From Nitrosopumilus sp. (GTDB taxonomy: Archaea; Thermoproteota; Nitrososphaeria; Nitrososphaerales; Nitrosopumilaceae), in contig OZ244651.1 in NCBI GenBank assembly GCA_965218695.1, forward strand, positions 512,001 through 576,000: a stretch of DNA of 64,000 nucleotides, written 5' to 3'. The position numbers and the translations under genes were made by a program. Below, one piece after another: positions 1 through 64,000 of the stretch (position 1 is the first letter of the stretch; the number at the start of each line of letters is the position of its first letter). The notes beneath the pieces were generated by a model. That model was not told the DNA's origin, searched no databases, and saw only the letters and a program-made list of their open reading frames with translations.

Positions 1-3
1 GAA

Positions 4-615
4 ATGTTCGTCTTGAACAAAATAGACAAAAACACGTTGGCCGTTTTGTACGCGTGTTCCATCAACGGGAACGACCCATTCGAAGCAATGTCGAAGACGC
101 TTTTTCTTTCTGAAATCCGGACACGGCTGGATCGGTTGAAGCAAAATGGATTGTCTGATGGTAATGCAGCCCTTACGAAAAAAGGACGCGATTCAATCAG
201 GGTCGTCTTGACTGGAGGCGTGTTCGACATCATACACCCAGGGCACGCGCACACGCTCAACGCGGCGAAGGCATTGGGTGACGTGTTGGTGGTGGTCGTC
301 GCCACTGATGATACCGCAAGGCGAATGAAGCGCAAAATTCCGCAACATTCCAAAGAGGAACGCCAACAACTTACAGATCTGCTCGAAATGGTGGACGTGT
401 GTCGTGTTGGACAGAAGGACATATTCCGCACTGTTGAGATAATACGCCCAGACGTAATCGCGCTAGGGTACGACCAGGCGCACCATGAAAAGTCTATCAA
501 GACGGGGTGCGAACGGCTTGGAATCGAGGCAAAGATAGTACGGCTCCAGTCACCAATGCCTGGCATTTCAAGTTCAAAATTGACTCAGGATGCCGGCGTC
601 ACATACAATCTATAA
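4..615 (+). CDS. ribL: FAD synthase / cytidylyltransferase family protein with N-terminal HTH-like extension
   Basis: GGVFDIIHPGH (HxGH) motif, VVVVATD, PDVIALGYDQ, ISSSK; typical archaeal RibL. Confidence 0.85.
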   Translation: MFVLNKIDKNTLAVLYACSINGNDPFEAMSKTLFLSEIRTRLDRLKQNGLSDGNAALTKKGRDSIRVVLTGGVFDIIHPGHAHTLNAAKALGDVLVVVVATDDTARRMKRKIPQHSKEERQQLTDLLEMVDVCRVGQKDIFRTVEIIRPDVIALGYDQAHHEKSIKTGCERLGIEAKIVRLQSPMPGISSSKLTQDAGVTYNL

Positions 616-673
616 TTGTCCCGCGCTTCTTGCAAGTTCGATATATTGAAAAGATTAAATGACTAGGTGACGG

Positions 674-901
674 ATGAAGAAAATGGGTGAACGGGAAGAC
701 GCAACGCGCATTTTGAAAGAAGCCACTCCAAAAATGAACAAAGCCGTCTCAGAGCGCAATAAAAAAATGGACGAGGCTAGGCGCATCGGCATCAACGATT
801 CAAGATACGAAGACTCGTGTGCACAAATATTGGTGTTCGACAACTTTATCAGAGATTTAGAAGTTAAAATAAACGCGGCACAGAAAATATTGGACAAATA
901 A
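674..901 (+). CDS. small helical hypothetical protein
   Basis: 75-aa ORF with TATA-like sequence upstream and a poly-T tract downstream. Confidence 0.55.
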   Translation: MKKMGEREDATRILKEATPKMNKAVSERNKKMDEARRIGINDSRYEDSCAQILVFDNFIRDLEVKINAAQKILDK

Positions 902-919
902 CGAACGGGGGCGTCTTAG

Positions 920-933
920 TTTTTTTTATTTTT
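920..933 (+). terminator. oligo-T archaeal terminator
   Basis: T-rich tract just downstream of 674..901. Confidence 0.5.
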
Positions 934-1067
934 ACGACAAGGCACCGTTCTGCGACAATTAATCATTGGAAGATGGGAATTTTTCATTGCGCTAAAACCC
1001 ACATCCATGCATGTGTTGATGACTTCACAGAGCCAAACACGTCAAGAATAAGGGTAAATACCCATGG

Positions 1068-2468
1068 TCAGGCTTCAAGCAGCCTTACGTGGAACCCGTT
1101 GCCCTCAAGCGAAAGCAGACGCTTCTTGTATTTGGTAAATTCCTCGTAAGTCATGATGATGTCGTGCCTCTTGTTCTTCTGCTTGCTGTGCATCAGCCTG
1201 CCTGACAGTTGCATCTCCTCCTGGCGCGAGCCAAAATGGAAGTCAATCTCGATGATGCGGTCCAGATCCTCGATGTGCAGTCCTTCGGTGAACACGGATG
1301 ATGCAACGAACGAGTGGTTCTCGCGCATCACGTCCAGCCTGTAGTCGGTTTCCGCGTTGACGAACTCAAGTCCAAGCATACGGGCGGCATGCCGGCCGAC
1401 GTCGATGTGGTAGCTGTACACCATCGTTCGTTTCTCCGGGTCGTACAGGTCGCGCATCTTGTACATCTTGGCCCTGGCCGTCTTTACGATGTGCACGTTG
1501 ATCGGGTGGTACCCGGGGCCGTACTTGCGCATGTAGTTGGGCCAGTTGATGCTCTGCGGCCGTCCGGTCAGCGCAACTATCAGGTGGTTCCTGCCGTCCT
1601 CCCTGTACGGCGTGGCGTCCAGCCCCATGCGGTACTCGGTCTGGATGGTCGACAGCCTGGCAAACGTGGTCGCGGGAAGCCTCCTGCATTCGTCAAATAT
1701 CGTCACGCCAAACTGCCCGTCGTAGTCGCGGAACCCCTGGTACGTCGTGATGATCGTGTTGTCCAGAACTTCCGGAATGTGCGTCTCGATGTACTCGCGC
1801 CACTGGTCAAGCAGCGTCCTTTTGGGGCTTATGATCAGATTTTTCCGGCCGTCCACGCGGATCTTCTCCAGCGCCTTCATGCCGATAAACGACTTGCCGC
1901 TGCCGGTAGGGTGGAACACGCCGACTGCGCCGGACATCAAAAAGTTCCTCCAGGGAGCGGTCTGGTACGTGCGGAGCTTTATCTTGCTTTCTGTTTCGTT
2001 CAGGTGAGATTTTTTCACCGGTTTTGGCACGAACGGGACGTGCCCGCTCTGCAGTATCTGGTCTATGATGTGGTACTCGTGTCCCTTTGTTATCCTGGCG
2101 GCGTCGTCCTCCCAGTCCGTGACGAACCGATCCAGTTCTTTCTTGACGGCCTTTTTGTCATCCGGCTCAAACGTCACGGTGTTGCCGGTGACGGTGGCCT
2201 TGATTGGCTCCGGCATGTCGAACTTCGACAGGATCTCGTCGGGCACGTGCCCGAACAATATGGAATACTGGTTCACTTCGTACCTTAGCCACACGCCGTC
2301 GACCTCGTCCTTGAGCCACCCGACTTGGAACTGTGGGTAGAATTTTGGCACCATGATGTGTAACGTCTTGCGGCCTGCGGGATACATGAAATACGGATGC
2401 TTGTCGAATTTTTCGTACTCCTCGTAATTGTTTCGCTTTTTGAAGTAACCGGATGGCCTAGCGGACAT
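1068..2468 (-). CDS. XPB/Rad25-like superfamily 2 helicase
   Basis: LRTYQ Q-motif, PTGSGKS Walker A, DECRR variant DExH box, GLDATPYRED motif III, EGLHI, QLSGRLM motif VI. Confidence 0.85.
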   Translation of the reverse strand: MSARPSGYFKKRNNYEEYEKFDKHPYFMYPAGRKTLHIMVPKFYPQFQVGWLKDEVDGVWLRYEVNQYSILFGHVPDEILSKFDMPEPIKATVTGNTVTFEPDDKKAVKKELDRFVTDWEDDAARITKGHEYHIIDQILQSGHVPFVPKPVKKSHLNETESKIKLRTYQTAPWRNFLMSGAVGVFHPTGSGKSFIGMKALEKIRVDGRKNLIISPKRTLLDQWREYIETHIPEVLDNTIITTYQGFRDYDGQFGVTIFDECRRLPATTFARLSTIQTEYRMGLDATPYREDGRNHLIVALTGRPQSINWPNYMRKYGPGYHPINVHIVKTARAKMYKMRDLYDPEKRTMVYSYHIDVGRHAARMLGLEFVNAETDYRLDVMRENHSFVASSVFTEGLHIEDLDRIIEIDFHFGSRQEEMQLSGRLMHSKQKNKRHDIIMTYEEFTKYKKRLLSLEGNGFHVRLLEA

Positions 2469-3549
2469 CCATGGTACCGGGAATGAATCTAATAATTTCG
2501 TACTCGGGATGACAAAGTTAGGCCGTCACGATCCAAGTACGAGTGGGTGCCAGTCCCTTCGATCTTTGGAAATGAAGGAACCAGCACGCCGAACATGCTT
2601 GGAGGCGGAGGAATTTAAGGCAACGCACGAGCCCTCCTTGCCCTTACCACAAATCCCACCGGATGCAGGGGCGTGCATGAAATCAGGATGCAGGTGCTGC
2701 CGGTTCTGGTCAGGGGTGCTTGGTGACATGATCGGTTTGGCAGGCAAGATCCCGGAGGCTGCTGCTGCTGCTGCTGCCGAAGTTGCAGGCAGACCATGTA
2801 CCGGCTGCAAGGAGATCGAGGGCCTGCAGGCACTCGTCTCATCCCTCACAGGGGACAACAAGAGGTACGCCAAGGCCAACGGGGATCTTAACGCCAAGGC
2901 CAACGGGATCAACATCCCCACCGTGACCAAGAAAAAGGCAGGCCCAAGGAAGGCAGCCGGCAGGCCCAAGGGGCAAAAACCCACCATCAACTGCAGGCCA
3001 AAACGCGTCGACCGCGTCGAGGAGATTGACTGCAGGGAATGTCCCGACTGTGGCGACAGCGGCAATCTTTCGGACGTGACTGACAGGTACGACCGCGTCG
3101 TGACTGTCATGCGCGTCATGCTGGAAAACGTCAGGTACGTCATCAAGCGGCGCTGGTGCCGCGGGTGCAAAAAACAGGTCTCAGGGAGGGTTCCCGGCGC
3201 GGCAAAACACGCGCGCCGTTCATCAAACTTTGACGCGGCCATGACGTCCCTGAACATGAACGGTTTGTCGCATGCCAGGGCCGCAGAATTTGGCGGCGAC
3301 GCGTTGGGGCACGAAATCTCGCGCTCGTCTGCCTACCGCGGCAAGATCAGGCAGGCCGGGCGCATGGCACCGGAGCGTGATTCTGTAAGGAAGCGCGTGT
3401 CCGAGGCGCCGCACCTGAACGCAGACGAGTTCCACTGGCCGTTGGGCGGCAGGCGCGGCTACGGGACAGTGGCCCTGGCAAAAGACGCCTGCCTCGTGGA
3501 GGTAACCGGCTCGCGGGACATCAAGACGCTCTGCCAGACGCTCCCTGAC

Positions 3550-4784
3550 GGCGTTGTCCACCTTTTGATAATCCTGCTCTATTTCACACTATTTTTGGTT
3601 CATTTTGGCATCCCAAACCTGGACTCTGAAGGGGTTTCTGGTGTCGGCAGGCTTGCGGTTGGTCGTTTTTGAGCCGTTTTCATCTAGTGGTGCATGGCAT
3701 CCGCTGGAACCGGAAACCGGCATTCTGCCCCTACCGGGACCCCTATGCTATCAGGTTGTAGCAGATGCTTCGCAGGATTACCTGGAGCCTCTGCATGGGA
3801 AACGTCTTTGCGGCCACGACGGAACCGAACCTCTCCTTCATGGATGAGAACACGGACTCGACAAGACTGCGCTGGTGGTACACCTTCTCGAACCCTTCCC
3901 GATCCCGCCTGAACCAGCGGAGCATCTCTGCCCTGGGATTGAAGCCCTTTGCGGTGTGGTTCTTGCGGGGCCAGATCACCGGTTTTCTGCCGCTGTCGTA
4001 GATCATCTTGCAGTTTGCGTGCGCGTCATACGCCGAATCCAGCATGACGTGCCCGTCGCCGTCTGGCACGCCGGCAATCATCTTTCGGAATATCGGCGAG
4101 TCGTGGGCAAGTCCGGGCGTCACCATGCATGCGGCGATCCTTCCGTGCGGGGCTACCAGTATGTGCAGCTTGACGAACTGACGCCTGGGTATGATGCCCT
4201 TCTTGGCATCCTCCCAGTCGGCATAGACGTTGATTTAGAATCCGGTCGCGTCCCCGAGGAGCGGACCGTGAGCGTCACTCCCTGCCTGTCCCAGGATCAC
4301 TTCCATCAGAATCTTCTGCTTTTCTGCCAGCCTCTTGGCTGCCGCATGCAGGCACGATTTGGACGGAACGGCTTTTAAGCCGCAGACGTGCAGTGAACCT
4401 GGGTTTGCCTCGAGGTACGAGACGTGTTCCCGGTACGAGTTGCCGCGAAACTCCTTGTCCGCCAGGCAGACCAAGTAAGAGATCTCGCGCCGGTCCTTGT
4501 CGGACTTGGGCTTGCAGATCTCGTACAGGGTGGTGGTAAGGGCGAGGATTCCGATTGACACTCGTTTCCCCTCCCCACTCCTTCGCATCTCGTATTTTTT
4601 GCTGTAGCCTTTCGGGCGCACCCATTTCTTCTTGTCTTCCTTGTCTCTGTTCTTTGCTTTCCTCTTTTTTCTATTGGAATTCATTAATTGTGGGCAGGAT
4701 CGGTGATCCAAAACTTTTCGGATGTCTGACGCTAATGATCTTTAAGCGTAACGCTGCTTTTTTGAGGAAGATGTGGACAACGCC
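3550..4784 (-). mobile_element. IS5-family insertion sequence
   Basis: 12-bp TIR ggcgttgtccac/gtggacaacgcc; 10-bp direct repeat gctccctgac at 3540-3549 and 4785-4794. Confidence 0.92.
3743..4711 (-). pseudogene. IS5-family DDE transposase with in-frame stop
   Basis: GDATGF* then INVYADWEDAKK, HDSP, DSAYD, YHQRSLVESVFS; homologous to the intact 26983..27951. Confidence 0.88.
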
Positions 4785-5452
4785 GCTCCCTGACTACAAG
4801 GGAACCATAACGCAGGACTCGTATCCCGGGTGGCTCCACGTGGGATCGTGCCGCCAGATGTGCGTGTGGCACCAGGAACGCCTGGTGCAAAAGGACGTCC
4901 TGGCCAACCCCAAAGGCGACGTTCCAAAGTTTCTGGACAGGCTGTCGGCAATCCACGATAAGATTTATCGCGCATCCCGAATCGAGGACGGGCACACGAG
5001 GATCGTCGCGGCCCACTGCATAGACGCGGAGCTGCGCGGGCTGATGAACGAACCGCTTGCAGGCGACGGGGACGGCACCATCGCCCGGCACAAGAAGAGG
5101 TACCCGCGGGAGGGATATTTCATGACCACCTGCCTGCACGTGGACGGCATCGAGCCTGACAACAACGCAGTGGAGAGGGTCAACCGGAGGTTCGTGGCCG
5201 TAAGGAGCGACGGGGGCGGAAACCGCTCCCAGACGGGCATGGATGCCAACTCGATCCTGTTCACGCTGCTGGCAACTGACAGGATCAACGGGAACAGTTT
5301 CTTTGATCATCTGGTCCGCTCGTCATCCGGAGACGGTTGAGGCATCATCTGACGGCACGCGTGGTGCATTACGGGAAAAAAGATTCCACGGCAGGGGAAA
5401 GGCTGCACCTGCTCCACTGCTGGGCAGGCCACTTCAAAAAGCGAAACTGTTA

Positions 5453-6752
5453 CAGTAGTCGGAAATTTACCCCTTAGGCAGGTCCCCCGACATCATACGG
5501 TTGACCCACAATCCTACATAATTCCAATGCAGCCATGGCCGCAGCATATGCGACAAGCGCCAGAGTCACCCGATCATAACTCGAATCCGCACGGTACTGC
5601 TCCACTGCCCACGTGTTGTACATGAACAGCGAGACGTAAAACATGATTGCCCTAAACGACGCATTGCGGCTTGTCGTCCTCGGACGCACCTGCTCTACCT
5701 GCTTGTATCCTGTCTCTATCCCCCACCTTCTCCTGTACTCCTCTGGAAGCGTCTCAATCTCGTCTAGCGCCCTGGCAGGGGAAAGGTTGGTGGCAAAGAC
5801 ATGGTATCTTTCCGTGGCATCGGCATCAGGATCGTCTATCTTTTTTGAGGGCGTGATTATCAACGTGAATGTAACAGACTGGCCTGCTGCGTTTCTGAGG
5901 GTGTACCGTGAGACTGCCCTGCGTGATTTATCGTGGTGCTCCCGTATCGCCCTCTTCATCCCCACGTTCTTGACTGCCGGCATCAGGAACTTGCGCCTTT
6001 GTTCGGATACAAGCCTGATTATCTCAGTCGAGTAAAACTCGCGGTCCATCAGCAGCAGCCGGGCCCGTATCCTGTAATCCCTGAGTTTTTGCATGAATTT
6101 ACGCACAAAATCGGCGTTGTCCACGCTGCGCGTGACCTGCATGCACTCCAAAATGGCCGGAACCTGCTCTGCTACCACGTGCATTGTCGCATAGCACTCG
6201 AACCTGCCTGTACCGCCCTTTGGTTTGGACCATATCAGGTGTGACATGTTGTCCTTGTCGTGCCTTGGTATCAGGTGCTTGTCTATTGCCACCAGTACGC
6301 CTCCCTTGTACCGGCACGTATTCTTGGCAAGCCTTGCGGTGCGTGTGAGCATGTCCCTGCAGAGTTCGTCTGCACCGTCTGATTCTAGCGAGTTTACCAT
6401 GTTGCGAAACCACTTGGGTGACGGCATCTTCTTTTTGGCATGCTTGAGCAGCCTGATTGCCTCCTCGGAGGCTATGTTGGATTCAGACATCTTCATCAGT
6501 ATGGCTGCAAACTCGCCCACCCCGTATTGGGCATTGTTCCCAGTAGGGAATCCTATGGGTGCAGACCACAGTATTCCTGACAAGGTATTAAGCATCCTTT
6601 CTCCGATCTTGTTACGGTGTACCTGCCCACCTTTTTGCGCAAACACTAGGGTGGGCAAGGACGCCGTAGATAATAGATCCGTATGCTCGAAAAATGTTAA
6701 CACGTCTGCGAACATCTGTTGGATGGCTTAGAGGGTAAATTTCCGACTACTG
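5453..6752 (-). mobile_element. ISH3-family insertion sequence
   Basis: perfect 20-bp TIR cagtagtcggaaatttaccc; 5-bp TSD tgtta at 5448-5452 and 6753-6757. Confidence 0.93.
5474..6715 (-). CDS. ISH3/IS4-like DDE transposase
   Basis: AIDKHLIP, LMDREFYS, YRRRWGIETGY motifs; intact ORF. Confidence 0.9.
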   Translation of the reverse strand: MFADVLTFFEHTDLLSTASLPTLVFAQKGGQVHRNKIGERMLNTLSGILWSAPIGFPTGNNAQYGVGEFAAILMKMSESNIASEEAIRLLKHAKKKMPSPKWFRNMVNSLESDGADELCRDMLTRTARLAKNTCRYKGGVLVAIDKHLIPRHDKDNMSHLIWSKPKGGTGRFECYATMHVVAEQVPAILECMQVTRSVDNADFVRKFMQKLRDYRIRARLLLMDREFYSTEIIRLVSEQRRKFLMPAVKNVGMKRAIREHHDKSRRAVSRYTLRNAAGQSVTFTLIITPSKKIDDPDADATERYHVFATNLSPARALDEIETLPEEYRRRWGIETGYKQVEQVRPRTTSRNASFRAIMFYVSLFMYNTWAVEQYRADSSYDRVTLALVAYAAAMAALELCRIVGQPYDVGGPA

Positions 6753-6801
6753 TGTTACCACAGATACATAAATACCAGAAACAATTCTGACATATCAGAA
6801 G

Positions 6802-8577
6802 ATGAAGGTGTCGTTCTGTTTTGGATTCTTGTGTATTTTGACACTAGCGGCAGTCGTGTCAGGTCTGGAATCAACCATACCTGAGATAGTACATGAGAAT
6901 CAACATCAGTCACACATTCCTACGGCATATGCGCAATCGGACGCCACGGAATCTGTCCAGTATCCGTCCCCGTTACAGCAGTACACTGACGGGATTCCAT
7001 TGCACGAGATACAGTGCAATACGCCGAGAGAACTCTACGTGACAGGCTCCCAGATGCCCATCTGCCTGTACCCAGACACATACCAGATGTTGCTGGACCG
7101 TGGCGTAAGCCTTTCCATGCCGCCCACGCAAGAGTCCGTGATTCGAGCAGTGACAGAAGACACGATAGCCATGTATGACTCAGACCCAGATGGCGCGTTT
7201 GCAACCATCAACGCAATGATGTCCACTGATCCATCGTATCCATTTATTGTGGACTCTGATGGCGTCGTTGTGGCGCACGGATCAAACCCGGATCATGTCG
7301 GAGTCGACAGCAGGGCGATTTCGGCCACCAACAAGCCTGTTGAGGTGATTATCGCAGAACTTCAGAAAGGCAACGTATGGGTAGAGTATGCGTTCCACAA
7401 TCCTGCAACCGAGGCAGAACAATACAAGCGCTCCCTGATTGTATTGCATGACGGGTACGTCTTTGGCTCCGGATACTATGTCACACCAGAGTCGATAGTC
7501 CGGGGGGTGGTAGAGGATACAATCGCCATGTATGGCTCAGACCCAGACGGCGCGTTTGCAACCATTACTGCAATGATGGCGAATTATCCGTCGTATCCGT
7601 TTGTGATAGACTCGAATGGCATCGTTGTGGCGCACGGATCAAACCCGGATCATGTCGGAGTCGACAGCAGGGCGATTTCGGCCACCAACAAGCCTGCTGA
7701 TGTGGTTATCTCCGAGCTTGAGGAAGGCGAGATGTGGGTAGAGTATACGTTCACCAACCCTGCCACCGGAGCAGAACAGCACAAGCGCTCCCTGATTGTG
7801 CTGCATGACGGGTACATCTTTGGCTCTGGATACTATCCTATACTGGACAAGATGACTGGTGGTGCCATGACTTTGCTGGAATTGACTGCAGAAGAGACTG
7901 CGTGGCTGGAAGAGAATGACTCCATCCGTATATCATATGATCCTGGCTGGTTCCCGATAGAGTATGCTGACGAGTCAGGCAACCTTGCAGGTACGACGCT
8001 CCGATATGCTGCAGAATTTTCCAAGCTGACTGGAGCCAGCTTTGTAGGGATTCCCGCACCATCCAGCTGGAATGACGCTCTTGAAATGATGCGCAGTGAC
8101 AATGCAGATGTCATGTTTATGATAGTCAGCACTCCTGAAAGGCTCGATTACATGAGCTTTACGTCCTCCCACTACATCATAGAGGTGGGCATAATAACAC
8201 CTGACGACAGGCAGGCCACCTTGGCAGACGAGGATCTCCGGCTACTTACGATAAGCGGCTATGCCACAGAGGGATGGCTGGATGAGAACCATCCGGATGT
8301 TGAATACATCTCGGTGGGCAGCTTTGAGGAGGGATTCGAACTCATGAGGACAGGAGAGGCAAACGCATTTGCAGCCGTATGGCCTGTCATAGCACAACAT
8401 GCAGAGTCTGCCGGAATTGATTTGTACAATGCCGGTTCCACAGGATACCAATATGACCTGTTGATAGCATACGACAGTGACAAACCGCTTCTTGGCTCCA
8501 TCCTGCAAAAGACGCTGGATCAGATCCCCGCATCTCAGATAGAGCAGTGGTGGAATGATGCGCTGCCTGCCCAATAG
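6802..8577 (+). CDS. secreted protein with two tandem Cache domains and a periplasmic-binding (PBP2, BvgS-like) domain
   Basis: signal peptide and AYAQS; duplicated YPF..D..G.VVAHG...WVEY.F.NPAT...K.S......GY.FGSGYY; then LTAEETAWL..N..IR...DP.W.PIEY. Confidence 0.8.
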   Translation: MKVSFCFGFLCILTLAAVVSGLESTIPEIVHENQHQSHIPTAYAQSDATESVQYPSPLQQYTDGIPLHEIQCNTPRELYVTGSQMPICLYPDTYQMLLDRGVSLSMPPTQESVIRAVTEDTIAMYDSDPDGAFATINAMMSTDPSYPFIVDSDGVVVAHGSNPDHVGVDSRAISATNKPVEVIIAELQKGNVWVEYAFHNPATEAEQYKRSLIVLHDGYVFGSGYYVTPESIVRGVVEDTIAMYGSDPDGAFATITAMMANYPSYPFVIDSNGIVVAHGSNPDHVGVDSRAISATNKPADVVISELEEGEMWVEYTFTNPATGAEQHKRSLIVLHDGYIFGSGYYPILDKMTGGAMTLLELTAEETAWLEENDSIRISYDPGWFPIEYADESGNLAGTTLRYAAEFSKLTGASFVGIPAPSSWNDALEMMRSDNADVMFMIVSTPERLDYMSFTSSHYIIEVGIITPDDRQATLADEDLRLLTISGYATEGWLDENHPDVEYISVGSFEEGFELMRTGEANAFAAVWPVIAQHAESAGIDLYNAGSTGYQYDLLIAYDSDKPLLGSILQKTLDQIPASQIEQWWNDALPAQ

Positions 8578-8629
8578 TCCCTGAAACTGGCTCTAGAGTA
8601 GACTGCATGGCTGGAAGAGAATGACTCCG

Positions 8630-8809
8630 GCTCTGGTAAATTTTGGTGATCTCTAGCGTTCCCTGTTCAAAAGTGTGTTTTTTGGATCTTCTCCAGATTC
8701 GATCCCGCTCGCATTTCGTCACGGTGTTCAAAAGCGCGGTGCCTTCCGCAATGCTGTTCAAAAGTGGGCCAAGCCATACTTGGCATCTTGGTAGTAAATT
8801 TTCGTGATC
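8630..8809. repeat. MITE-like element, copy of the 51351..51550 family (inverted)
   Basis: starts gctctggtaaatt; shares gttcaaaa.tgtgtttttggatctt.tccagattc.atcccgc with the reverse complement of 51370-51550. Confidence 0.75.
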
Positions 8810-8968
8810 CCAGTCAGTTCTCTTCTGGATCGTGCCCATGAGGATGGATTTCTTTGTCATTTTTTGTGGCTTGCCCCCATGCGTTTTTTGAGGCTTTTGG
8901 GCAACCTTGCCCTATTTCCTGATGCGCCCGAAAAACCCGTTATCCTCTTCTTTCATCTGCGCTTTCAA

Positions 8969-10062
8969 TAGTGGCGATCAAAAGTTCCTGCAAAATAATT
9001 CGGCTTTTCTGTTAAGGAATTTGAACAAATCCAGATTGAATCTTGCAGTTCGATAATACTGGGAGACGGCACTGTGCATGTCCAAGAAGGTTTTGTAGTA
9101 TTCTGAGACAAGCAGGTTCCGTTTTCCTTGGTGCCAGCATTCTTCCACGGCGTTGAGATACGGCGAGCCTTTTGGCAGGTATATGATCTTGATGTTCTTG
9201 TTCTCGCGCAGCAGCGTCCGGACGGCTTTTGCGCGGTGCGGGGACGCCCTGTCCACCATGACGGCCACCTTCCCAAAATGCCTCTGCAGGGCCTTGAGGT
9301 ACGCAACAAATGTGGGCGCGTTAAACCCGCTGGCAGTCCTGAAGAACTGCCTGCCATCGGTCGTGACTGAACCGTACACGGCGATTCTTTTGTGGCTTCC
9401 AGTGTATGGCACGGTTATTGGCACCCCCACGGGGGACCAATACTTGCGACCCGATTTTACGTCGTGTATGAAGAACGCCTCGTCTTCCACGACTGGGACA
9501 AAATCGTCCTTTTCTAGGCGTGAAATTCTCTTTTTGAGGCGATATTGCCAGCTTTTACGGCCGTTTTGGTGGCCCTGTTGATGTGGATCCTTTGCGACCC
9601 CTTGGGAGACAGGCCGTATTTTTGCATGATTTTCCTGATGTTCGTTCTGTGCATCTTTGTTCCCGTTTCCCTGTGTATGACCTGCTGCAGTTCGGCAGGA
9701 GTGGTCTTGAACCGGTCCACTACCTTGTCCAGTATGCCGTCCATCGCTTCCGGCGAAATCTTGGGCGGCCTGCCGGATCTGGGAAGATCCCGGAGGCCTT
9801 CGAGGCCTCCTTCCTCGTATCTGCGCATCCAGCGGTATACCCACCGGTCAGCCTGCAAGAGAATGTCTGCGGCATCGCTTATGCTCATCTTGCGCACGTG
9901 TACCATGTGCACTGCAAGCATTCTGACACGCACCCTGCCGTCTTTTTCCTTTTTGTACGCCTTTTCGAGTTCTTCCTGTTTTGTTTCGTCCATGCTGCGT
10001 TCAAGGACCACGGATCTACATAGTTTTCGGGCAGAATTTGTCAAAACTTTTGCGCGTCACTA
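8969..10062 (-). mobile_element. IS630-family insertion sequence
   Basis: imperfect TIR tagtggcgatcaaaagtt / aacttttgcgcgtcacta. Confidence 0.88.
8978..10044 (-). pseudogene. IS630 transposase, frameshifted near 9560
   Basis: HTH part (GLRDLPRSGRP) in 9514..10044; DDE part (DEAFF, VDRASPH, PKGSPYLNAVEECW) in 8978..9844; the two relatives in this window are single ORFs. Confidence 0.85.
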
Positions 10063-10222
10063 AAGTCTTCGTAGACTTTCTCAATGTCTTCGATTTTTTG
10101 CACCGATCTGGGATATTTGTTCAAGAGCTCCCTTTCACTGCCCGAGATTCCATAGATTAAAGCCACAATAACTAGTTATGAGCCTCATATAGTTAAAAAT
10201 ATTTGTAAAAATAAAAAAAATG

Positions 10223-11887
10223 GTAACTGTGTAGTTTTTTGATCAAATGCTGAATTCCATGTCTCCAAGAAACTATGTATTTTTTTGACATAGGACCAGA
10301 CCCTCGCGCAGGACCGTGCAAAAATCATCTCCCCTTGCCTTGCATGTCTGCTTGATGCTCATCAGTATGGCAATAGCGTCTGCGCCCTTCTTTGACCTGC
10401 TCCCGTTGCTGTTCTTGCGAAGGATGACGTACGGCCTGATGGCCCGCTCTGCCCGGTTGTTGTGGTATTCGACGCCGCCTGTCTCCAGAAACGCAAACAG
10501 GTGATCCCCCTCCCGCACCAGCCTCTTGCGCATCCTGTTGCAGTGCTTGCAGTCGCGGTCCTTTTCGAGCCTGCCTATCATGGACGCGATGCGACGGTCC
10601 AGCCTCTTCTTTGCGGCAAGCGCGTCTGCCCCTCCCGGAATGGCACCGTCGACGACGTGCGAGTCCCACAGTATCGCGCGCAGCGTCCTTGCGTGCCGAC
10701 GGTAGTCCTGGCCGGGATTCTTGTATTTCAGGGTGTCCTTGACGTCCCGGGCGTAATGCAGGTGGCACTTTTGGTGTTCGGATCCGATGACGTTCCACGC
10801 GGCCCACGAGTCAGACGTGACGCATCCCGGGTAGTCCTTGCCGAGCATCTTTTTTGGAACCTTCGAGTTCCTGCGGCGGTGCACCTCGTAGATTACGGCG
10901 TACCTTGTTACCACCGCCCACAGCCGATAGTTTGTGCCGTCGACGCGCCAGACGGGCTCGTCCCCGTTTATCGCAGGCGAGTTTCTTACATCCTCCTTGA
11001 TCTTCTCGTACAGCGGCCCGAGCTCCCGGGCCATCCTGCACACCATGCGGTTTATCGCAGATTCCGTGATTCTTGCCGAGTACATCATCATGACGATATT
11101 GCATATCCTGAGGTCTGACATGCCGTGCAGCCGGAGGATGGCCATCATTATCATAAAGTTGATCCCGTACCTGGAGTTTGGCAGTGCCGGCGGAGTCCTG
11201 CCGGACACGGTCCTCTTGCAGTTCCTGCAACGCCTTCTCTTTACTGTCACCCTGATGTGCCTTAGTTCCGTCTTGGCAGCCTCCCTTACGACCTTCGTGT
11301 ACGTGGACACGCATTCTGAGAGGTCGGAGCTGCCGCAGTTGCCGCACGTGTGCGGATCTGCCGTCTCCTCTGCGTCTATTCTTTCAGGACGCGCAAGGCC
11401 CGTGCGTTTGTGGTCACTTGGCTTGCCCTTGCCCTTGCCCTTGCCCTTTGCGCGGCGCTGGGTACTGCCGGTCTTTTTGTTCGGTTTTGCGCCGATGCTC
11501 CTTGCAACGGCAGCCGATATGATGCCCTTTGCCTCCTGCAACTCTGCCGTGAGATCCTGGATCTGTTTGAGGGCGGCAACGTAAGGATCAGCGAGTTTGG
11601 CCATCTGCCGGTCTTTTTCGGCCATCTGCCGGTCTTTTTCGGCCATCTGCCGGTCTTTTTCGGCCATCTGCTCTGCCATCACACCCACTTTTTCCTCCAG
11701 TTCTGCAATCCTTGACTCGGAATTATCATCAGACATATGCAAACCATGGGCAACAATGATCTAAAAATTAGGACGGAGAGAAAAACTCGATCAAGTGATC
11801 AAAAATAGTTTTAAAAAATTAGACAGACGCGGATTTTCTGATTGTAGATATGGAGTTCAACATTTGATCAAAAAACTACACAGATAC
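10223..11887 (-). mobile_element. IS66-family insertion sequence (copy A)
   Basis: 27-bp TIR gta[a/t]ctgtgtagttttttgatcaaatg; no TSD visible; close copy at 46040..47659. Confidence 0.92.
10273..11742 (-). CDS. IS66-family transposase
   Basis: coiled coil, CGNCG/CRNC zinc finger, GDE..W, TSDSW, QKCHLH, HNNRAERAIR. Confidence 0.9.
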   Translation of the reverse strand: MHMSDDNSESRIAELEEKVGVMAEQMAEKDRQMAEKDRQMAEKDRQMAKLADPYVAALKQIQDLTAELQEAKGIISAAVARSIGAKPNKKTGSTQRRAKGKGKGKGKPSDHKRTGLARPERIDAEETADPHTCGNCGSSDLSECVSTYTKVVREAAKTELRHIRVTVKRRRCRNCKRTVSGRTPPALPNSRYGINFMIMMAILRLHGMSDLRICNIVMMMYSARITESAINRMVCRMARELGPLYEKIKEDVRNSPAINGDEPVWRVDGTNYRLWAVVTRYAVIYEVHRRRNSKVPKKMLGKDYPGCVTSDSWAAWNVIGSEHQKCHLHYARDVKDTLKYKNPGQDYRRHARTLRAILWDSHVVDGAIPGGADALAAKKRLDRRIASMIGRLEKDRDCKHCNRMRKRLVREGDHLFAFLETGGVEYHNNRAERAIRPYVILRKNSNGSRSKKGADAIAILMSIKQTCKARGDDFCTVLREGLVLCQKNT

Positions 11888-12031
11888 AAAATTACCAGTA
11901 AGGAGGCCACAATTCCGGCAAAGAGTATGCGGCTCCCGTGCTGGCATGAGTGACTCATATACGTATATTGTTTTTATATGATATATATTTATTATAAATA
12001 CATAAATCAATTTTAATCGGCAATGCCACGC

Positions 12032-12520
12032 CTAAGGACCGCACGTGGCAGTCACGTTGGACAGCAGGATCTTGAACAGCTTGCCGCTCTCTGTCACCAA
12101 CCGTACCGCGTCTGCCACGGATTTGGTTCCGGTCGTAAAGTTTGCAATCTGTTCTGGCATGAACGGATCACCTTCCTTGCCGACAGACACACCGTAACTT
12201 TCAAGCGCAAAGTCGGAGCCAGGACACTCGCTGCCCTGGACGCCGTTAGTGCACAGCACCTCATCGTCTGCCAGGGCGGCAAATACCGTAATGCCCTGCA
12301 GCCCGATATTGACCACGGTTCCGCCTGCCGCGCCAGTCGCATTGTCGCTGCACAAGTACGTCACGGCTATCGACTGTCCGGACCTTATCCTTGACTGCTC
12401 GGCAAAGTCGTGGTAGCTCAGCGCCGCATCCCCGAGCCTCTCGGTGCCAAAAAACACCAGGGGAAACCCTATGGCCATCGAGACGGAAACGAGCATGATG
12501 AATGCCAGAATCTGGTTCAT
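12032..12520 (-). CDS. pilin-like protein with N-terminal hydrophobic helix
   Basis: MNQILAFIMLVSVSMAIG, then V.NIG...I and a C-terminal VRLVTESGKLF beta motif typical of archaeal pilins; promoter 26 nt upstream. Confidence 0.6.
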   Translation of the reverse strand: MNQILAFIMLVSVSMAIGFPLVFFGTERLGDAALSYHDFAEQSRIRSGQSIAVTYLCSDNATGAAGGTVVNIGLQGITVFAALADDEVLCTNGVQGSECPGSDFALESYGVSVGKEGDPFMPEQIANFTTGTKSVADAVRLVTESGKLFKILLSNVTATCGP

Positions 12521-12558
12521 GCAATGGAGCCTCGGTCTACGTTTAAGGGGGTGAATCC

Positions 12559-12582
12559 GGTTATAGCGATTCTACTATAACC
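12559..12582. promoter_or_regulatory. palindromic site GGTTATAG-N8-CTATAACC
   Basis: 8-bp perfect arms; related sites at 14760 and 22430. Confidence 0.6.
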
Positions 12583-12845
12583 TCCGGCAAAATTTTGCCC
12601 CATAATATCCATAACACGTTAGTTATTCATGGTTTTATAATGTTTATATATGATATATATGTAATATAAACATGAGCGATTCAACGGCCGAACAGAAGTC
12701 ATTCATTTCAAGGTTCGATTCGACATGTAGCGGGTGTAACAAGTCCTGGAAAGCCGGCGACGAGTTGTACAAAATCGGCGACCGCTGGTGCAAGGATCCA
12801 AATTGTGGTTCTGCACAGGCCGGAGCTGCCCCACAGACAGATGAG

Positions 12846-12998
12846 GCAACACCAGCAACACCAGCAACACCAGCAACACCAGCAACACCAGCAACACCAG
12901 CAACACCAGCAACACCAGCAACACCAGCAACACCAGCAACACCAGCAACACCAGCAACACCAGCAACACCAGCAACACCAGCAACACCAGCAACACCA
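12846..12998 (+). repeat. perfect 9-bp tandem repeat (gcaacacca)x17
   Basis: 153 bp read directly; encodes (ATP)17. Confidence 0.97.
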
Positions 12999-13026
12999 GC
13001 ACCAGCAACAACACAGCCTGCACCTA

Positions 13027-14114
13027 TAGTGTCGATCAAAAGTTTTTTACATTTAGGGACTTTCTACAGATAAACTCCATTACGTCAATCCTTGGACGCG
13101 CGGTCCTGAAATACTCCGACATCGCGTTGCGCATCTGCACTATCGTGGCATAGTACTCGGACACCAGCACGTTACGTTTTGCCTGGTGCCAGTACTCCTC
13201 CACGCCGCTAAGCTCGGGCGTTGCAGCTGGAAGCCACATGACCTTGATGTCGGGATTTTCCTTTAGAAATTTCATCACGATCCTTGACTTGTGTTGTGGC
13301 GCATTATCCATGATTACGACCACCTTTCCAAAATGCCTGACCAGATCCTTGAGATACTGCAGGACCGTCTCCTTGTCAAATTTTTCATGCGTCCTGAAGA
13401 ACTGCCTGCCGTCTGTTACAATGGAACCGTATGCCACCACCTTTCCGTGCCGTCCCTTGTATGTCGTGACAATCGGCTCGCCTTCTGGCGACCAATACTT
13501 TACGCCCGATGCCGGATCGTCTACAAATATGGCCTCGTCAAAGACGACTGGGAGAAAACCCTTCTCTTGCAGGCGTGAAATCCGCCTTTTGGCGTTGCGC
13601 TGCCACTGCCTGATCTTTTTGATCTCTGGCCTGTTGACGTGGATGCGCTGGACCGTCTTGGCAGACAGGCCAAGCCTGTGCATTATCTTTGTGACGTTTG
13701 AAATGTGGTATGTCACCTTGAATTCTTTGCGTATGTTTTCTTTGAGCTGCTTTGGAGTTGTGATGCTGCCAGTCCTTGCTGCAAGCCCCGCAATCTTCTC
13801 AAGCCCGACCTTGGGCGGCCTGCCCGGGCGGGGCCTGTCTTCCAGGCCTGCAAGACCCTCGCTATCAAAATGCCGGACCCAGCTTGTGACAGTGTGCGGG
13901 TCGCAAAAGCACAGTGATGCCACCTCGGATACGCCCAGCCCCCTGATCTTGACCATGCAGACGGCGTGGATCCTGTCCTTTATGGTTCCCCTCTTCTCTT
14001 TCTTGTAGGCCTGGATTAACAGCTTTTTGCTTTTTTCATCCATGTGGGCGGTAGTGCGGAGTGATCAAAAAATGTTACGCTCAGACTGACGTAGAAGACT
14101 TTTGATTGACACTA
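13027..14114 (-). mobile_element. IS630-family insertion sequence
   Basis: TIR tagtgtcgatcaaaagt / acttttgattgacacta; TA duplication. Confidence 0.92.
13036..14043 (-). CDS. IS630-family transposase
   Basis: GLEDRPRPGRP, FDEAIF, MDNAPQH, PELSGVEEYW. Confidence 0.9.
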   Translation of the reverse strand: MDEKSKKLLIQAYKKEKRGTIKDRIHAVCMVKIRGLGVSEVASLCFCDPHTVTSWVRHFDSEGLAGLEDRPRPGRPPKVGLEKIAGLAARTGSITTPKQLKENIRKEFKVTYHISNVTKIMHRLGLSAKTVQRIHVNRPEIKKIRQWQRNAKRRISRLQEKGFLPVVFDEAIFVDDPASGVKYWSPEGEPIVTTYKGRHGKVVAYGSIVTDGRQFFRTHEKFDKETVLQYLKDLVRHFGKVVVIMDNAPQHKSRIVMKFLKENPDIKVMWLPAATPELSGVEEYWHQAKRNVLVSEYYATIVQMRNAMSEYFRTARPRIDVMEFICRKSLNVKNF

Positions 14115-14461
14115 TACCCTGGACCGGTTCACCAAAGCATTTGAGGCCTGGCTCGCGCTGCACAACCGCGTATGGAACGCCGCAGTCGACCTGGCAAACT
14201 CCGCTGACCCGGATGCAGACCACCGAGGCAGGATAATCATGGCCCAGGTATTCTACAAAAAAGGCATCGATACCATAAACGCACAACTCTAACCCCCCTT
14301 CTTTTTCTTTATTCTAAATACACATAATATTTATATTATATATTACCGTATAATATGTATGAAGATCCATTTCCAGCAGGCCAAACTTCTTGATATTGAC
14401 GGTGCCCATGTGTACGAGACGCCTGCAGGAAGACGCTATCCCAGCATTAGGTATTGTTAAC

Positions 14462-14755
14462 TTATCGGGACCTGCCGGCATACCGGCAGCTCCGAGCAAT
14501 TTGAGCTATCATCAGACGGCCGCGAGCCTGCGGTTCCTTCCTTGGAAGCCCGAACAAACGGGCGCCGTCCTCGTGCTTGACGACGGCCATACCTGCCGCC
14601 GCGCCGCCGCGAACCGATATGTTCACGGAGGCGTTTTCGTCCGCGTTGATTGCGAACCTGCAACACGTGCAGTGAAAGTCTGCCTGGTTTTCCCTGGATC
14701 TGGAATCTATGGTTCCGCACCGGCAGCATCTTTGGGACGTGTACTGCGGCGGGCA
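14462..14755 (-). pseudogene. tnpB: tnpB (IS200/IS605 or IS607) 3' remnant
   Basis: frame not in the ORF track reads PQYTSQRCCRCG...F.CTCC....NADENASVNI, the TnpB zinc-ribbon/RuvC-III signature; no start codon. Confidence 0.85.
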
Positions 14756-14759
14756 CGGT

Positions 14760-14781
14760 TTATAGTAATTAATTACTATAA
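14760..14781. promoter_or_regulatory. perfect 22-bp palindrome TTATAGTAATTAATTACTATAA next to a TATA box
   Basis: read directly; abuts TATTTAAA at 14783-14790. Confidence 0.7.
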
Positions 14782-14811
14782 CTATTTAAATCAGCCACGC
14801 ATAATCAATAC

Positions 14812-15006
14812 ATGGGAAAAGCAACCGTAACCACCGTGTCGGTAAAGGCGTACTGCGACAACTGCAAGAGCATATTTACCCCGCGCATAAACAGGAAGGT
14901 CCACACGTGCCCTGACTGCAGGACTGCAGTCATGGGGGCAGAAGATGTTCCGCTGCGCGGCCAAAAAGTGAATACCGTGATTGACACGAAGATAGAGGCA
15001 GCATAG
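14812..15006 (+). CDS. zinc-ribbon microprotein
   Basis: CDNC...CPDC; TTTAAA 27 nt upstream. Confidence 0.7.
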   Translation: MGKATVTTVSVKAYCDNCKSIFTPRINRKVHTCPDCRTAVMGAEDVPLRGQKVNTVIDTKIEAA

Positions 15007-15153
15007 CCGGATTTTTGTAATCGGCTGTGCTGTCCGTTTGAACGCGAGGCGTCCATGGCAGCAATTTGTATGGACGGCCTGCTGGTTCCTGCGGCGCGGT
15101 TTTCGTTCAGCTTGATTGGCAACCTGTAAATAAAAAAAGAAAGCCTTGCGGCA

Positions 15154-15300
15154 TTACGGTTTTGCGCCGCATTTGGGGCAGCCGTTGGCGACCCAATCAT
15201 CTGCGTCGATCTGCATCTGGTCATCACCTTTCTCGGTTCGCGGGTACGTCTTGGTGTATCCGCATTTCGGGCACGGCCTGGGTGTTCCTCCAAGTGTCAT
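15154..15300 (-). CDS. zinc-ribbon microprotein (48 aa)
   Basis: CPKCG...CPKCG; ATG at 15300 is 26 nt after CCCCC-TTATAC. Confidence 0.7.
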   Translation of the reverse strand: MTLGGTPRPCPKCGYTKTYPRTEKGDDQMQIDADDWVANGCPKCGAKP

Positions 15301-15362
15301 GGCCACATGGTTTGGAAATGGTATAAGGGGGTGGCCGGCGGTCACACGTTATATCATGTTGA

Positions 15363-16097
15363 ATGTTTCGCCAAACCCGCATTCATGGTGGTCATTTGTA
15401 TAGAGATGGTAATTGTTTTTATCTGCCAGGCTGGAGTACGGAGGTGTTGGATGACATTACAGGAATCGTTATGACGATAAGGGAAAAAATCGAATCCAAT
15501 GAGAACATGTTTCGTAAAAACGAGATGATGACAAGGTACACGCTGGTGGATCCGCTCCTGAGGGGGATTGGCTGGGATCTGTCAGATCCAGGGACGGTCG
15601 TGCCGGAGGAGGGCTCCGTAAAGGGTGCCGGAAAGACGGATTATACAATGTTGGGAAGCACGCAGACACGCAACCGACCCGGAACCAATGATGCGGTTTT
15701 TCCGGACGCGCTGCCCGTCCTGGTGGTGGAAGTGAAAAGCCTCGGATCCCGTCTTGACAGTTCGGCAGTCAAGATTGTCCACTACATGGAGACGCGCGGA
15801 ACCAGGCACGGCGTGCTCACGGACGGCAGAAAATGGAGAATATACGAGGATCCGTCTGCAAAGGCCGGATGGCAGAAGCCAAAAGAAACAGTAACTGGCG
15901 GAAGTCTGATGGCGGAATTAAATAGCGCAGTCAGGACGTCTGATTATTTGAGGATGGACGGGACGGATGGCAAAAACCTGAAAGTGGAGTTTGACATGGT
16001 GGAGGATTCAGTCGAGACGATCGTCACGACGGCAGCACTCTTTGGCAGTCACGCAGTGAATTCCCCACATGGTTTTCCGGATCAACCCGGCCGTTAA
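15363..16097 (+). CDS. HsdR_N-like PD-(D/E)XK restriction endonuclease domain protein
   Basis: NE..TR..LVDPLL..IGWD, TDY, VEVKS, GVLTDGRKWRIY; true start probably ~15471. Confidence 0.75.
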   Translation: MFRQTRIHGGHLYRDGNCFYLPGWSTEVLDDITGIVMTIREKIESNENMFRKNEMMTRYTLVDPLLRGIGWDLSDPGTVVPEEGSVKGAGKTDYTMLGSTQTRNRPGTNDAVFPDALPVLVVEVKSLGSRLDSSAVKIVHYMETRGTRHGVLTDGRKWRIYEDPSAKAGWQKPKETVTGGSLMAELNSAVRTSDYLRMDGTDGKNLKVEFDMVEDSVETIVTTAALFGSHAVNSPHGFPDQPGR

Positions 16098-16119
16098 CTT
16101 AAGGCGGCGCATTCAGACG

Positions 16120-16164
16120 GCTCTGGTAAATTCGAGTGATCTGATTACCGAAATTTACCAGAAC
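16120..16164. repeat. 45-bp palindromic mini-repeat
   Basis: gctctggtaaattcg-agtgatctgattac-cgaaatttaccagaac; same ends as 8630 and 51351-51550. Confidence 0.75.
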
Positions 16165-16235
16165 TGAAATACTGCCCAAACGCACTTCGCGACGCTGACG
16201 ATTTCTGAAATCCCCCCTTATATTCAAACCATTTC

Positions 16236-16586
16236 ATGAAGTCAATGTTTAACAAAGAGGATAATGCGGACACAGAAGTCGGCAAAATCGGGAAGAAGAT
16301 GATCGTCGGGGCTGTTTTCATCGCGTTTTTTCTAGCAGTCCTTCCTCCCCTCACCGGGGTTGACCTAGTCAACCTATGTGTGAAGGCAGAGGAAGGTCAG
16401 GCAACCGACGCCAATGGATGCAAGACGCTGGAACAGAACAGGTTGAGCGAAGGATACGATAACATCAAACCGTACATAATACTAGGAATGGACATGCTCG
16501 TCGTCGTATTGGTGTTGGCGATGCTGTTCGGGCCGGGCGTGCAGTTGGCCAAATACCAGTTCGTGCCAAAAAATGATTCGCGTTGA
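16236..16586 (+). CDS. small two-TM membrane protein
   Basis: two hydrophobic segments flanking a Cys-pair loop; C-run/TATA promoter suggests a start at 16245. Confidence 0.7.
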   Translation: MKSMFNKEDNADTEVGKIGKKMIVGAVFIAFFLAVLPPLTGVDLVNLCVKAEEGQATDANGCKTLEQNRLSEGYDNIKPYIILGMDMLVVVLVLAMLFGPGVQLAKYQFVPKNDSR

Positions 16587-16959
16587 CAGGCCATTTGCCC
16601 TGGCAGCCGGTGCCCTGTTTTTTTATTTTGTCCTGAATCAAGAATGTCCTGTGGCGTTGATCCCGGCGCTGGCAGGAATCTGGGTATTGGGAGCTTATGC
16701 CGACTTGAAATCCACATTCGATCGTCCCAATATGATGAAGTACGAATCAAACAAACTGCTCACGGGTTGCATACGGCGGTACGGGACCAGGCGCGCCGTA
16801 TCAGTAACCATTTCCTATGAAATTGGGCTCATGGCACTGTTGTCCGTATTGATGAACCGGCCGATGGGATTCGATGCGGCTGATTTTGCGTTCGTTGCCG
16901 GCGTTTTTGGTATGTATCATCTGTATTGCGTGCGCTCAAATAATAATTTCAAAGCCTGA
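16573..16959 (+). CDS. multi-TM membrane protein
   Basis: 3-4 hydrophobic segments, D..ST...ESN motif; overlaps the upstream gene. Confidence 0.65.
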   Translation: MIRVDRPFALAAGALFFYFVLNQECPVALIPALAGIWVLGAYADLKSTFDRPNMMKYESNKLLTGCIRRYGTRRAVSVTISYEIGLMALLSVLMNRPMGFDAADFAFVAGVFGMYHLYCVRSNNNFKA

Positions 16960-17634
16960 TTATTTGGCAGTGGTCTTGGCCGTGCAAAGCGTGTTACCAT
17001 CAGCTGAAAATACTTCGACCAAGTAGCCTGATTTTTTGCTTACCGGACTGCCAAAATCCTCCGTGTCGCTCCAGGCATGCGACCCAAACTCGGCAATATT
17101 CTCCGGTCCGATGTCCGGCTCCCACGGCTTGTCTTCCACCTTTATATGCATGGAAAATTCCTTGCTCCAGGTGCCGCTGTTCTGCGCCTCCACGACGTAG
17201 TATATGTTGCTGGAATCAACATCGAATACGTCAAACCTCAATATCTCACACGACTCCTGCGTCATGAGCGTGTCTGCAAGTCCGCTGCCGAACGTGTACG
17301 CGATTGCCACGCCTGCTATCGATGCGCCTACGAGCATCATCATGCCTGCGATCTCGGTAACCATGCGGACGCGGTGGCGGACACGGCCGCGCCTGGGCGG
17401 GTCTATGAAGCACGGGCTGCGCCTGATTAATTTATCATTGATGTACAGGTCCAAGACGTAAAGCCTGCCGTCCGGCGTGTTTTTCAGGACGACGAGTTTC
17501 ATGGCATGGCCGTTTATATCGATGGATTCGCCGGGTTTCAGCACGCGCACGCGTTCTGCAAGATCAGCCGGCTTTTGTACCAAGTGCCTGCACATCCAGA
17601 GGAAGTGCCCGTAGCGTTTGTTTTTTTCGATCAT
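16960..17634 (-). CDS. pilin-like protein with long N-terminal extension
   Basis: internal basic stretch RRGRVRHRVR then MVTEIAGMMMLVGASIAGVAIAY; QNSG and GYLVEV motifs; starts 4 nt after the VirB4-like stop. Confidence 0.6.
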   Translation of the reverse strand: MIEKNKRYGHFLWMCRHLVQKPADLAERVRVLKPGESIDINGHAMKLVVLKNTPDGRLYVLDLYINDKLIRRSPCFIDPPRRGRVRHRVRMVTEIAGMMMLVGASIAGVAIAYTFGSGLADTLMTQESCEILRFDVFDVDSSNIYYVVEAQNSGTWSKEFSMHIKVEDKPWEPDIGPENIAEFGSHAWSDTEDFGSPVSKKSGYLVEVFSADGNTLCTAKTTAK

Positions 17635-19485
17635 TGTTTCACCGCGGCTGCGTGTCGAAATACTTTGTCGTTTCCTCTTCGGTGGCCTCGAACTTTATCT
17701 TGACGCGGTGTTTTTCAGTTATCATCAGGCCCTGACCCTTGGAGAAGCGGGTCAGCCTTTCCTTCTCCTCGTCTGTAAGTTTCATTACCTCCTGGGCATT
17801 TTTTGCCGCGTCCTCTTCAAGGCCCATCAGGATTTTCGTCCCCACGTTGTCTATCATCTTGCCCTCGGCGCCACGGTCGTGGGATATGTCGTCGACTCGC
17901 TGCGAGATGAAGACGAAATACACGCCGTGTTTTCTGCCCGTCCTGACCATCTGTTCAACATACGACATGGCACCGCGCATCTTGCCAAGCAGCCAGCCCT
18001 CATCTATCACGATTATCTTCCGGCGGTTCTTGGGCAACCCCAGCACGCGGTTCCATATCTTGTTCAGTACGAGCAAGAGTATGAGGATCTCGTGCGGCTT
18101 GCCTGTGGCGTTGTCCAACGAGATGATGGTACGGTCGGTAATTTTTGATTCGCCTTTCATGATGTTTGCCAGTGGCCCGTCGACCAGGTGTTCGAGGTAT
18201 TTTTTGGCATCAACGCTCACTTTGTCATACATGTCATGCACCGATTTCACCTTGTCGGCATGTTTGTAAAACTCGTTTGCCACCGCCTTGTCCTTTTCAT
18301 CGGCTTCCGTGACGCTTGCCAGGATGCCGGCAGCGTCGGCCGGATCTAGAATCTTGAACGGGTCGATCCCGAGCTCCTTGTCGCTCGTAATTATCATGCC
18401 GTCAAGGCCATAGTATTCGCGGTGGTGGTAATACTCATTGTTCGGGTCGATTATGAACACGGCCGGGCCTTCCTGCGTCCCGTCCTCGTCAAACAGCCGC
18501 TGTATCAGCCTCTTGATGAATATTTTCGCCGTAAACGACTTGCCGGAACCGGTGGTGCCTATGATTACGATGTTTCCGTTGGTACGCCTCATGATATCAT
18601 AAATGATCGGACCGCCGGAATCCATATTGTATCCCAATATCACTCCGTTGGGCGTCTCTATCATCTCGGCCGAAACGAATGGATACACGATGCTGAAAAA
18701 CGACTGGTCGCACGTGATGTAATGGGTCCACTTGCCATAATACAACATCCCCTGCCGGCTGACCGTGGCATCAAACATGCCGCCAATTACCCGCAGGTTT
18801 TTCTTAAAGTCCTTGGTGTTGGCTTTCAGATCCTTGAGTGTCTTACCATAGAAAATATGCGTAATCCGGAACTTTTTCAAACTCCGCGCTGACATGTTAG
18901 CCCTGCTGTCAAAAATTTATGATCCATCCAATTAAAACCAGAATATGCCGGTTCATACTGTTGTCGAATCAGGAAACAAGTGACCTGCAAAAAGAGAACA
19001 AGGCTCTCAGATACATGATCAAGCGCCAGGACGCTGACATCAAGCGCCAGGACGCTGACATCAAGCGCCAGGACGCTGACATCAAGCGCTTGGAGGCAGC
19101 CGCCAAGCACGAGCAAAGCCTGTGGAGCACGCGGGACGGCTCCGAGTCCGGAGCCGCAGGGGAGCCCGCCCTGCTGCACCGCGTGGAGGTGTTTGACGAC
19201 GTCATCGGCGTCGGGAAGAAGCTTCATGACGCGACGCTGAAGGGCAGGGGGCAATTCCAGTACATACTTGACAGGGCCGAGGCATGGATAAGACAAAGCG
19301 GCAAATCCCCGCTCTTCAGGAACGACGAGACGAGGGCGTCGGATCCCGGGAACCGCTGCAAGCTGTACCCAAGGCACGCGCTACTCATGTCACTGATGTA
19401 CAAAAAGGGCAACCCCACGCAGGGCGCGCTTGCGGCATTCTTTGGAATAGACCAGGCGACCGTGTCCCGGTATATCGATGTACTA

Positions 19486-20586
19486 TACTGACGATCAAAA
19501 GTTTGTGCACAATGCCTCATATTTTCGGCTGGTAAATTTGAGGATGTCAAGCTTGAACCTGGCGGTTCGATAATACAACGAAACTGCCCGGTGCATGTCC
19601 TGAAATGTCCGGTAATATTCCGAGACGAGCAGGACGCGCTTTCCTTGGTGCCAGCATTCCTCCATCGCGTTGAGGTACGGCGAGCCCTTTGGCAGATAGA
19701 TCATCTTGACATCCCTGTTGCTGCGCAGAAATTCCTTTACCAGTTTTGAGCGGTGCTGCGGGGCCCGGTCTGCCGTCACTACCACCTTGCCAAAATGCCG
19801 GTGCAGATCCTTGAGGTATCTGACAAACGTGGGTCCGTCAAATTTCTCGTACGTCCGGAAAAACTGCCTGCCGTCTTTTGCGATCGAGCCGTACGCTGCG
19901 ATCCTCTTGTGGCTGCCGGTGTACGGCACGCTTATGGGATGGCCCACCAGGGACCAATATTTACGGCCGACTATCACGTCGTGTATGAAGATTGCCTCGT
20001 CCTCCATTACCGTGGTAAATCCCTCCTTTTCTAGGCGTGAAACGCGCTTGTTGAAGCGGTATTTCCAGTTCTGCACGGCCTTTTTGTTGGCCCTGTTAAC
20101 ATGGACTTTCCGTGGTGCCTTCGGGGACAGGCCGTACTGGTGCATGATCTTCCTGACGTACGTGATGTGAAGCTTTACGCCCGTGTCATGGTGTATGTTC
20201 TGTTGCAGTTCCGAGGGCGTGATTTTATGGCATGCCGTCTTTGCAATTATTCCGTCGATGACGTCTTGCGGGATCTTTCTGGGCCGTCCGCATCTGGGAA
20301 GATCACGGAGGCCTTGCAGGCCTCCGTCATCGAAGCGGCTCAACCAGTTGCGGACCCAGTTTGGGCTCCGTCCTTGGATGTCGGCAGTCTCCTCCACGGT
20401 CATGTTGAACACGCGAACCATGCGTACCGTGACCATCCTAGCCCGAACCTTGTGGTCTTTTTCTTTTTTGCACGCTTTTTTTAGTTCTTCCAGTTTGGAG
20501 TCGTCCATGTCTCCATGAAAGAAAGTCTGATCTAGAAACTTTGCGGTTGGCTAGGGCATTTGCTCAAAGACTTTTGCGTGTCAGTA
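19486..20586 (-). mobile_element. IS630-family insertion sequence
   Basis: TIR tactgacgatcaaaagt / acttttgcgtgtcagta; TA duplication. Confidence 0.92.
19495..20508 (-). CDS. IS630-family transposase
   Basis: GLRDLPRCGRP, EDEAIF, ADRAPQH, PKGSPYLNAMEECW. Confidence 0.9.
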   Translation of the reverse strand: MDDSKLEELKKACKKEKDHKVRARMVTVRMVRVFNMTVEETADIQGRSPNWVRNWLSRFDDGGLQGLRDLPRCGRPRKIPQDVIDGIIAKTACHKITPSELQQNIHHDTGVKLHITYVRKIMHQYGLSPKAPRKVHVNRANKKAVQNWKYRFNKRVSRLEKEGFTTVMEDEAIFIHDVIVGRKYWSLVGHPISVPYTGSHKRIAAYGSIAKDGRQFFRTYEKFDGPTFVRYLKDLHRHFGKVVVTADRAPQHRSKLVKEFLRSNRDVKMIYLPKGSPYLNAMEECWHQGKRVLLVSEYYRTFQDMHRAVSLYYRTARFKLDILKFTSRKYEALCTNF

Positions 20587-22228
20587 TAGACGGGGTGCTT
20601 GAGGCGGCGCTGCCCACTGCTGCCAACATATCAAAGGAGATAGCAGGCACGGAGACAAAAGAGGATCTCAAAAAAATAATTTCCGGGCCTGACGGGGGCA
20701 TCATGATGATCGACGGCACGCACTGCCCCATACAGAGGCCGGACGAAAAACAGATGAGGAGCATGATGTATTCGGGCAAGAAGAAGAAATTCACGCTCAA
20801 CACCACAGTCTGCATAAATGAAAACGGGGTGATAGTCGCCATATCCGGCAGCACCGTGGGATCCGTCCACGACATCACGCTGCTCAGGGAGAGCCCGCTG
20901 CCGTTTGGAAAATGGTGGGACCGCATGTGCGACGAGGACACCCCCGAAGAGGACAGGATCCACACCCTTACTGACCGCGGCTACAAGGGAATCGCAAAGG
21001 ATCTGCCCGGCACAAACACCCTGCAGCCGCACAAGAAGACCAAGAACCACAAGCGCTTTACAAAGGAGGAAAAGGAGCACAACCACGCCGTCAACTCGGC
21101 CAGGGTAAAGGTGGAGCACTCCATCGGCAGGCTGAAGCGGTACGGCCGGCTTACCGCGCCATACAAAGGAAAGATTGGCGACTTTAACAGGGAATTTAAC
21201 ATAATAACCGGACTCGTAAACCTGGACCTCCTGTGGAACCAGATGAAGAAAGGACCTCCTTCAGGTAGCACGCTGGGGCCGGTAATAAACTGGGAAGAGG
21301 CAAACGTCCCCGGCAGCGCCGTTTCAAACAATTAATTCCGTGCACATCGCGGTGCTGCAAGGCTGCGCACGTTATTTTGTATTTCTGGCAGGACAGGATC
21401 CCCACATGGCTAACATGGCGAGAATTAAATCAGAATTTTTAATATTTTCTGGGTTTTTCTGGTTTAACCCAACGAAATGGAGGGATTACGCATGGCTTCT
21501 CATATACCATGGCAGTCATGCCGAACCTGTAAATCTTGTCCATGCCCTTGTGCAGCCCCTCCTCGACGCTCTCGGCCTGCCTGAATTCCTCGGCGGCCCT
21601 CTTGTCGGTTTCTGCGCGCTTAATCAGCATGGAACGCTTCCGCCTCATGGTGTTGAGCGCGTCCTCTTTTTCCATCGGGTTTATCCAGACGTCAATCTGG
21701 CCGCACGTTGCAAATACTTCGTGCACCCACGCCCAACGAAGCTGCGCCGGCACGTCGTACAGTGCCAGGCAGCGAACATGCCCTTCCGGGTATTCGATGT
21801 ACCCGAGCTTTTCCTTGGTAAACCGGATCCTCTGGTGCTCACCGTCTACCGTGTATTCGTAGAGCAGCGAATCCAGTATGGATGTAAGTGGCTCGTTTGA
21901 GGCCACCAGCACCTGCAGCACGTGGCGTTCCTCTGTCTTGCCTGCAACCAGCAGCGGGACGGCCTTGCGGGTAAACGTTATGCGGATGGGTTTTTCAATG
22001 GAGCGCAGCAGGTCGAAAAAGTTGCCGAGTTTTTGCCTCTGTTTTTCCACCGACAGGGAGTGGAAGTTCGACGCGTCTATGGTGTAAAAGTACTCGAATT
22101 CGCCTTTCCTTTTTTGCTGCTTCTGTTTTGCCGGCACGATTTGAAAATTTGCGTGGCTTAAAAGGGGGGATTATCGGCCGGTGGCTGGTCCGGATTTAGC
22201 TCTTTTACCATTTCCTGCCAATCAACCC

Positions 22229-22384
22229 ATGCCAAAATGCATTCGTAACGGTTGTAAAGCTGACGCGTCCAAGTTGGGGCGCTGCAGTTGCGGCCACTAC
22301 ATGTGTACAGAACATGCCTGGCACACCGACGGCAAGAACGTATCGTGTCCTGGCTGTACGCGCCCTCCCCCAAGATCCAAATAA
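22229..22384 (+). CDS. Cys/His-rich zinc-finger microprotein (51 aa)
   Basis: MPKCIRNGC...CSCGHYMCTEH...CPGC; TTTTAC 26 nt upstream. Confidence 0.65.
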   Translation: MPKCIRNGCKADASKLGRCSCGHYMCTEHAWHTDGKNVSCPGCTRPPPRSK

Positions 22385-22429
22385 TGCTTGATCTTTTTTT
22401 GAATGGACGCTGTCCTGGTTGTTCAGACA

Positions 22430-22451
22430 GTTATAGCGCAATTACTATAAC
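22430..22451. promoter_or_regulatory. palindromic site GTTATAG-N8-CTATAAC
   Basis: same arms and 8-nt spacer as 12559. Confidence 0.6.
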
Positions 22452-22453
22452 CG

Positions 22454-22720
22454 TTACTTGGTAATCGTGTTCTTCGGAACAAGTTTGAGGTGCTTGGTAA
22501 AGTCAAATGCCGCGTCGCAGCGCGTGCATGTCGCGGTCCGACGCCGGTGATCCGTGACGAGCCGGTTCTTGCCGCCGCAGGAGGGGCATACCACGTGCAT
22601 CGGCATGTCGCAGCATTCCAGGCACATGTGATCCGATCCCACCAAAATCACGAATTTCGCGCCACATATCTTGCATTTTGGCGCGAAAAAATGAGCCTTG
22701 CCACAGCCACAATTTGCCAT
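22454..22720 (-). CDS. multi-CxxC zinc-finger protein
   Basis: CGCG, CKIC, CLEC, CPSC, CTRC; ATG 26 nt after TTTTAT. Confidence 0.7.
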   Translation of the reverse strand: MANCGCGKAHFFAPKCKICGAKFVILVGSDHMCLECCDMPMHVVCPSCGGKNRLVTDHRRRTATCTRCDAAFDFTKHLKLVPKNTITK

Positions 22721-22740
22721 GCCACGGAGCACCCGGAATG

Positions 22741-22757
22741 ATAAAAGGCCCTTTTAT
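22741..22757. promoter_or_regulatory. back-to-back TATA boxes (ATAAAAGGCCCTTTTAT), bidirectional promoter
   Basis: near-perfect palindrome; starts at 22720(-) and 22780(+) lie 26 and 28 nt from each TATA. Confidence 0.65.
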
Positions 22758-22779
22758 GTCCAGTGACGGCATGGGGTGA

Positions 22780-24354
22780 ATGTTTGGGCGGATATTTGGC
22801 GGTAAAAAGAAAAAACGGAAATCCCATGATGCCGACGCGAGCGGGACGGAAAAGACGTTCAGTTCCGATTTTGCCATAACCAAACTGGAGCCCATACGCA
22901 CCGGTGCTCGGGTGCTTGACGAGTATTCCGTGGATCTGGCAAAGGTGAGCATAATGTCTGACGGCCTGTGCAATATCACGCTGCCGGCAATATCCGAAGG
23001 CGCCGAAAAGCTGCTGCTCCGACACATGGACGGCATATACGAGAAATTTTCCGGCGCGCCCGACGAGAACCACGCGGCAGTAATAGACAGGTACATAGAC
23101 GACGCCGACATGGACGAGGACGACTTCAAGGTATGGCGAAAGGAACGGGAAGTGATCCGTTATTACCTGCACGCCGAACTTGACGGCTTTCGCACCGTCG
23201 ACGTGCCGATGAATGATCCCCATATCGAGGACGTCATTTGTGTCGGGTACGGCAAGGCCGTGGGAGTCATACACAAAAAGTTCGCCGACATGCGGATGCT
23301 CAAGACCAACATAAGGTTTGGCACGGCCGACGACGTGAATGAGTGGATCCAGATCATCGCCACCAAATACGGCAAGCCGCCGGATTTTGCCAATCCAGTA
23401 ACGTACGGCTGGACGCCGGAAAACCACAGGCTGACGTTTGTCGGCAAAAGGGTATCTCCTGACGGACCGTCATTCGCGATAAGGAAGTTTCCAGACAAAC
23501 CATTAGTAATTACCCACCTGATAAACGACGGCGTGATCAGCCTGGAGTTTGCAGCATACCTGTGGATGCTGATTGACGCCACGCCGTTTTTGCTCATAGT
23601 CGGCGAGACCGGCAGCGGCAAGACCACGCTGATAAACGCCCTCATGTGCATGTCGGATCCGCGCATGCACGTGATAGTAATAGAGAATACCAGGGAGCTG
23701 AAGATGCCGCACTATTGGACCAAATACGCCATAGCCAGTGAGGGCAGCATCTCCACGGAAGGCAGTGCTGGCCTGAAAAATACGAGTATCATGAAAATGG
23801 TGGAAATGACGCTGCGGAAAAAGCCGCACTTCGTGATAATCGGGGAGGTTCGCGGCGAGGAGACCAGGGAGATGTTCCAGGGGGCCGTGGCCGGACATGG
23901 CGCCATGACGAGTTTCCACGCCGCCGGCGTGCCGGAAACGTTTGCCAGGCTAAAGTCGGATCCGATCAACATCACCGAAAACCAGCTGATGAACCTCTGG
24001 GGCGTGCTGCATGTCAACAAGCTCAAGACCCAGAAGGGCACGACCGCCAGGCGGATGCTGACTTTTGCAGAACTTTTCATCAAGCCGGACGGCACCACGG
24101 ATCACCAGAAGGTGTTTTGGTACGATCATGCCACCGACACCATAATGCCCAACGACACCGACGAGATAATCAAGAACAGCAAGAAGATTCTGCATGCGGC
24201 AGGCCGGGCCGGAATATCCGACGTGGCAGCTGAACTGGAGAGGCGCAAGGTGCTGCTGCAGGAGTGCATCGACGCGGGCGCCGACACGGTCCACAAGGTG
24301 TTTGCAATCACGTCCAAGTGCTATTCACACGCTGACCCAGCCGACATGACATAG
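22780..24354 (+). CDS. type II/IV secretion ATPase (TadA/VirB11/ArlI-like)
   Basis: DPHIEDV, SFAIRKF, GETGSGKTT, IENTREL, IIGEVRGEE, GHG.MTSFHA. Confidence 0.93.
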   Translation: MFGRIFGGKKKKRKSHDADASGTEKTFSSDFAITKLEPIRTGARVLDEYSVDLAKVSIMSDGLCNITLPAISEGAEKLLLRHMDGIYEKFSGAPDENHAAVIDRYIDDADMDEDDFKVWRKEREVIRYYLHAELDGFRTVDVPMNDPHIEDVICVGYGKAVGVIHKKFADMRMLKTNIRFGTADDVNEWIQIIATKYGKPPDFANPVTYGWTPENHRLTFVGKRVSPDGPSFAIRKFPDKPLVITHLINDGVISLEFAAYLWMLIDATPFLLIVGETGSGKTTLINALMCMSDPRMHVIVIENTRELKMPHYWTKYAIASEGSISTEGSAGLKNTSIMKMVEMTLRKKPHFVIIGEVRGEETREMFQGAVAGHGAMTSFHAAGVPETFARLKSDPINITENQLMNLWGVLHVNKLKTQKGTTARRMLTFAELFIKPDGTTDHQKVFWYDHATDTIMPNDTDEIIKNSKKILHAAGRAGISDVAAELERRKVLLQECIDAGADTVHKVFAITSKCYSHADPADMT

Positions 24355-24494
24355 GCGATTTTATTGTTTGTACGGTTAATGTCTCATGGTTCACGTTCAC
24401 TTGAACCGGAGTCTCGTGTGGGGATGAACAATTTTTGGGACTATGAAAAATTTAGTGTCATAGAATAAGTTTTAATAGCCTGATAAATTATTAT

Positions 24495-26531
24495 ATGACA
24501 CTGAAAATGAACAGGACGGCAATACGGCTGCTGCAGCAGATTGATAGCGGGGTAACGGATACGGCCAAACTGAGGAGCAACCTGGGAATAAGCGGTTCTC
24601 ATTTCAACCGACTGGCAAGGGATCTGATTGGGCAGCAGTATCTGGATCGGGACGGGGAAATGCTGACTGCAGCCAGGAACCCAAAATACGCACTCTTTAG
24701 CAGGGTTGCAAGACAGTACAGCATACACGCCATACTCCGCAGCTCGAACGAGGCAGTGCTGTGTAGCATGACTGAGCCGATGACTCTCGAAGAGATACAA
24801 GAAGATACCGGGCTCTCCCTGAGAACCGTTCAGCGGGCAGTGGCGGATTTTGACGCGGCGGGAATCGTCGAACGAAGCGGCGGCAGGATAACCGTCAGGC
24901 AGAAGACAGAGGACGTATACCTTTTTGCAAAATATCTAAAGGAATCGCCTTCAGTTGAGCCAGGATCCGAGGTAGTCTACCAAGATCCCATGAGGCTCCT
25001 GAAGAAAGTTGCAAGGGGCCGCAGAACCGACGGAGAACTCACGGGGTTCTCACTGTTCCCGGATTACGGCATCGAGTACCACCACACCCATGACTTTTAC
25101 GTGCAGCAGGATGCCCCGCTGGGAATTATGGACGTGCTGATGCATGCCATAGTGTCGTCTGCAAAGGATCAAAGCAAGAGCGGCACCACAATGTGCATGC
25201 TGTTCTACCTCAAGAACCGAGATCGGATGGACACGATCCAGATCAGGCATACTGCAAGGGCGTACTCGGTCGCAACTGTATGGCTTGACATCGAGGGCTA
25301 CGTCCGAGGAAACCCCGTAATCAACACGAACCTGTTTCTCCCAAGAAACGAGTTTGAAGAGAAGGCGCGGTTGTATGGCATCCCTCCGGAGATGTACACC
25401 CTTCCAACCGCATATCCCCAGCTGTTCGAGGAGATCGGCTCCAGACTGACGGCGCCCATAGACGTGTACCTCTTTGGAGGAGAGAATATGAGAAAAAAGG
25501 GAATCAAGCCGCGAACAAAGGACTGTGACGTCGTGGTAGCAGACGAGGCGCATCGAGGAGAGTTCATCCGAACTTTGGAGATGCTCGGATACGATTTCGC
25601 GGGCAAACGGGATTTCACGCAGGACGACAACCGGGTGGATCCTTTTGACATCCTAGTACACCCTGCAAGAAGCCGCATAGATCTGTTTAAGGCCAGAATC
25701 GTAGGAAAACTGTCGCTCTCCGAAGGAATGAAACGGAGATCCGTGCGCGAAGTGTTTGGCAAGCTTAGCCTGCACATCCTCTGCAATGAGGACCTGTTCT
25801 TGCTAAAGGCGGTGACATCAAGGGAGGGGGACATCCAGGACATGGCGCTGATAGTGCAGGCGGATGACTTTGACTGGGGGACGGTATGGAAAGAATTGGT
25901 TTGGCAGGACCACGACGCAAGAACAAATTTTTCATCGTCTGTTCTAGAAAGTATAGATTACATGCACGAGCAGATGGGCGTCATGCCCCCATTCTACAGG
26001 AAACTGATCAGACGCGTGCTGGACGGCGAGATCAAAGGAATGATCAGGGACAAGCCAATCCCACTTGTGGACCTTGTTGAACTGCTCAAGGGGGGAGACA
26101 TTACAGAAAAGATGATACGAAACAGGGTTGACTACCTACACAGAACCGGCTACCTAAAGAAGAGTGGTCATAACGACAGGATCCTTCTCAGTGCAAGCAT
26201 AAAGACCAGCCTTAACGTCTACGCAAGGATTCCTGTCGATAGGAATGCCCGAATGAAGGGGCACATCAAGGCATACTCTGAGCAACTACGTCTTGCACCA
26301 AAGACGACAGAATTGGCCCTGAAGTATGTAGACATGATCACTGGCAGGGGGTTTGGCGTTGGAAGAAAGCCGAGCGGGTTGGCAGCGGCCATACTCTATG
26401 CTGCATGCAGAGAACGGGAAAAATACGTCACAAAAAACTCACTTAGGGCAGTATCCGGACTGAGTCAACCAAGCTTTGACAACCTGTGCAAGAGTGCCAC
26501 ATATTTCATTGAGTGGGCCGGTTCCAGCTAA
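24495..26531 (+). CDS. multi-wHTH / nucleotidyltransferase / TFIIB-repeat fusion protein
   Basis: N-terminal HTHs (LEEIQEDTGLSLRTVQRAV); FGG.NM...G.K..TKDCDVV NTase motif, LLKAVT.REGD..D; C-terminal GRKPSGLAAAILYAAC cyclin fold. Confidence 0.8.
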   Translation: MTLKMNRTAIRLLQQIDSGVTDTAKLRSNLGISGSHFNRLARDLIGQQYLDRDGEMLTAARNPKYALFSRVARQYSIHAILRSSNEAVLCSMTEPMTLEEIQEDTGLSLRTVQRAVADFDAAGIVERSGGRITVRQKTEDVYLFAKYLKESPSVEPGSEVVYQDPMRLLKKVARGRRTDGELTGFSLFPDYGIEYHHTHDFYVQQDAPLGIMDVLMHAIVSSAKDQSKSGTTMCMLFYLKNRDRMDTIQIRHTARAYSVATVWLDIEGYVRGNPVINTNLFLPRNEFEEKARLYGIPPEMYTLPTAYPQLFEEIGSRLTAPIDVYLFGGENMRKKGIKPRTKDCDVVVADEAHRGEFIRTLEMLGYDFAGKRDFTQDDNRVDPFDILVHPARSRIDLFKARIVGKLSLSEGMKRRSVREVFGKLSLHILCNEDLFLLKAVTSREGDIQDMALIVQADDFDWGTVWKELVWQDHDARTNFSSSVLESIDYMHEQMGVMPPFYRKLIRRVLDGEIKGMIRDKPIPLVDLVELLKGGDITEKMIRNRVDYLHRTGYLKKSGHNDRILLSASIKTSLNVYARIPVDRNARMKGHIKAYSEQLRLAPKTTELALKYVDMITGRGFGVGRKPSGLAAAILYAACREREKYVTKNSLRAVSGLSQPSFDNLCKSATYFIEWAGSS

Positions 26532-26586
26532 AATGGGAACGAACCAGATAACCCATTTTTCAAGACTTGCCGCATCACAATGCCAT

Positions 26587-26670
26587 AGAAAATATGCGTA
26601 ATCCAGAATTTTTTCAAACTCCGCGTTGACATGTTAGCCCTGCTGTCAAAAATTTATGATCCATTCAATT
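26587..26670 (+). mobile_element. solo left end of the ISL2-like element
   Basis: ~85 bp nearly identical to 18850-18935. Confidence 0.85.
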
Positions 26671-26793
26671 TTATAGCTAAGCTGTACGCCGATGTTACCA
26701 GTTTTTGTGCCTGTGGATACAAAATTGGGTTCGTCAGTCATCAATACTCATCTGAATCATCCCCCACGATGAATTAAATGTGTTGTCAAGCGG

Positions 26794-28018
26794 GGCGTTG
26801 TCCAAATCTTAGTTCTACAGACCCATCTGCTGTCCATTTACACGTACTTTATTGGTTCTGATTCGGACCATTTGATGGAATTTCCCTGCGGCAGGAGCAT
26901 GACGGGCGCATTTTGTGTCAAAACCGTACCGTGGCGCATGGCACGCGCTAGGCACACGGCGCGTATTTTTTGCACCATTCCGTCACGACAGCAGGTTGTA
27001 GCAGACGCACCTGGGCAGCAGCTGCAGCCTTTGGGCCGGCAGCGTCTTGGCGCGGACCACGGCAGTGAACCTGCACTTGAACGACGAGAACACCGATTCC
27101 ACTATGCTGCGCCGGTGGTACGTCCTTTCAAACTCTTCGGGATTTTTCTCTTGCCACCTGATCATCTCGGCCCTCGGGCCGAATCCGCGCGCGACGCGGT
27201 TCTTGCGGGTGCAGATCACGGGCTTCCTGCCCGAGTCGCGGATCATCTTGTAGTTCTTGGTCGCGTCATACCCTGCATCAAGCATCACGCACCCGGTGCC
27301 GTCAGGAACTTTCTTGAACATCTCCCGGAACACCGGCGAGTCGTGCGCGCGCCCCCTGGTGACCGCGCACGAGACGATCTTCCTTTCCCTGGCGTCGACT
27401 ACCACGTGCAGCTTGACGAATTCGCGCCTGGAGATGAGCCCCCTCTTGGCGTCCTCCCAGTCTGCGTACCGGTTTACGGCGATCCCCGTGGAGTCGCCCG
27501 GAAGGGAGCCGCGCGCGTGGGATCCTGCCTGCCTTTCAATTATTTCGTGCAGCCCGCCGTAACCTGATATTATGGTGGCCGCATGGTGCAGGCAGGATTT
27601 TGATGGAACGGTTTTTAATCCGTACATGCGCAGTGTTCCCTGACGTGTCTGCAGGTACGAGACATGTCTGCGGTATGAATGGCAGCGGAACTCCCGGTCT
27701 GCAAGGCATACCATGTATGGGATCATGCGCGCCATGCCGGGGACGGCAGGCGAATAGATCTCAGACAGCAGGGCGGCGAGGGCCTTGATTCGTAATCTGG
27801 TTACGCGGCCCTCGCCTCTCCTCCTCCTCCTCGTCTCGTATTCCTTGTAGTATCCGGCAGGACGTTCCCATTTCTTGTCGTTGGTGCCCTTGCTTTTGCA
27901 GCGTTTCTTGCCTTTGCCGTATTTCGTGTTTGTATCACGTTTTTTGTTCATTAAGCGGCGCGCTATCCGCGATCTTTAAGCTTTTCGTCGATTTTCGACC
28001 CAGGATTTGGACAACGCC
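26794..28018 (-). mobile_element. IS5-family insertion sequence
   Basis: 15-bp TIR ggcgttgtccaaatc; no TSD visible. Confidence 0.88.
26983..27951 (-). CDS. IS5-family DDE transposase
   Basis: GDSTG, VKLHVV, HDSP, LDAGYD, YHRRSIVESVFS. Confidence 0.88.
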   Translation of the reverse strand: MNKKRDTNTKYGKGKKRCKSKGTNDKKWERPAGYYKEYETRRRRRGEGRVTRLRIKALAALLSEIYSPAVPGMARMIPYMVCLADREFRCHSYRRHVSYLQTRQGTLRMYGLKTVPSKSCLHHAATIISGYGGLHEIIERQAGSHARGSLPGDSTGIAVNRYADWEDAKRGLISRREFVKLHVVVDARERKIVSCAVTRGRAHDSPVFREMFKKVPDGTGCVMLDAGYDATKNYKMIRDSGRKPVICTRKNRVARGFGPRAEMIRWQEKNPEEFERTYHRRSIVESVFSSFKCRFTAVVRAKTLPAQRLQLLPRCVCYNLLS

Positions 28019-28329
28019 GAGCTTGATCAAAAAGCAGACAGATAATCCGCCGAATCTCAATTCAGAGAAGATCCGTATTCATCCCTCGAAGATGTTACAG
28101 AACCATACTAAATACCCCAGTCGTGTGTGGACAGGCGTGATTGGATGGACAGGGGGATGGCATCCGTGCTGGCTCTCGGCGTGGGCATGCTTGCAATCGG
28201 ACTGACGCTACACTACTACTTGATTTGAATGTCGGAAACGTGCCGGCCTTCCTAAAGTTGCATGCGGGCCCGGCCCGTGCCTCGCCGACCTGAAAAAATC
28301 CCCTTTTATCATATGCCATAGTTCAACCC

Positions 28330-31300
28330 GTGACCAGGACTGTACTTGTGGGATTGATAGCACTGATTGCGCTTTCCACGGTTCCCGCGCATGCGGACAT
28401 AGAGTCCGAGCGCATGGCAAATTTCGAGCACCAGAAATGGTGGGTTGGCAAATCTTTGGACGTGGGCGACATGTTCATTTACGAGTTATGCGATCCAGAC
28501 ACGTTCTCCGGCCTGTACGGCGGGCAGCCCTGGAATGATCGCTGCTATCACATCTCGCTTCATTTTGTCACCCTGCTTTTGGACGACTCGGGACCACAAT
28601 GGATAGTCCAGGTCGTGTTGGTAAACGGGGCCGGGGACAGGCAGTACGACGTGTACAACATAGGCACCGACACGATGCGGATAAACGGGCTGACCGACGA
28701 CCGCGAGACGGCCAACGCGGTACAGCGCACCATATTCGGGCTTACTGATTTTACCACCAAGGACGCAAAACCGCTGATCGTCGGTGAAAGTTGGGGCGTC
28801 GTGAGCTCCGCGATATCCCCGCCGATCAATTTCATCGTAAGGGACATGGCAATCGACGACAACGACAGGGAGGTCTTTCGCGCAGGCTACACCACGACGT
28901 CCCCGTCGCTGCACAGGATAACACTACACGAGCCGTTCCCGCTGGGCGCGGACGTGCACGACCCGCACAGGCTGCAGCCCGGTTCTGACAGGATTTACAG
29001 TTACGATCTCGTGTGGAGGGGCAATTCGTTTTCCGACGACTTTAACGACGATGACTGGTTTGGTGTCCTAGGCGGCCTGGATGCCGGGGCATTCAAGGGA
29101 CTTCCAAAACTGGCCGCGGATCCCGGGGCCGCCGTCTTTGATTTTTGCACGCTTGACGTCCTCGAACCTGCCGCACCCGCCGCCGATTTGTTTGACGAGT
29201 TGGATTTGGCTGACGAGCTGGATTTGGCTGACGAGTTGGACGCAGAGTTTCTGGACGATTCCGCCGAGTACGTAGTCGAGGTTGAAGTAGAGGGCGAGGC
29301 CGACGTTCCAGAATTGCCAGAAGACGTACAGGCAATCGTGGACGTGATAGAACCGGCCACCGACGTTTATGAAGACGTCACTGTAGACGAAACCGTCCCG
29401 TCAATAAGCGGCACGCCGGCGTTTGAGTACTGCGTCGATCTGCTCGACTCGGAAGGGCTGACCGTGATGCCGCACGAGTTTGAACCCTTGCCAGAAGTCG
29501 ACATTGGCGTGAATTTTGAGGGGGGAATCATTGAGGATGAATTCCTTGAGAATGGTTTTCCAGAAGGGGAGATCTTTCCAGATCCGGACTTTGTGAACTT
29601 GGAAGACGAGCTATTTGATCTCCCCCAGGACGACGCGCCACAGGAGTTTGATCCGCCGGAATTTGAAGACATTCAACCCGGGCTGGATTTGCCAGAACTT
29701 GAGACAACAGAAGAACAGGTTGATACAGGACAGTTCGATCCGGAACTACCAGGTAACTTCACTGGACCTGAAGAAATGCCGCCCGTGGCCGAAGTCGTGA
29801 TAATGGAGGATGTTCCAGACGAAACCGTTCCAGACGAAACCGTTCCGGAGGCCACGGATAAAAATACGGACATCCTGTCTGGGATCATCGACGCCGTAAT
29901 GGGGTTCCTTGACAGCATCGTGGGGTTCCTTGACAGCATCGTGGGGTTCCTTGACAGCATCGTGGGGTTCCTTGGTGGGTTGGGCGACGTGCTTGTGGGC
30001 GTGTTTGTCATGACGGCGAACGTGTTGGAAGTCGCACCTGAGGCATACGCGCAGTCTGACGATGACAATGTGGTTCAGCGGCTCCTCGATATCATAACCG
30101 GAAACAACACGGCCGATGACATCCGTGACGGCCTCCGCACAGAAATTCCCAACATACAGGACCTGTTGGAATCAGAGAATGATGACGAGCCGGCGTTTGA
30201 CGTGGATGATTTGATATGGATCCCGGGCAAGATGATCGAGGGTTTGCAGTACGAGGGAATGGTGCTGCTGGACGATGCAGCAAACGACCCTAGGACGGTA
30301 ATCCTGGCATCGTCTGATTCTGACGTCCTGGAAGTCGAGCGCGAGATAGTCGTGCAGGCGGGCAGGAATTCGGCCATATTTGAGATAGTCGCAAAGTCCG
30401 GCGGCACGGCCAAGGTGTATGCTGCTATGGGCGGGGAGGCGTTGTCGACTGACGACGGTACGGTATACGAGATCAACACGGATCCGTACCAGATAGTGCT
30501 GATTGCCCCGAATACCGGCGGTTCAGCAATTCAGGATGACATATTTTCATTCCCTGACGGCATCCAAGTTCCAGGCGGCCTTGATTTTCCAGACGGCACG
30601 GATTCGTTCAACGATCCCGTGGATTCTGCAGGCACGACGATGGTTGGCACCGATACCGTGCCGGTATTCGTTTACGTGCTGGACCAGAACGGGTCCCCGG
30701 CAACCGTGGATGCAGACATTGTGTTGAATCTGGGCGCGTCTGTGGGCATCAGTGTTCCAGAGGCAATCACGATTCCTGCGGGTTCCAACCATGCCAAACT
30801 CGTGGCAGGCATAGACCGGAGCGGCAGCATGCACGCGGCGGCCCCCGGCCTGCGGCCGTACACCATCAACATCAACCGCACGGTTGACGACATCGACGTG
30901 ATGCTTGCAGTCGCGCCGACGGTGATATCCGAAGGTTCTGCTGCGTACTATTACGTCTGGCTGGAAAAGGACGGCAAACCGTACAAACCCGACAGCATTA
31001 TCGACGTCCAGCTTACTTCGTCAGACAGGGGCGTGGCTGGATTCAGCCGCGCATACACGGACGTGGAATTTGCCGGGTACACGAATACGAATACGGTCCG
31101 GGACAAGGTGCTGACCGTGCAGATGACTGGCGGTCTTGCGCGCGGGCTCGTGTATACGGGGGATCGCGGCATCGCTACCCTGACTGCCTCGGTTTCGCAG
31201 TACGGGACAGCGTCTTACGGCGTGCACGTGGGCGCGACCAGCATAAGCGACGCCGGGCTGTGCGCCGAAGCCGATGACGGATCCATGTTCATCGGGAGGC

Positions 31301-33288
31301 CGAACCCGACCAACCTCATAGTGTGGCTCATGCCGGCCGTCACGGATTCTGTCGCGTACGCCGTGGTGGCGCAGTATTCAATCATGAATGTCGAGACAGA
31401 GGTGGAACCTGCCGGGGGATCCGGGCAGGCACCGGAAGACGGGTTTGCCGGCAGGCCGGCAGATCTTCCTGCCGTCGAGGAGCAGCAGGCATTGGAACTG
31501 TTTACGGCGCTGGTATCGCTTTCGCAGGGCGCGTTCGGTACCGGCATCTTCGAGGAAGGCTGCGTAGCCACCCCGATGCCGTTTGCAGAGCAGTTCATCA
31601 CCATGTCGTCCGGTACAGGGGCGGTGCATGACGGGACATATGACACGCTGAACCCATACGGAATCAGGGACGCGGCAGTAGAGTTTCCGATAGAGTTCCG
31701 GACTACCGGCGAGCACACGATACGCGTGGTAGGCAACGAGATAGGCGTGTTTGGTGAGACCGAGGATCTGACTGGTTCCTGGACCGAAGCCGACGAATGG
31801 GAGGCCACGATCCGCGTGGAAAACACGCACGCTGCCGGCTATTCGCTGGGAATCACGGCGCTGCCGTTTGGCTCGGACGGCTCAAGCGAGGTCGCGATGG
31901 TCTACCTGCAGGACGGCCAAGGCAGTCTGGTGGACACGAATTCCCTGCCGCTGCGCACGCGGGATCTGGTGGTATCGCAGGCGGCGGATTTCAAAGTCAA
32001 CAGGTATAACAACGCGTTCATACTCAGTGCCGACCTGAACAAGACCGACGGCGTGGCGGTCTCGACTGCCAGCCTGGCTCCCGTGTCGCGGCAGCTTGCC
32101 CCGTCAGACGAGACCGTGGGAACACACATCGACATGCCAGGGGCCGTCCATGTCGGGGAGGAATTCCCGTACACGATACACGAGATAAACCGCAACGGCG
32201 TGCCATTGAGGCTGGCAGACGCGCCGGACGTCTCGTTCGGGGACGGCGTCATGGAAGGCAGCAACGGCAGGCTTGTGGCAGAAGACGCGGACGGAACGGG
32301 AACAATCACCGTGCTTGGCATCGGGGAGCCGGTAACTGAGACAATCGAGGTCGGCAAAAACGAGTTGGGTTTTGAAGCCAAACTTGGAGACGGTGACCAC
32401 AGGGTGGGCGAGACGATCCTGTTGAGGCTGATATCTGACGTGGCCGGCGTGGATTACACCATAGCGTGGCCCTCATGGCTGGAGCACGAGGAGGTAGGCG
32501 ACAACGAGTACGAAATCACGCCCACGCGCGAGAACAACGGCACCATAAACATCGTCGGCGAAAAGAAGGGGTACGGGGCAGAGAGCCATACCGTAAACAT
32601 ATCTGCCATCCACGAGGTGAATCTCAGCGCCCGTGCCGAAGCAGGCGGCAGGTCACTTGCGCTGGAGCCGGAGATAACCAACATAGAGAACAATGAAGCA
32701 GTCGATCCGCCATACACGGGCCCGCCGATATACGTGAGGGTCGCGTACCCGATAGAGCATGTAGCGGCCAGCGGGGACGGGTACCTGTTCACGGGCGTGG
32801 AGGTTGACGGCGAGTTTGAAGCCGTGCCTGAATTTGAGCAATATGTGGACAAGGACGCGCGCATAATAGGACAGTACGAGCGCCAGATATTCATCAACAT
32901 AGCCGATGCCGAAGGCAGCGGCGTGTTCAGGACAGGCGACGAGGTCCACATACGCGCGCCCGACAAGCCGAAACTGCTCTTCTTCATTACCGACGTGTTC
33001 AGCCATTGGGAAGGGGATCTTTCAGGGCGCGGGCCAGGGCCGTTTGTCCTGATTGCTGAAAAAGACCTGTACTCCAGGGCAGTATACATTGAGGACCACA
33101 GTGTCTGGATGGGCCTGGTGTTTGTCGCAGTCGCGGCCATCGTGGTACTTTCGGTGTTCCGCAAGTCGGACCGCCTGAAATGGATGTTCGGCGGCATGTC
33201 CGGGCTGGGCAAGATGAAGCCAAAGAAGAAAGAAAAGAAACCCGCGAAGGAATCAGGCGTGACGGACGGGGCAAATGATGGGTCATGA
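28330..33288 (+). CDS. very large acidic surface protein with Ig-like repeats and C-terminal membrane anchor
   Basis: signal peptide (VPAHA), acidic linker, repeated beta-rich units (LASSDSDV, ITIPAGSN), C-terminal TM plus Lys-rich tail. Confidence 0.8.
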   Translation: MTRTVLVGLIALIALSTVPAHADIESERMANFEHQKWWVGKSLDVGDMFIYELCDPDTFSGLYGGQPWNDRCYHISLHFVTLLLDDSGPQWIVQVVLVNGAGDRQYDVYNIGTDTMRINGLTDDRETANAVQRTIFGLTDFTTKDAKPLIVGESWGVVSSAISPPINFIVRDMAIDDNDREVFRAGYTTTSPSLHRITLHEPFPLGADVHDPHRLQPGSDRIYSYDLVWRGNSFSDDFNDDDWFGVLGGLDAGAFKGLPKLAADPGAAVFDFCTLDVLEPAAPAADLFDELDLADELDLADELDAEFLDDSAEYVVEVEVEGEADVPELPEDVQAIVDVIEPATDVYEDVTVDETVPSISGTPAFEYCVDLLDSEGLTVMPHEFEPLPEVDIGVNFEGGIIEDEFLENGFPEGEIFPDPDFVNLEDELFDLPQDDAPQEFDPPEFEDIQPGLDLPELETTEEQVDTGQFDPELPGNFTGPEEMPPVAEVVIMEDVPDETVPDETVPEATDKNTDILSGIIDAVMGFLDSIVGFLDSIVGFLDSIVGFLGGLGDVLVGVFVMTANVLEVAPEAYAQSDDDNVVQRLLDIITGNNTADDIRDGLRTEIPNIQDLLESENDDEPAFDVDDLIWIPGKMIEGLQYEGMVLLDDAANDPRTVILASSDSDVLEVEREIVVQAGRNSAIFEIVAKSGGTAKVYAAMGGEALSTDDGTVYEINTDPYQIVLIAPNTGGSAIQDDIFSFPDGIQVPGGLDFPDGTDSFNDPVDSAGTTMVGTDTVPVFVYVLDQNGSPATVDADIVLNLGASVGISVPEAITIPAGSNHAKLVAGIDRSGSMHAAAPGLRPYTININRTVDDIDVMLAVAPTVISEGSAAYYYVWLEKDGKPYKPDSIIDVQLTSSDRGVAGFSRAYTDVEFAGYTNTNTVRDKVLTVQMTGGLARGLVYTGDRGIATLTASVSQYGTASYGVHVGATSISDAGLCAEADDGSMFIGRPNPTNLIVWLMPAVTDSVAYAVVAQYSIMNVETEVEPAGGSGQAPEDGFAGRPADLPAVEEQQALELFTALVSLSQGAFGTGIFEEGCVATPMPFAEQFITMSSGTGAVHDGTYDTLNPYGIRDAAVEFPIEFRTTGEHTIRVVGNEIGVFGETEDLTGSWTEADEWEATIRVENTHAAGYSLGITALPFGSDGSSEVAMVYLQDGQGSLVDTNSLPLRTRDLVVSQAADFKVNRYNNAFILSADLNKTDGVAVSTASLAPVSRQLAPSDETVGTHIDMPGAVHVGEEFPYTIHEINRNGVPLRLADAPDVSFGDGVMEGSNGRLVAEDADGTGTITVLGIGEPVTETIEVGKNELGFEAKLGDGDHRVGETILLRLISDVAGVDYTIAWPSWLEHEEVGDNEYEITPTRENNGTINIVGEKKGYGAESHTVNISAIHEVNLSARAEAGGRSLALEPEITNIENNEAVDPPYTGPPIYVRVAYPIEHVAASGDGYLFTGVEVDGEFEAVPEFEQYVDKDARIIGQYERQIFINIADAEGSGVFRTGDEVHIRAPDKPKLLFFITDVFSHWEGDLSGRGPGPFVLIAEKDLYSRAVYIEDHSVWMGLVFVAVAAIVVLSVFRKSDRLKWMFGGMSGLGKMKPKKKEKKPAKESGVTDGANDGS
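29900..29974 (+). repeat. 21-bp tandem repeat x3.5 (GFLDSIV)
   Basis: tggggttccttgacagcatcg read directly. Confidence 0.9.
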
Positions 33289-36287
33289 GGATCATACTTG
33301 GCATGATGATCTGCCTGCTTGCATGCGCGCTTGCAGCAGTCCCGCCTGACTCGTACGCCCAGTCTGCAAACCCGTCTATTTCCTGCAGCGTCAGCGTGCG
33401 CGCATATGCTGCCCCCGCGCCGCTGTATGACGGCGGGGACCGTCGCAACCCGGACAAGTCGTTGTACCCTGGTGATGCCACGCACTACATGTTCGTGTAC
33501 AGGGGCTCGGATACCTGCCTCAGGTTCAAGGTCAACGAACTGAACTCGTACGGCGCGATAGGCGTGATTGACCACGACGTGGCCAAGGCGGTAAACGTGA
33601 CAGGTTTGGAACCAGACGAGTTGCGGCCCGAACTGAGCCCGAGGACACACAGCCACAGCACGTTTGATGTCGCAGTTGAATGGGTTGAGCCCGACGATGA
33701 CGATGAGAGACCGCACGCCGAATGGAGCACGCCGTCGGCCTCGCACAACAGCCACCAAGATCCAGTGTACGAGGACGACGAATCCGTGGAGGCATTCAAG
33801 GAGTTCGTGAAAGACAGATGCACGTCAGACAGGCTGTATGCGGGCTGCGCGTGGGGGCATATCGAAGTAGATACGGACGCCACGGGAAAGGTCTGCCTGC
33901 ACGAGCACATGAAAAGCGAGGGAATACGCATCCCGGACGGCGTGCCTGACGAGTGCAAGAACCGCAACTACATCACGATGTCAGTCGAGGGAGACGGGAA
34001 GAGGTGCAAAAAAAACGATAAGGGGGGATGGGACTGCGACAGGTTTACCCGCACGAATACGGCGAATATAAGGCTCAACGTGCTGGAACCGAACCTGGAA
34101 TTCGAGCTCTCCAAGCCGCCATTATACGACGCGTACGGCTTTGAGACGCAGAACCTGGACGGCACGTACTACCTGCAGGATCCGGTGCATGTCGTGCACC
34201 ATCCTGTCTTCAAATGGAAAGATGATCGTGGAGGCACCATAAAATTCAAGGTATACAGGCACTGGTGCCCTGATGACGGGAAATGCTCGGATTATGAAAA
34301 AAGGACGCAGTTGCCGATAGCCAAGACTTTTGACTGCACGTCTGACAGGTGCAACGAGGCATTTTCAATTACAGGGTTGACTGACACGATATGGAGCCTG
34401 GGAAACGGCGACGGCCAGACTGCGTACAGCGCCACCGATTCCTCGTGGCTCGGCCTGCACGGCCTGCAGTACAGGATAGAGGTGTACAACATCGAATACA
34501 CCGAAGAACGCATACTGAACGCGACCGAAGGCCACACCACCGCAAAAGCAGTCGTGTTTGATCCGGTGTTTGAATCCACCACGTACCCGGTGCTGGCAGA
34601 CGACGAGAAGTACGGCCACGAGAACCGTTTCGCGCTAGCCTCGTGGTACGGCGGCTCCTGGGGCGGCGGAAAGGATGATGCCAACATGACAGAGCCGTAC
34701 GAGTACCGCCGAGCCAGGATGGATGCGGCGTACGGCGCGCTGGCCGGGTACAATCCTGCCAACAGGACTACGCTGTCGTGGAACCTGACATGGAGTGAGG
34801 CGCCCAGGACGCCGGCGCACGTGCTGCAGGAGTACGGCGCGCCAGACTATCCGGACGTGTCGTTTCATTCCACGTCACACCCGCTGCGTCCGGGCCTGGT
34901 ACCGCTGTCAGAAGACGGGGCCGCGATGTGGCCAAAAACCGGCTATGGCAGGATATTCTTTGACTTTCCGGACATTTCACAGTACAGGCTTGGCGAGCCG
35001 GGATCCCGTTACGCGAATGCCACAGCCTACGTCTATACGATGGCGCGCGACTTTGCCTCCGAGCCATACAGGACAACTGCATCCGGCGTGTATACGTATC
35101 CGGATACGCTGTTCCACCAACGCGTGACCATACGATCGGTGGATTCGGAAGGAAACATCAAGCCGCTTGGAATATCGTTGGCATCCGAGCCGCGCCTGGA
35201 CTTGGGCGCCATACCGCTTGCAGATTACATACACGAGAAGGTGTTGCATGACACCGGCGACGCTGGATTTGCCGACTTGGCAGTACACGACACGTACCCG
35301 ATGGGACTTGACATACAGGCAGAAACTGGGTACATTGATGCCAAGGTAAGGCGTACCGCGTCACTGTTTACCACGTTCAGCCACGACGCGCACCAGGGAG
35401 ACGAGGCGCCAGGCGGGCCCGGGCCGCTTTTGCCGCCAGTGCTGTCTTTGCCTGGAATAAACGAGACGTCCACGCTGTTCGGGCCCGTCATATCGCCCGG
35501 CGTGACCGGGCCGAACCCGACAGAAACGGGCCTGAGCGGGCTGTTCGGGTTCTTGTCGCAGGTGGTGGGGATCACGGAGACCATGTCAGACGTGCTGCCA
35601 GACGAGATAGACCGGATAGTCCCGGAAGGATTCAAGCCTGACGGGAACGCGACGGCTTTGCCTCGGCCCGACATCAAGGCGCTCATGGCGTTCCAGAACA
35701 TGAGCAGGGAACTCGGGTACGCTGGCCTGGCCGAGGTGACCGAAGGGACGTACATGGCGTACCCGGACACGTCCAGGATGAACTTTCCGCTGTCGTACGG
35801 CTTGACCATGCCGTCGCCACTCAACGTCACACTCGGCACGGATTTCTATTCCCAGAACATCGACCACCGTTTAGGTGTGACAGAAGGCGGCCTGAACATA
35901 ACCATAAACACGGACAAGGACAACGTCCTGCTGGCAGAACGCACAGGCGACGTCCTGTCCATATCATACGACGAGAATTTTGGCGCGATGCTCGGCGTGG
36001 TAATCGACGGGAGCAACCATGGCAAGCCTGCCGGGTCAATCGGCGCGTGCGCCTGGGGATGCGACATATACGTCGGGTGGGGTAGCCTGGACGTCACTGC
36101 ATACAACAAGTGGGGCGGGGAAGCAAAATATTTCGCAGAAGAATTGGAGGAGCCGCCGCCTGCTGCAATACCAGACACGACATACGATGAGTGGCTTTGG
36201 GTGCTGGCACTGGTGGCTTTTGGCATACTGGCGTACAGGCTTGTCCACAACAGACTTGCAAACGGCATATGGTCTATCCGGGCCTGA
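33285..36287 (+). CDS. large Cys-containing secreted protein with C-terminal membrane anchor
   Basis: signal peptide ending SYAQS, paired cysteines, C-terminal TM; ATGA overlap with the upstream gene. Confidence 0.8.
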   Translation: MRIILGMMICLLACALAAVPPDSYAQSANPSISCSVSVRAYAAPAPLYDGGDRRNPDKSLYPGDATHYMFVYRGSDTCLRFKVNELNSYGAIGVIDHDVAKAVNVTGLEPDELRPELSPRTHSHSTFDVAVEWVEPDDDDERPHAEWSTPSASHNSHQDPVYEDDESVEAFKEFVKDRCTSDRLYAGCAWGHIEVDTDATGKVCLHEHMKSEGIRIPDGVPDECKNRNYITMSVEGDGKRCKKNDKGGWDCDRFTRTNTANIRLNVLEPNLEFELSKPPLYDAYGFETQNLDGTYYLQDPVHVVHHPVFKWKDDRGGTIKFKVYRHWCPDDGKCSDYEKRTQLPIAKTFDCTSDRCNEAFSITGLTDTIWSLGNGDGQTAYSATDSSWLGLHGLQYRIEVYNIEYTEERILNATEGHTTAKAVVFDPVFESTTYPVLADDEKYGHENRFALASWYGGSWGGGKDDANMTEPYEYRRARMDAAYGALAGYNPANRTTLSWNLTWSEAPRTPAHVLQEYGAPDYPDVSFHSTSHPLRPGLVPLSEDGAAMWPKTGYGRIFFDFPDISQYRLGEPGSRYANATAYVYTMARDFASEPYRTTASGVYTYPDTLFHQRVTIRSVDSEGNIKPLGISLASEPRLDLGAIPLADYIHEKVLHDTGDAGFADLAVHDTYPMGLDIQAETGYIDAKVRRTASLFTTFSHDAHQGDEAPGGPGPLLPPVLSLPGINETSTLFGPVISPGVTGPNPTETGLSGLFGFLSQVVGITETMSDVLPDEIDRIVPEGFKPDGNATALPRPDIKALMAFQNMSRELGYAGLAEVTEGTYMAYPDTSRMNFPLSYGLTMPSPLNVTLGTDFYSQNIDHRLGVTEGGLNITINTDKDNVLLAERTGDVLSISYDENFGAMLGVVIDGSNHGKPAGSIGACAWGCDIYVGWGSLDVTAYNKWGGEAKYFAEELEEPPPAAIPDTTYDEWLWVLALVAFGILAYRLVHNRLANGIWSIRA

Positions 36288-36294
36288 TTGTAGA

Positions 36295-36332
36295 TTGGTA
36301 AATTTATGATCTGGACGCCGAATTACCAGGGC
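36295..36332. repeat. degenerate copy of the palindromic mini-repeat
   Basis: ttggtaaatttatgatctggacgccgaattaccagggc between convergent genes. Confidence 0.55.
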
Positions 36333-36336
36333 ACGC

Positions 36337-36630
36337 TCACGAAGAATGTCCCCGCAAACGCAACCACGCCCACGCAATACACATCTCCAGATCCCCGAAC
36401 ATGAGGGCAGCATCAGTATCAAGCCAGCCCTCTACGACATCGACCAACATGTCGGATATCCGTACGTCAAGCATGGCAGGCTCGCCTTCTGCGGGCGGCG
36501 GCCGCACCATGATATGGACAGAATCGCAGGAAGGATGACGTATCGTGCCGTGCATCACGGCATCATTACCGCGCGTCTCCCTGACAGTAAGGCTGAACTT
36601 TGTTGGATTAAACACGACTCTTGCCATCAA
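36337..36630 (-). CDS. hypothetical protein
   Basis: 97-aa ORF co-oriented and overlapping in a run behind the TadC-like gene. Confidence 0.5.
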   Translation of the reverse strand: MMARVVFNPTKFSLTVRETRGNDAVMHGTIRHPSCDSVHIMVRPPPAEGEPAMLDVRISDMLVDVVEGWLDTDAALMFGDLEMCIAWAWLRLRGHSS

Positions 36631-36805
36631 GCGCGTCTTGCACCTTGGGGAGCATTATGCTCATTATGTGATCCTGTATGTCGCTCCGGGCCGTAATTAC
36701 TACATTTCCTGTCTCGGTGGTGACGTGGCGCAACATGTCAGTCTTTGGCATGATAGGATGATGACTGACTTTGAAATAACCCCATTGATAGTTCGCCGAA
36801 GGCAC
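36608..36805 (-). CDS. hypothetical protein
   Basis: 65-aa ORF 15 nt downstream of the TadC-like gene. Confidence 0.45.
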   Translation of the reverse strand: MPSANYQWGYFKVSHHPIMPKTDMLRHVTTETGNVVITARSDIQDHIMSIMLPKVQDALDGKSRV

Positions 36806-36820
36806 GCGCCAACTTGGTAA

Positions 36821-38767
36821 TCACGTCAAAGTTCCGACTATTTCCTCAAGGAATGGCAGCGCGACGCATATTATCGTGCCAAACACGGCAAGCATGCATA
36901 CGTGCATGCTGTGCTTCATGGTAAAGTACGCTATCTTGGAGACCAGGAAACCGATCAGTACGGAGCACTCCACTATGAGAAAGCTCGACTGCTTCTTGAT
37001 CTCTTCGGTCTGCTCTAGCGTAGGGAAATTGATCGGCATCGCCTCCAGCCCCTCAAGCTCTCCTGTTATACTGCTTGTCATCTCGGAAGTTATGAGCAGC
37101 ATCCCCACCATGAGCAGCGGTATGACATAGCCCATTATTATAGATCCCCGAAGCGACGCTATCATTTCGCGCCTGGACTCGACGTACTCCTTGATAAAGT
37201 TGGCAAACGCCTGCAGCGAATGGGTGTCGCCGCCCCCGCTCTCCTGCACCTGCGATAGCACGAAGAACAGTATACGGGACAGCCAGGACGTGGTGCGGGC
37301 CGACTCTGCCGCGGCCGCCAATGACTTGCCAAACATCATCTGTTTTGATATGTCGCGCAATACCGGGCTCAACGCGTCATTCTTGTCCTTGTTTTTTGCC
37401 CTAACATTAACTGCCTCGCGTATCTCCATGCCTTCCAGGCGGCTGTCGGTGACGAATTGCGCGAATGCCGGCAACGCATTGTCCATCCTGAACGTGTCAG
37501 AAAAATGCCTTCTTGCCATGAATGCGTTGGCCCCGCCCCAGACAGCTACTGCGACCCCCAGGACTCCCCAGAGCGGCACGCCTGCAATCAGCGTGACCGG
37601 GACCGTCAGGGCCGCCATTACCAACGGCGGACGATACAGCGGGACAGAGTTGTGCGTGCGCGGCTGCTTTCCGTCCAGCGACATCAGCAGCACGACGATG
37701 ATTATAGGTAGTATTAACATCACCATTATCGTCATGGAGACGGCGTCTTTTCCTGTGGCGACAAACGTGGTTGCAAGCGCCAGGATTGGCATGACTGCCA
37801 TGATCATCAGCACCAGCTGGGCGATCCCGTTTGCCTCAGACGTGTAGTTTTTCACGCTGTTGCGCATGACGCGGAACGCGGATTCGGTGGCCGCGGCCAT
37901 GGTGCTTGCCGTGTTGGTTCCGCTGGTGGTGTAGGCGGCTGCGTAGTTTGCCACAATCTCCTTGAAGGATTCGTTCGGGTGGGTCTCTGCCACCTTGCGG
38001 AGTGCGGTTGTGTGCGACATGGCCATGTACTCGACGTTGCGCTGGAAGATCAACGCGTCCTGGCGCAGCACGGGAAACAGCGTCGTCTTGGATCTCGTTA
38101 TGTGGGTGATGAACTCGTAGAATGACACGCCGACCTTTTCCATTATGCTGGCGCACGCGATGAATACTGGTAATTCATGGCCGATTGCCGATTTTCTCTG
38201 CGACTTTGCGTTCTTTAGTTGGATCAAACCGCTGAACAGCACGCCGGCCGGAACCGCACACAGGCCCAGAAACCCGGGGTGGAAGAGTACGGCAAGCGCG
38301 ACTGCCACCGCGACTGACGGCGGCACCGATAGTATGGCGTGCATTATGCCGTGCCGGACAATCCTCATGGAGTCGTTGGCGTGGCCGGACTCGAATATCG
38401 CGCTGCGCACCTTTTCTGCCATGTATTTTTCCAGTCTGCGTATCGGGGTGATTGACATGAAGGGCTTCAGCATGGTCATGGCGCGGTCCGCAGTCACGGG
38501 CTTGGCCTCAAGCAGGGCGCCGAACCTGCCCTGCAGCACGGCCACGCCGGATCCCGTGACCTGCTGCTTCTTTTCCTTTTTTGCCGTCCTGCTGCGGAGC
38601 AGCGGCCTGATTCTCTCGTGAAACACATCCGCGACGTCTATCTGCGTGAGTACCACGAGTATGATGAATGCCGGTATGGATAATGCAAACAGGCCGGACT
38701 GGCCGAGCGCCATAAGCACGCCCATTATACCGAGCATTCCCAACAAAGAGGTCACGGGCAGGCGCAT
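36821..38767 (-). CDS. type II secretion F-domain (TadC/ArlJ-like) pilus platform protein
   Basis: two repeats of ELP.F / ALP.F ... G.S/GKSL..A ... SG followed by TM segments; about 9 TMs. Confidence 0.85.
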   Translation of the reverse strand: MRLPVTSLLGMLGIMGVLMALGQSGLFALSIPAFIILVVLTQIDVADVFHERIRPLLRSRTAKKEKKQQVTGSGVAVLQGRFGALLEAKPVTADRAMTMLKPFMSITPIRRLEKYMAEKVRSAIFESGHANDSMRIVRHGIMHAILSVPPSVAVAVALAVLFHPGFLGLCAVPAGVLFSGLIQLKNAKSQRKSAIGHELPVFIACASIMEKVGVSFYEFITHITRSKTTLFPVLRQDALIFQRNVEYMAMSHTTALRKVAETHPNESFKEIVANYAAAYTTSGTNTASTMAAATESAFRVMRNSVKNYTSEANGIAQLVLMIMAVMPILALATTFVATGKDAVSMTIMVMLILPIIIVVLLMSLDGKQPRTHNSVPLYRPPLVMAALTVPVTLIAGVPLWGVLGVAVAVWGGANAFMARRHFSDTFRMDNALPAFAQFVTDSRLEGMEIREAVNVRAKNKDKNDALSPVLRDISKQMMFGKSLAAAAESARTTSWLSRILFFVLSQVQESGGGDTHSLQAFANFIKEYVESRREMIASLRGSIIMGYVIPLLMVGMLLITSEMTSSITGELEGLEAMPINFPTLEQTEEIKKQSSFLIVECSVLIGFLVSKIAYFTMKHSMHVCMLAVFGTIICVALPFLEEIVGTLT

Positions 38768-38846
38768 GCGTATGAGGCTCGGTATGCTTAAAACGGCAAT
38801 TGTGCGCGAAAAAACACCCTTTTAAAGAAACCGTTTTTTCAATTCA

Positions 38847-39476
38847 ATGAAGTCCACAATAACGAAGTCCATGACTACAAGATCCCTAACGAGGAAGAGG
38901 AGGGCCGTATCGGCAATCGTCGGAATCATGCTCGGCCTCGGCCTTACTGCCGTGGCAGCAGGCGGACTATACGTGATGACGTCTGACCTTTCTGACAGCG
39001 CGGTATCCATAACGTCTGTAGAGATACAGAATGCCAGGGCGTACAATACCGGAAATGTAGCATATGTGTCATTGAGTATCAAGAATACTGGTACAGATGC
39101 AGCATCGGATTTGAGTGCAGTAGTATTGCTTGCATGTAATGGCGAGGCCGCCGCAAAGGCCACACTCACGGATGCTACACTCAAGGCTGCAACCACAGAC
39201 TGCGTCGCAGCCCAATACGCCAGTCCTCCAACACAATCTACAGCCCCAGGTACGCTAGAATCGATACCCATAGGTGCAGAAATAGATGATTTGGCACCAG
39301 GCGGAACTGCCAGCATATCAGGTGGTGTCGCACTCACAGATTCTGCCAGTACGACTGCGCGAGACTCAGGGGATAAAATTGCGTTTGCCGTAGGACAAGA
39401 ATACCTCATAGAGATATCAGGTACGACAGCAGCAAACGAACCCATTATTCAGACTGCGACAGTCAGAGTACGATAA
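38847..39476 (+). CDS. archaeal type IV pilin
   Basis: class III signal peptide RKRRA|VSAIVGIMLGLGLTAVAAGG; IKNTG; GQEYLIEI. Confidence 0.88.
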   Translation: MKSTITKSMTTRSLTRKRRAVSAIVGIMLGLGLTAVAAGGLYVMTSDLSDSAVSITSVEIQNARAYNTGNVAYVSLSIKNTGTDAASDLSAVVLLACNGEAAAKATLTDATLKAATTDCVAAQYASPPTQSTAPGTLESIPIGAEIDDLAPGGTASISGGVALTDSASTTARDSGDKIAFAVGQEYLIEISGTTAANEPIIQTATVRVR

Positions 39477-39481
39477 TCTCA

Positions 39482-39492
39482 TTTCTTTTTTT
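39482..39492 (+). terminator. oligo-T terminator
   Basis: tttcttttttt right after the pilin stop. Confidence 0.55.
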
Positions 39493-39539
39493 GATTCCAT
39501 GGGGGCAACCCCGATTCTTGCCGCATGTAGTTATGTTAA

Positions 39540-40262
39540 ATGCCCACCGGGCATATGAAACGCATGCCACGCAACAATACCGCAGGCCTGAAGCGCACCA
39601 TTGCCGATGCGTGGAACGCAGAATATGATTCCGGCAAATATGCCGGCGAACCCCCGGTGGCGTTTGCAGGCGAGATAGCCGACTTTCTGGCCGAAAGGTC
39701 CAGACACCGAGACGGACGGGGCCTGTACGTGGGGTGCGGGAACGGCCGAAACTACGTCATGCTGTCCAAAGCCGGACTGGATATCACCGGACTTGACGTG
39801 TCTGCAGTCGGGCTAAGACAGATAGCAGAGAAGGAACCGTGGCTGGCGCCCAGGCTGGCATGCTGCGACTTTCTGGATTATGCCGGCGGGCCGTTCCAAT
39901 ACTTGATCTCCATACAGGCGTTCCAGCACGGCACAAGAACAACGGCAGAGGCGTACTTTCAAAAGACCGCGCGGGTGCTGGTTCCTGGCGGGATACTCTT
40001 TTTGCGCGTGAACGCCTCTGACACCGACGTGCTGCATCCGCACCGCGTCACGGAGGAGTCAAACGGTGGTTTCACGGTTCTGTACGAGGACGGCCCGAAG
40101 CGCGGGCTGCACGTGCATTTTTTTTCGTTGGGAGAACTGGAGACACTCATCAGTAACAACGGCATGCGCATAGTGGGCGCGCCCAAAAAAGTCACGGCTG
40201 GTCGCCAAAGTAAATGCGGCACGTGGGTGCAATGGGAAATTGTAGCAGTGAGGGATAAGTGA
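39540..40262 (+). CDS. class I SAM-dependent methyltransferase
   Basis: LYVGCGNGRN, GLDVS, L.PGG.LF. Confidence 0.85.
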   Translation: MPTGHMKRMPRNNTAGLKRTIADAWNAEYDSGKYAGEPPVAFAGEIADFLAERSRHRDGRGLYVGCGNGRNYVMLSKAGLDITGLDVSAVGLRQIAEKEPWLAPRLACCDFLDYAGGPFQYLISIQAFQHGTRTTAEAYFQKTARVLVPGGILFLRVNASDTDVLHPHRVTEESNGGFTVLYEDGPKRGLHVHFFSLGELETLISNNGMRIVGAPKKVTAGRQSKCGTWVQWEIVAVRDK

Positions 40263-40375
40263 CGGGCGGTGTTGTTTGATATGGAAACATGCCATAGACA
40301 CCATAATCGACACCAGCCACGTTGGGTGTGGGTGTATTACAAGAATATGCTTGGACGCGCTTGAAATGAAAACAA

Positions 40376-40516
40376 TCATTCTGATTTAATCAACCACACT
40401 ATTCCAGCACCGCTTATGATTGCTCCCGCAATCCATAGATAGTTACCACTAATTAGACCGCCTATGAGAATCGGCATGCCAACAGCACATGCAACTATGC
40501 CTGGAATATAATTCAA
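40376..40516 (-). CDS. 46-aa two-TM microprotein (not in ORF track)
   Basis: TTG start, NYIPGIVACAVGMPILIGGLISGNYLWIAGAIISGAGIVWLIKSE*; 4 nt after the upstream stop. Confidence 0.45.
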   Translation of the reverse strand: MNYIPGIVACAVGMPILIGGLISGNYLWIAGAIISGAGIVWLIKSE

Positions 40517-40520
40517 AATC

Positions 40521-40727
40521 TTAAAACCCGACCCCGATTAACCCGAAGAAAGCAAAGTTTAGCGCCACCTCAACCACGGTCAGCACGATGCCAAGGTACA
40601 GGTTGTTTTTGGCCTTGCCGGGATCGTCTGAACGTATGACAAAGTACGATATCAGGCCGCCCACCACGCCCAAAAATATGGGCAACAAAAACCACCAGTT
40701 GCTGCGCGTTCGTGCCTCCAGGGATAT
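40521..40727 (-). CDS. small membrane protein lacking a canonical start (not in ORF track)
   Basis: RSNWWFLLPIFLGVVGGLISYFVIRSDDPGKAKNNLYLGI resembles a small archaeal membrane protein family; only ATA/CTG starts available. Confidence 0.6.
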   Translation of the reverse strand: MSLEARTRSNWWFLLPIFLGVVGGLISYFVIRSDDPGKAKNNLYLGIVLTVVEVALNFAFFGLIGVGF

Positions 40728-40777
40728 GTGTCACGAATTTTGGTTAAAGGCATTTCGTCGGATCCCGTTCACGAAGG

Positions 40778-41359
40778 CTAGTAAATCATCAGGTCCTTCT
40801 CTTCCAAAAGCGCGTGCAGGTTATGCACGGAGCGGAACACGTCATCCTCTGTCTTGCCGCCGGTGCATACAAGCTTGCCGGAGGCAAACAGCAGTATGAC
40901 TGTTTTTGGATCCACTATCCTGTGTATGAGCCCTGGGAACTGCTCGGGCTCGTACATGCTCCTTGGCAGCGTGCGCGCGGCATTTTCAAGGTGGATTTTT
41001 CCGCCCAGGTCGATTGCGGCCACGATGTTCTGGACAGTGACTGTTGCCTCGTTTCGTATGCTGATGCCGCCTTTCCTGAGTTTTTTCACCACGGTGTTTA
41101 CCGCGGTAATTGCCAGTTCTTCAGACTTGGCACCCGTGCAGACCATCTTGCCGGTCCGGAATACCAGCGTGGCAGTCTTTGGCACCGCGAGCCTGAATAC
41201 CAGTCCTGGGAACTGTTCCGGGTGGTACTCGGTGCCAGGAAACCTTTCCTGGATGTCGGGCAGATTCATCTCCTGGTCAACCGAAGCCGACGCCACCACG
41301 TTCTCTATCCTAATCACGGGCTTGGTCTGCGGCATGGTTTGGGTTTTTCTGCCTGCCAT
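40778..41359 (-). CDS. tbp: TATA-box binding protein
   Basis: two repeats IENVVAS..YHPEQFPGLVFR..VFRTGKMVCTG / VQNIVA..YEPEQFPGLIHR..LFASGKLVCTG. Confidence 0.97.
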   Translation of the reverse strand: MAGRKTQTMPQTKPVIRIENVVASASVDQEMNLPDIQERFPGTEYHPEQFPGLVFRLAVPKTATLVFRTGKMVCTGAKSEELAITAVNTVVKKLRKGGISIRNEATVTVQNIVAAIDLGGKIHLENAARTLPRSMYEPEQFPGLIHRIVDPKTVILLFASGKLVCTGGKTEDDVFRSVHNLHALLEEKDLMIY

Positions 41360-41476
41360 ATATCAGTGATGGGGCAAGCCAGCCATCTACTGACACGTAC
41401 GTGAACGAGGAGGCAATATTTCTTAGCGGACGGATGTCTTTTTGTAATAATTCGGCGAGGGGTGCGACAGGACGCG

Positions 41477-41674
41477 TCAAAATCCGAACGGTATGAGAAC
41501 CAGCCAGCCAATCACGACTGCCAGCAACACGACCCAAGACATGTGCCAAAAATACGTTGCCGTCTCTGGCATGTCCTGGTTGTTGTAAAACTTCCACAAT
41601 ATTATGCCGGCTATGGGGCCGAACAGCACCACAAGAAACACGTGCTTCATACTTGGAAATTCCAGCCGTACCAT
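41477..41674 (-). CDS. small two-TM membrane protein
   Basis: two hydrophobic segments; TTTTAA 28 nt upstream. Confidence 0.6.
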   Translation of the reverse strand: MVRLEFPSMKHVFLVVLFGPIAGIILWKFYNNQDMPETATYFWHMSWVVLLAVVIGWLVLIPFGF

Positions 41675-41808
41675 GTGTTTGCTATACGGGGTCGGGTTAA
41701 AACGATTTCCGACAACTCAGGCATTATGTGCAAGCTGGATATACCTGTCCGGTTAGTACTATTGTGGATGGCGTCATGCAACGCCTGTATAATGGATAAT
41801 TGGGGTAG

Positions 41809-42630
41809 TTGAAGGCTCATGAAAACCCGTTTTTAACAGAATCGTCCACGGTGTTTCATGAGCGCGTGTTCCTGCCCGTCCCGACCCCGGTACTGGACGA
41901 AACAGCAGGCGAGACCGTATGTTCCAAGTGCGCGTACGTGTTGGATTCCTCCATGGAGCAGCCAGGCAAGAACGAAAATTACTCCATGTTTGGCAGCCGC
42001 GCCTCGTCCACCCAAATCGTCGGAAGCAAAAGAATGCGGCGTGCAAGCCAGATGTCCAACAAGGTAGACCAGAAAAGGCTGAACGCGACCTACATGACAA
42101 AATCATGCTGCACCAAGCTCGGCATGCCGCAGGCAGTGGGAGACCGCGCCATGATTATGTTTGACAGGTTCCGGCATACGCTCCGCGGCAGGCGCCTGGC
42201 AGACCTGGTGGCCGCCACGCTCTACATGGCATGCAGGGAGCACGGCGTGACGCGCAGCATGAAAGAGGTGGCAATGGCAGTCAATGCGAACCGCAGGGGC
42301 GCAAAGCGCGCATACACCATACTGCATAAATCAATGGATGCAACCCTGCCGGTCCAGGACTCTGCCGGTTTTGCCACGCGGCTGGCATCTGATCTCGGTT
42401 TGCCAGAAAAGACTGCACGGAGGGCATTGAAAATACTGGAACAACTTGATGCTTCCGGCCGGGCCGAGGGGCGCAGCCCAATCACTCTTTCGGCGTACGC
42501 CATATACGCGGCCTTGGACGGCACGGAGGGCGTCACGCAGAGAAGGATAGCCCAATCCGCGGGAATAACTGACGTCTCGCTGAGGCTTCTGAACAAGGCG
42601 TTCGGGTCGCCGACTGGCACCGCATCATAG
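41809..42630 (+). CDS. tfb: divergent transcription initiation factor IIB (TFB); probable 5' frameshift
   Basis: LDETAGETVCSKCAYVL half zinc ribbon; two cyclin repeats (LRGRR..DLVAATLYMACR; GRSPITLSAYAIY; TQRRIA..AGITDVSLR). Confidence 0.85.
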   Translation: MKAHENPFLTESSTVFHERVFLPVPTPVLDETAGETVCSKCAYVLDSSMEQPGKNENYSMFGSRASSTQIVGSKRMRRASQMSNKVDQKRLNATYMTKSCCTKLGMPQAVGDRAMIMFDRFRHTLRGRRLADLVAATLYMACREHGVTRSMKEVAMAVNANRRGAKRAYTILHKSMDATLPVQDSAGFATRLASDLGLPEKTARRALKILEQLDASGRAEGRSPITLSAYAIYAALDGTEGVTQRRIAQSAGITDVSLRLLNKAFGSPTGTAS

Positions 42631-42686
42631 TGTTCCTATTCAGCGTAGAAACACAACTTAAAACATGCGCACGCGTCCACCACATA

Positions 42687-45344
42687 ATGGTCGACATCAA
42701 CAAACTGCAAAAGGCCGCGCAAAAGTTCGCCGACGACTGGAAAGACGCTTCGTATGAGCGTGGGGAGACGCAGACGTTCTATAACGACCTGTTTGCCATA
42801 TTTGGCAAAGACAGGAGGGATTATGCCAGATACGAAAAAAGGGCAAGGCGGATTAACAAAAACGACGGGTTCATAGACCTGTTGTGGCCTGGCGTGCTGC
42901 TCGTGGAGCAAAAGAGCCGGGGGAAAGATCTCGGCGAGGCATACGTGCAGGCAGACGAGTATTTTGAAGGATTGGAAGAGAATGAGCGACCGCGCTACAT
43001 ACTGACGTGCGACTTCCAAAAATGGGAACTGCATGATCTTGACGAGAATGAAGATTACGCATTCGACCTGAAAGATTTGCCAAAACACATCCACCTGTTC
43101 AATTTCATGCAGAAAGGCGAGTACGTGCCACCGCCCGCGGATCCGGTCAGCATCAAGGCGTCTGAAAAAATGGCAAAACTGTATGACGCGCTGAAAGATG
43201 GTAGGTACGACAAGAAGAACATGGAATACCTGTTGACCAGGCTGACGTTTTGCATGTTTGCAGACTATGTCGGCATCTTCAACCCTGGCGACTTTAGGAA
43301 ATATTTGAATGCTGACATGCAGCCCGGAGCCGCGGAAGTTGGCGGAAAACTTGTCGAACTATTCGACGTGTTGGATACGCCCGAAGACGAGCGCCAGGTC
43401 GCGTTGAGGGAGGGTTTGGAGGCATTCAGGTACATCAACGGTGGTCTGTTCAACGAAACGATCAAGATTCCGTCATTCAACAACTATTCCAGAAATTTGC
43501 TCAGGGAGGCCGCCGACGAGGACTGGTCAAAGGTGTCGCCTGCCATATTCGGCGCGCTGTTCCAGAACATCATGGACGCGGACGAGCGCCGCAGTTCCGG
43601 CTCGCATTATACGCCGGAGGAAAACATAATGAAAGTCATACGGCCACTATTCCTGGACGAGTTGGAGGCCGAGTTCGAGTCAATACAAGCCAAGCCAAAC
43701 AACAAGCGCGCGCTTGAGAATTTCCAATCCAAGCTGTCTGGCCTGACGTTTTTTGATCCGGCCTGTGGTGCCGGAAACTTCCTCATAATCGCGTACAGGG
43801 AGATACGCAGACTGGAAACGCGCACATTGTCGGAGCTGTACGGGAAACAGAAAACGTTTAGCACGCACGAGCTGTCAAAGATAGACGTAGACCAGTTTTA
43901 CGGAATAGAAATCAACAAGTTTTCTGCCAGCATTGCGCAAACGTCGCTGTGGATGATGGACCACATGATGAACCTCGAACTGGGCGACGCGCTTGAAGAC
44001 ACGTTCACGCGCATTCCGATAGAAAAATCCCCAAACATTATCTGCGCCGACGCGCTTGAAATGGATTGGGAAACCCTGTTGGAGCCTAATGATTGTTCAT
44101 ACATATTGGGCAACCCACCGTTTGCAGGCGGTAACAATATGGGCAGGGATAGGCTGGCAACTACCATGCAAATCACAGGCAGCGGCGTGTTAGATTATGT
44201 GTGCAATTGGTTCGTCAAGGCCGCCGAATATGCTAGCGATTTTACAGGCATAGGATTCGTTGCAACGAACAGTATAGTGCAGGGAGAACAAACCCAGATG
44301 TTATGGAATGCGTTGAAGCGTCACAATGTACACATTAAATTTGCATACACGCCATTCAAATGGGATTCCGATACGACTGGCAAGGCACACGTCCATGTGG
44401 TCATAATTGGATTGTTTAAGGGAAACAAAAACGAGAAAAAATATTTGTTTCATGGTGATATGGAAGAAAATCCCAATTACATATCACCTTATCTCGATGG
44501 CACAACGCATGAAACGGTAACGGTTGCATCGGCAAGCCGTCCCATAAACGGCCTCCCAAAAATCAAGACAGGAACAGAACCTAGAGACGGCAAAAATTAC
44601 ATTTTTGACGAGACCCGTATGAAGGCCTTTCTGAAAGATGAACCGTTGGCAGTAAAACACATGTACCCATACATTGGTGGAAAAGACCACATCAGTGGTG
44701 ACAAGCGTTGGATACTGTCGCTCCATGACGCAGATCCATCAGAAGTAAGGGCTATGCCACATGTCATGAACATCGTTAAAAAAGTTCAAGATTTCAGGGC
44801 ACGAAGTAAAAATGAACCAACTAGGATTCTGCCGCCGAGACAATTTTACATAACACTTATTCCAAAGGCTCCTTTTCTGGTAATACCTGAGACTACTTCC
44901 GATACGCGCGATTACATTCCTATTGGATATGCCGAGCCGCCGGCGATTCCAAGTAAGGCCACTAAAATAATTGAAAACGCGGATCTAGGATTATTTGGCT
45001 TGCTGACATCGAACATGCACATGGTCTGGCTTCGAAATGTAGGAGGCAGACTGAAAAGCGATCTTAGGTACTCAATCAATATAGTATACAACACATTTCC
45101 TGTTCCAAATGAGCCGCTTGACGTATTGGAACCGTATGCCCAAGCAGTATTGGACGCCCGTGCTAAATATCCCGATTCCACATTGGCGGATTTGTATGAT
45201 TCAAATGCTATGCCACCAGACTTGCGCAAGGCCCACAGGGTGCTTGACCGCAAAGTGGACAGGATGTACCGCAAGGGTGGATTCGGCAACGACGATGAAC
45301 GGTTCGAGTTTCTGCTTGAAGAGTATGGCAAAATGACCAAGTGA
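42687..45344 (+). CDS. MmeI-like type IIL restriction-modification enzyme
   Basis: ERGETQTF, GFIDLLWPG.LLVEQKS nuclease, YINGGLF, HYTP, DPACGAGNF, GNPPF, GGRLKSDLRYS...YNTFP; ATG 42687 follows a TATA box. Confidence 0.92.
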   Translation: MVDINKLQKAAQKFADDWKDASYERGETQTFYNDLFAIFGKDRRDYARYEKRARRINKNDGFIDLLWPGVLLVEQKSRGKDLGEAYVQADEYFEGLEENERPRYILTCDFQKWELHDLDENEDYAFDLKDLPKHIHLFNFMQKGEYVPPPADPVSIKASEKMAKLYDALKDGRYDKKNMEYLLTRLTFCMFADYVGIFNPGDFRKYLNADMQPGAAEVGGKLVELFDVLDTPEDERQVALREGLEAFRYINGGLFNETIKIPSFNNYSRNLLREAADEDWSKVSPAIFGALFQNIMDADERRSSGSHYTPEENIMKVIRPLFLDELEAEFESIQAKPNNKRALENFQSKLSGLTFFDPACGAGNFLIIAYREIRRLETRTLSELYGKQKTFSTHELSKIDVDQFYGIEINKFSASIAQTSLWMMDHMMNLELGDALEDTFTRIPIEKSPNIICADALEMDWETLLEPNDCSYILGNPPFAGGNNMGRDRLATTMQITGSGVLDYVCNWFVKAAEYASDFTGIGFVATNSIVQGEQTQMLWNALKRHNVHIKFAYTPFKWDSDTTGKAHVHVVIIGLFKGNKNEKKYLFHGDMEENPNYISPYLDGTTHETVTVASASRPINGLPKIKTGTEPRDGKNYIFDETRMKAFLKDEPLAVKHMYPYIGGKDHISGDKRWILSLHDADPSEVRAMPHVMNIVKKVQDFRARSKNEPTRILPPRQFYITLIPKAPFLVIPETTSDTRDYIPIGYAEPPAIPSKATKIIENADLGLFGLLTSNMHMVWLRNVGGRLKSDLRYSINIVYNTFPVPNEPLDVLEPYAQAVLDARAKYPDSTLADLYDSNAMPPDLRKAHRVLDRKVDRMYRKGGFGNDDERFEFLLEEYGKMTK

Positions 45345-45377
45345 TTTGTTTCAACCGTTTGATGTGTGGGAGTACAC

Positions 45378-45650
45378 ATGAAAAAACGCCTCTCCACACC
45401 CAATGCGTTCAAGCACGCATTGGAGCGCGACGGCGTCATAGTAGTGCACAGGCGGTACATGCCTGCCGAGAAGAAAACGAGGATCCATCGTCCTGCTTGC
45501 TGGTGCGTGCATGGCATCTCGGCCCGGTTAAGCGGAGGCAAACCGCCGCGCAAAAAGCAGCAGTACTGGCATTACGACGCCTATGAGAAAGCGAGGTTGA
45601 ATTATCCTGATTCCAGATCGTGTAGGTTGTGCAGACCGGACAAGGCTTGA
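45378..45650 (+). CDS. small metal-binding protein
   Basis: IHRPAC ... CRLC motif (Ada metal-binding-like). Confidence 0.55.
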   Translation: MKKRLSTPNAFKHALERDGVIVVHRRYMPAEKKTRIHRPACWCVHGISARLSGGKPPRKKQQYWHYDAYEKARLNYPDSRSCRLCRPDKA

Positions 45651-45703
45651 TTAGGTTGACCACCCAATACGGTCAGAAAAACACGCCAATTTTGAAGAGT
45701 CAT

Positions 45704-45871
45704 TCAAGCCTTACAGGCATGTGCATTTATGCATTTTTGGCAGAACGCGATGCCACACTTGCCACATCTATCCGTGCAGTCTTTGCAGTTTTCATTTCCG
45801 CAGTCCCGGCATTTATTCAGCGCGTTATCAGACGCGGTAAAATATGTGGTGCAATCATCGCAAGTGGGCAT
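45704..45871 (-). CDS. 55-aa protein with five CxxC motifs (not in ORF track)
   Basis: MPTCDDCTTYFTASDNALNKCRDCGNENCKDCTDRCGKCGIAFCQKCINAHACKA. Confidence 0.65.
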   Translation of the reverse strand: MPTCDDCTTYFTASDNALNKCRDCGNENCKDCTDRCGKCGIAFCQKCINAHACKA

Positions 45872-46039
45872 GGATCTAGACCTCTTCGCCCCATGACGGA
45901 TCCGGATGGAGCACGCAGTTAGAGCAGACTATATTCACCATGATTTGTATTACTGAGAATGGTATAAGCGGTTCTGTTCAAATAGAGTGGTCTGGCACAT
46001 ACGGGTTGGATGGATGTTGGTTAGGATCCATAATTTTGA

Positions 46040-47659
46040 GTATCTGTGTAGTTTTTTGATCAAATGTTGAACTCCATATCTACAATCAGAAAATCCGCGT
46101 CTGTCTAGTTTTTTGAAACTATTTTTGATCACTTGATCGAGTTTTTCTCTCCGTCCTAATTTTTAGATCATTGCTGCCCACGGTTTGCATATGTCTGATG
46201 ATAATTCCGAGTCAAGGATTGCAGAACTGGAGGAAAAAGTGGAGATGATGGCAGGGCAGCTGGCCGAAAAAGACCGGCAGATAGCCAAACTCACTGATCT
46301 TTACGCTGCCGCCCTCAAACAGATCCAGGATCTCACGGCAGAGTTGCAGGAGGCAAAGGGCATCATATCGGCTGCCGTTGCAAGGAGCATCGGCGCAAAA
46401 CCTGACAAAAAGACGGGCAGTACCCGGCGCCGCGCAAAGGGCAAGGGCAAGGCCAAGGGCAAGCCAAGTGACCACAAACGCACGGGCCTTGCGCGTCCTG
46501 AAAGAATAGACGCAGAGGAGACGGCAGATCCCCACACGTGCGACAACTGCGGCAGCTCCGACCTCTCCGAGTGCGTATCCACGTACACAAAGGTGGTAAG
46601 GGAGGCTGCCAAGACGGAACTAAAGCACATCAAGGTGACAGTAAAGAGAAGGCGTTGCAGGAACTGCAAGAGGACCGTGTCCGGCAGGACTCCGCTGGCA
46701 CTGCCAAACTCCAGGTACGGGATCAACTTTATGATAATGATGGTCATCCTCAGGCTGCACGGCATGTCAGACCTCAGAATATGCAATATTGTCATGATGA
46801 TGTACTCGGCAAGAATCACGGAATCTGCGATAAACCGCATGGTGTGCAGGATGGCCCGGGAGCTCGGGCCGCTGTACGAGAAGATCAAGGAGGAGGTAAG
46901 AAACTCGCCTGCGATAAACGGGGACGAGACAATCTGGCGCGTCGACGGCACGAACTACTGGCTGTGGGCGGTGGTAACAAGGTACGCCGTAATCTACGAG
47001 GTGCACCGCCGCAGGAACTCGAAGGTTCCAAAAAAGATGCTCGGCAAGGACTACCCGGGATGCGTCACGTCTGACTCGTGGGCCGCGTGGAACGTCATCG
47101 GATCCGAACACCAAAAGTGCCACCTTCATTACGCCCGGGACATCAAGGACACCCTGAAATACAAGAATCCCGGCTACGACTACAAGCGTCACGCAAGGAC
47201 GCTGCGCGCGATACTGTGGGACTCGCACATCGACGGCGCCGTTCCGGGAGGGGCAGACGCGCTTGCCGCAAAGAAGAGGCTGGATCGTCGTATCGCGTCA
47301 CTTATCGGCAGGCTCGAAAAGGACCGCGACTGCAAGCACTGCAACAGGATGCGCAAGAGGCTGGTGCGGGAAAAAGGCCACCTGTTTGCGTTTCTGGAGA
47401 CAGACGGCGTCGAATACCACAACAACCGGGCAGAGCGGGCCATCAGGCCGTGCGTCATCCTGCGCAAGAACAGCAACGGGAGCAGGTCAAAGAAGGGCGC
47501 AGATGCCATTGCCACGCTGATGAGCATCAAGCAGACATGCAAGGCAAGGGGAGATGATCTTGGCACGATCCTGCGCGAGGGCCTGGTCCTATGTCAAAAA
47601 AATACATAGTTTCTTGGAGACATGGAATTCAGCATTTGATCAAAAAACTACACAGTTAC
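46040..47659 (+). mobile_element. IS66-family insertion sequence (copy B)
   Basis: same 27-bp TIRs as 10223..11887; no TSD. Confidence 0.92.
46185..47609 (+). CDS. IS66-family transposase
   Basis: near-identical to 10273..11742; GDETIW, HNNRAERAIR. Confidence 0.9.
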   Translation: MHMSDDNSESRIAELEEKVEMMAGQLAEKDRQIAKLTDLYAAALKQIQDLTAELQEAKGIISAAVARSIGAKPDKKTGSTRRRAKGKGKAKGKPSDHKRTGLARPERIDAEETADPHTCDNCGSSDLSECVSTYTKVVREAAKTELKHIKVTVKRRRCRNCKRTVSGRTPLALPNSRYGINFMIMMVILRLHGMSDLRICNIVMMMYSARITESAINRMVCRMARELGPLYEKIKEEVRNSPAINGDETIWRVDGTNYWLWAVVTRYAVIYEVHRRRNSKVPKKMLGKDYPGCVTSDSWAAWNVIGSEHQKCHLHYARDIKDTLKYKNPGYDYKRHARTLRAILWDSHIDGAVPGGADALAAKKRLDRRIASLIGRLEKDRDCKHCNRMRKRLVREKGHLFAFLETDGVEYHNNRAERAIRPCVILRKNSNGSRSKKGADAIATLMSIKQTCKARGDDLGTILREGLVLCQKNT

Positions 47660-47660
47660 A

Positions 47661-47819
47661 AATGGTCAAATTCCTACTGCGGTGGTAGCACACACGGCTT
47701 TGGCCTGTAGTGGTGGAACCACCGGGGACATTGACAACAGAAGTGAATACATCCTACAAGTAAGTGGAACTTCTGACGGCGACATAATTTCAAAAACAAT
47801 ATCAATCCGAGCCCGCTAG
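47661..47819 (+). pseudogene. 3' fragment of a second type IV pilin gene
   Basis: ...EYILQVSGTSDGDIISKTISIRAR* aligns with EYLIEISGTTAANEPIIQTATVRVR* of 38847..39476; oligo-T follows. Confidence 0.65.
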
Positions 47820-48200
47820 AACCCAAATCCTTTTTTCTATTTTTTCACACCCCGGAGCCACGCGGCTGCGCCGCACCATGATAACGGCACCTACGGGCAA
47901 CATGTTCGGGGCCTCACGCACTACGGTCCAGACTTTGCTTAGGGACTGTCCAAACCGGAACAGATGCCGCTCCATCTCGTGCCCGTGCAGCACGCGGCAG
48001 CGCCGTCCCTTGCCAGCGGCCGGCAAAACACGACGGCGCGACTGCCAGGCAGGCCCGGCGACCGTCACGGTCCTTCCAAACCCACGTGCCATCTACCGCA
48101 TGCCACTATTACGGTTTAAATGAGACACCAATGCCATCCGGCACGATGTCCCACGATACATACGAGACCATAACCAAGGCCGTGGACGCCGGCAAACTCA

Positions 48201-48470
48201 AGGAGCCGTTTCGCGGCGCTTGACGGCGACACCACAAACATGCTGAGGGACAGCATGGCAAAGATATGGAAGAATACCGGCAAGACTGTCATAATGGTCA
48301 CACACGATCCGCTAGACGCGGCCGTGCTGGGCACCAGGATAATACGGCTGGCAGGCAAACCCGCCAAGATAGTCCAAGACTACCCCAACGATCTCCCGTT
48401 CCCGCGGGATCCTTCCGACGCGAAGGCTTTCGCCGAAAAGATGATCGACGACGCGAAGCGTTTTGCCTGA
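48201..48470 (+). pseudogene. C-terminal fragment of a NitT/TauT-type ABC transporter ATPase
   Basis: EPFAALD D-loop, KTVIMVTHD H-loop; no Walker A or signature motif. Confidence 0.7.
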
Positions 48471-48514
48471 CACGCACGCCCTACCCCTTATACCATTCTC
48501 GAAACAATCAACAC

Positions 48515-48727
48515 ATGGCAAAATGCGGGTGCGGACAGAAACTACTGGAGTGTGATTATTGCCATTCCGGCGAGCTGATATGCGGGAGTATCCAGTCGCA
48601 CCATGGCGGGAACACGACTAGTTGCACCGGCGGTGCCACGTGCACCAAATGCCACGTCGTCCTGCACATCGGCTGCATGGACTTGCATCCGCACAAACTG
48701 TGGCACGGGCAGGAGACCGATCACTGA
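48515..48727 (+). CDS. Cys/His-rich zinc-finger microprotein
   Basis: MAKCGCG...CDYC...CTKC...HIGC; ATG 27 nt after CCCC-TTATAC. Confidence 0.65.
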   Translation: MAKCGCGQKLLECDYCHSGELICGSIQSHHGGNTTSCTGGATCTKCHVVLHIGCMDLHPHKLWHGQETDH

Positions 48728-49158
48728 CGGCTTGGACACGTGAGGCCGTTCCCGCACCACCCAAACTCCTTTTACGTACCGCGTCACATGCGTACATGGG
48801 CGACTGGGCAGACGAAAAGACAAAAGAGATTGCAGATGCCAGCGTCGGCTGCAGCACGTTGGGCTACTGCCGAACTTACAGTGATCTGACGCCGCGTGCC
48901 ACCGACGACTCGTGCAAGCGGTGCGGCGAAGGGGGAACCACATAATGGCAAAGATATGCCGCGTGTGCAGCGAGATAGTGCAATGTAACGAGGTTCCCGA
49001 CAGGCCTGGATTTTTCAGGTGCCCGTACGGGCACGGCCCGTGGGCCGAAGACGATCCCGGGTGGCCTTAGACTCCTTTTGAACAATGCCGCCGTGCGCCA
49101 ATGGCTTTAGGCTTGGCTGCAGGGACCCATTTTTAACAAACTTTACCGATATCACTCC

Positions 49159-49650
49159 ATGCAGACGGCATCATACCAGGGCATCCCGGGAGCGTACGGG
49201 GAAGAGGCCGCAGAACGTTTGGGATTCAGGCCGATATCGTGCCGCTCCTTCGCTGAATGCGTCCACTTGGTTGAAAACGGCGAAGTTGACGCCGCGCTAC
49301 TGCCTGTAGAGAATTCAACCGAAGGAAGCGTGGGGGAATCAACCGACCTGCTCCTGCACACGAACTTGGACATGGTGCGCAAAATCCGCTTGCCGGTGTC
49401 GCATTGCTTGATCGGCTTCGGCAAAGAAAAGAACGTCAAGACGGTATATTCGCACTGGCAGGCACTGGGCCAGTGCAGAAAGACACTCGCGGGACATGCC
49501 ACCGTATCGACTAGCGACACGGCAGGGGCTGTAAAGCAGGTAAGCGGCATGAAGGACGGTAGTTCCGCGGCGATAGGGAGCAAGAAGGCCGCGCGCATTT
49601 ACGGCGTGCCGGTGATAAGGGAGCACGTCAGCGACGTGCGGGAAAACTAG
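49159..49650 (+). pseudogene. pheA: prephenate dehydratase truncated by IS
   Basis: YQG.PGAY.E, LPVENSTEGSV, YSH.QALGQC, DTAGAV; stops at the IS end just before the TRF motif and ACT domain. Confidence 0.88.
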
Positions 49651-51326
49651 ATCTCATGCAGAATGTGCCTGACCTAAAAAACTGAATTAAACTGGGTTAT
49701 TCCTACATGCAGCACCACATGCAGTCGAATATTCACAGAACCGTAAAACATGCCAATCCAGGAACGGCAACCGAAACATTAAGATCGGTGGTCTTTACGC
49801 CACACCGTTATGGCAATGCTGGCAGATCCGATCGTGCAGAGAATACGGCAGGAAAACGAGTCGCTCAGGGAATCAGGAGAACTCCACAGGCAGAGGATCA
49901 GGATGCTCAGAAAGGCGCGCAGGACAGACAGGCAGAAGAGCGAGGCCCTCAAGGAACGCCTGACTGATCACTGGACCATCACGTCTAGGTTCCTTGACGA
50001 CATCATAAAATATCCTGAATTCCTGCACGCCATGACCCTGCGCACCCCGGAAAAGTTTGACCACACGCTGAACCGCCTCAAGGAGCTTTTGGAGCGGAAC
50101 GGGGAGACTGCGCTCTTTTGGGAAGTTGGGAGCAGATCAAAAAACTCCGGAAGCAGGCGCATCCTGCCCCTGAGGCACGCGTACCTGCTGTGGCTGTTTC
50201 GGTCAAGGCTGAGCATACCGCAGGAAGCCCTGGCTACGATGTTTGGCGTTGACCAGGCCACCGTCTCCAGGTATCTTCCCCTGATGACCCGGCTGCTAGG
50301 AGGGATAGACACGGCGCCGCGCAAAATCAGCGAGGCTGCGCAAAAGGCCGGGACGCTTGAGGAGAGCAAGAAGATAATACCGGGCAGGAGGGGAGGAGAA
50401 CTGATGGTGGACGGCACGCACAACCGGGTCAGAAGATCCGCGGACAAGGATAGGCGCAAAAAGACGTACTCTGGCAAGAAGAAGGCACACACGTACAACA
50501 CCAACATCGTGATCAACAAGCGCCGCGTGATAGTCGCGATAAGCAAGACCGTTCCGGGCAGCGTCCACGACAAGACCCTGCTCAACGAGGATCCGCCAAA
50601 CCTTGGAATCATCACTGCAAGGATGGCCAGAAGGACGTGCCCGAAAAGGAAAAGCCCGACGTCCTGACCGACAAGGGCTACCAGGGGACAAGGGAGGAAT
50701 ATCCCGGATGGCACATCAGGCACCCGTACAAGAAAAAGCCTGGTGCCGACAAAAAGACAGGTGGCCTGACAAAGAAGCAGCGCGCCTACAACAAGAGGGT
50801 AAACAGTTCCCGGGTGGCCATAGAGCACGTCATAGGGAACCTGAAGCAGTACAAGAGGCTGACTGACCCGTACGACGGCACCGAAGAGGAGTACAACGAC
50901 GAGCTCAACGCGATTGCAGGAATGGTAAACCAGGATCTGATGTGGGACGAAATAAAACTCAGGGACGCGGACCTTCTCAAGAGGCTGGCAGAAGAAAGGG
51001 CGCGCCTCTGAGGCAGGAGGGCGGCACGAGCCGCCTGGACGGAGTGAAAGATGCAGCAGTGCAAAAATGCCGCGCATGGCATTCAGATTCGCATGAATCT
51101 CCCCCTCCAATTCACCATGAAACAATCTGCCGCTCTGATGGACAGATGCCGCACATCCGCCGGGCGTGTCTTGCTTTTCATTCTTGGAAACTAGATTTTT
51201 CACATGGACGAACAAGACGAATTTGTAAAATATGTGGCAGGTGGGATTTTCAGATACGGCCATGCCCAGCGCAGTTCGGACGTGATTTTATGGTTTGCCG
51301 CGTCAGGCGCATTCTGCATAGGATCT
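49649..51326 (+). mobile_element. IS5-family (ISL2-like) insertion sequence
   Basis: 25-bp imperfect TIR agatctcatgcagaatgtgcctgac / gtcaggcgcattctgcataggatct; no TSD. Confidence 0.85.
49810..51011 (+). pseudogene. DDE_Tnp_4 transposase, frameshifted near 50635
   Basis: FGVDQATVSRY, VDGTH, YSGKKK in the first frame; DKGYQG, RVAIEHVIG in the second. Confidence 0.85.
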
Positions 51327-51350
51327 TATTTATAACATGGCGAAGATTAG

Positions 51351-51550
51351 GCCCTGATAAATTCTAGTGATCTGATCACCGAAATCTACCACCAAGGCGC
51401 GGATGTGGTCCAGCTCACTTTCGAACAGCATTATTGGAAGCATGACACTTTTGGACATCATAACGAAAGGTGGCGGGATTGAATCTGGAAAAGATCCAAA
51501 AACACATTTTTGAACAACAGATGACAGAGATTATCAGAATTTACCAGAGC
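51351..51550. mobile_element. 200-bp MITE-like element
   Basis: TIR gccctgataaattc / gaatttaccagagc; homologous to 8630-8809; no ORF. Confidence 0.7.
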
Positions 51551-51552
51551 TA

Positions 51553-52524
51553 TTATTTTTTACCAAAAATACGTTCCATTTCTGACATGAAGCTTGATCT
51601 TTTGTAAATTAGTGTTCCTCTTGCAGCAGGTTTGTCTAATCCCAGATCTGTGCGAGTGGTTACCTTCATGAATTTCGGCCACGATGCAAAAGAATAGTCA
51701 TACATGTTTGAACCCTTTTCGCAATTGTAATAATGAAAATCTTGTGATACGTCGACAAATTTTCTAAACGACATTGGAGAAAATATTTCTGCTATATTTC
51801 CTAATATTTCAAATTCGTCTCCGGCATGGGGTTTGTTCTGAATTGTCATAAGTTTTCTAAATAACTTGAATTTTTCGCCGCGTCCTATTTTCTTGGTTAA
51901 TCGTGATAATGTTTCGACTTGCTCTTTGAATCCGTCAGGAATTTTTGTATTTACGTCTTGATGCACACCCACATCCACATTAAAATCAACATCACGTAAA
52001 TCAATACGCCCATAATCACTTTTCAATGATTCAAGATGTTTCAATTGAGCCACTAGCCAGTACTCCGTAGAATCTTCATTTGGAGTTTCCTTCACCACTT
52101 CACGATTCACCAAACTTTCAAGAAAACGTGGATCATCTAAAGAATATTCTATATCCAAATTATATCTCTCATCCGGTTTTAATTTTTTTAAATTTACCTC
52201 AAAGCCGTTTTCAGTTAAATTAATGGCATCAATTGATTCCAACCCTATTAGTGATCTAATGTTGGCTCTTCTAACTTTTCCAAATTGAAATCTTACCTTG
52301 TTATGAAAAAAACTATTCTTCTTTGATATTAAAGACATTGAGTATTTCTGGATAGATTCCGGACACAGTACGGTCATCTCTCTCCCATCAATACGGAATG
52401 TATCGTTAACGTTTTGATCAATTTTTGAAATTCTATTTGTGATTTTATCTACCACGCTTTTGATAATCGGTTTAGCGGCAGATCCCGCAATCATTGCAGC
52501 ATCTTTCACTATATCTTCTTCCAA
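51553..52524 (-). CDS. hypothetical protein (low GC)
   Basis: 323-aa ORF directly abutting the upstream gene. Confidence 0.75.
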   Translation of the reverse strand: MEEDIVKDAAMIAGSAAKPIIKSVVDKITNRISKIDQNVNDTFRIDGREMTVLCPESIQKYSMSLISKKNSFFHNKVRFQFGKVRRANIRSLIGLESIDAINLTENGFEVNLKKLKPDERYNLDIEYSLDDPRFLESLVNREVVKETPNEDSTEYWLVAQLKHLESLKSDYGRIDLRDVDFNVDVGVHQDVNTKIPDGFKEQVETLSRLTKKIGRGEKFKLFRKLMTIQNKPHAGDEFEILGNIAEIFSPMSFRKFVDVSQDFHYYNCEKGSNMYDYSFASWPKFMKVTTRTDLGLDKPAARGTLIYKRSSFMSEMERIFGKK

Positions 52525-53547
52525 TCAAGCCACCTCTGGTGAATCTAATATTTGATAAAATGGAACACTGTACTTTTTATCAGAAGTGATTGCAATTGGG
52601 TATAATTTTTTTGATGGGTAAGCATTTTGTGCTAAATCTGTGATCAGTATTTCTACATTTAACATCTGAGTTGTAGGAAAAACTTTGAGACTTTTCATGG
52701 AATCTAGAATTAATAATTTATTTTTCCCCAACGATTTTAGAAAAGCAAGAAAAGCGTCTGCATCTGTCATTATCGAAACATTTCTCAAATACGCATTCCC
52801 AACCCCAACTGTGAATTCTCTAAGGAATTCTTCATCGTTATCAAATAACTTCTCTAGCTTCTCTATAGTGGTTTTAACGCTATTCAACTCTTTTTGATCT
52901 GAGGGTAATGGGTTCTTTGTCGCCATACGAGATGCCTCTATGACATCATTATATTGTGGAAATTTATCTTTCATTTTCATAAAAACTACATTCAAATCAT
53001 TCAAAAATTTAATTTTGAACTCTTCAAATCCTTCAGGGGGTCCTTCCTTAATCTCACTCTTTTCTAGTACATTAATCCTAATTATTGCAGTTCCTTTACC
53101 GTGATTAAAAATTTTAATTCCTCCATCGGTAATTGGTCTGTCGTTTCTATCGCTCACGACGTTAATTTTTTTAATTGTATCAATAATCTCCACATCGGGT
53201 CTAAAGAGTTCAATTCGTTTCTCAATAATTTGCGGTTCATTTGAATCAAAATTAATTTCAAATCTTAGTGTTTTGATTACTGATGCCTCATCAAAAATCT
53301 TAGAACCAAATACACCTCCCAAATATCCGGGGGTTTCAAATTTTTTTACTGCATATTTATTTTTATTAATATCTAATTCCTTGTGATCAACATTGTATAC
53401 CTCGTCAAGCGTTATTCCTTCAGATGTAACAATAGAAATTTTTATCTGTTTAGAATGATCCCAGAGGACAAAAAATGGAATTCTTTCTCCTTGGTTGCAA
53501 TATTCGGGAACATATAGATCAATTGTTTTTTCAGCTACTTGCGACAT
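52525..53547 (-). CDS. hypothetical protein (low GC)
   Basis: 340-aa ORF with TATA upstream. Confidence 0.75.
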   Translation of the reverse strand: MSQVAEKTIDLYVPEYCNQGERIPFFVLWDHSKQIKISIVTSEGITLDEVYNVDHKELDINKNKYAVKKFETPGYLGGVFGSKIFDEASVIKTLRFEINFDSNEPQIIEKRIELFRPDVEIIDTIKKINVVSDRNDRPITDGGIKIFNHGKGTAIIRINVLEKSEIKEGPPEGFEEFKIKFLNDLNVVFMKMKDKFPQYNDVIEASRMATKNPLPSDQKELNSVKTTIEKLEKLFDNDEEFLREFTVGVGNAYLRNVSIMTDADAFLAFLKSLGKNKLLILDSMKSLKVFPTTQMLNVEILITDLAQNAYPSKKLYPIAITSDKKYSVPFYQILDSPEVA

Positions 53548-53606
53548 CTAGTTTTCATAAAATTTGATGTGTGTAATATAGTTGTGGTTTCGCCTAACTC
53601 ATAGTA

Positions 53607-53648
53607 TACTGACGCGCCAAAGTCTTTGAACAGGCACCTTAGCCAACC
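53607..53648 (+). mobile_element. solo IS630 end
   Basis: tactgacgcgccaaagtctttgaacaggcaccttagccaacc matches the reverse complement of 20545-20586. Confidence 0.7.
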
Positions 53649-54859
53649 GGGTGTGTCCTAGTAATAAAAAATGCCATCCCATGTGCCAAGATGTCAAAGA
53701 CACGATTGGTGCCAGAACCCGTCGGCATCAACAGTGCAGCACCGTCAATCTTTCACAACCCATAAAATCCCCCAAATCCAAGACGCTGTGCGGAGGCTCC
53801 GCTAGGAGGCGCGTGTCAAGACGTGCCGGTTACGCTGCAAGTATCGCGATTTGATCCTGTGTGAGCCTACCGTCTTTTGCCTGCAATCTGGCCACGAGCT
53901 CTACGTTGTAGCACATGATGCGGATCGCAACCTCATTTGCCCGGTTCTCGTGTTTTCGGCATCTGGTGCCATCCCCGTACATCTTCTTGAGGGCGGCAAA
54001 GACTGCCTCGATGATGCTGCGTTGGTGATACTGTGAATCAAATTTGTCCCGATCATCCATGTACAGGCTCACCATCTCGCGCCACGACTGGCTTCCCTTG
54101 GCGTTGCGTACGGTGTTGGACTTTGGCTTGATGCGGGGCACATCCCATGGCAGATATCATGTTGCACATGGCTCTTGCCAGGTACGCAGAATCCAGGCAA
54201 AAGTCGCCGGTGCCCCGGCCGAGCCTGCCTAGCATCGCATACAGCCCGTTTATGTCTGCCACCGCGCTGTCTGTCACCATGCAGTCGATTATCACCCTGG
54301 TGCGGATATCCACGATTGCGTGCAGTTTGACCCATCCCTTCCTGGTGCGAAAACTGTCGGTCCTGACGTCAAGCCACCTGACAAACCGCAGGTACGAGTA
54401 TCCGGTGCTGTCTGCTGCCAGGGAGCCTGCCTCCACCTCCCTGATGGCAATCCGGTGTGCCTCTGCCAGATACCATTCCGGGATCAGGCCGTAGGCGCGC
54501 GCTATCGTGCTCTTGGAGGGAATCCGGTCCAGGCCCATCTTGGCTGCCATGGTGCCGTTATTCCGGAGAATGCCGACCATCTTACGGTAGGTCGTGCGCT
54601 GTGCCTCAAGCATGATGCAGACAGCTGCCATGGCGCCAGGCGGATATGCAGTCATGCCGCCCAGGCCGGGCCTGACGGCGTACGGATTCCCAAGCTCCTT
54701 GATTATTCCCAGCACGGTATTCAGCATGAGACCAGACAGGTACTGCTGAACCAAATCGTATTGTCGTTGATCGCGTTTCTTTGTAGTCATTAGGCGATGC
54801 CGTGATCTGCCGATCCATATCTTTTGTCATCTCGGGGCATATGCCTCTAGGACACACCC
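53649..54859 (-). mobile_element. IS5-family insertion sequence with frameshifted transposase (53830..54790)
   Basis: TIR gggtgtgtcctag / ctaggacacaccc; ADSTG, WVKLH, LDSAY, YHQRSIIEAVF split over two frames. Confidence 0.85.
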
Positions 54860-55196
54860 GATCTAGACCAATATGGTTACAAAAAATCGTGAAGGCATTG
54901 CGGACCATATCCGAATGCATACGTCCAAGGACAAGTATTGCACCCACGAGCCGCAATTCGTTGCAAAAGCTACCATGTGGTCTTGCGGCCGCACGTGTTT
55001 GCGGGATTTATGGCATGCTGGTTCTTAGCGGAATCATGCATGAAATCCGCCCTACAGGTCTGTTGCAGAATGCTTCAAGCACACAAATCCTACAGGCATC
55101 CTGCTCAGATGACTCCCTTGTAGGGCCACCATGGCGTGAAACCGCCAAGAACAGCACCACATCCTGTGCCGGAATGGGCGCATGCAGAATATCACA

Positions 55197-55508
55197 TCAA
55201 AAGTCCTTGGGAATGTGATTGTTGGCCTTCAGCCACTCCACCTGCGGGAGCGTGAACCTCCAAACGATGTCCCCCTTTTCAGTCTCATTAAAGTCCCAAG
55301 GGGCTATGATCACAATGTCGTTGTCCCTTATCCACACCCGCCTCTTGAGCTTGCCCCTTATCCTGCCCCGACGGGTGAGATTGTCAGTACACTTGATAAG
55401 AACATTCTCGCCTCCAAGCATCTTCAAAACCCTTCCAAACATCTCTCCCTCCTCGGGAAGGCGAATCTCCTTTAACGCGCTCTCGCTTTTCACCTGACGT
55501 TTGCCCAT
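55197..55508 (-). CDS. eif1a: translation initiation factor aIF-1A
   Basis: GRVLKMLG, RGRIRGKLKRRVWIR.ND.V...PWDF...KGDIVWR. Confidence 0.96.
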   Translation of the reverse strand: MGKRQVKSESALKEIRLPEEGEMFGRVLKMLGGENVLIKCTDNLTRRGRIRGKLKRRVWIRDNDIVIIAPWDFNETEKGDIVWRFTLPQVEWLKANNHIPKDF

Positions 55509-55883
55509 GACAATCAGCATGGGCAATGAGCATATAACTTGTGGGGTGCTGAGAAGTAGTGCGCACGTGCCACAAGTAGGGAATGTTTCCGTATGTAGCA
55601 CTGGCGAATCTGCTCAGGGATTCGGACTGGAGCATATTCAAGCCACCGGATCAGGAAATTAACATGCTGTTAACGGTCCCGCCATGTTGATCGGTTGTGC
55701 AATCAGGCCGCATGCCTAGTTCGTGCAGTTTTGGAACCTGAGTCCGTACCTGAGAAGTTAGTGGCAGGTAATTTTATCTGGGAAGCGCGACAAGTGGGAC
55801 TCTGCTGCATTCTGGATGATTGTCTTCCATTTGATGGCGATGGTATTCCGGCTGTCCTGATCTGACAGGATAGAAGAGGCAGC

Positions 55884-56339
55884 TTATGCAGTTTGTGGTA
55901 CACGTCGGTTTAATTCTTCATCCCCTACAATCCTCGGATGGTTGGGATCTGCCATGATGACTTCAAACCAGTAATGCTTTCCGTCTTTGTAGATAAAGTA
56001 TGACCCCAGTTTGGTCATATTTGGGTACCTCTCCATGACCCTTCTCTCTGCAACAGTCTTCATGTTGTCGTCTGCCTTGATTCGGTTAACTCCAAGATGT
56101 TTCGGTCTCCTGCCTCCGGTGGGTCTCTGCTTTCTCATACCGCCGGTTCCCACCCTCATGCGGACAACGATTATGCCCTGCTTTGCCTTGTATCCCAGTC
56201 GTCTGGCCCTTTGAATCCTGCTTGGTTTTTCAATGCGGACAATTGCGTTTTGCTTACGCCATTTGACTATGCGCTCACGCAACTCCGGGGCGTTCTCCTT
56301 CCAGAGCCTTATCCACGTCCGATCCTGATAACTGGGCAT
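55884..56339 (-). CDS. rpl15e: 50S ribosomal protein L15e
   Basis: P.R..RARRLGYKAKQG, GGRRPK, AERRV..RYPN, YWFEVI..DPNHP. Confidence 0.96.
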   Translation of the reverse strand: MPSYQDRTWIRLWKENAPELRERIVKWRKQNAIVRIEKPSRIQRARRLGYKAKQGIIVVRMRVGTGGMRKQRPTGGRRPKHLGVNRIKADDNMKTVAERRVMERYPNMTKLGSYFIYKDGKHYWFEVIMADPNHPRIVGDEELNRRVPQTA

Positions 56340-56382
56340 AAAATGCATGATGGGGCACCCTTTAATAACTGATCTCCAAATG

Positions 56383-57672
56383 CAGTCTTCCCAGAAGTGA
56401 CTCAGGGTAGCACCGGCGGTGGGGGCTCGGGCGGCTCTTTGTAGCCAAATACGATCAGCAACAGCATCATGTCCCGAAGATCCTGCCGGGTGATCAGGGG
56501 ATCCGTGGGATAAATCCCGATACGGTGCATCAGCGTTGCGTTTGCCATTACCCATGCGTTAAAGACGGTTAGAGTACACAAGGCACAAAAGTTGCGCCGC
56601 CGGATTCTTGCTGTGCGTCTTGGCCCTTGTGTTTTCTATCATCCGGTATCCGGTCTCTATGCCCCACCTGTTCCCGCACGAGTCCGGATCCACGTCGGGT
56701 GCGTTGGTGGCAAACCCGACGTATCTCTCGTGCGGTAGCAGCTCGCCGTCGTCCTTTCTTTTCTTCCTCTTCTTCCTTTCTGTGATGGTCATCGTGTACG
56801 GCACCTCCTTGCCGTCGCCCCCGGTGATGACGGATTCAGAGACGCGGCCGCGCCTGCCTACAGCAAACTCTGCGATGGCATCCACCACCGTGTCTGTATT
56901 CTTGCACGGTATCAGATATTTGATGCTCATGTCCCCAAACGTCCCCATTACGCCTGCCGTAAAGAACTCCCTGTCAAGCATCGCCATCCCGATGCAGGCT
57001 CCCGCATCCTGCGCAATACCGATGATTTTACGCACGAAATCGGCAGTATCCTCAAGCGACGGCATGTCCAGGACGCCTAGCACGAGGCGACGGTTCTGGT
57101 CAATGCACTGTATCGTGATGTACCTCTCAAAGACGTGTGTCCCGTCCTTGGCTTTTGAACGCACCAGCTCTGTCCCGTATCTCTTGTCGTATCTGGGTAT
57201 CAGGTGCATGTCGATTGCCACGTCAATCTCCTGGCCTTTCTTGAGTAGTCTCATCTCGCGCAGCTGGCCAATCTGCAGGGACACCGTCCTGGCAAAGCAT
57301 TTGTAGACGTCGCTGCCACGCGTCTTGGATGCCACGTCGCGCATCCACTCGTCACTTGGGCGTGAGTCCCCGTCTGCACTGCCGATTCTTTTGGAGGATC
57401 TGGCACATCCGGCTACCTGCCTGCCGTGCGCACACGCGCCTGCCATGCTCCTGTGAAAATCCTCGGTGCCGTAGATGGTGTTGTACCTGCGTGAGACCAC
57501 GATGCATGGAGACATGCCGATCCCTACCGTGTCCAGGACACCTTGATATATGCGCGGGTTGTTAAGCATGTCACGTCTCAGTTGGTTCATTGGTTGTTCG
57601 ATGACCTTCTGGGACTGCCCTAATTGATCTGTTGTGGTTTTGGGTTGTTTTCAGGCACTTCTGGGAAGACTG
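56383..57672 (-). mobile_element. ISH3-family insertion sequence with frameshifted transposase
   Basis: 17-bp TIR cagtcttcccagaagtg; 5-bp TSD aaatg; AIDMHLIP, LDREFF, RWGIETGY; C-terminus continues in another frame to ~56402. Confidence 0.9.
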
Positions 57673-57834
57673 AAATGATGTCTTGATATCCGTACTGGAC
57701 GCAAAGGCTCACCGATTTTGATCTTTACGCTGAACTGAAACGTGTATAGCCAGAACCGGTAAGTTATCGTAACTTAAAGCGTGGTGAAAATCTTGTGATC
57801 TTACATCATTTGTAAGTGTTCACGTGGTTTAACT

Positions 57835-59379
57835 GTATGAATTCACCTGTCCTTCCTGTCACAAAAAAATGATCATACTGATCCATATGCTGGCAATACA
57901 CATCACTTTACATGGTAAATTCACGGCACATGAGCAGGGACCAGCTAAAAGAGGAACTCCTAGCACGGAACCGGGAGATTGCCACCCTCAAATCCGATCT
58001 TGAGAAGGCACTTGGCAGGATAGAACGTCTTGAAAGGGCCTTGGGGTACAGCGAACGCCTCATGACATACTATACAAACCCCAACACGCCGCCCTCATCT
58101 GAATCCCTGGAATGGAAGGCCCAGAAGAGGGAGCGGGCAAAAAAACAGGAAAAGGAGGGCAAATCCAAGCGCGGGGGAAGAAAGGGACACGCGGGGGCGT
58201 CGCGCCCCCACGACCCGGAAAGGACCGTATCCCACAGGTTCGGGCGCAGGAAGTCGGGCAGGAGGCGGGTGCCGGTGCTCCCGGAATGCGGGTGCGGCGG
58301 CGGCGGCGGCCGGATGGCGATTGGCAGTCCGCGCGTGCGGGACATCACGGACATCAGGGTGACTGCGTGCGAGACGCGGCACCGCGTGGAGACTGCAGTA
58401 TGCGGCTCATGCGGCCGCAGGGAAGATGCTCCAAACGACCTGCCGCGGCGGGGCAACTTCGGCAAGGGCATGGTCGGACTCGTCTCAGAACTGCGCGCGG
58501 CACGGGTGCCGCTCAAGGGAATCTCGGTCGCGGTGCGCTCCATAACGGGCATTATGCTTGCAGGATCCACCGTCAACAACATCATGGCACGCGTCGGGGA
58601 CGCCTCGGGCCACGAGGCAGGCAGGATCCTCGGGGAAGTGGAGGCTTCTGACTGTGCCGGGTTTGACGAAACCAGCTGGCGAAACGACGGCCAGAAGGTA
58701 CACGCAAACGTGGCACAGTCGGGCAAAAACATCGCAATAAACATCAGCCAGAGCAGGGCCACGCTCATGCTCGATGCCATGGACAAATTTGACGGGGTGG
58801 CGATAACTGACGGGTACACCGGATATGACAGGTTTGACAAGGACGGCATGCACCAGTCGTGCTGGGCGCACGACCTCCGGCAGACAAGGCACCTGGCAGA
58901 AAAATACTGCGCCGTGCCTCCCGAGACCAAACGTGTCCGGCGGCGGCAGCAGCAGCTCCACGAGGACCACAAGTGGGTGTTTGAGAGGGCAAAACTGCTG
59001 GCCGCGCAGGAGGCGCGCTCGCCACAGCTGCGGCATACGATGAACCGCACCATGCAGGACGTGCTTGACCGGTACCGCGATGCCGGTGGTGGTGGTAACG
59101 ATGACGACATGCAAAAGGTGCTGGACAAGCTCGAGAGGCACCTGCACCGCATGTTTGCGTTCCTGGAGCATCCCGGCGTCGAGCCTACAAACAACGCCAG
59201 CGAGAGGGCGCTGCGCTACCTGGTGGTGTTCCGCAAGATAAGCGGGCAGACCAAGGGCGGCTCCAAGGCCATGAAGCGCCTTGCAGATTTTGTCACGTGC
59301 GTCCTCACGTGGAGGGCACATGGCAAGAGCGTGGCCGAAGAAGTTGGTCGACTGATATAAGGGGCAGGTGAATTCATAC
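57835..59379 (+). mobile_element. IS66-family element (nested)
   Basis: TIR gtatgaattcacctg / caggtgaattcatac; 8-bp TSD gtttaact. Confidence 0.94.
57912..59360 (+). CDS. IS66-family transposase
   Basis: NTPPSS, GGRKGH, DETSW, TDGY, QSCWAH, PTNNASERALR. Confidence 0.92.
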   Translation: MVNSRHMSRDQLKEELLARNREIATLKSDLEKALGRIERLERALGYSERLMTYYTNPNTPPSSESLEWKAQKRERAKKQEKEGKSKRGGRKGHAGASRPHDPERTVSHRFGRRKSGRRRVPVLPECGCGGGGGRMAIGSPRVRDITDIRVTACETRHRVETAVCGSCGRREDAPNDLPRRGNFGKGMVGLVSELRAARVPLKGISVAVRSITGIMLAGSTVNNIMARVGDASGHEAGRILGEVEASDCAGFDETSWRNDGQKVHANVAQSGKNIAINISQSRATLMLDAMDKFDGVAITDGYTGYDRFDKDGMHQSCWAHDLRQTRHLAEKYCAVPPETKRVRRRQQQLHEDHKWVFERAKLLAAQEARSPQLRHTMNRTMQDVLDRYRDAGGGGNDDDMQKVLDKLERHLHRMFAFLEHPGVEPTNNASERALRYLVVFRKISGQTKGGSKAMKRLADFVTCVLTWRAHGKSVAEEVGRLI

Positions 59380-59392
59380 GTTTAACTCATTT

Positions 59393-60799
59393 TTAGGCGT
59401 ATTTTGCAATCTCCGCCAAGTAATCCAATTTCTTGTTTTTCCATGTCATTACACATGAAAAGAAATTCGCCATCCACGTCATCGTCTCCTCTGCCCTTAT
59501 GCTGCCCCGTATTTTTCTGTGCACGACTATCTCGCGCAACCCGCGTTCTGCAGCATTGTTTGTAGGCGGGATCTTTGGGTTCAGCACGAACCGGAACAGG
59601 TCGCTGCCAGCATTGCTGATCTTGACCATGAATTTTTCCAATATTGGATCGTCGGCGTACCTTGCAACGATCTTTTCGATGCATGACGTCAGCATGGCAG
59701 ACGCGTTGTCCCGGAGAGAGCGCGAGCGTTTCCTGCTTGCCCTTCTGGCATAATCATAGATTATGCGCAGGTGCTTCAGGACGTTGCGCGCGCCTGGGCA
59801 GTCCGGATTGCGGTTGCAGATGTCCCTGGCCTCGCGTATTATGTGCGACCAGCAGCGCTGGACGCGGTATTTTCCGTACGCCGTCCAGCCGTCGCACACT
59901 AACGTGCCGTCCCAACCCCCAAGCGCTTCTTTCAGAACCTTTGCCCCCCGGCTGTCCCGTATCACGTACAGCGCGTGCCCGGTCAGCGGATCGTGCAGTA
60001 TCCACACCCAGACGTTGCGGCCGTTTAGGTGAATCGATGTCTCGTCGGCGTGCAGTATCTTGGCCTTGCGTATCATGGCGGCAATGGCTGCCGCAGGGGC
60101 GCCCAGCGACGTTCCCAGCCTGCGCATTATGTTGTGCGCCGTGCCCGAGGAGAGTGTAATTCCGTACCGCGACATGCGGTCTGCGATCATCCTAAACGGC
60201 ATGCGACACACGTAATCGTCTGCAACATCAGTCGTTATGCTCGGATCGTAGCTGCCCTTGTCTGGAAGGCCGGTCTCGGGCTTGATGTCCACCAGACCGC
60301 AGGAGCAGCGACACGTGTTTATGGTGTGGCGCGTGGTGATGACCTTTATCGTGCGCTCCACCCTGGTAATGTCGCGTTTTTCTGACTGCACTATGGAAAG
60401 GCTACCCGAGCCGCATTCGGGGCAGGCCTCCGGGGTGTGTTCCTCAAACTCGGTGGGTTTTGGCTTGCGGGTGCGGCCCATGTGGCCTTTTTGCCCCCCG
60501 CGCGACTTCCCGCTGCCGGCCGCATCCACGCGGTCCTTTTGATCCCGGGAGGCTTTTGTGGATTTATTGTAGGCATTCTTTTCGTCGCCTTTTCCCTTTG
60601 TGTCAGGCCATCCGGGCCCCCTTTTTTGTGATGACGGGGTGTTGTAATTGTCATGCCGCACCAGCCTGCGCTTAAGATCAGCAACTGCCAGATTCAATTC
60701 CTCAATTATCTGCCCTTGCATCTCAATCGTCTGCTTGAGCTTGATGTTCTCAGTCTTGAGATCCGTGTACATCTTTTTGAGTTCAGCCTGGCTTTTCAC
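59393..60799 (-). CDS. IS66-family transposase
   Basis: NTPSS, GGQKGH, CPECG, ADET, CDGW, QRCWSH, PTNNAAERGLR. Confidence 0.92.
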   Translation of the reverse strand: MKSQAELKKMYTDLKTENIKLKQTIEMQGQIIEELNLAVADLKRRLVRHDNYNTPSSQKRGPGWPDTKGKGDEKNAYNKSTKASRDQKDRVDAAGSGKSRGGQKGHMGRTRKPKPTEFEEHTPEACPECGSGSLSIVQSEKRDITRVERTIKVITTRHTINTCRCSCGLVDIKPETGLPDKGSYDPSITTDVADDYVCRMPFRMIADRMSRYGITLSSGTAHNIMRRLGTSLGAPAAAIAAMIRKAKILHADETSIHLNGRNVWVWILHDPLTGHALYVIRDSRGAKVLKEALGGWDGTLVCDGWTAYGKYRVQRCWSHIIREARDICNRNPDCPGARNVLKHLRIIYDYARRASRKRSRSLRDNASAMLTSCIEKIVARYADDPILEKFMVKISNAGSDLFRFVLNPKIPPTNNAAERGLREIVVHRKIRGSIRAEETMTWMANFFSCVMTWKNKKLDYLAEIAKYA

Positions 60800-61191
60800 A
60801 TTGGGTTTGGATTACCATCCTATTTGGATCTGTGGTTTGCACAAAATTTACCCAAGAGTGAACTGAATTAGGCACGACGTGAACACTTACCATCATTTGT
60901 ATTCACGTATGATCTTTTGACAGACTGGAGAGGCAAAATGTGCGTCCAATGTCTCTTGAGTTGGTCTGTTCGCATATTCAACTCTTCTTGGTGTCTATCT
61001 TTGCGTTGAATAACATGCCATACATATGGCCGTCTTAATACACAATGTTCCCTCCATGCAGATGGGGAGCAAAAACTTTTTCCGGCTTCTCTACTTCATT
61101 CCCCACACCTTTGGTAATGATTGCGACATTTTTATCTTGGGATTTTGCGAGATATGAGATTATTTTTTACAGCGGACAAATTAAATGATTG

Positions 61192-63837
61192 CTATGGCCC
61201 AAGAGTCTTTTTTAATACTGCAATCAATTCATTTTTAGTTTTAATTGCTTCATCTAAGATAAATTCGCTTTTACATAAATAAATTGTTAATTCTTCTTGT
61301 TTTTTTCTATCGAATATTTTAGCATCACCAAGTACAGGGATCTCAATTTTTATATCTTGCATAATTTGAACTGTGACCCTTTTGTTTTGCTTTTCTTGTC
61401 CTAAAGCAGATTTACGTAGTTTTTTGTTAAGAATGTGGTAAACATAAGGAAGATACAAATTTTTTGGATCATATGCTTTATGCCTGCCCTCAAATTTTTC
61501 TTTTAGTTGTAGAATTCCAGAATGGTATGTTAGGTTAAATTTACCACTTCGTAAAAATACGGTTCCTGCGTATACTCCATCGGCTGTCCACGTCAGACAT
61601 TCTTTTACATCATAATCAACTCTGTCTATCATTCCTATTCTTCCATCTTCAACAGTTTTACCTGAATAAACAGGGTACTCTCCCTTATGCGCTAAACAAT
61701 ATTTTTTTGTAATTTTTGCGTCACCACGTCTCATATCAAAAAGATCCGATAATTTGAACGATTTAACATTTTTAGCACTAGCCAACACAGTGTTTTGAGA
61801 TTTAATAAGATCGCTAATTTTAGATTTTGTTTCATCTATTATTTCCAGAACTGTTTCCAATTTTATTTCATCTTCTACCAAGTTTAGTCTTTTGAGTTCT
61901 TTTTCTGTCCACCATTTGTCAACACGCCAGTGTTTAGATTTTTCTAATTGATCTAAATTCAATATTTTACATCTTCGACTTTTTATCAATGAATATGATT
62001 CAGGCAGTGATTTTATTGCTGAAAACATTGAAAATAGCGTTTCCATTTCGGGTAAATTATTTTGAGAAATTTCGTATCTGCCTTTTTTAGTGAGATCTTC
62101 ACCAATTTCTGAAACTAGATATGTAAATACACCATGTCTTTGTTGGTCACTGATTTTGTCTTTTTTTGTAATTGCTAAAATGTATGTTTTTCTAAAATTA
62201 GCATAAAATGATCGTATAGGTAAAGAAATTATTGCATCAAGATAACATTCTTGTATTATATAATCTCTTAATTTTTTATCAGCAACCCTCTCCATTACAC
62301 CATCAGGAAGAATGATAAATGCTTTACCCTTTTTCTTTAGATTTCTGATAATCCACTCAATTGCCAAACCTTCTAGTCCAGATGCATTAATCGGGTAAAA
62401 TTCTTGTAATCCTTTACTTTTAATTTCTTCTTTAATAACACGTGCACCTCGTGTAACGTATGGGGGGTTTGTTAGAATATAATCATATTTTTGTTCTTCT
62501 TTTTTTATAATATGTCCAAATGTGGCTAAATTATCTCTGAATAAAGTAAATGTGCTGTTAAAAATTTTTGCAAAATCTACTGTTTGTTTCGGATATTTAA
62601 AAATAATATCTGTTAAATAAATCAACATATTCGCTTTGGCCAGAATAATTGTTCTTTCATCATCACGTTCAAACCCTTTGTCAAATCCATTCAAAACAAA
62701 TGGTGTTTTGATGTTACCATGACTGTCTGGCGTGTAACATTGTTTTATTTTATCATTTAAATTCAGAATTTCAAGTAAGAATCCACCAACTCCACAGAAG
62801 GGATCACATATTCTTTTATTGTTAAATTCAAACGATTCTTCATCCAATTTTGATAGTCTGATGATAGATTGTATGATTTTTCGTGTTGTAAAATATTGTC
62901 CAAGAGCCTCAACCTCTTGTTTGAGAAACGTCTCATATAATTTAGTTTTAAAATTTTTATCAATTTTTATAAAATTTCCAAAATTACTTTGATATTCAAA
63001 AAGATGTTTTAAAGAATAATGAAATAGCACGGATTGTAATAAATTTGGATCGCCCTCTTCATTTACAAATATGGTTCCGTTAATCAATGTGGTATGATCA
63101 GTTCCTTCTGGAAATAATTCCTTGATTTTAACTCTTGAATTTCTTGCGTAGAATGTTAAAGCTTCGTCTGGCGAGGTCTTTGCTAATTGATAAACAGCAT
63201 CAAATCCATATTGTTTATCCAATACATTCAAATCACTAAGAAATTTAAAAATTAATAATTCAACTACGTTATATAGACACTTGATTGGAGCTTTACCGGT
63301 AGCGCCCCAAATTGTTTGCCACATTTGACTAGCCAGATCAGAGGGATCAATGACTTTTTCCTCGCATAATGTTGAATTAGTCTTTGTGACAGATAAATCA
63401 ATTTCTTCGATTAGTTTTTCAATTTCATTTACATTTTTTGTAAGTTTTGCATCAAAAATAGTTTTAATTTCCTTTCCGTGTTCTCTTTTCACTCTATTTC
63501 CACTTAAAGCATTAATCCATATTGTTTTTGAAGTATTGTCTGTTATTATCAGCAATTTGCACAATTTTTTTGCAACTTTTTTTTCTTGTTCGATTGCCTT
63601 TTTTTCTTTTATTATAGTATTAAGTTCCTGCGGGGATTTGGATTCAACTACTCCCTTTACCTCGTTGTGATAAAGTATTATTCCATCTGGTTTTTTCTTT
63701 AGCAATCCCCCATAATCTTTTTTTGGAATCAATCCTGCATTCTTTAATTGGTTGATTGTGGTTTCTCCAAGACGATAGTACAAATATTTACCAATTTTTT
63801 GAGGTACTACTTGGAGTAATTGTTCACTAGAATTCAT
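61192..63837 (-). CDS. fused restriction endonuclease / N6-methyltransferase / TRD protein (type IIG-like)
   Basis: KPDG...VESK nuclease, LGQYFT, DPFCGVGGF, TNPPY, C-terminal HsdS-like TRD (YPVYSG, TWTADG.YAG); very low GC. Confidence 0.88.
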   Translation of the reverse strand: MNSSEQLLQVVPQKIGKYLYYRLGETTINQLKNAGLIPKKDYGGLLKKKPDGIILYHNEVKGVVESKSPQELNTIIKEKKAIEQEKKVAKKLCKLLIITDNTSKTIWINALSGNRVKREHGKEIKTIFDAKLTKNVNEIEKLIEEIDLSVTKTNSTLCEEKVIDPSDLASQMWQTIWGATGKAPIKCLYNVVELLIFKFLSDLNVLDKQYGFDAVYQLAKTSPDEALTFYARNSRVKIKELFPEGTDHTTLINGTIFVNEEGDPNLLQSVLFHYSLKHLFEYQSNFGNFIKIDKNFKTKLYETFLKQEVEALGQYFTTRKIIQSIIRLSKLDEESFEFNNKRICDPFCGVGGFLLEILNLNDKIKQCYTPDSHGNIKTPFVLNGFDKGFERDDERTIILAKANMLIYLTDIIFKYPKQTVDFAKIFNSTFTLFRDNLATFGHIIKKEEQKYDYILTNPPYVTRGARVIKEEIKSKGLQEFYPINASGLEGLAIEWIIRNLKKKGKAFIILPDGVMERVADKKLRDYIIQECYLDAIISLPIRSFYANFRKTYILAITKKDKISDQQRHGVFTYLVSEIGEDLTKKGRYEISQNNLPEMETLFSMFSAIKSLPESYSLIKSRRCKILNLDQLEKSKHWRVDKWWTEKELKRLNLVEDEIKLETVLEIIDETKSKISDLIKSQNTVLASAKNVKSFKLSDLFDMRRGDAKITKKYCLAHKGEYPVYSGKTVEDGRIGMIDRVDYDVKECLTWTADGVYAGTVFLRSGKFNLTYHSGILQLKEKFEGRHKAYDPKNLYLPYVYHILNKKLRKSALGQEKQNKRVTVQIMQDIKIEIPVLGDAKIFDRKKQEELTIYLCKSEFILDEAIKTKNELIAVLKKTLGP

Positions 63838-64000
63838 TTTTTGTTTAGCTCCTTGTAATCGCGGTCTTCATTATATGCACGGTTCAGATTCATAGAGTTC
63901 GCCTTAGATAACGCGTTCATCATCATCATTAAATTCATTCTACTATTTTTCCTTATCTGTCACCCTCAAAAGAATAGTATGGTATCACAAGTATGAGCGG

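Follow-up and report, generated by a model that had tools for sequence, protein, structure and literature searches.

An archaeal core promoter consists of an A/T-rich box, located some 24-30 nt ahead of the transcription start, a purine/A-rich BRE directly before this box, and an initiator with a pyrimidine at -1 and a purine at +1. In eukaryotes, the BREu, a G/C-rich element directly upstream of TATA, is read by the TFIIB HTH, and in Halobacterium multiple TFB/TBP paralogs have distinct regulons. All of the thaumarchaeal ICEs found by Krupovic et al. in 2019 are described as encoding TFIIB homologs (PMC6563490), and TFB3 of Sulfolobus, which is without HTH, is described as activating pilus and DNA-import genes (PMC6101591). 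Here, we analyzed a 64-kb stretch of Nitrosopumilus sp. DNA (GCA_965218695.1, contig OZ244651.1, 512,001-576,000, forward strand), which is called the window and whose positions are used as coordinates. Several features of a thaumarchaeal ICE were found here: a VirB4/TrbE-type ATPase (AAA_10, DUF87 and TraG P-loop matches), a type IV pilus (T2SSE and T2SSF matches and a weak Pilin_N match), and TFIIB homologs at 41809-42630 in element A, which lies at 12-49 kb of the window, and at 714460-715350 in its paralogous copy, element B (C1:713-744 kb, 60-84% amino acid identity to element A). Such ICEs also have an integrase and attachment sites, VirD4/TraG, and ParB beside TFIIB; the set of ORFs put through Pfam scans yielded neither an integrase nor ParB nor a separate VirD4, and no tRNA was found inside the 64-kb window.

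A preliminary description of this DNA had listed eight sites at which a C-run directly abuts TT[AT][AT]A 26-28 nt before start codons, and had linked them to pilus and transfer genes. All eight were found as written, with three to six C's directly abutting the box and the first T 26-28 nt ahead of the named ATG or GTG, and the motif does mark transcription units for the pilus and for transfer. These sites would be the core promoters of such units on an integrated conjugative-type element of an ammonia-oxidising archaeon, which has a type IV pilus module and a VirB4/HerA ATPase. On the minus strand, CCCCCTTAAA (12542-12551) has its first T 26 nt before the ATG at 12520 of orf162 (12032-12520), which has a pilin-like hydrophobic N-terminus and gave no match in Pfam and NCBIfam searches, and CCCCCTTATA (15322-15331) lies 26 nt before the ATG at 15300 of a 48-aa ORF (15154-15300), which in translation is zinc-ribbon-like with two CPKCG motifs. 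On the plus strand, CCCCCCTTATA (16212-16222) stands 27 nt before the ATG at 16245 of the overlapping pair of orf113, a membrane protein, and orf128 (16245-16959); this ATG is the second of the orf113 reading frame, the first being at 16236. The VirB4 unit (16960-22137, minus strand), in which a VirB4/HerA-type ATPase gene is followed by orf224 (16960-17634), is fronted by CCCCCCTTTTA (22159-22169), 26 nt before the GTG at 22137. Two IS (19495-20508 and 20541-21335) interrupt this ATPase gene, and Pfam and tblastn place its N fragment at 21439-22137 and its C fragment at 17639-18895. The gene at 22137, given before as VirB4, is indeed of the VirB4/HerA type, but it is merely the N-terminal fragment, with the C-terminal part beyond the two IS. 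The other sites are on the plus strand: CCCTTTTA (22749-22756), 28 nt before the ATG of a PilB/FlaI-type secretion ATPase gene (22780-24354, T2SSE by Pfam); CCCCTTTTA (28300-28308), 26 nt before the GTG of two giant ORFs of 1652 and 1000 aa with a 4-nt overlap (28330-36287), which gave no match in family searches and have homologs in related elements; CCCTTTTA again (38817-38824), 27 nt before the ATG of an archaeal type IV pilin gene (38847-39476) with weak Pilin_N and UpsA matches, both below cut-offs; and CCCCTTATA (48484-48492), 27 nt before the ATG of a 70-aa Cys/His-rich ORF (48515-48727). This last site falls within a 153-aa reading frame (48266-48727).

Other genes in this region have other promoters. 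No C-run is present in the sequence ahead of 24495, MmeI, rpl15e or the XPB-like helicase gene, as noted before. The gene of a wHTH protein with a C-terminal TFIIB repeat (24495-26531, plus strand) has a host-type ATAAG-TTTTAA promoter, and that of a PilC/TadC-type membrane protein (36821-38767, minus strand, T2SSF by Pfam) has GCCG-TTTTAA at -26, which is G/C-rich and not a C-run. The divergent TFB gene (plus strand, 273 aa, about 30% identity to host TFBs) is followed directly by MmeI (42630-45344), and a TBP paralog (40778-41359, minus strand) has 75-83% identity to the genome's other three TBPs. The annotated start of rpl15e is doubtful. The element also has several conserved ORFs without known function, small zinc-ribbon proteins among them.

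In the 2.63-Mb genome, the C-run followed by TTWWA occurs 119 times, 26 of them in one IS66 family. The raw count of CCCTTWWA in the window is modestly above chance (11, versus 4.94 +/- 2.19 expected from 100 dinucleotide shuffles, one of which reached 11), and it is position that is the non-random property. When a positioned site was defined by a start codon 26-28 nt downstream opening an ORF of at least 45 aa, positioned sites made up 8 of 9 occurrences in element A, 5 of 6 in element B, 7 of 13 others in C1:508-765 kb, none of the 26 IS66-end copies and 8 of 65 in the remaining 2.37 Mb (element A versus rest, OR 57, p 7e-6, Fisher test). Using an unbiased k-mer scan of the region from -36 to -18, CCCTT was obtained as the top discriminating word (10/50 element genes, 18/2046 host genes, p 2e-10), and CCCCTT was present in 5/50 and 1/2046, respectively. 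This island-versus-genome comparison supports the view that the C-run is not a feature of ordinary host promoters. The same motif was also seen ahead of TnpB-like genes outside the elements. If the sites were not promoters, they could have arisen by chance, serve in recombination or transposition, or terminate the genes upstream, and both the window count, just about twice the shuffled expectation, and the identical word near one end of the 26 IS66-family copies would fit. We consider this very improbable, because the eight sites keep a spacing of 26-28 nt to start codons, seven of them are intergenic between called genes and divergent or unit-leading by position, the motif sits where host promoters carry their TATA signal, and other species retain it ahead of the same genes.

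The element sites differ from host promoters in both sequence and position. In the profile of 1005 host ORFs with tightly bounded ATG starts, A-rich sequence spans -37 to -32, T/A-rich sequence spans -30 to -24, and an SD signal was not found; by this profile the host is overall leaderless, in line with the leaderless transcripts proposed before for the regulon. In the GeneMarkS-2 report, 11/11 Thaumarchaeota fall in the leaderless group (PMC6028130). Among 220 host genes having a TTWWA box, the box starts mostly at -28 to -30, its preceding base is A in 108, C in 62 and G in 50, and A has a frequency of 0.38-0.46 across the five positions before it. In 18 genes of the element regions, C precedes the box in 16 and G in 2, with box starts at -26 to -28 for 17 genes and at -25 for the remaining one. 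When 13 element sites were anchored on the start codon, C's occupied -30, -29 and -28 in 13, 13 and 12 sites, in place of a purine/A-rich BRE directly before the box. TTWWA was at -26 to -22 in all 13, about 3 nt nearer the start than in the host, and the A-rich tract was at -37 to -35 in 7 (overall about -37 to -33). C was at -1 in 9/13 (host frequency 0.39), with A or G at +1 in 13/13. We infer that initiation takes place at the start codon of these sites. In the predicted leaderless layout, the A-rich tract (about -37 to -33) would be followed by the C's, which occupy -30 to -28 and in this high-GC host reach further upstream, then by TTWWA (-26 to -22) and usually by a C preceding the first base of the start codon, A or G. 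Outside the motif, two weak, unscored likenesses were seen, one in an A-rich upstream tract and the other in a downstream stretch resembling CAAAC. The C's had been described as a C-rich BRE abutting TATA; they do adjoin the T's, but this is one of two possible registers, because they stand at the 5' T's of the host TATA while the A-rich tract stays at -37 to -33. In one register, the C's would take the place of the first T's of the host TATA; in the other, with the box placed 3 nt nearer the start, they would form the portion of the BRE next to TATA.

The motif is also retained in relatives. In element B, it is kept upstream of six homologous genes with diverged flanks, including the paralogs of orf162 (CACCCTTAAACGT) and of 28330 (ATCCCCTTTTAT). 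Homologs of orf162 are present in element B and in genomes G163, G361 and G158, and the genes homologous to the orf113-orf128 unit in G158, G361 and G323 carry (C)CCTTAAATC. For VirB4, 27 family genomes were surveyed by taking the longest ORF per VirB4 match as the presumed gene and considering its first four in-frame starts. C+TTWWW was found 25-28 nt before a GTG in 22/27, and an A-variant and a G-variant in one each; C directly precedes the T's in 22 of the 24 loci having a box, and loci of 33-36% G+C are among those with C+TTWWW. By eye, the motif was also seen in ten related elements at giant1 (5), giant2 (4), orf116 (3), orf162 (3), the pilin (1) and PilB (1/2). In one low-GC genome, occurrences of CCTTWWA that have a start codon 25-28 nt on, opening an ORF of 60 aa or more, numbered 3 over 320 kb of host sequence and 2, 4 and 5 in three element regions of 40 kb each. 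The length of the C-run follows host G+C (1-2 C's at 33-36%, 3-6 at 52-67%), so part of the run is compositional, and the conserved portion in low-GC relatives is just the 1-2 C's adjoining the T's. Judged from these sequence comparisons, the C-run/TTWWA sites make up a genuine class of predicted promoters, conserved within and specific to this mobile-element lineage. It could have no dedicated reader, being a weak leaderless promoter retained by descent in a fast-moving element lineage, in which the C's tune strength or are inherited baggage and the run was lengthened by the high G+C of the host. The scaling of run length with G+C and the positioned sites at a few unrelated genes and TnpB elements argue for this. 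However, the motif is common to non-homologous genes inside one element, C and not G or A stands in 22/24 VirB4 boxes although weakening alone needs no C, and the motif is still present in sequences of 33-36% G+C, in which C is scarce, and has survived divergence of the downstream gene to 31-46% amino acid identity, which together make the absence of a reader improbable.

The motif is near-absent from host genes and kept by related elements, so the element probably controls these genes via its own transcription factor. We propose, with a probability of about one half, that an element-borne TFB-family factor switches on the C-run core promoters of the pilus/transfer units together with host RNA polymerase and TBP. 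The promoter class is a property of the element lineage and not of the host, and with such a factor the result would be the element's own regulon, akin to that of an alternative sigma factor. Since the VirB4 genes are split by IS in both elements, this regulon may no longer be in use. The protein reading the C's would act as a BRE-reading TFB or as a TFB3-like co-activator. The genome has about 6 TFB and 4 TBP genes. The BRE-reading helix is invariant in five host TFBs (VTEVTIRNR) and reads ITDVSLRLL in the element A TFB, and the recognition helix differs from that of the host in each mobile-element TFB. The element A TFB has both cyclin repeats, an HTH-like helix and 2/4 Zn-ribbon Cys, is without the B-reader stretch, and in a PDB search matched human TFIIB (E 4.6e-21) slightly better than Pyrococcus TFB (E 7.4e-18). 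Its V and R aligned with human V283 and R286 occur in host TFBs too and thus have no explanatory value. Grouped with an ordinary TBP and the MmeI gene, the element A TFB looks cargo-like by its surroundings, and its closest homolog elsewhere is split (G002, 61-64% identity), with no element genes within 40 kb on either side. The TFB-like gene of element B is of a 296-aa form that looks unrelated. A conserved 236-244-aa TFB-like protein with a Zn ribbon and one detected cyclin repeat is present in G158, G361, G163, G160 and G323, full-length TFBs adjoin VirB4 in G144 and G026, and no PF00382 match at E <= 0.01 was found in 3 of 10 related 40-kb regions (G248, G298 and G021). For the divergent TFB proposed before as the reader, the differing BRE helix speaks in its favor, but the TFB type varies among motif-sharing elements. 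The dependence of run length on G+C, and the presence of the motif at TnpB-like genes and at 8 positioned sites elsewhere in the genome, also count against the proposal. The other earlier candidate, the TFIIB domain of 24495, is weakened, as this protein has no homolog in element B or related elements and is particular to this copy.

Alternatively, host TFB and TBP may use TTWWA as a poor basal promoter, and the C's may be the site, or part of it, of an element-encoded sequence-specific regulator, either an activator that, like TFB-RF1 and Ptr2, brings TFB to promoters whose BRE is weak or a repressor occluding the TATA box; the TFB-like protein of the element, if acting, would then be a TFB3-like bridge without DNA reading. 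The C's displace A/T-rich host positions, which should weaken BRE and TATA, the TFB-like protein of the family is short with one detectable cyclin repeat and resembles TFB3, and the conserved element ORFs, small zinc-ribbon proteins included, could supply a regulator. TFB-RF1 is also described as activating weak-BRE promoters (PMC5937170). We regard this alternative as unlikely on balance, because the conserved part (1-3 C's and the box) is very short and lies inside the TBP/TFB footprint, which is unusual for a separate regulator, the likenesses seen outside the motif are weak, and family searches of the element ORFs did not find a candidate. Returning to an element-borne TFB-family factor, we also suggest, more tentatively than for its general form, a portable orthogonal pair in which an ICE-lineage TFB paralog reads a C-type element fused to half a TATA box about 3 nt start-ward. 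If true, the transfer regulon would be silent to host TFBs and keep its function unchanged across hosts of 33-67% G+C, and the pair would correspond, in archaea, to the sigma factors of phages or ICEs.

Compared with the thaumarchaeal ICEs as described (PMC6563490), the present element is alike in its VirB4-type ATPase, FlaI/PilT-type ATPase, TadC, pilins and TFIIB homolog, but IS are abundant in this copy and have split its VirB4 gene. TFIIB genes are reported in that paper, and the word 'promoter' is absent from its available text. The Sulfolobus TFB3 system, described as a UV-induced ups pilus and ced DNA-import regulon, likewise ties an extra atypical TFB paralog to pilus and VirB4-like transfer genes (PMC6101591); the element A TFB is without the B-finger/B-reader stretch, and the element pilin weakly matches UpsA. 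In contrast, TFB3 is described as chromosomal, and the motif of that study, A(N)TTTC 30-80 bp upstream, as not TFB3-specific (PMC6101591), whereas the candidate factor here is element-borne and the element-specific bases are within the core promoter. The truncation of the TFB3 type, with the Zn ribbon kept and the B-finger and C-terminal HTH missing, is not that of the element A TFB; the 236-244-aa form of related elements appears to be a better fit. With the eukaryotic BREu, the motif shares G/C-rich bases abutting the TATA box, but it is a homopolymeric C-run and not SSRCGCC. As in Halobacterium, several TFB and TBP genes are present per genome, in line with a sigma-like division of labour; unlike there, the candidate factor is borne by a mobile element, and its promoter is visibly distinct from that of the host in sequence and register.

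The run of C's directly preceding the TATA-like box of the pilus and transfer genes in element A (the integrated mobile element at about 12-49 kb of the window) is very probably a core promoter specific to this element lineage, and we put the probability of this reading at about 85%. All eight sites named in the preliminary description were found again, each with three to six C's followed by TT[AT][AT]A, the first T of which precedes an ATG or GTG by 26-28 nt. Behind these sites, with family names based on Pfam searches, lie the pilin-like orf162 (12520), a membrane-protein pair (16245), a VirB4/HerA-type ATPase split by two IS (21439-22137 and 17639-18895), a PilB/FlaI-type ATPase (22780), two giant ORFs of 1652 and 1000 aa without a family (28330), a type IV pilin (38847), and two small Cys-rich, zinc-ribbon-like ORFs of 48 aa (15154-15300, minus strand) and 70 aa (48515-48727, plus strand). 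The same region encodes a PilC/TadC-type gene, a wHTH protein with a TFIIB repeat (24495), a TBP (40778-41359, minus strand) and a divergent TFB (41809-42630) directly upstream of the MmeI gene. In addition to the two in the window, small Cys-rich ORFs stand behind C-type promoters at C1:638885 and C1:508994 on the same contig, and these four zinc-ribbon-like ORFs (48-70 aa) are possible small regulators. A 196-aa ORF antisense to the TBP gene (40814-41404, plus strand) matched all TBP loci in tblastn; it was discarded as an opposite-strand artefact and not a gene.

The host genome (2.63 Mb, 52.8% G+C) contains amoA, and mcrA was not found in it, so the host is an ammonia-oxidising archaeon. 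It is unusually large and unusually IS-rich for its large genus, other members of which mostly have 32-39% G+C at the loci retrieved. The 64-kb window alone holds at least 11 transposase genes of the IS4/IS5, IS630 and IS66 types (5474-6715, 8978-9844, 10273-11742, 13036-14043, 19495-20508, 20541-21335, 26983-27951, 46185-47609, 54053-54790, 57912-59360 and 59393-60799), with a simple AT-rich repeat (12846-13001) beside an IS630-type gene. Two stretches are low in G+C (31-37%), namely 52000-54000, which holds ORFs without a family, and 61000-64000, which holds a fused methylase/specificity gene (61192-63837). A search with 21900-31899 listed no RNA run. Contigs from four runs of one study carry the locus, and their pieces over 21471-23631 are identical to the window; such contigs document an unchanged locus and are silent on transcription starts and expression. 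A syntenic second copy, element B (C1:713363-744152), carries the same genes at 60-84% amino acid identity, with two small ORFs at 39-54%. Another IS, inserted at another position, interrupts its VirB4 gene, and because the VirB4 genes of both copies are broken, the system in this genome may be decaying.

The evidence against a chance origin is the position of the sites and not the bare count of the word. CCCTTWWA occurs 11 times in the window against 4.94 ± 2.19 in shuffled sequences, which is a modest excess, and the motif occurs 119 times in the genome. When a positioned site was defined as one with a start codon 26-28 nt downstream opening an ORF of at least 45 aa, 8 of 9 occurrences in element A and 5 of 6 in element B were positioned, compared with 7 of 13 others within C1:508-765 kb, none of 26 at the ends of IS66-family copies and 8 of 65 in the remaining 2.37 Mb (element A versus the rest, Fisher odds ratio 57, p = 7e-6). 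We also compared upstream regions blind to the motif, as the preliminary description had proposed. Among all 5-6-nt words at -36 to -18 of every called gene, CCCTT ranked first, being found in 10 of 50 genes of elements A and B (transposases included) and 18 of 2046 host genes (p = 2e-10), and CCCCTT was found in 5 of 50 and 1 of 2046. Gene calling relied on an ORF picker using hexamers, which covered 82% of the genome with 2276 genes; because it takes the first start in frame, some start positions are wrong.

The same word is also found in other mobile elements. Near one end of an IS66-family element lies CCCCTTATA (59356-59364, minus strand), and 25 further copies in the host genome carry it too. 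The antisense 278-aa ORF that follows begins 39 nt away in every case and in none 26-28 nt away, so raw counts of the motif in the genome are swollen by these 26 copies. GCCGCCCTTAAAAGCC is present at three host sites, C1:765751, 826295 and 919192; at the latter two, the GTG start of a TnpB-like gene (of IS605 OrfB type, with a C-terminal zinc ribbon) follows at 28 nt, and no ORF was found behind the sequence at C1:765751. Because GCCGCCCTTAAAAGCC precedes two TnpB-like genes, the C-type promoter may serve other mobile elements too.

Ordinary host promoters provide the reference for the register of the C's. Upstream of 1005 host ORFs with tightly bounded ATG starts, the profile is A-rich at -37 to -32 and T/A-rich at -30 to -24. 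Position -1 is often C, and no Shine-Dalgarno signal was seen, which indicates that the host is largely leaderless. This agrees with the GeneMarkS-2 study (PMC6028130), which assigned 11 of 11 Thaumarchaeota to the leaderless group. A TTWWA box at -24 to -30 is present in 220 host genes, in most of which it starts at -28 to -30, and the base before the T's is A in 108, C in 62 and G in 50; for 18 genes of the element regions this base is C in 16 and G in 2, and the box starts at -26 (9 genes), -27 (4), -28 (4) or -25 (1). When 13 sites of elements A and B were aligned on the start codon, C was present at -30, -29 and -28 in 13, 13 and 12 of them and T at -26 in all 13, with A the commonest base at -37 to -35 (7/13). 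As the start-anchored profiles show, the C's of the elements occupy the positions of the first T's of the host TATA box, and the A-rich tract is unmoved. Two registers would fit this arrangement: a TATA box with its 5' half replaced by C, or a box moved 3 nt startward with the C's in the TATA-proximal BRE positions. The preliminary description assumed the latter, a C-run abutting the TATA box, which is compatible with the profile but shares this with the C-for-T register.

The motif is conserved between the two copies and among relatives. Six homologous genes of elements A and B keep the C-run and box at equal distance while the surrounding sequence has diverged. A sample of 401 genomes from the class contained VirB4 homologs in 106, a tally including three unpublished genomes that were used only there. 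For 27 published genomes of the family, the VirB4 gene was taken as the longest ORF at each match, and C followed by TTWWW, its first T preceding one of the first four in-frame starts by 25-28 nt, was found in 22, all with GTG starts, which like our other cross-species counts is descriptive and carries no test, as kin are not independent. The same search with A or G replacing C gave one genome each. Examples at loci of 33-36% G+C are CCCCTTTTATTA, TCCTTAAAAG and GCTTAAATG. VirB4 loci of other families have C+TTWWW in 3 of 20 cases, and those of clade f9 have, by eye, TATATA-type boxes and ATG starts instead. In ten related 40-kb element regions, a C-then-T/A box lies at about -26 or -27 before homologs of the element genes; excluding rows with uncertain starts, and with starts of distant homologs chosen by rule, we counted by eye 5 and 4 for the two giant ORFs, 3 for orf116, 3 for orf162, 1 for the pilin and 1 of 2 for PilB. 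In one low-GC genome (G248), taken as a control, positioned CCTTWWA (start 25-28 nt downstream, ORF of 60 aa or more) was counted 3 times over 320 kb of chromosome, compared with 2, 4 and 5 times in its three 40-kb element regions. The TFB loci of relatives were dropped as a host-promoter control since one orthologous gene dominates them, and the positional profile of one low-GC relative was too flat to define the TATA register. The conserved core is thus one or two C's plus the box, and long C-runs are found in high-GC hosts (the present one, G158, G361 and G323). In G323 (C1:504001-544000, L101/L102, local positions 22330-22360), two divergent C-type promoters have a common palindrome, TTAAAGGGCCCTTTAA, so that each C-run doubles as the partner's G-run. 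That the C's are purely compositional or inherited in origin is improbable for several reasons. First, C outnumbers G and A by 22:1:1. Second, the motif persists in hosts where C is rare. Third, it is common to non-homologous genes.

The host genome encodes four TBPs and about six full TFBs as candidate readers. The element TBP was rejected as reader of the C's, being 75-83% identical to the other three; no changes in conserved TBP motifs were seen in the alignment, and no TBP was present in the five related elements checked. The TFIIB domain of the 24495 protein (24495-26531, plus strand), proposed as an alternative reader in the preliminary description, is unlikely in this role because it is not conserved in related elements; its sole other match in the host genome is a C-terminal fragment elsewhere, and related regions gave one weak TFIIB-domain match only, in G002. 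Residues of the V283/R286 type were rejected as the cause of a G/C preference since host TFBs carry them too. About 30% identical to the TFBs of the genus, the element A TFB has just two close relatives, an interrupted copy at C1:644-646 kb and a split one in G002 that no element surrounds; searches for close relatives gave one 24%-identity match in other species and, in the genus scan, that one split homolog. In the C-terminal helix, where five host TFBs have VTEVTIRNR in common, the element A TFB has ITDVSLRLL, the copy at C1:645 kb ISEAVLREL, the TFB-like protein of element B VPHQSMQRY and the 24495 protein LSQPSFDNL. Moreover, the element A TFB retains just two of the four zinc-ribbon cysteines and has no B-reader stretch. 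The B-reader helps set the transcription start site, and its loss might, speculatively, fit the changed box-start distance.

Element B has a different TFB-like gene (714460-715350) immediately after its orf162 homolog. Five related elements encode a conserved 236-244-aa protein that has a zinc ribbon and a single detectable TFIIB repeat. Full-length TFBs adjoin VirB4 in G144 and G026, and no PF00382 match was found within the 40 kb retrieved from G248, G298 and G021. A TFB-family gene therefore usually accompanies the motif, but not one conserved type. A homolog of the short protein (31% identity), with a putative reading frame, also lies at C1:489770-490444 (minus strand), 22 kb left of the window. 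That the promoter specificity would be due to an element-encoded TFB-family protein, either reading the C's or acting as co-activator, is a proposal we hold at even odds. The main rival, in which the element encodes a separate regulator that works on a host-type promoter kept deliberately weak, seems rather unlikely. The 24495 promoter is of host type (ATAAG-TTTTAA at -25) and lacks the C-run, as had been claimed, and no box was evident before the assumed starts of the TBP and TFB genes in the window. Such an arrangement might fit a cascade, in which host factors would express the regulators and the regulators would then open the C-type promoters.

Whether archaeal TFB paralogs have their own promoter specificities, like bacterial sigma factors, is a long-standing open question, and the TFIIB genes on thaumarchaeal conjugative elements and in many archaeal pilus loci are unexplained. 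The motif is a concrete candidate cis-element for a promoter-specific TFB: it is short, sharply placed, rare at host promoters, and conserved across species and G+C contents, which makes the idea testable with few promoters and proteins. As a simple sequence signature, it also helps to locate the elements' transfer genes in the genomes of ammonia oxidisers. By its predicted genes, the element resembles the integrative-conjugative elements described from Thaumarchaeota by Krupovic et al. 2019 (PMC6563490), who state that all of them encode TFIIB homologs, as the present element encodes a TFB; the word 'promoter' is absent from the available text of that paper, and Makarova et al. 2016, in the part available, reported TFIIB genes in archaeal pilus loci with promoters unmentioned. 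The short 236-244-aa form is reminiscent of Sulfolobus TFB3, which according to PMC6101591 has no HTH, switches on genes of the pilus (ups) and of DNA import (ced), and probably acts as a bridge.
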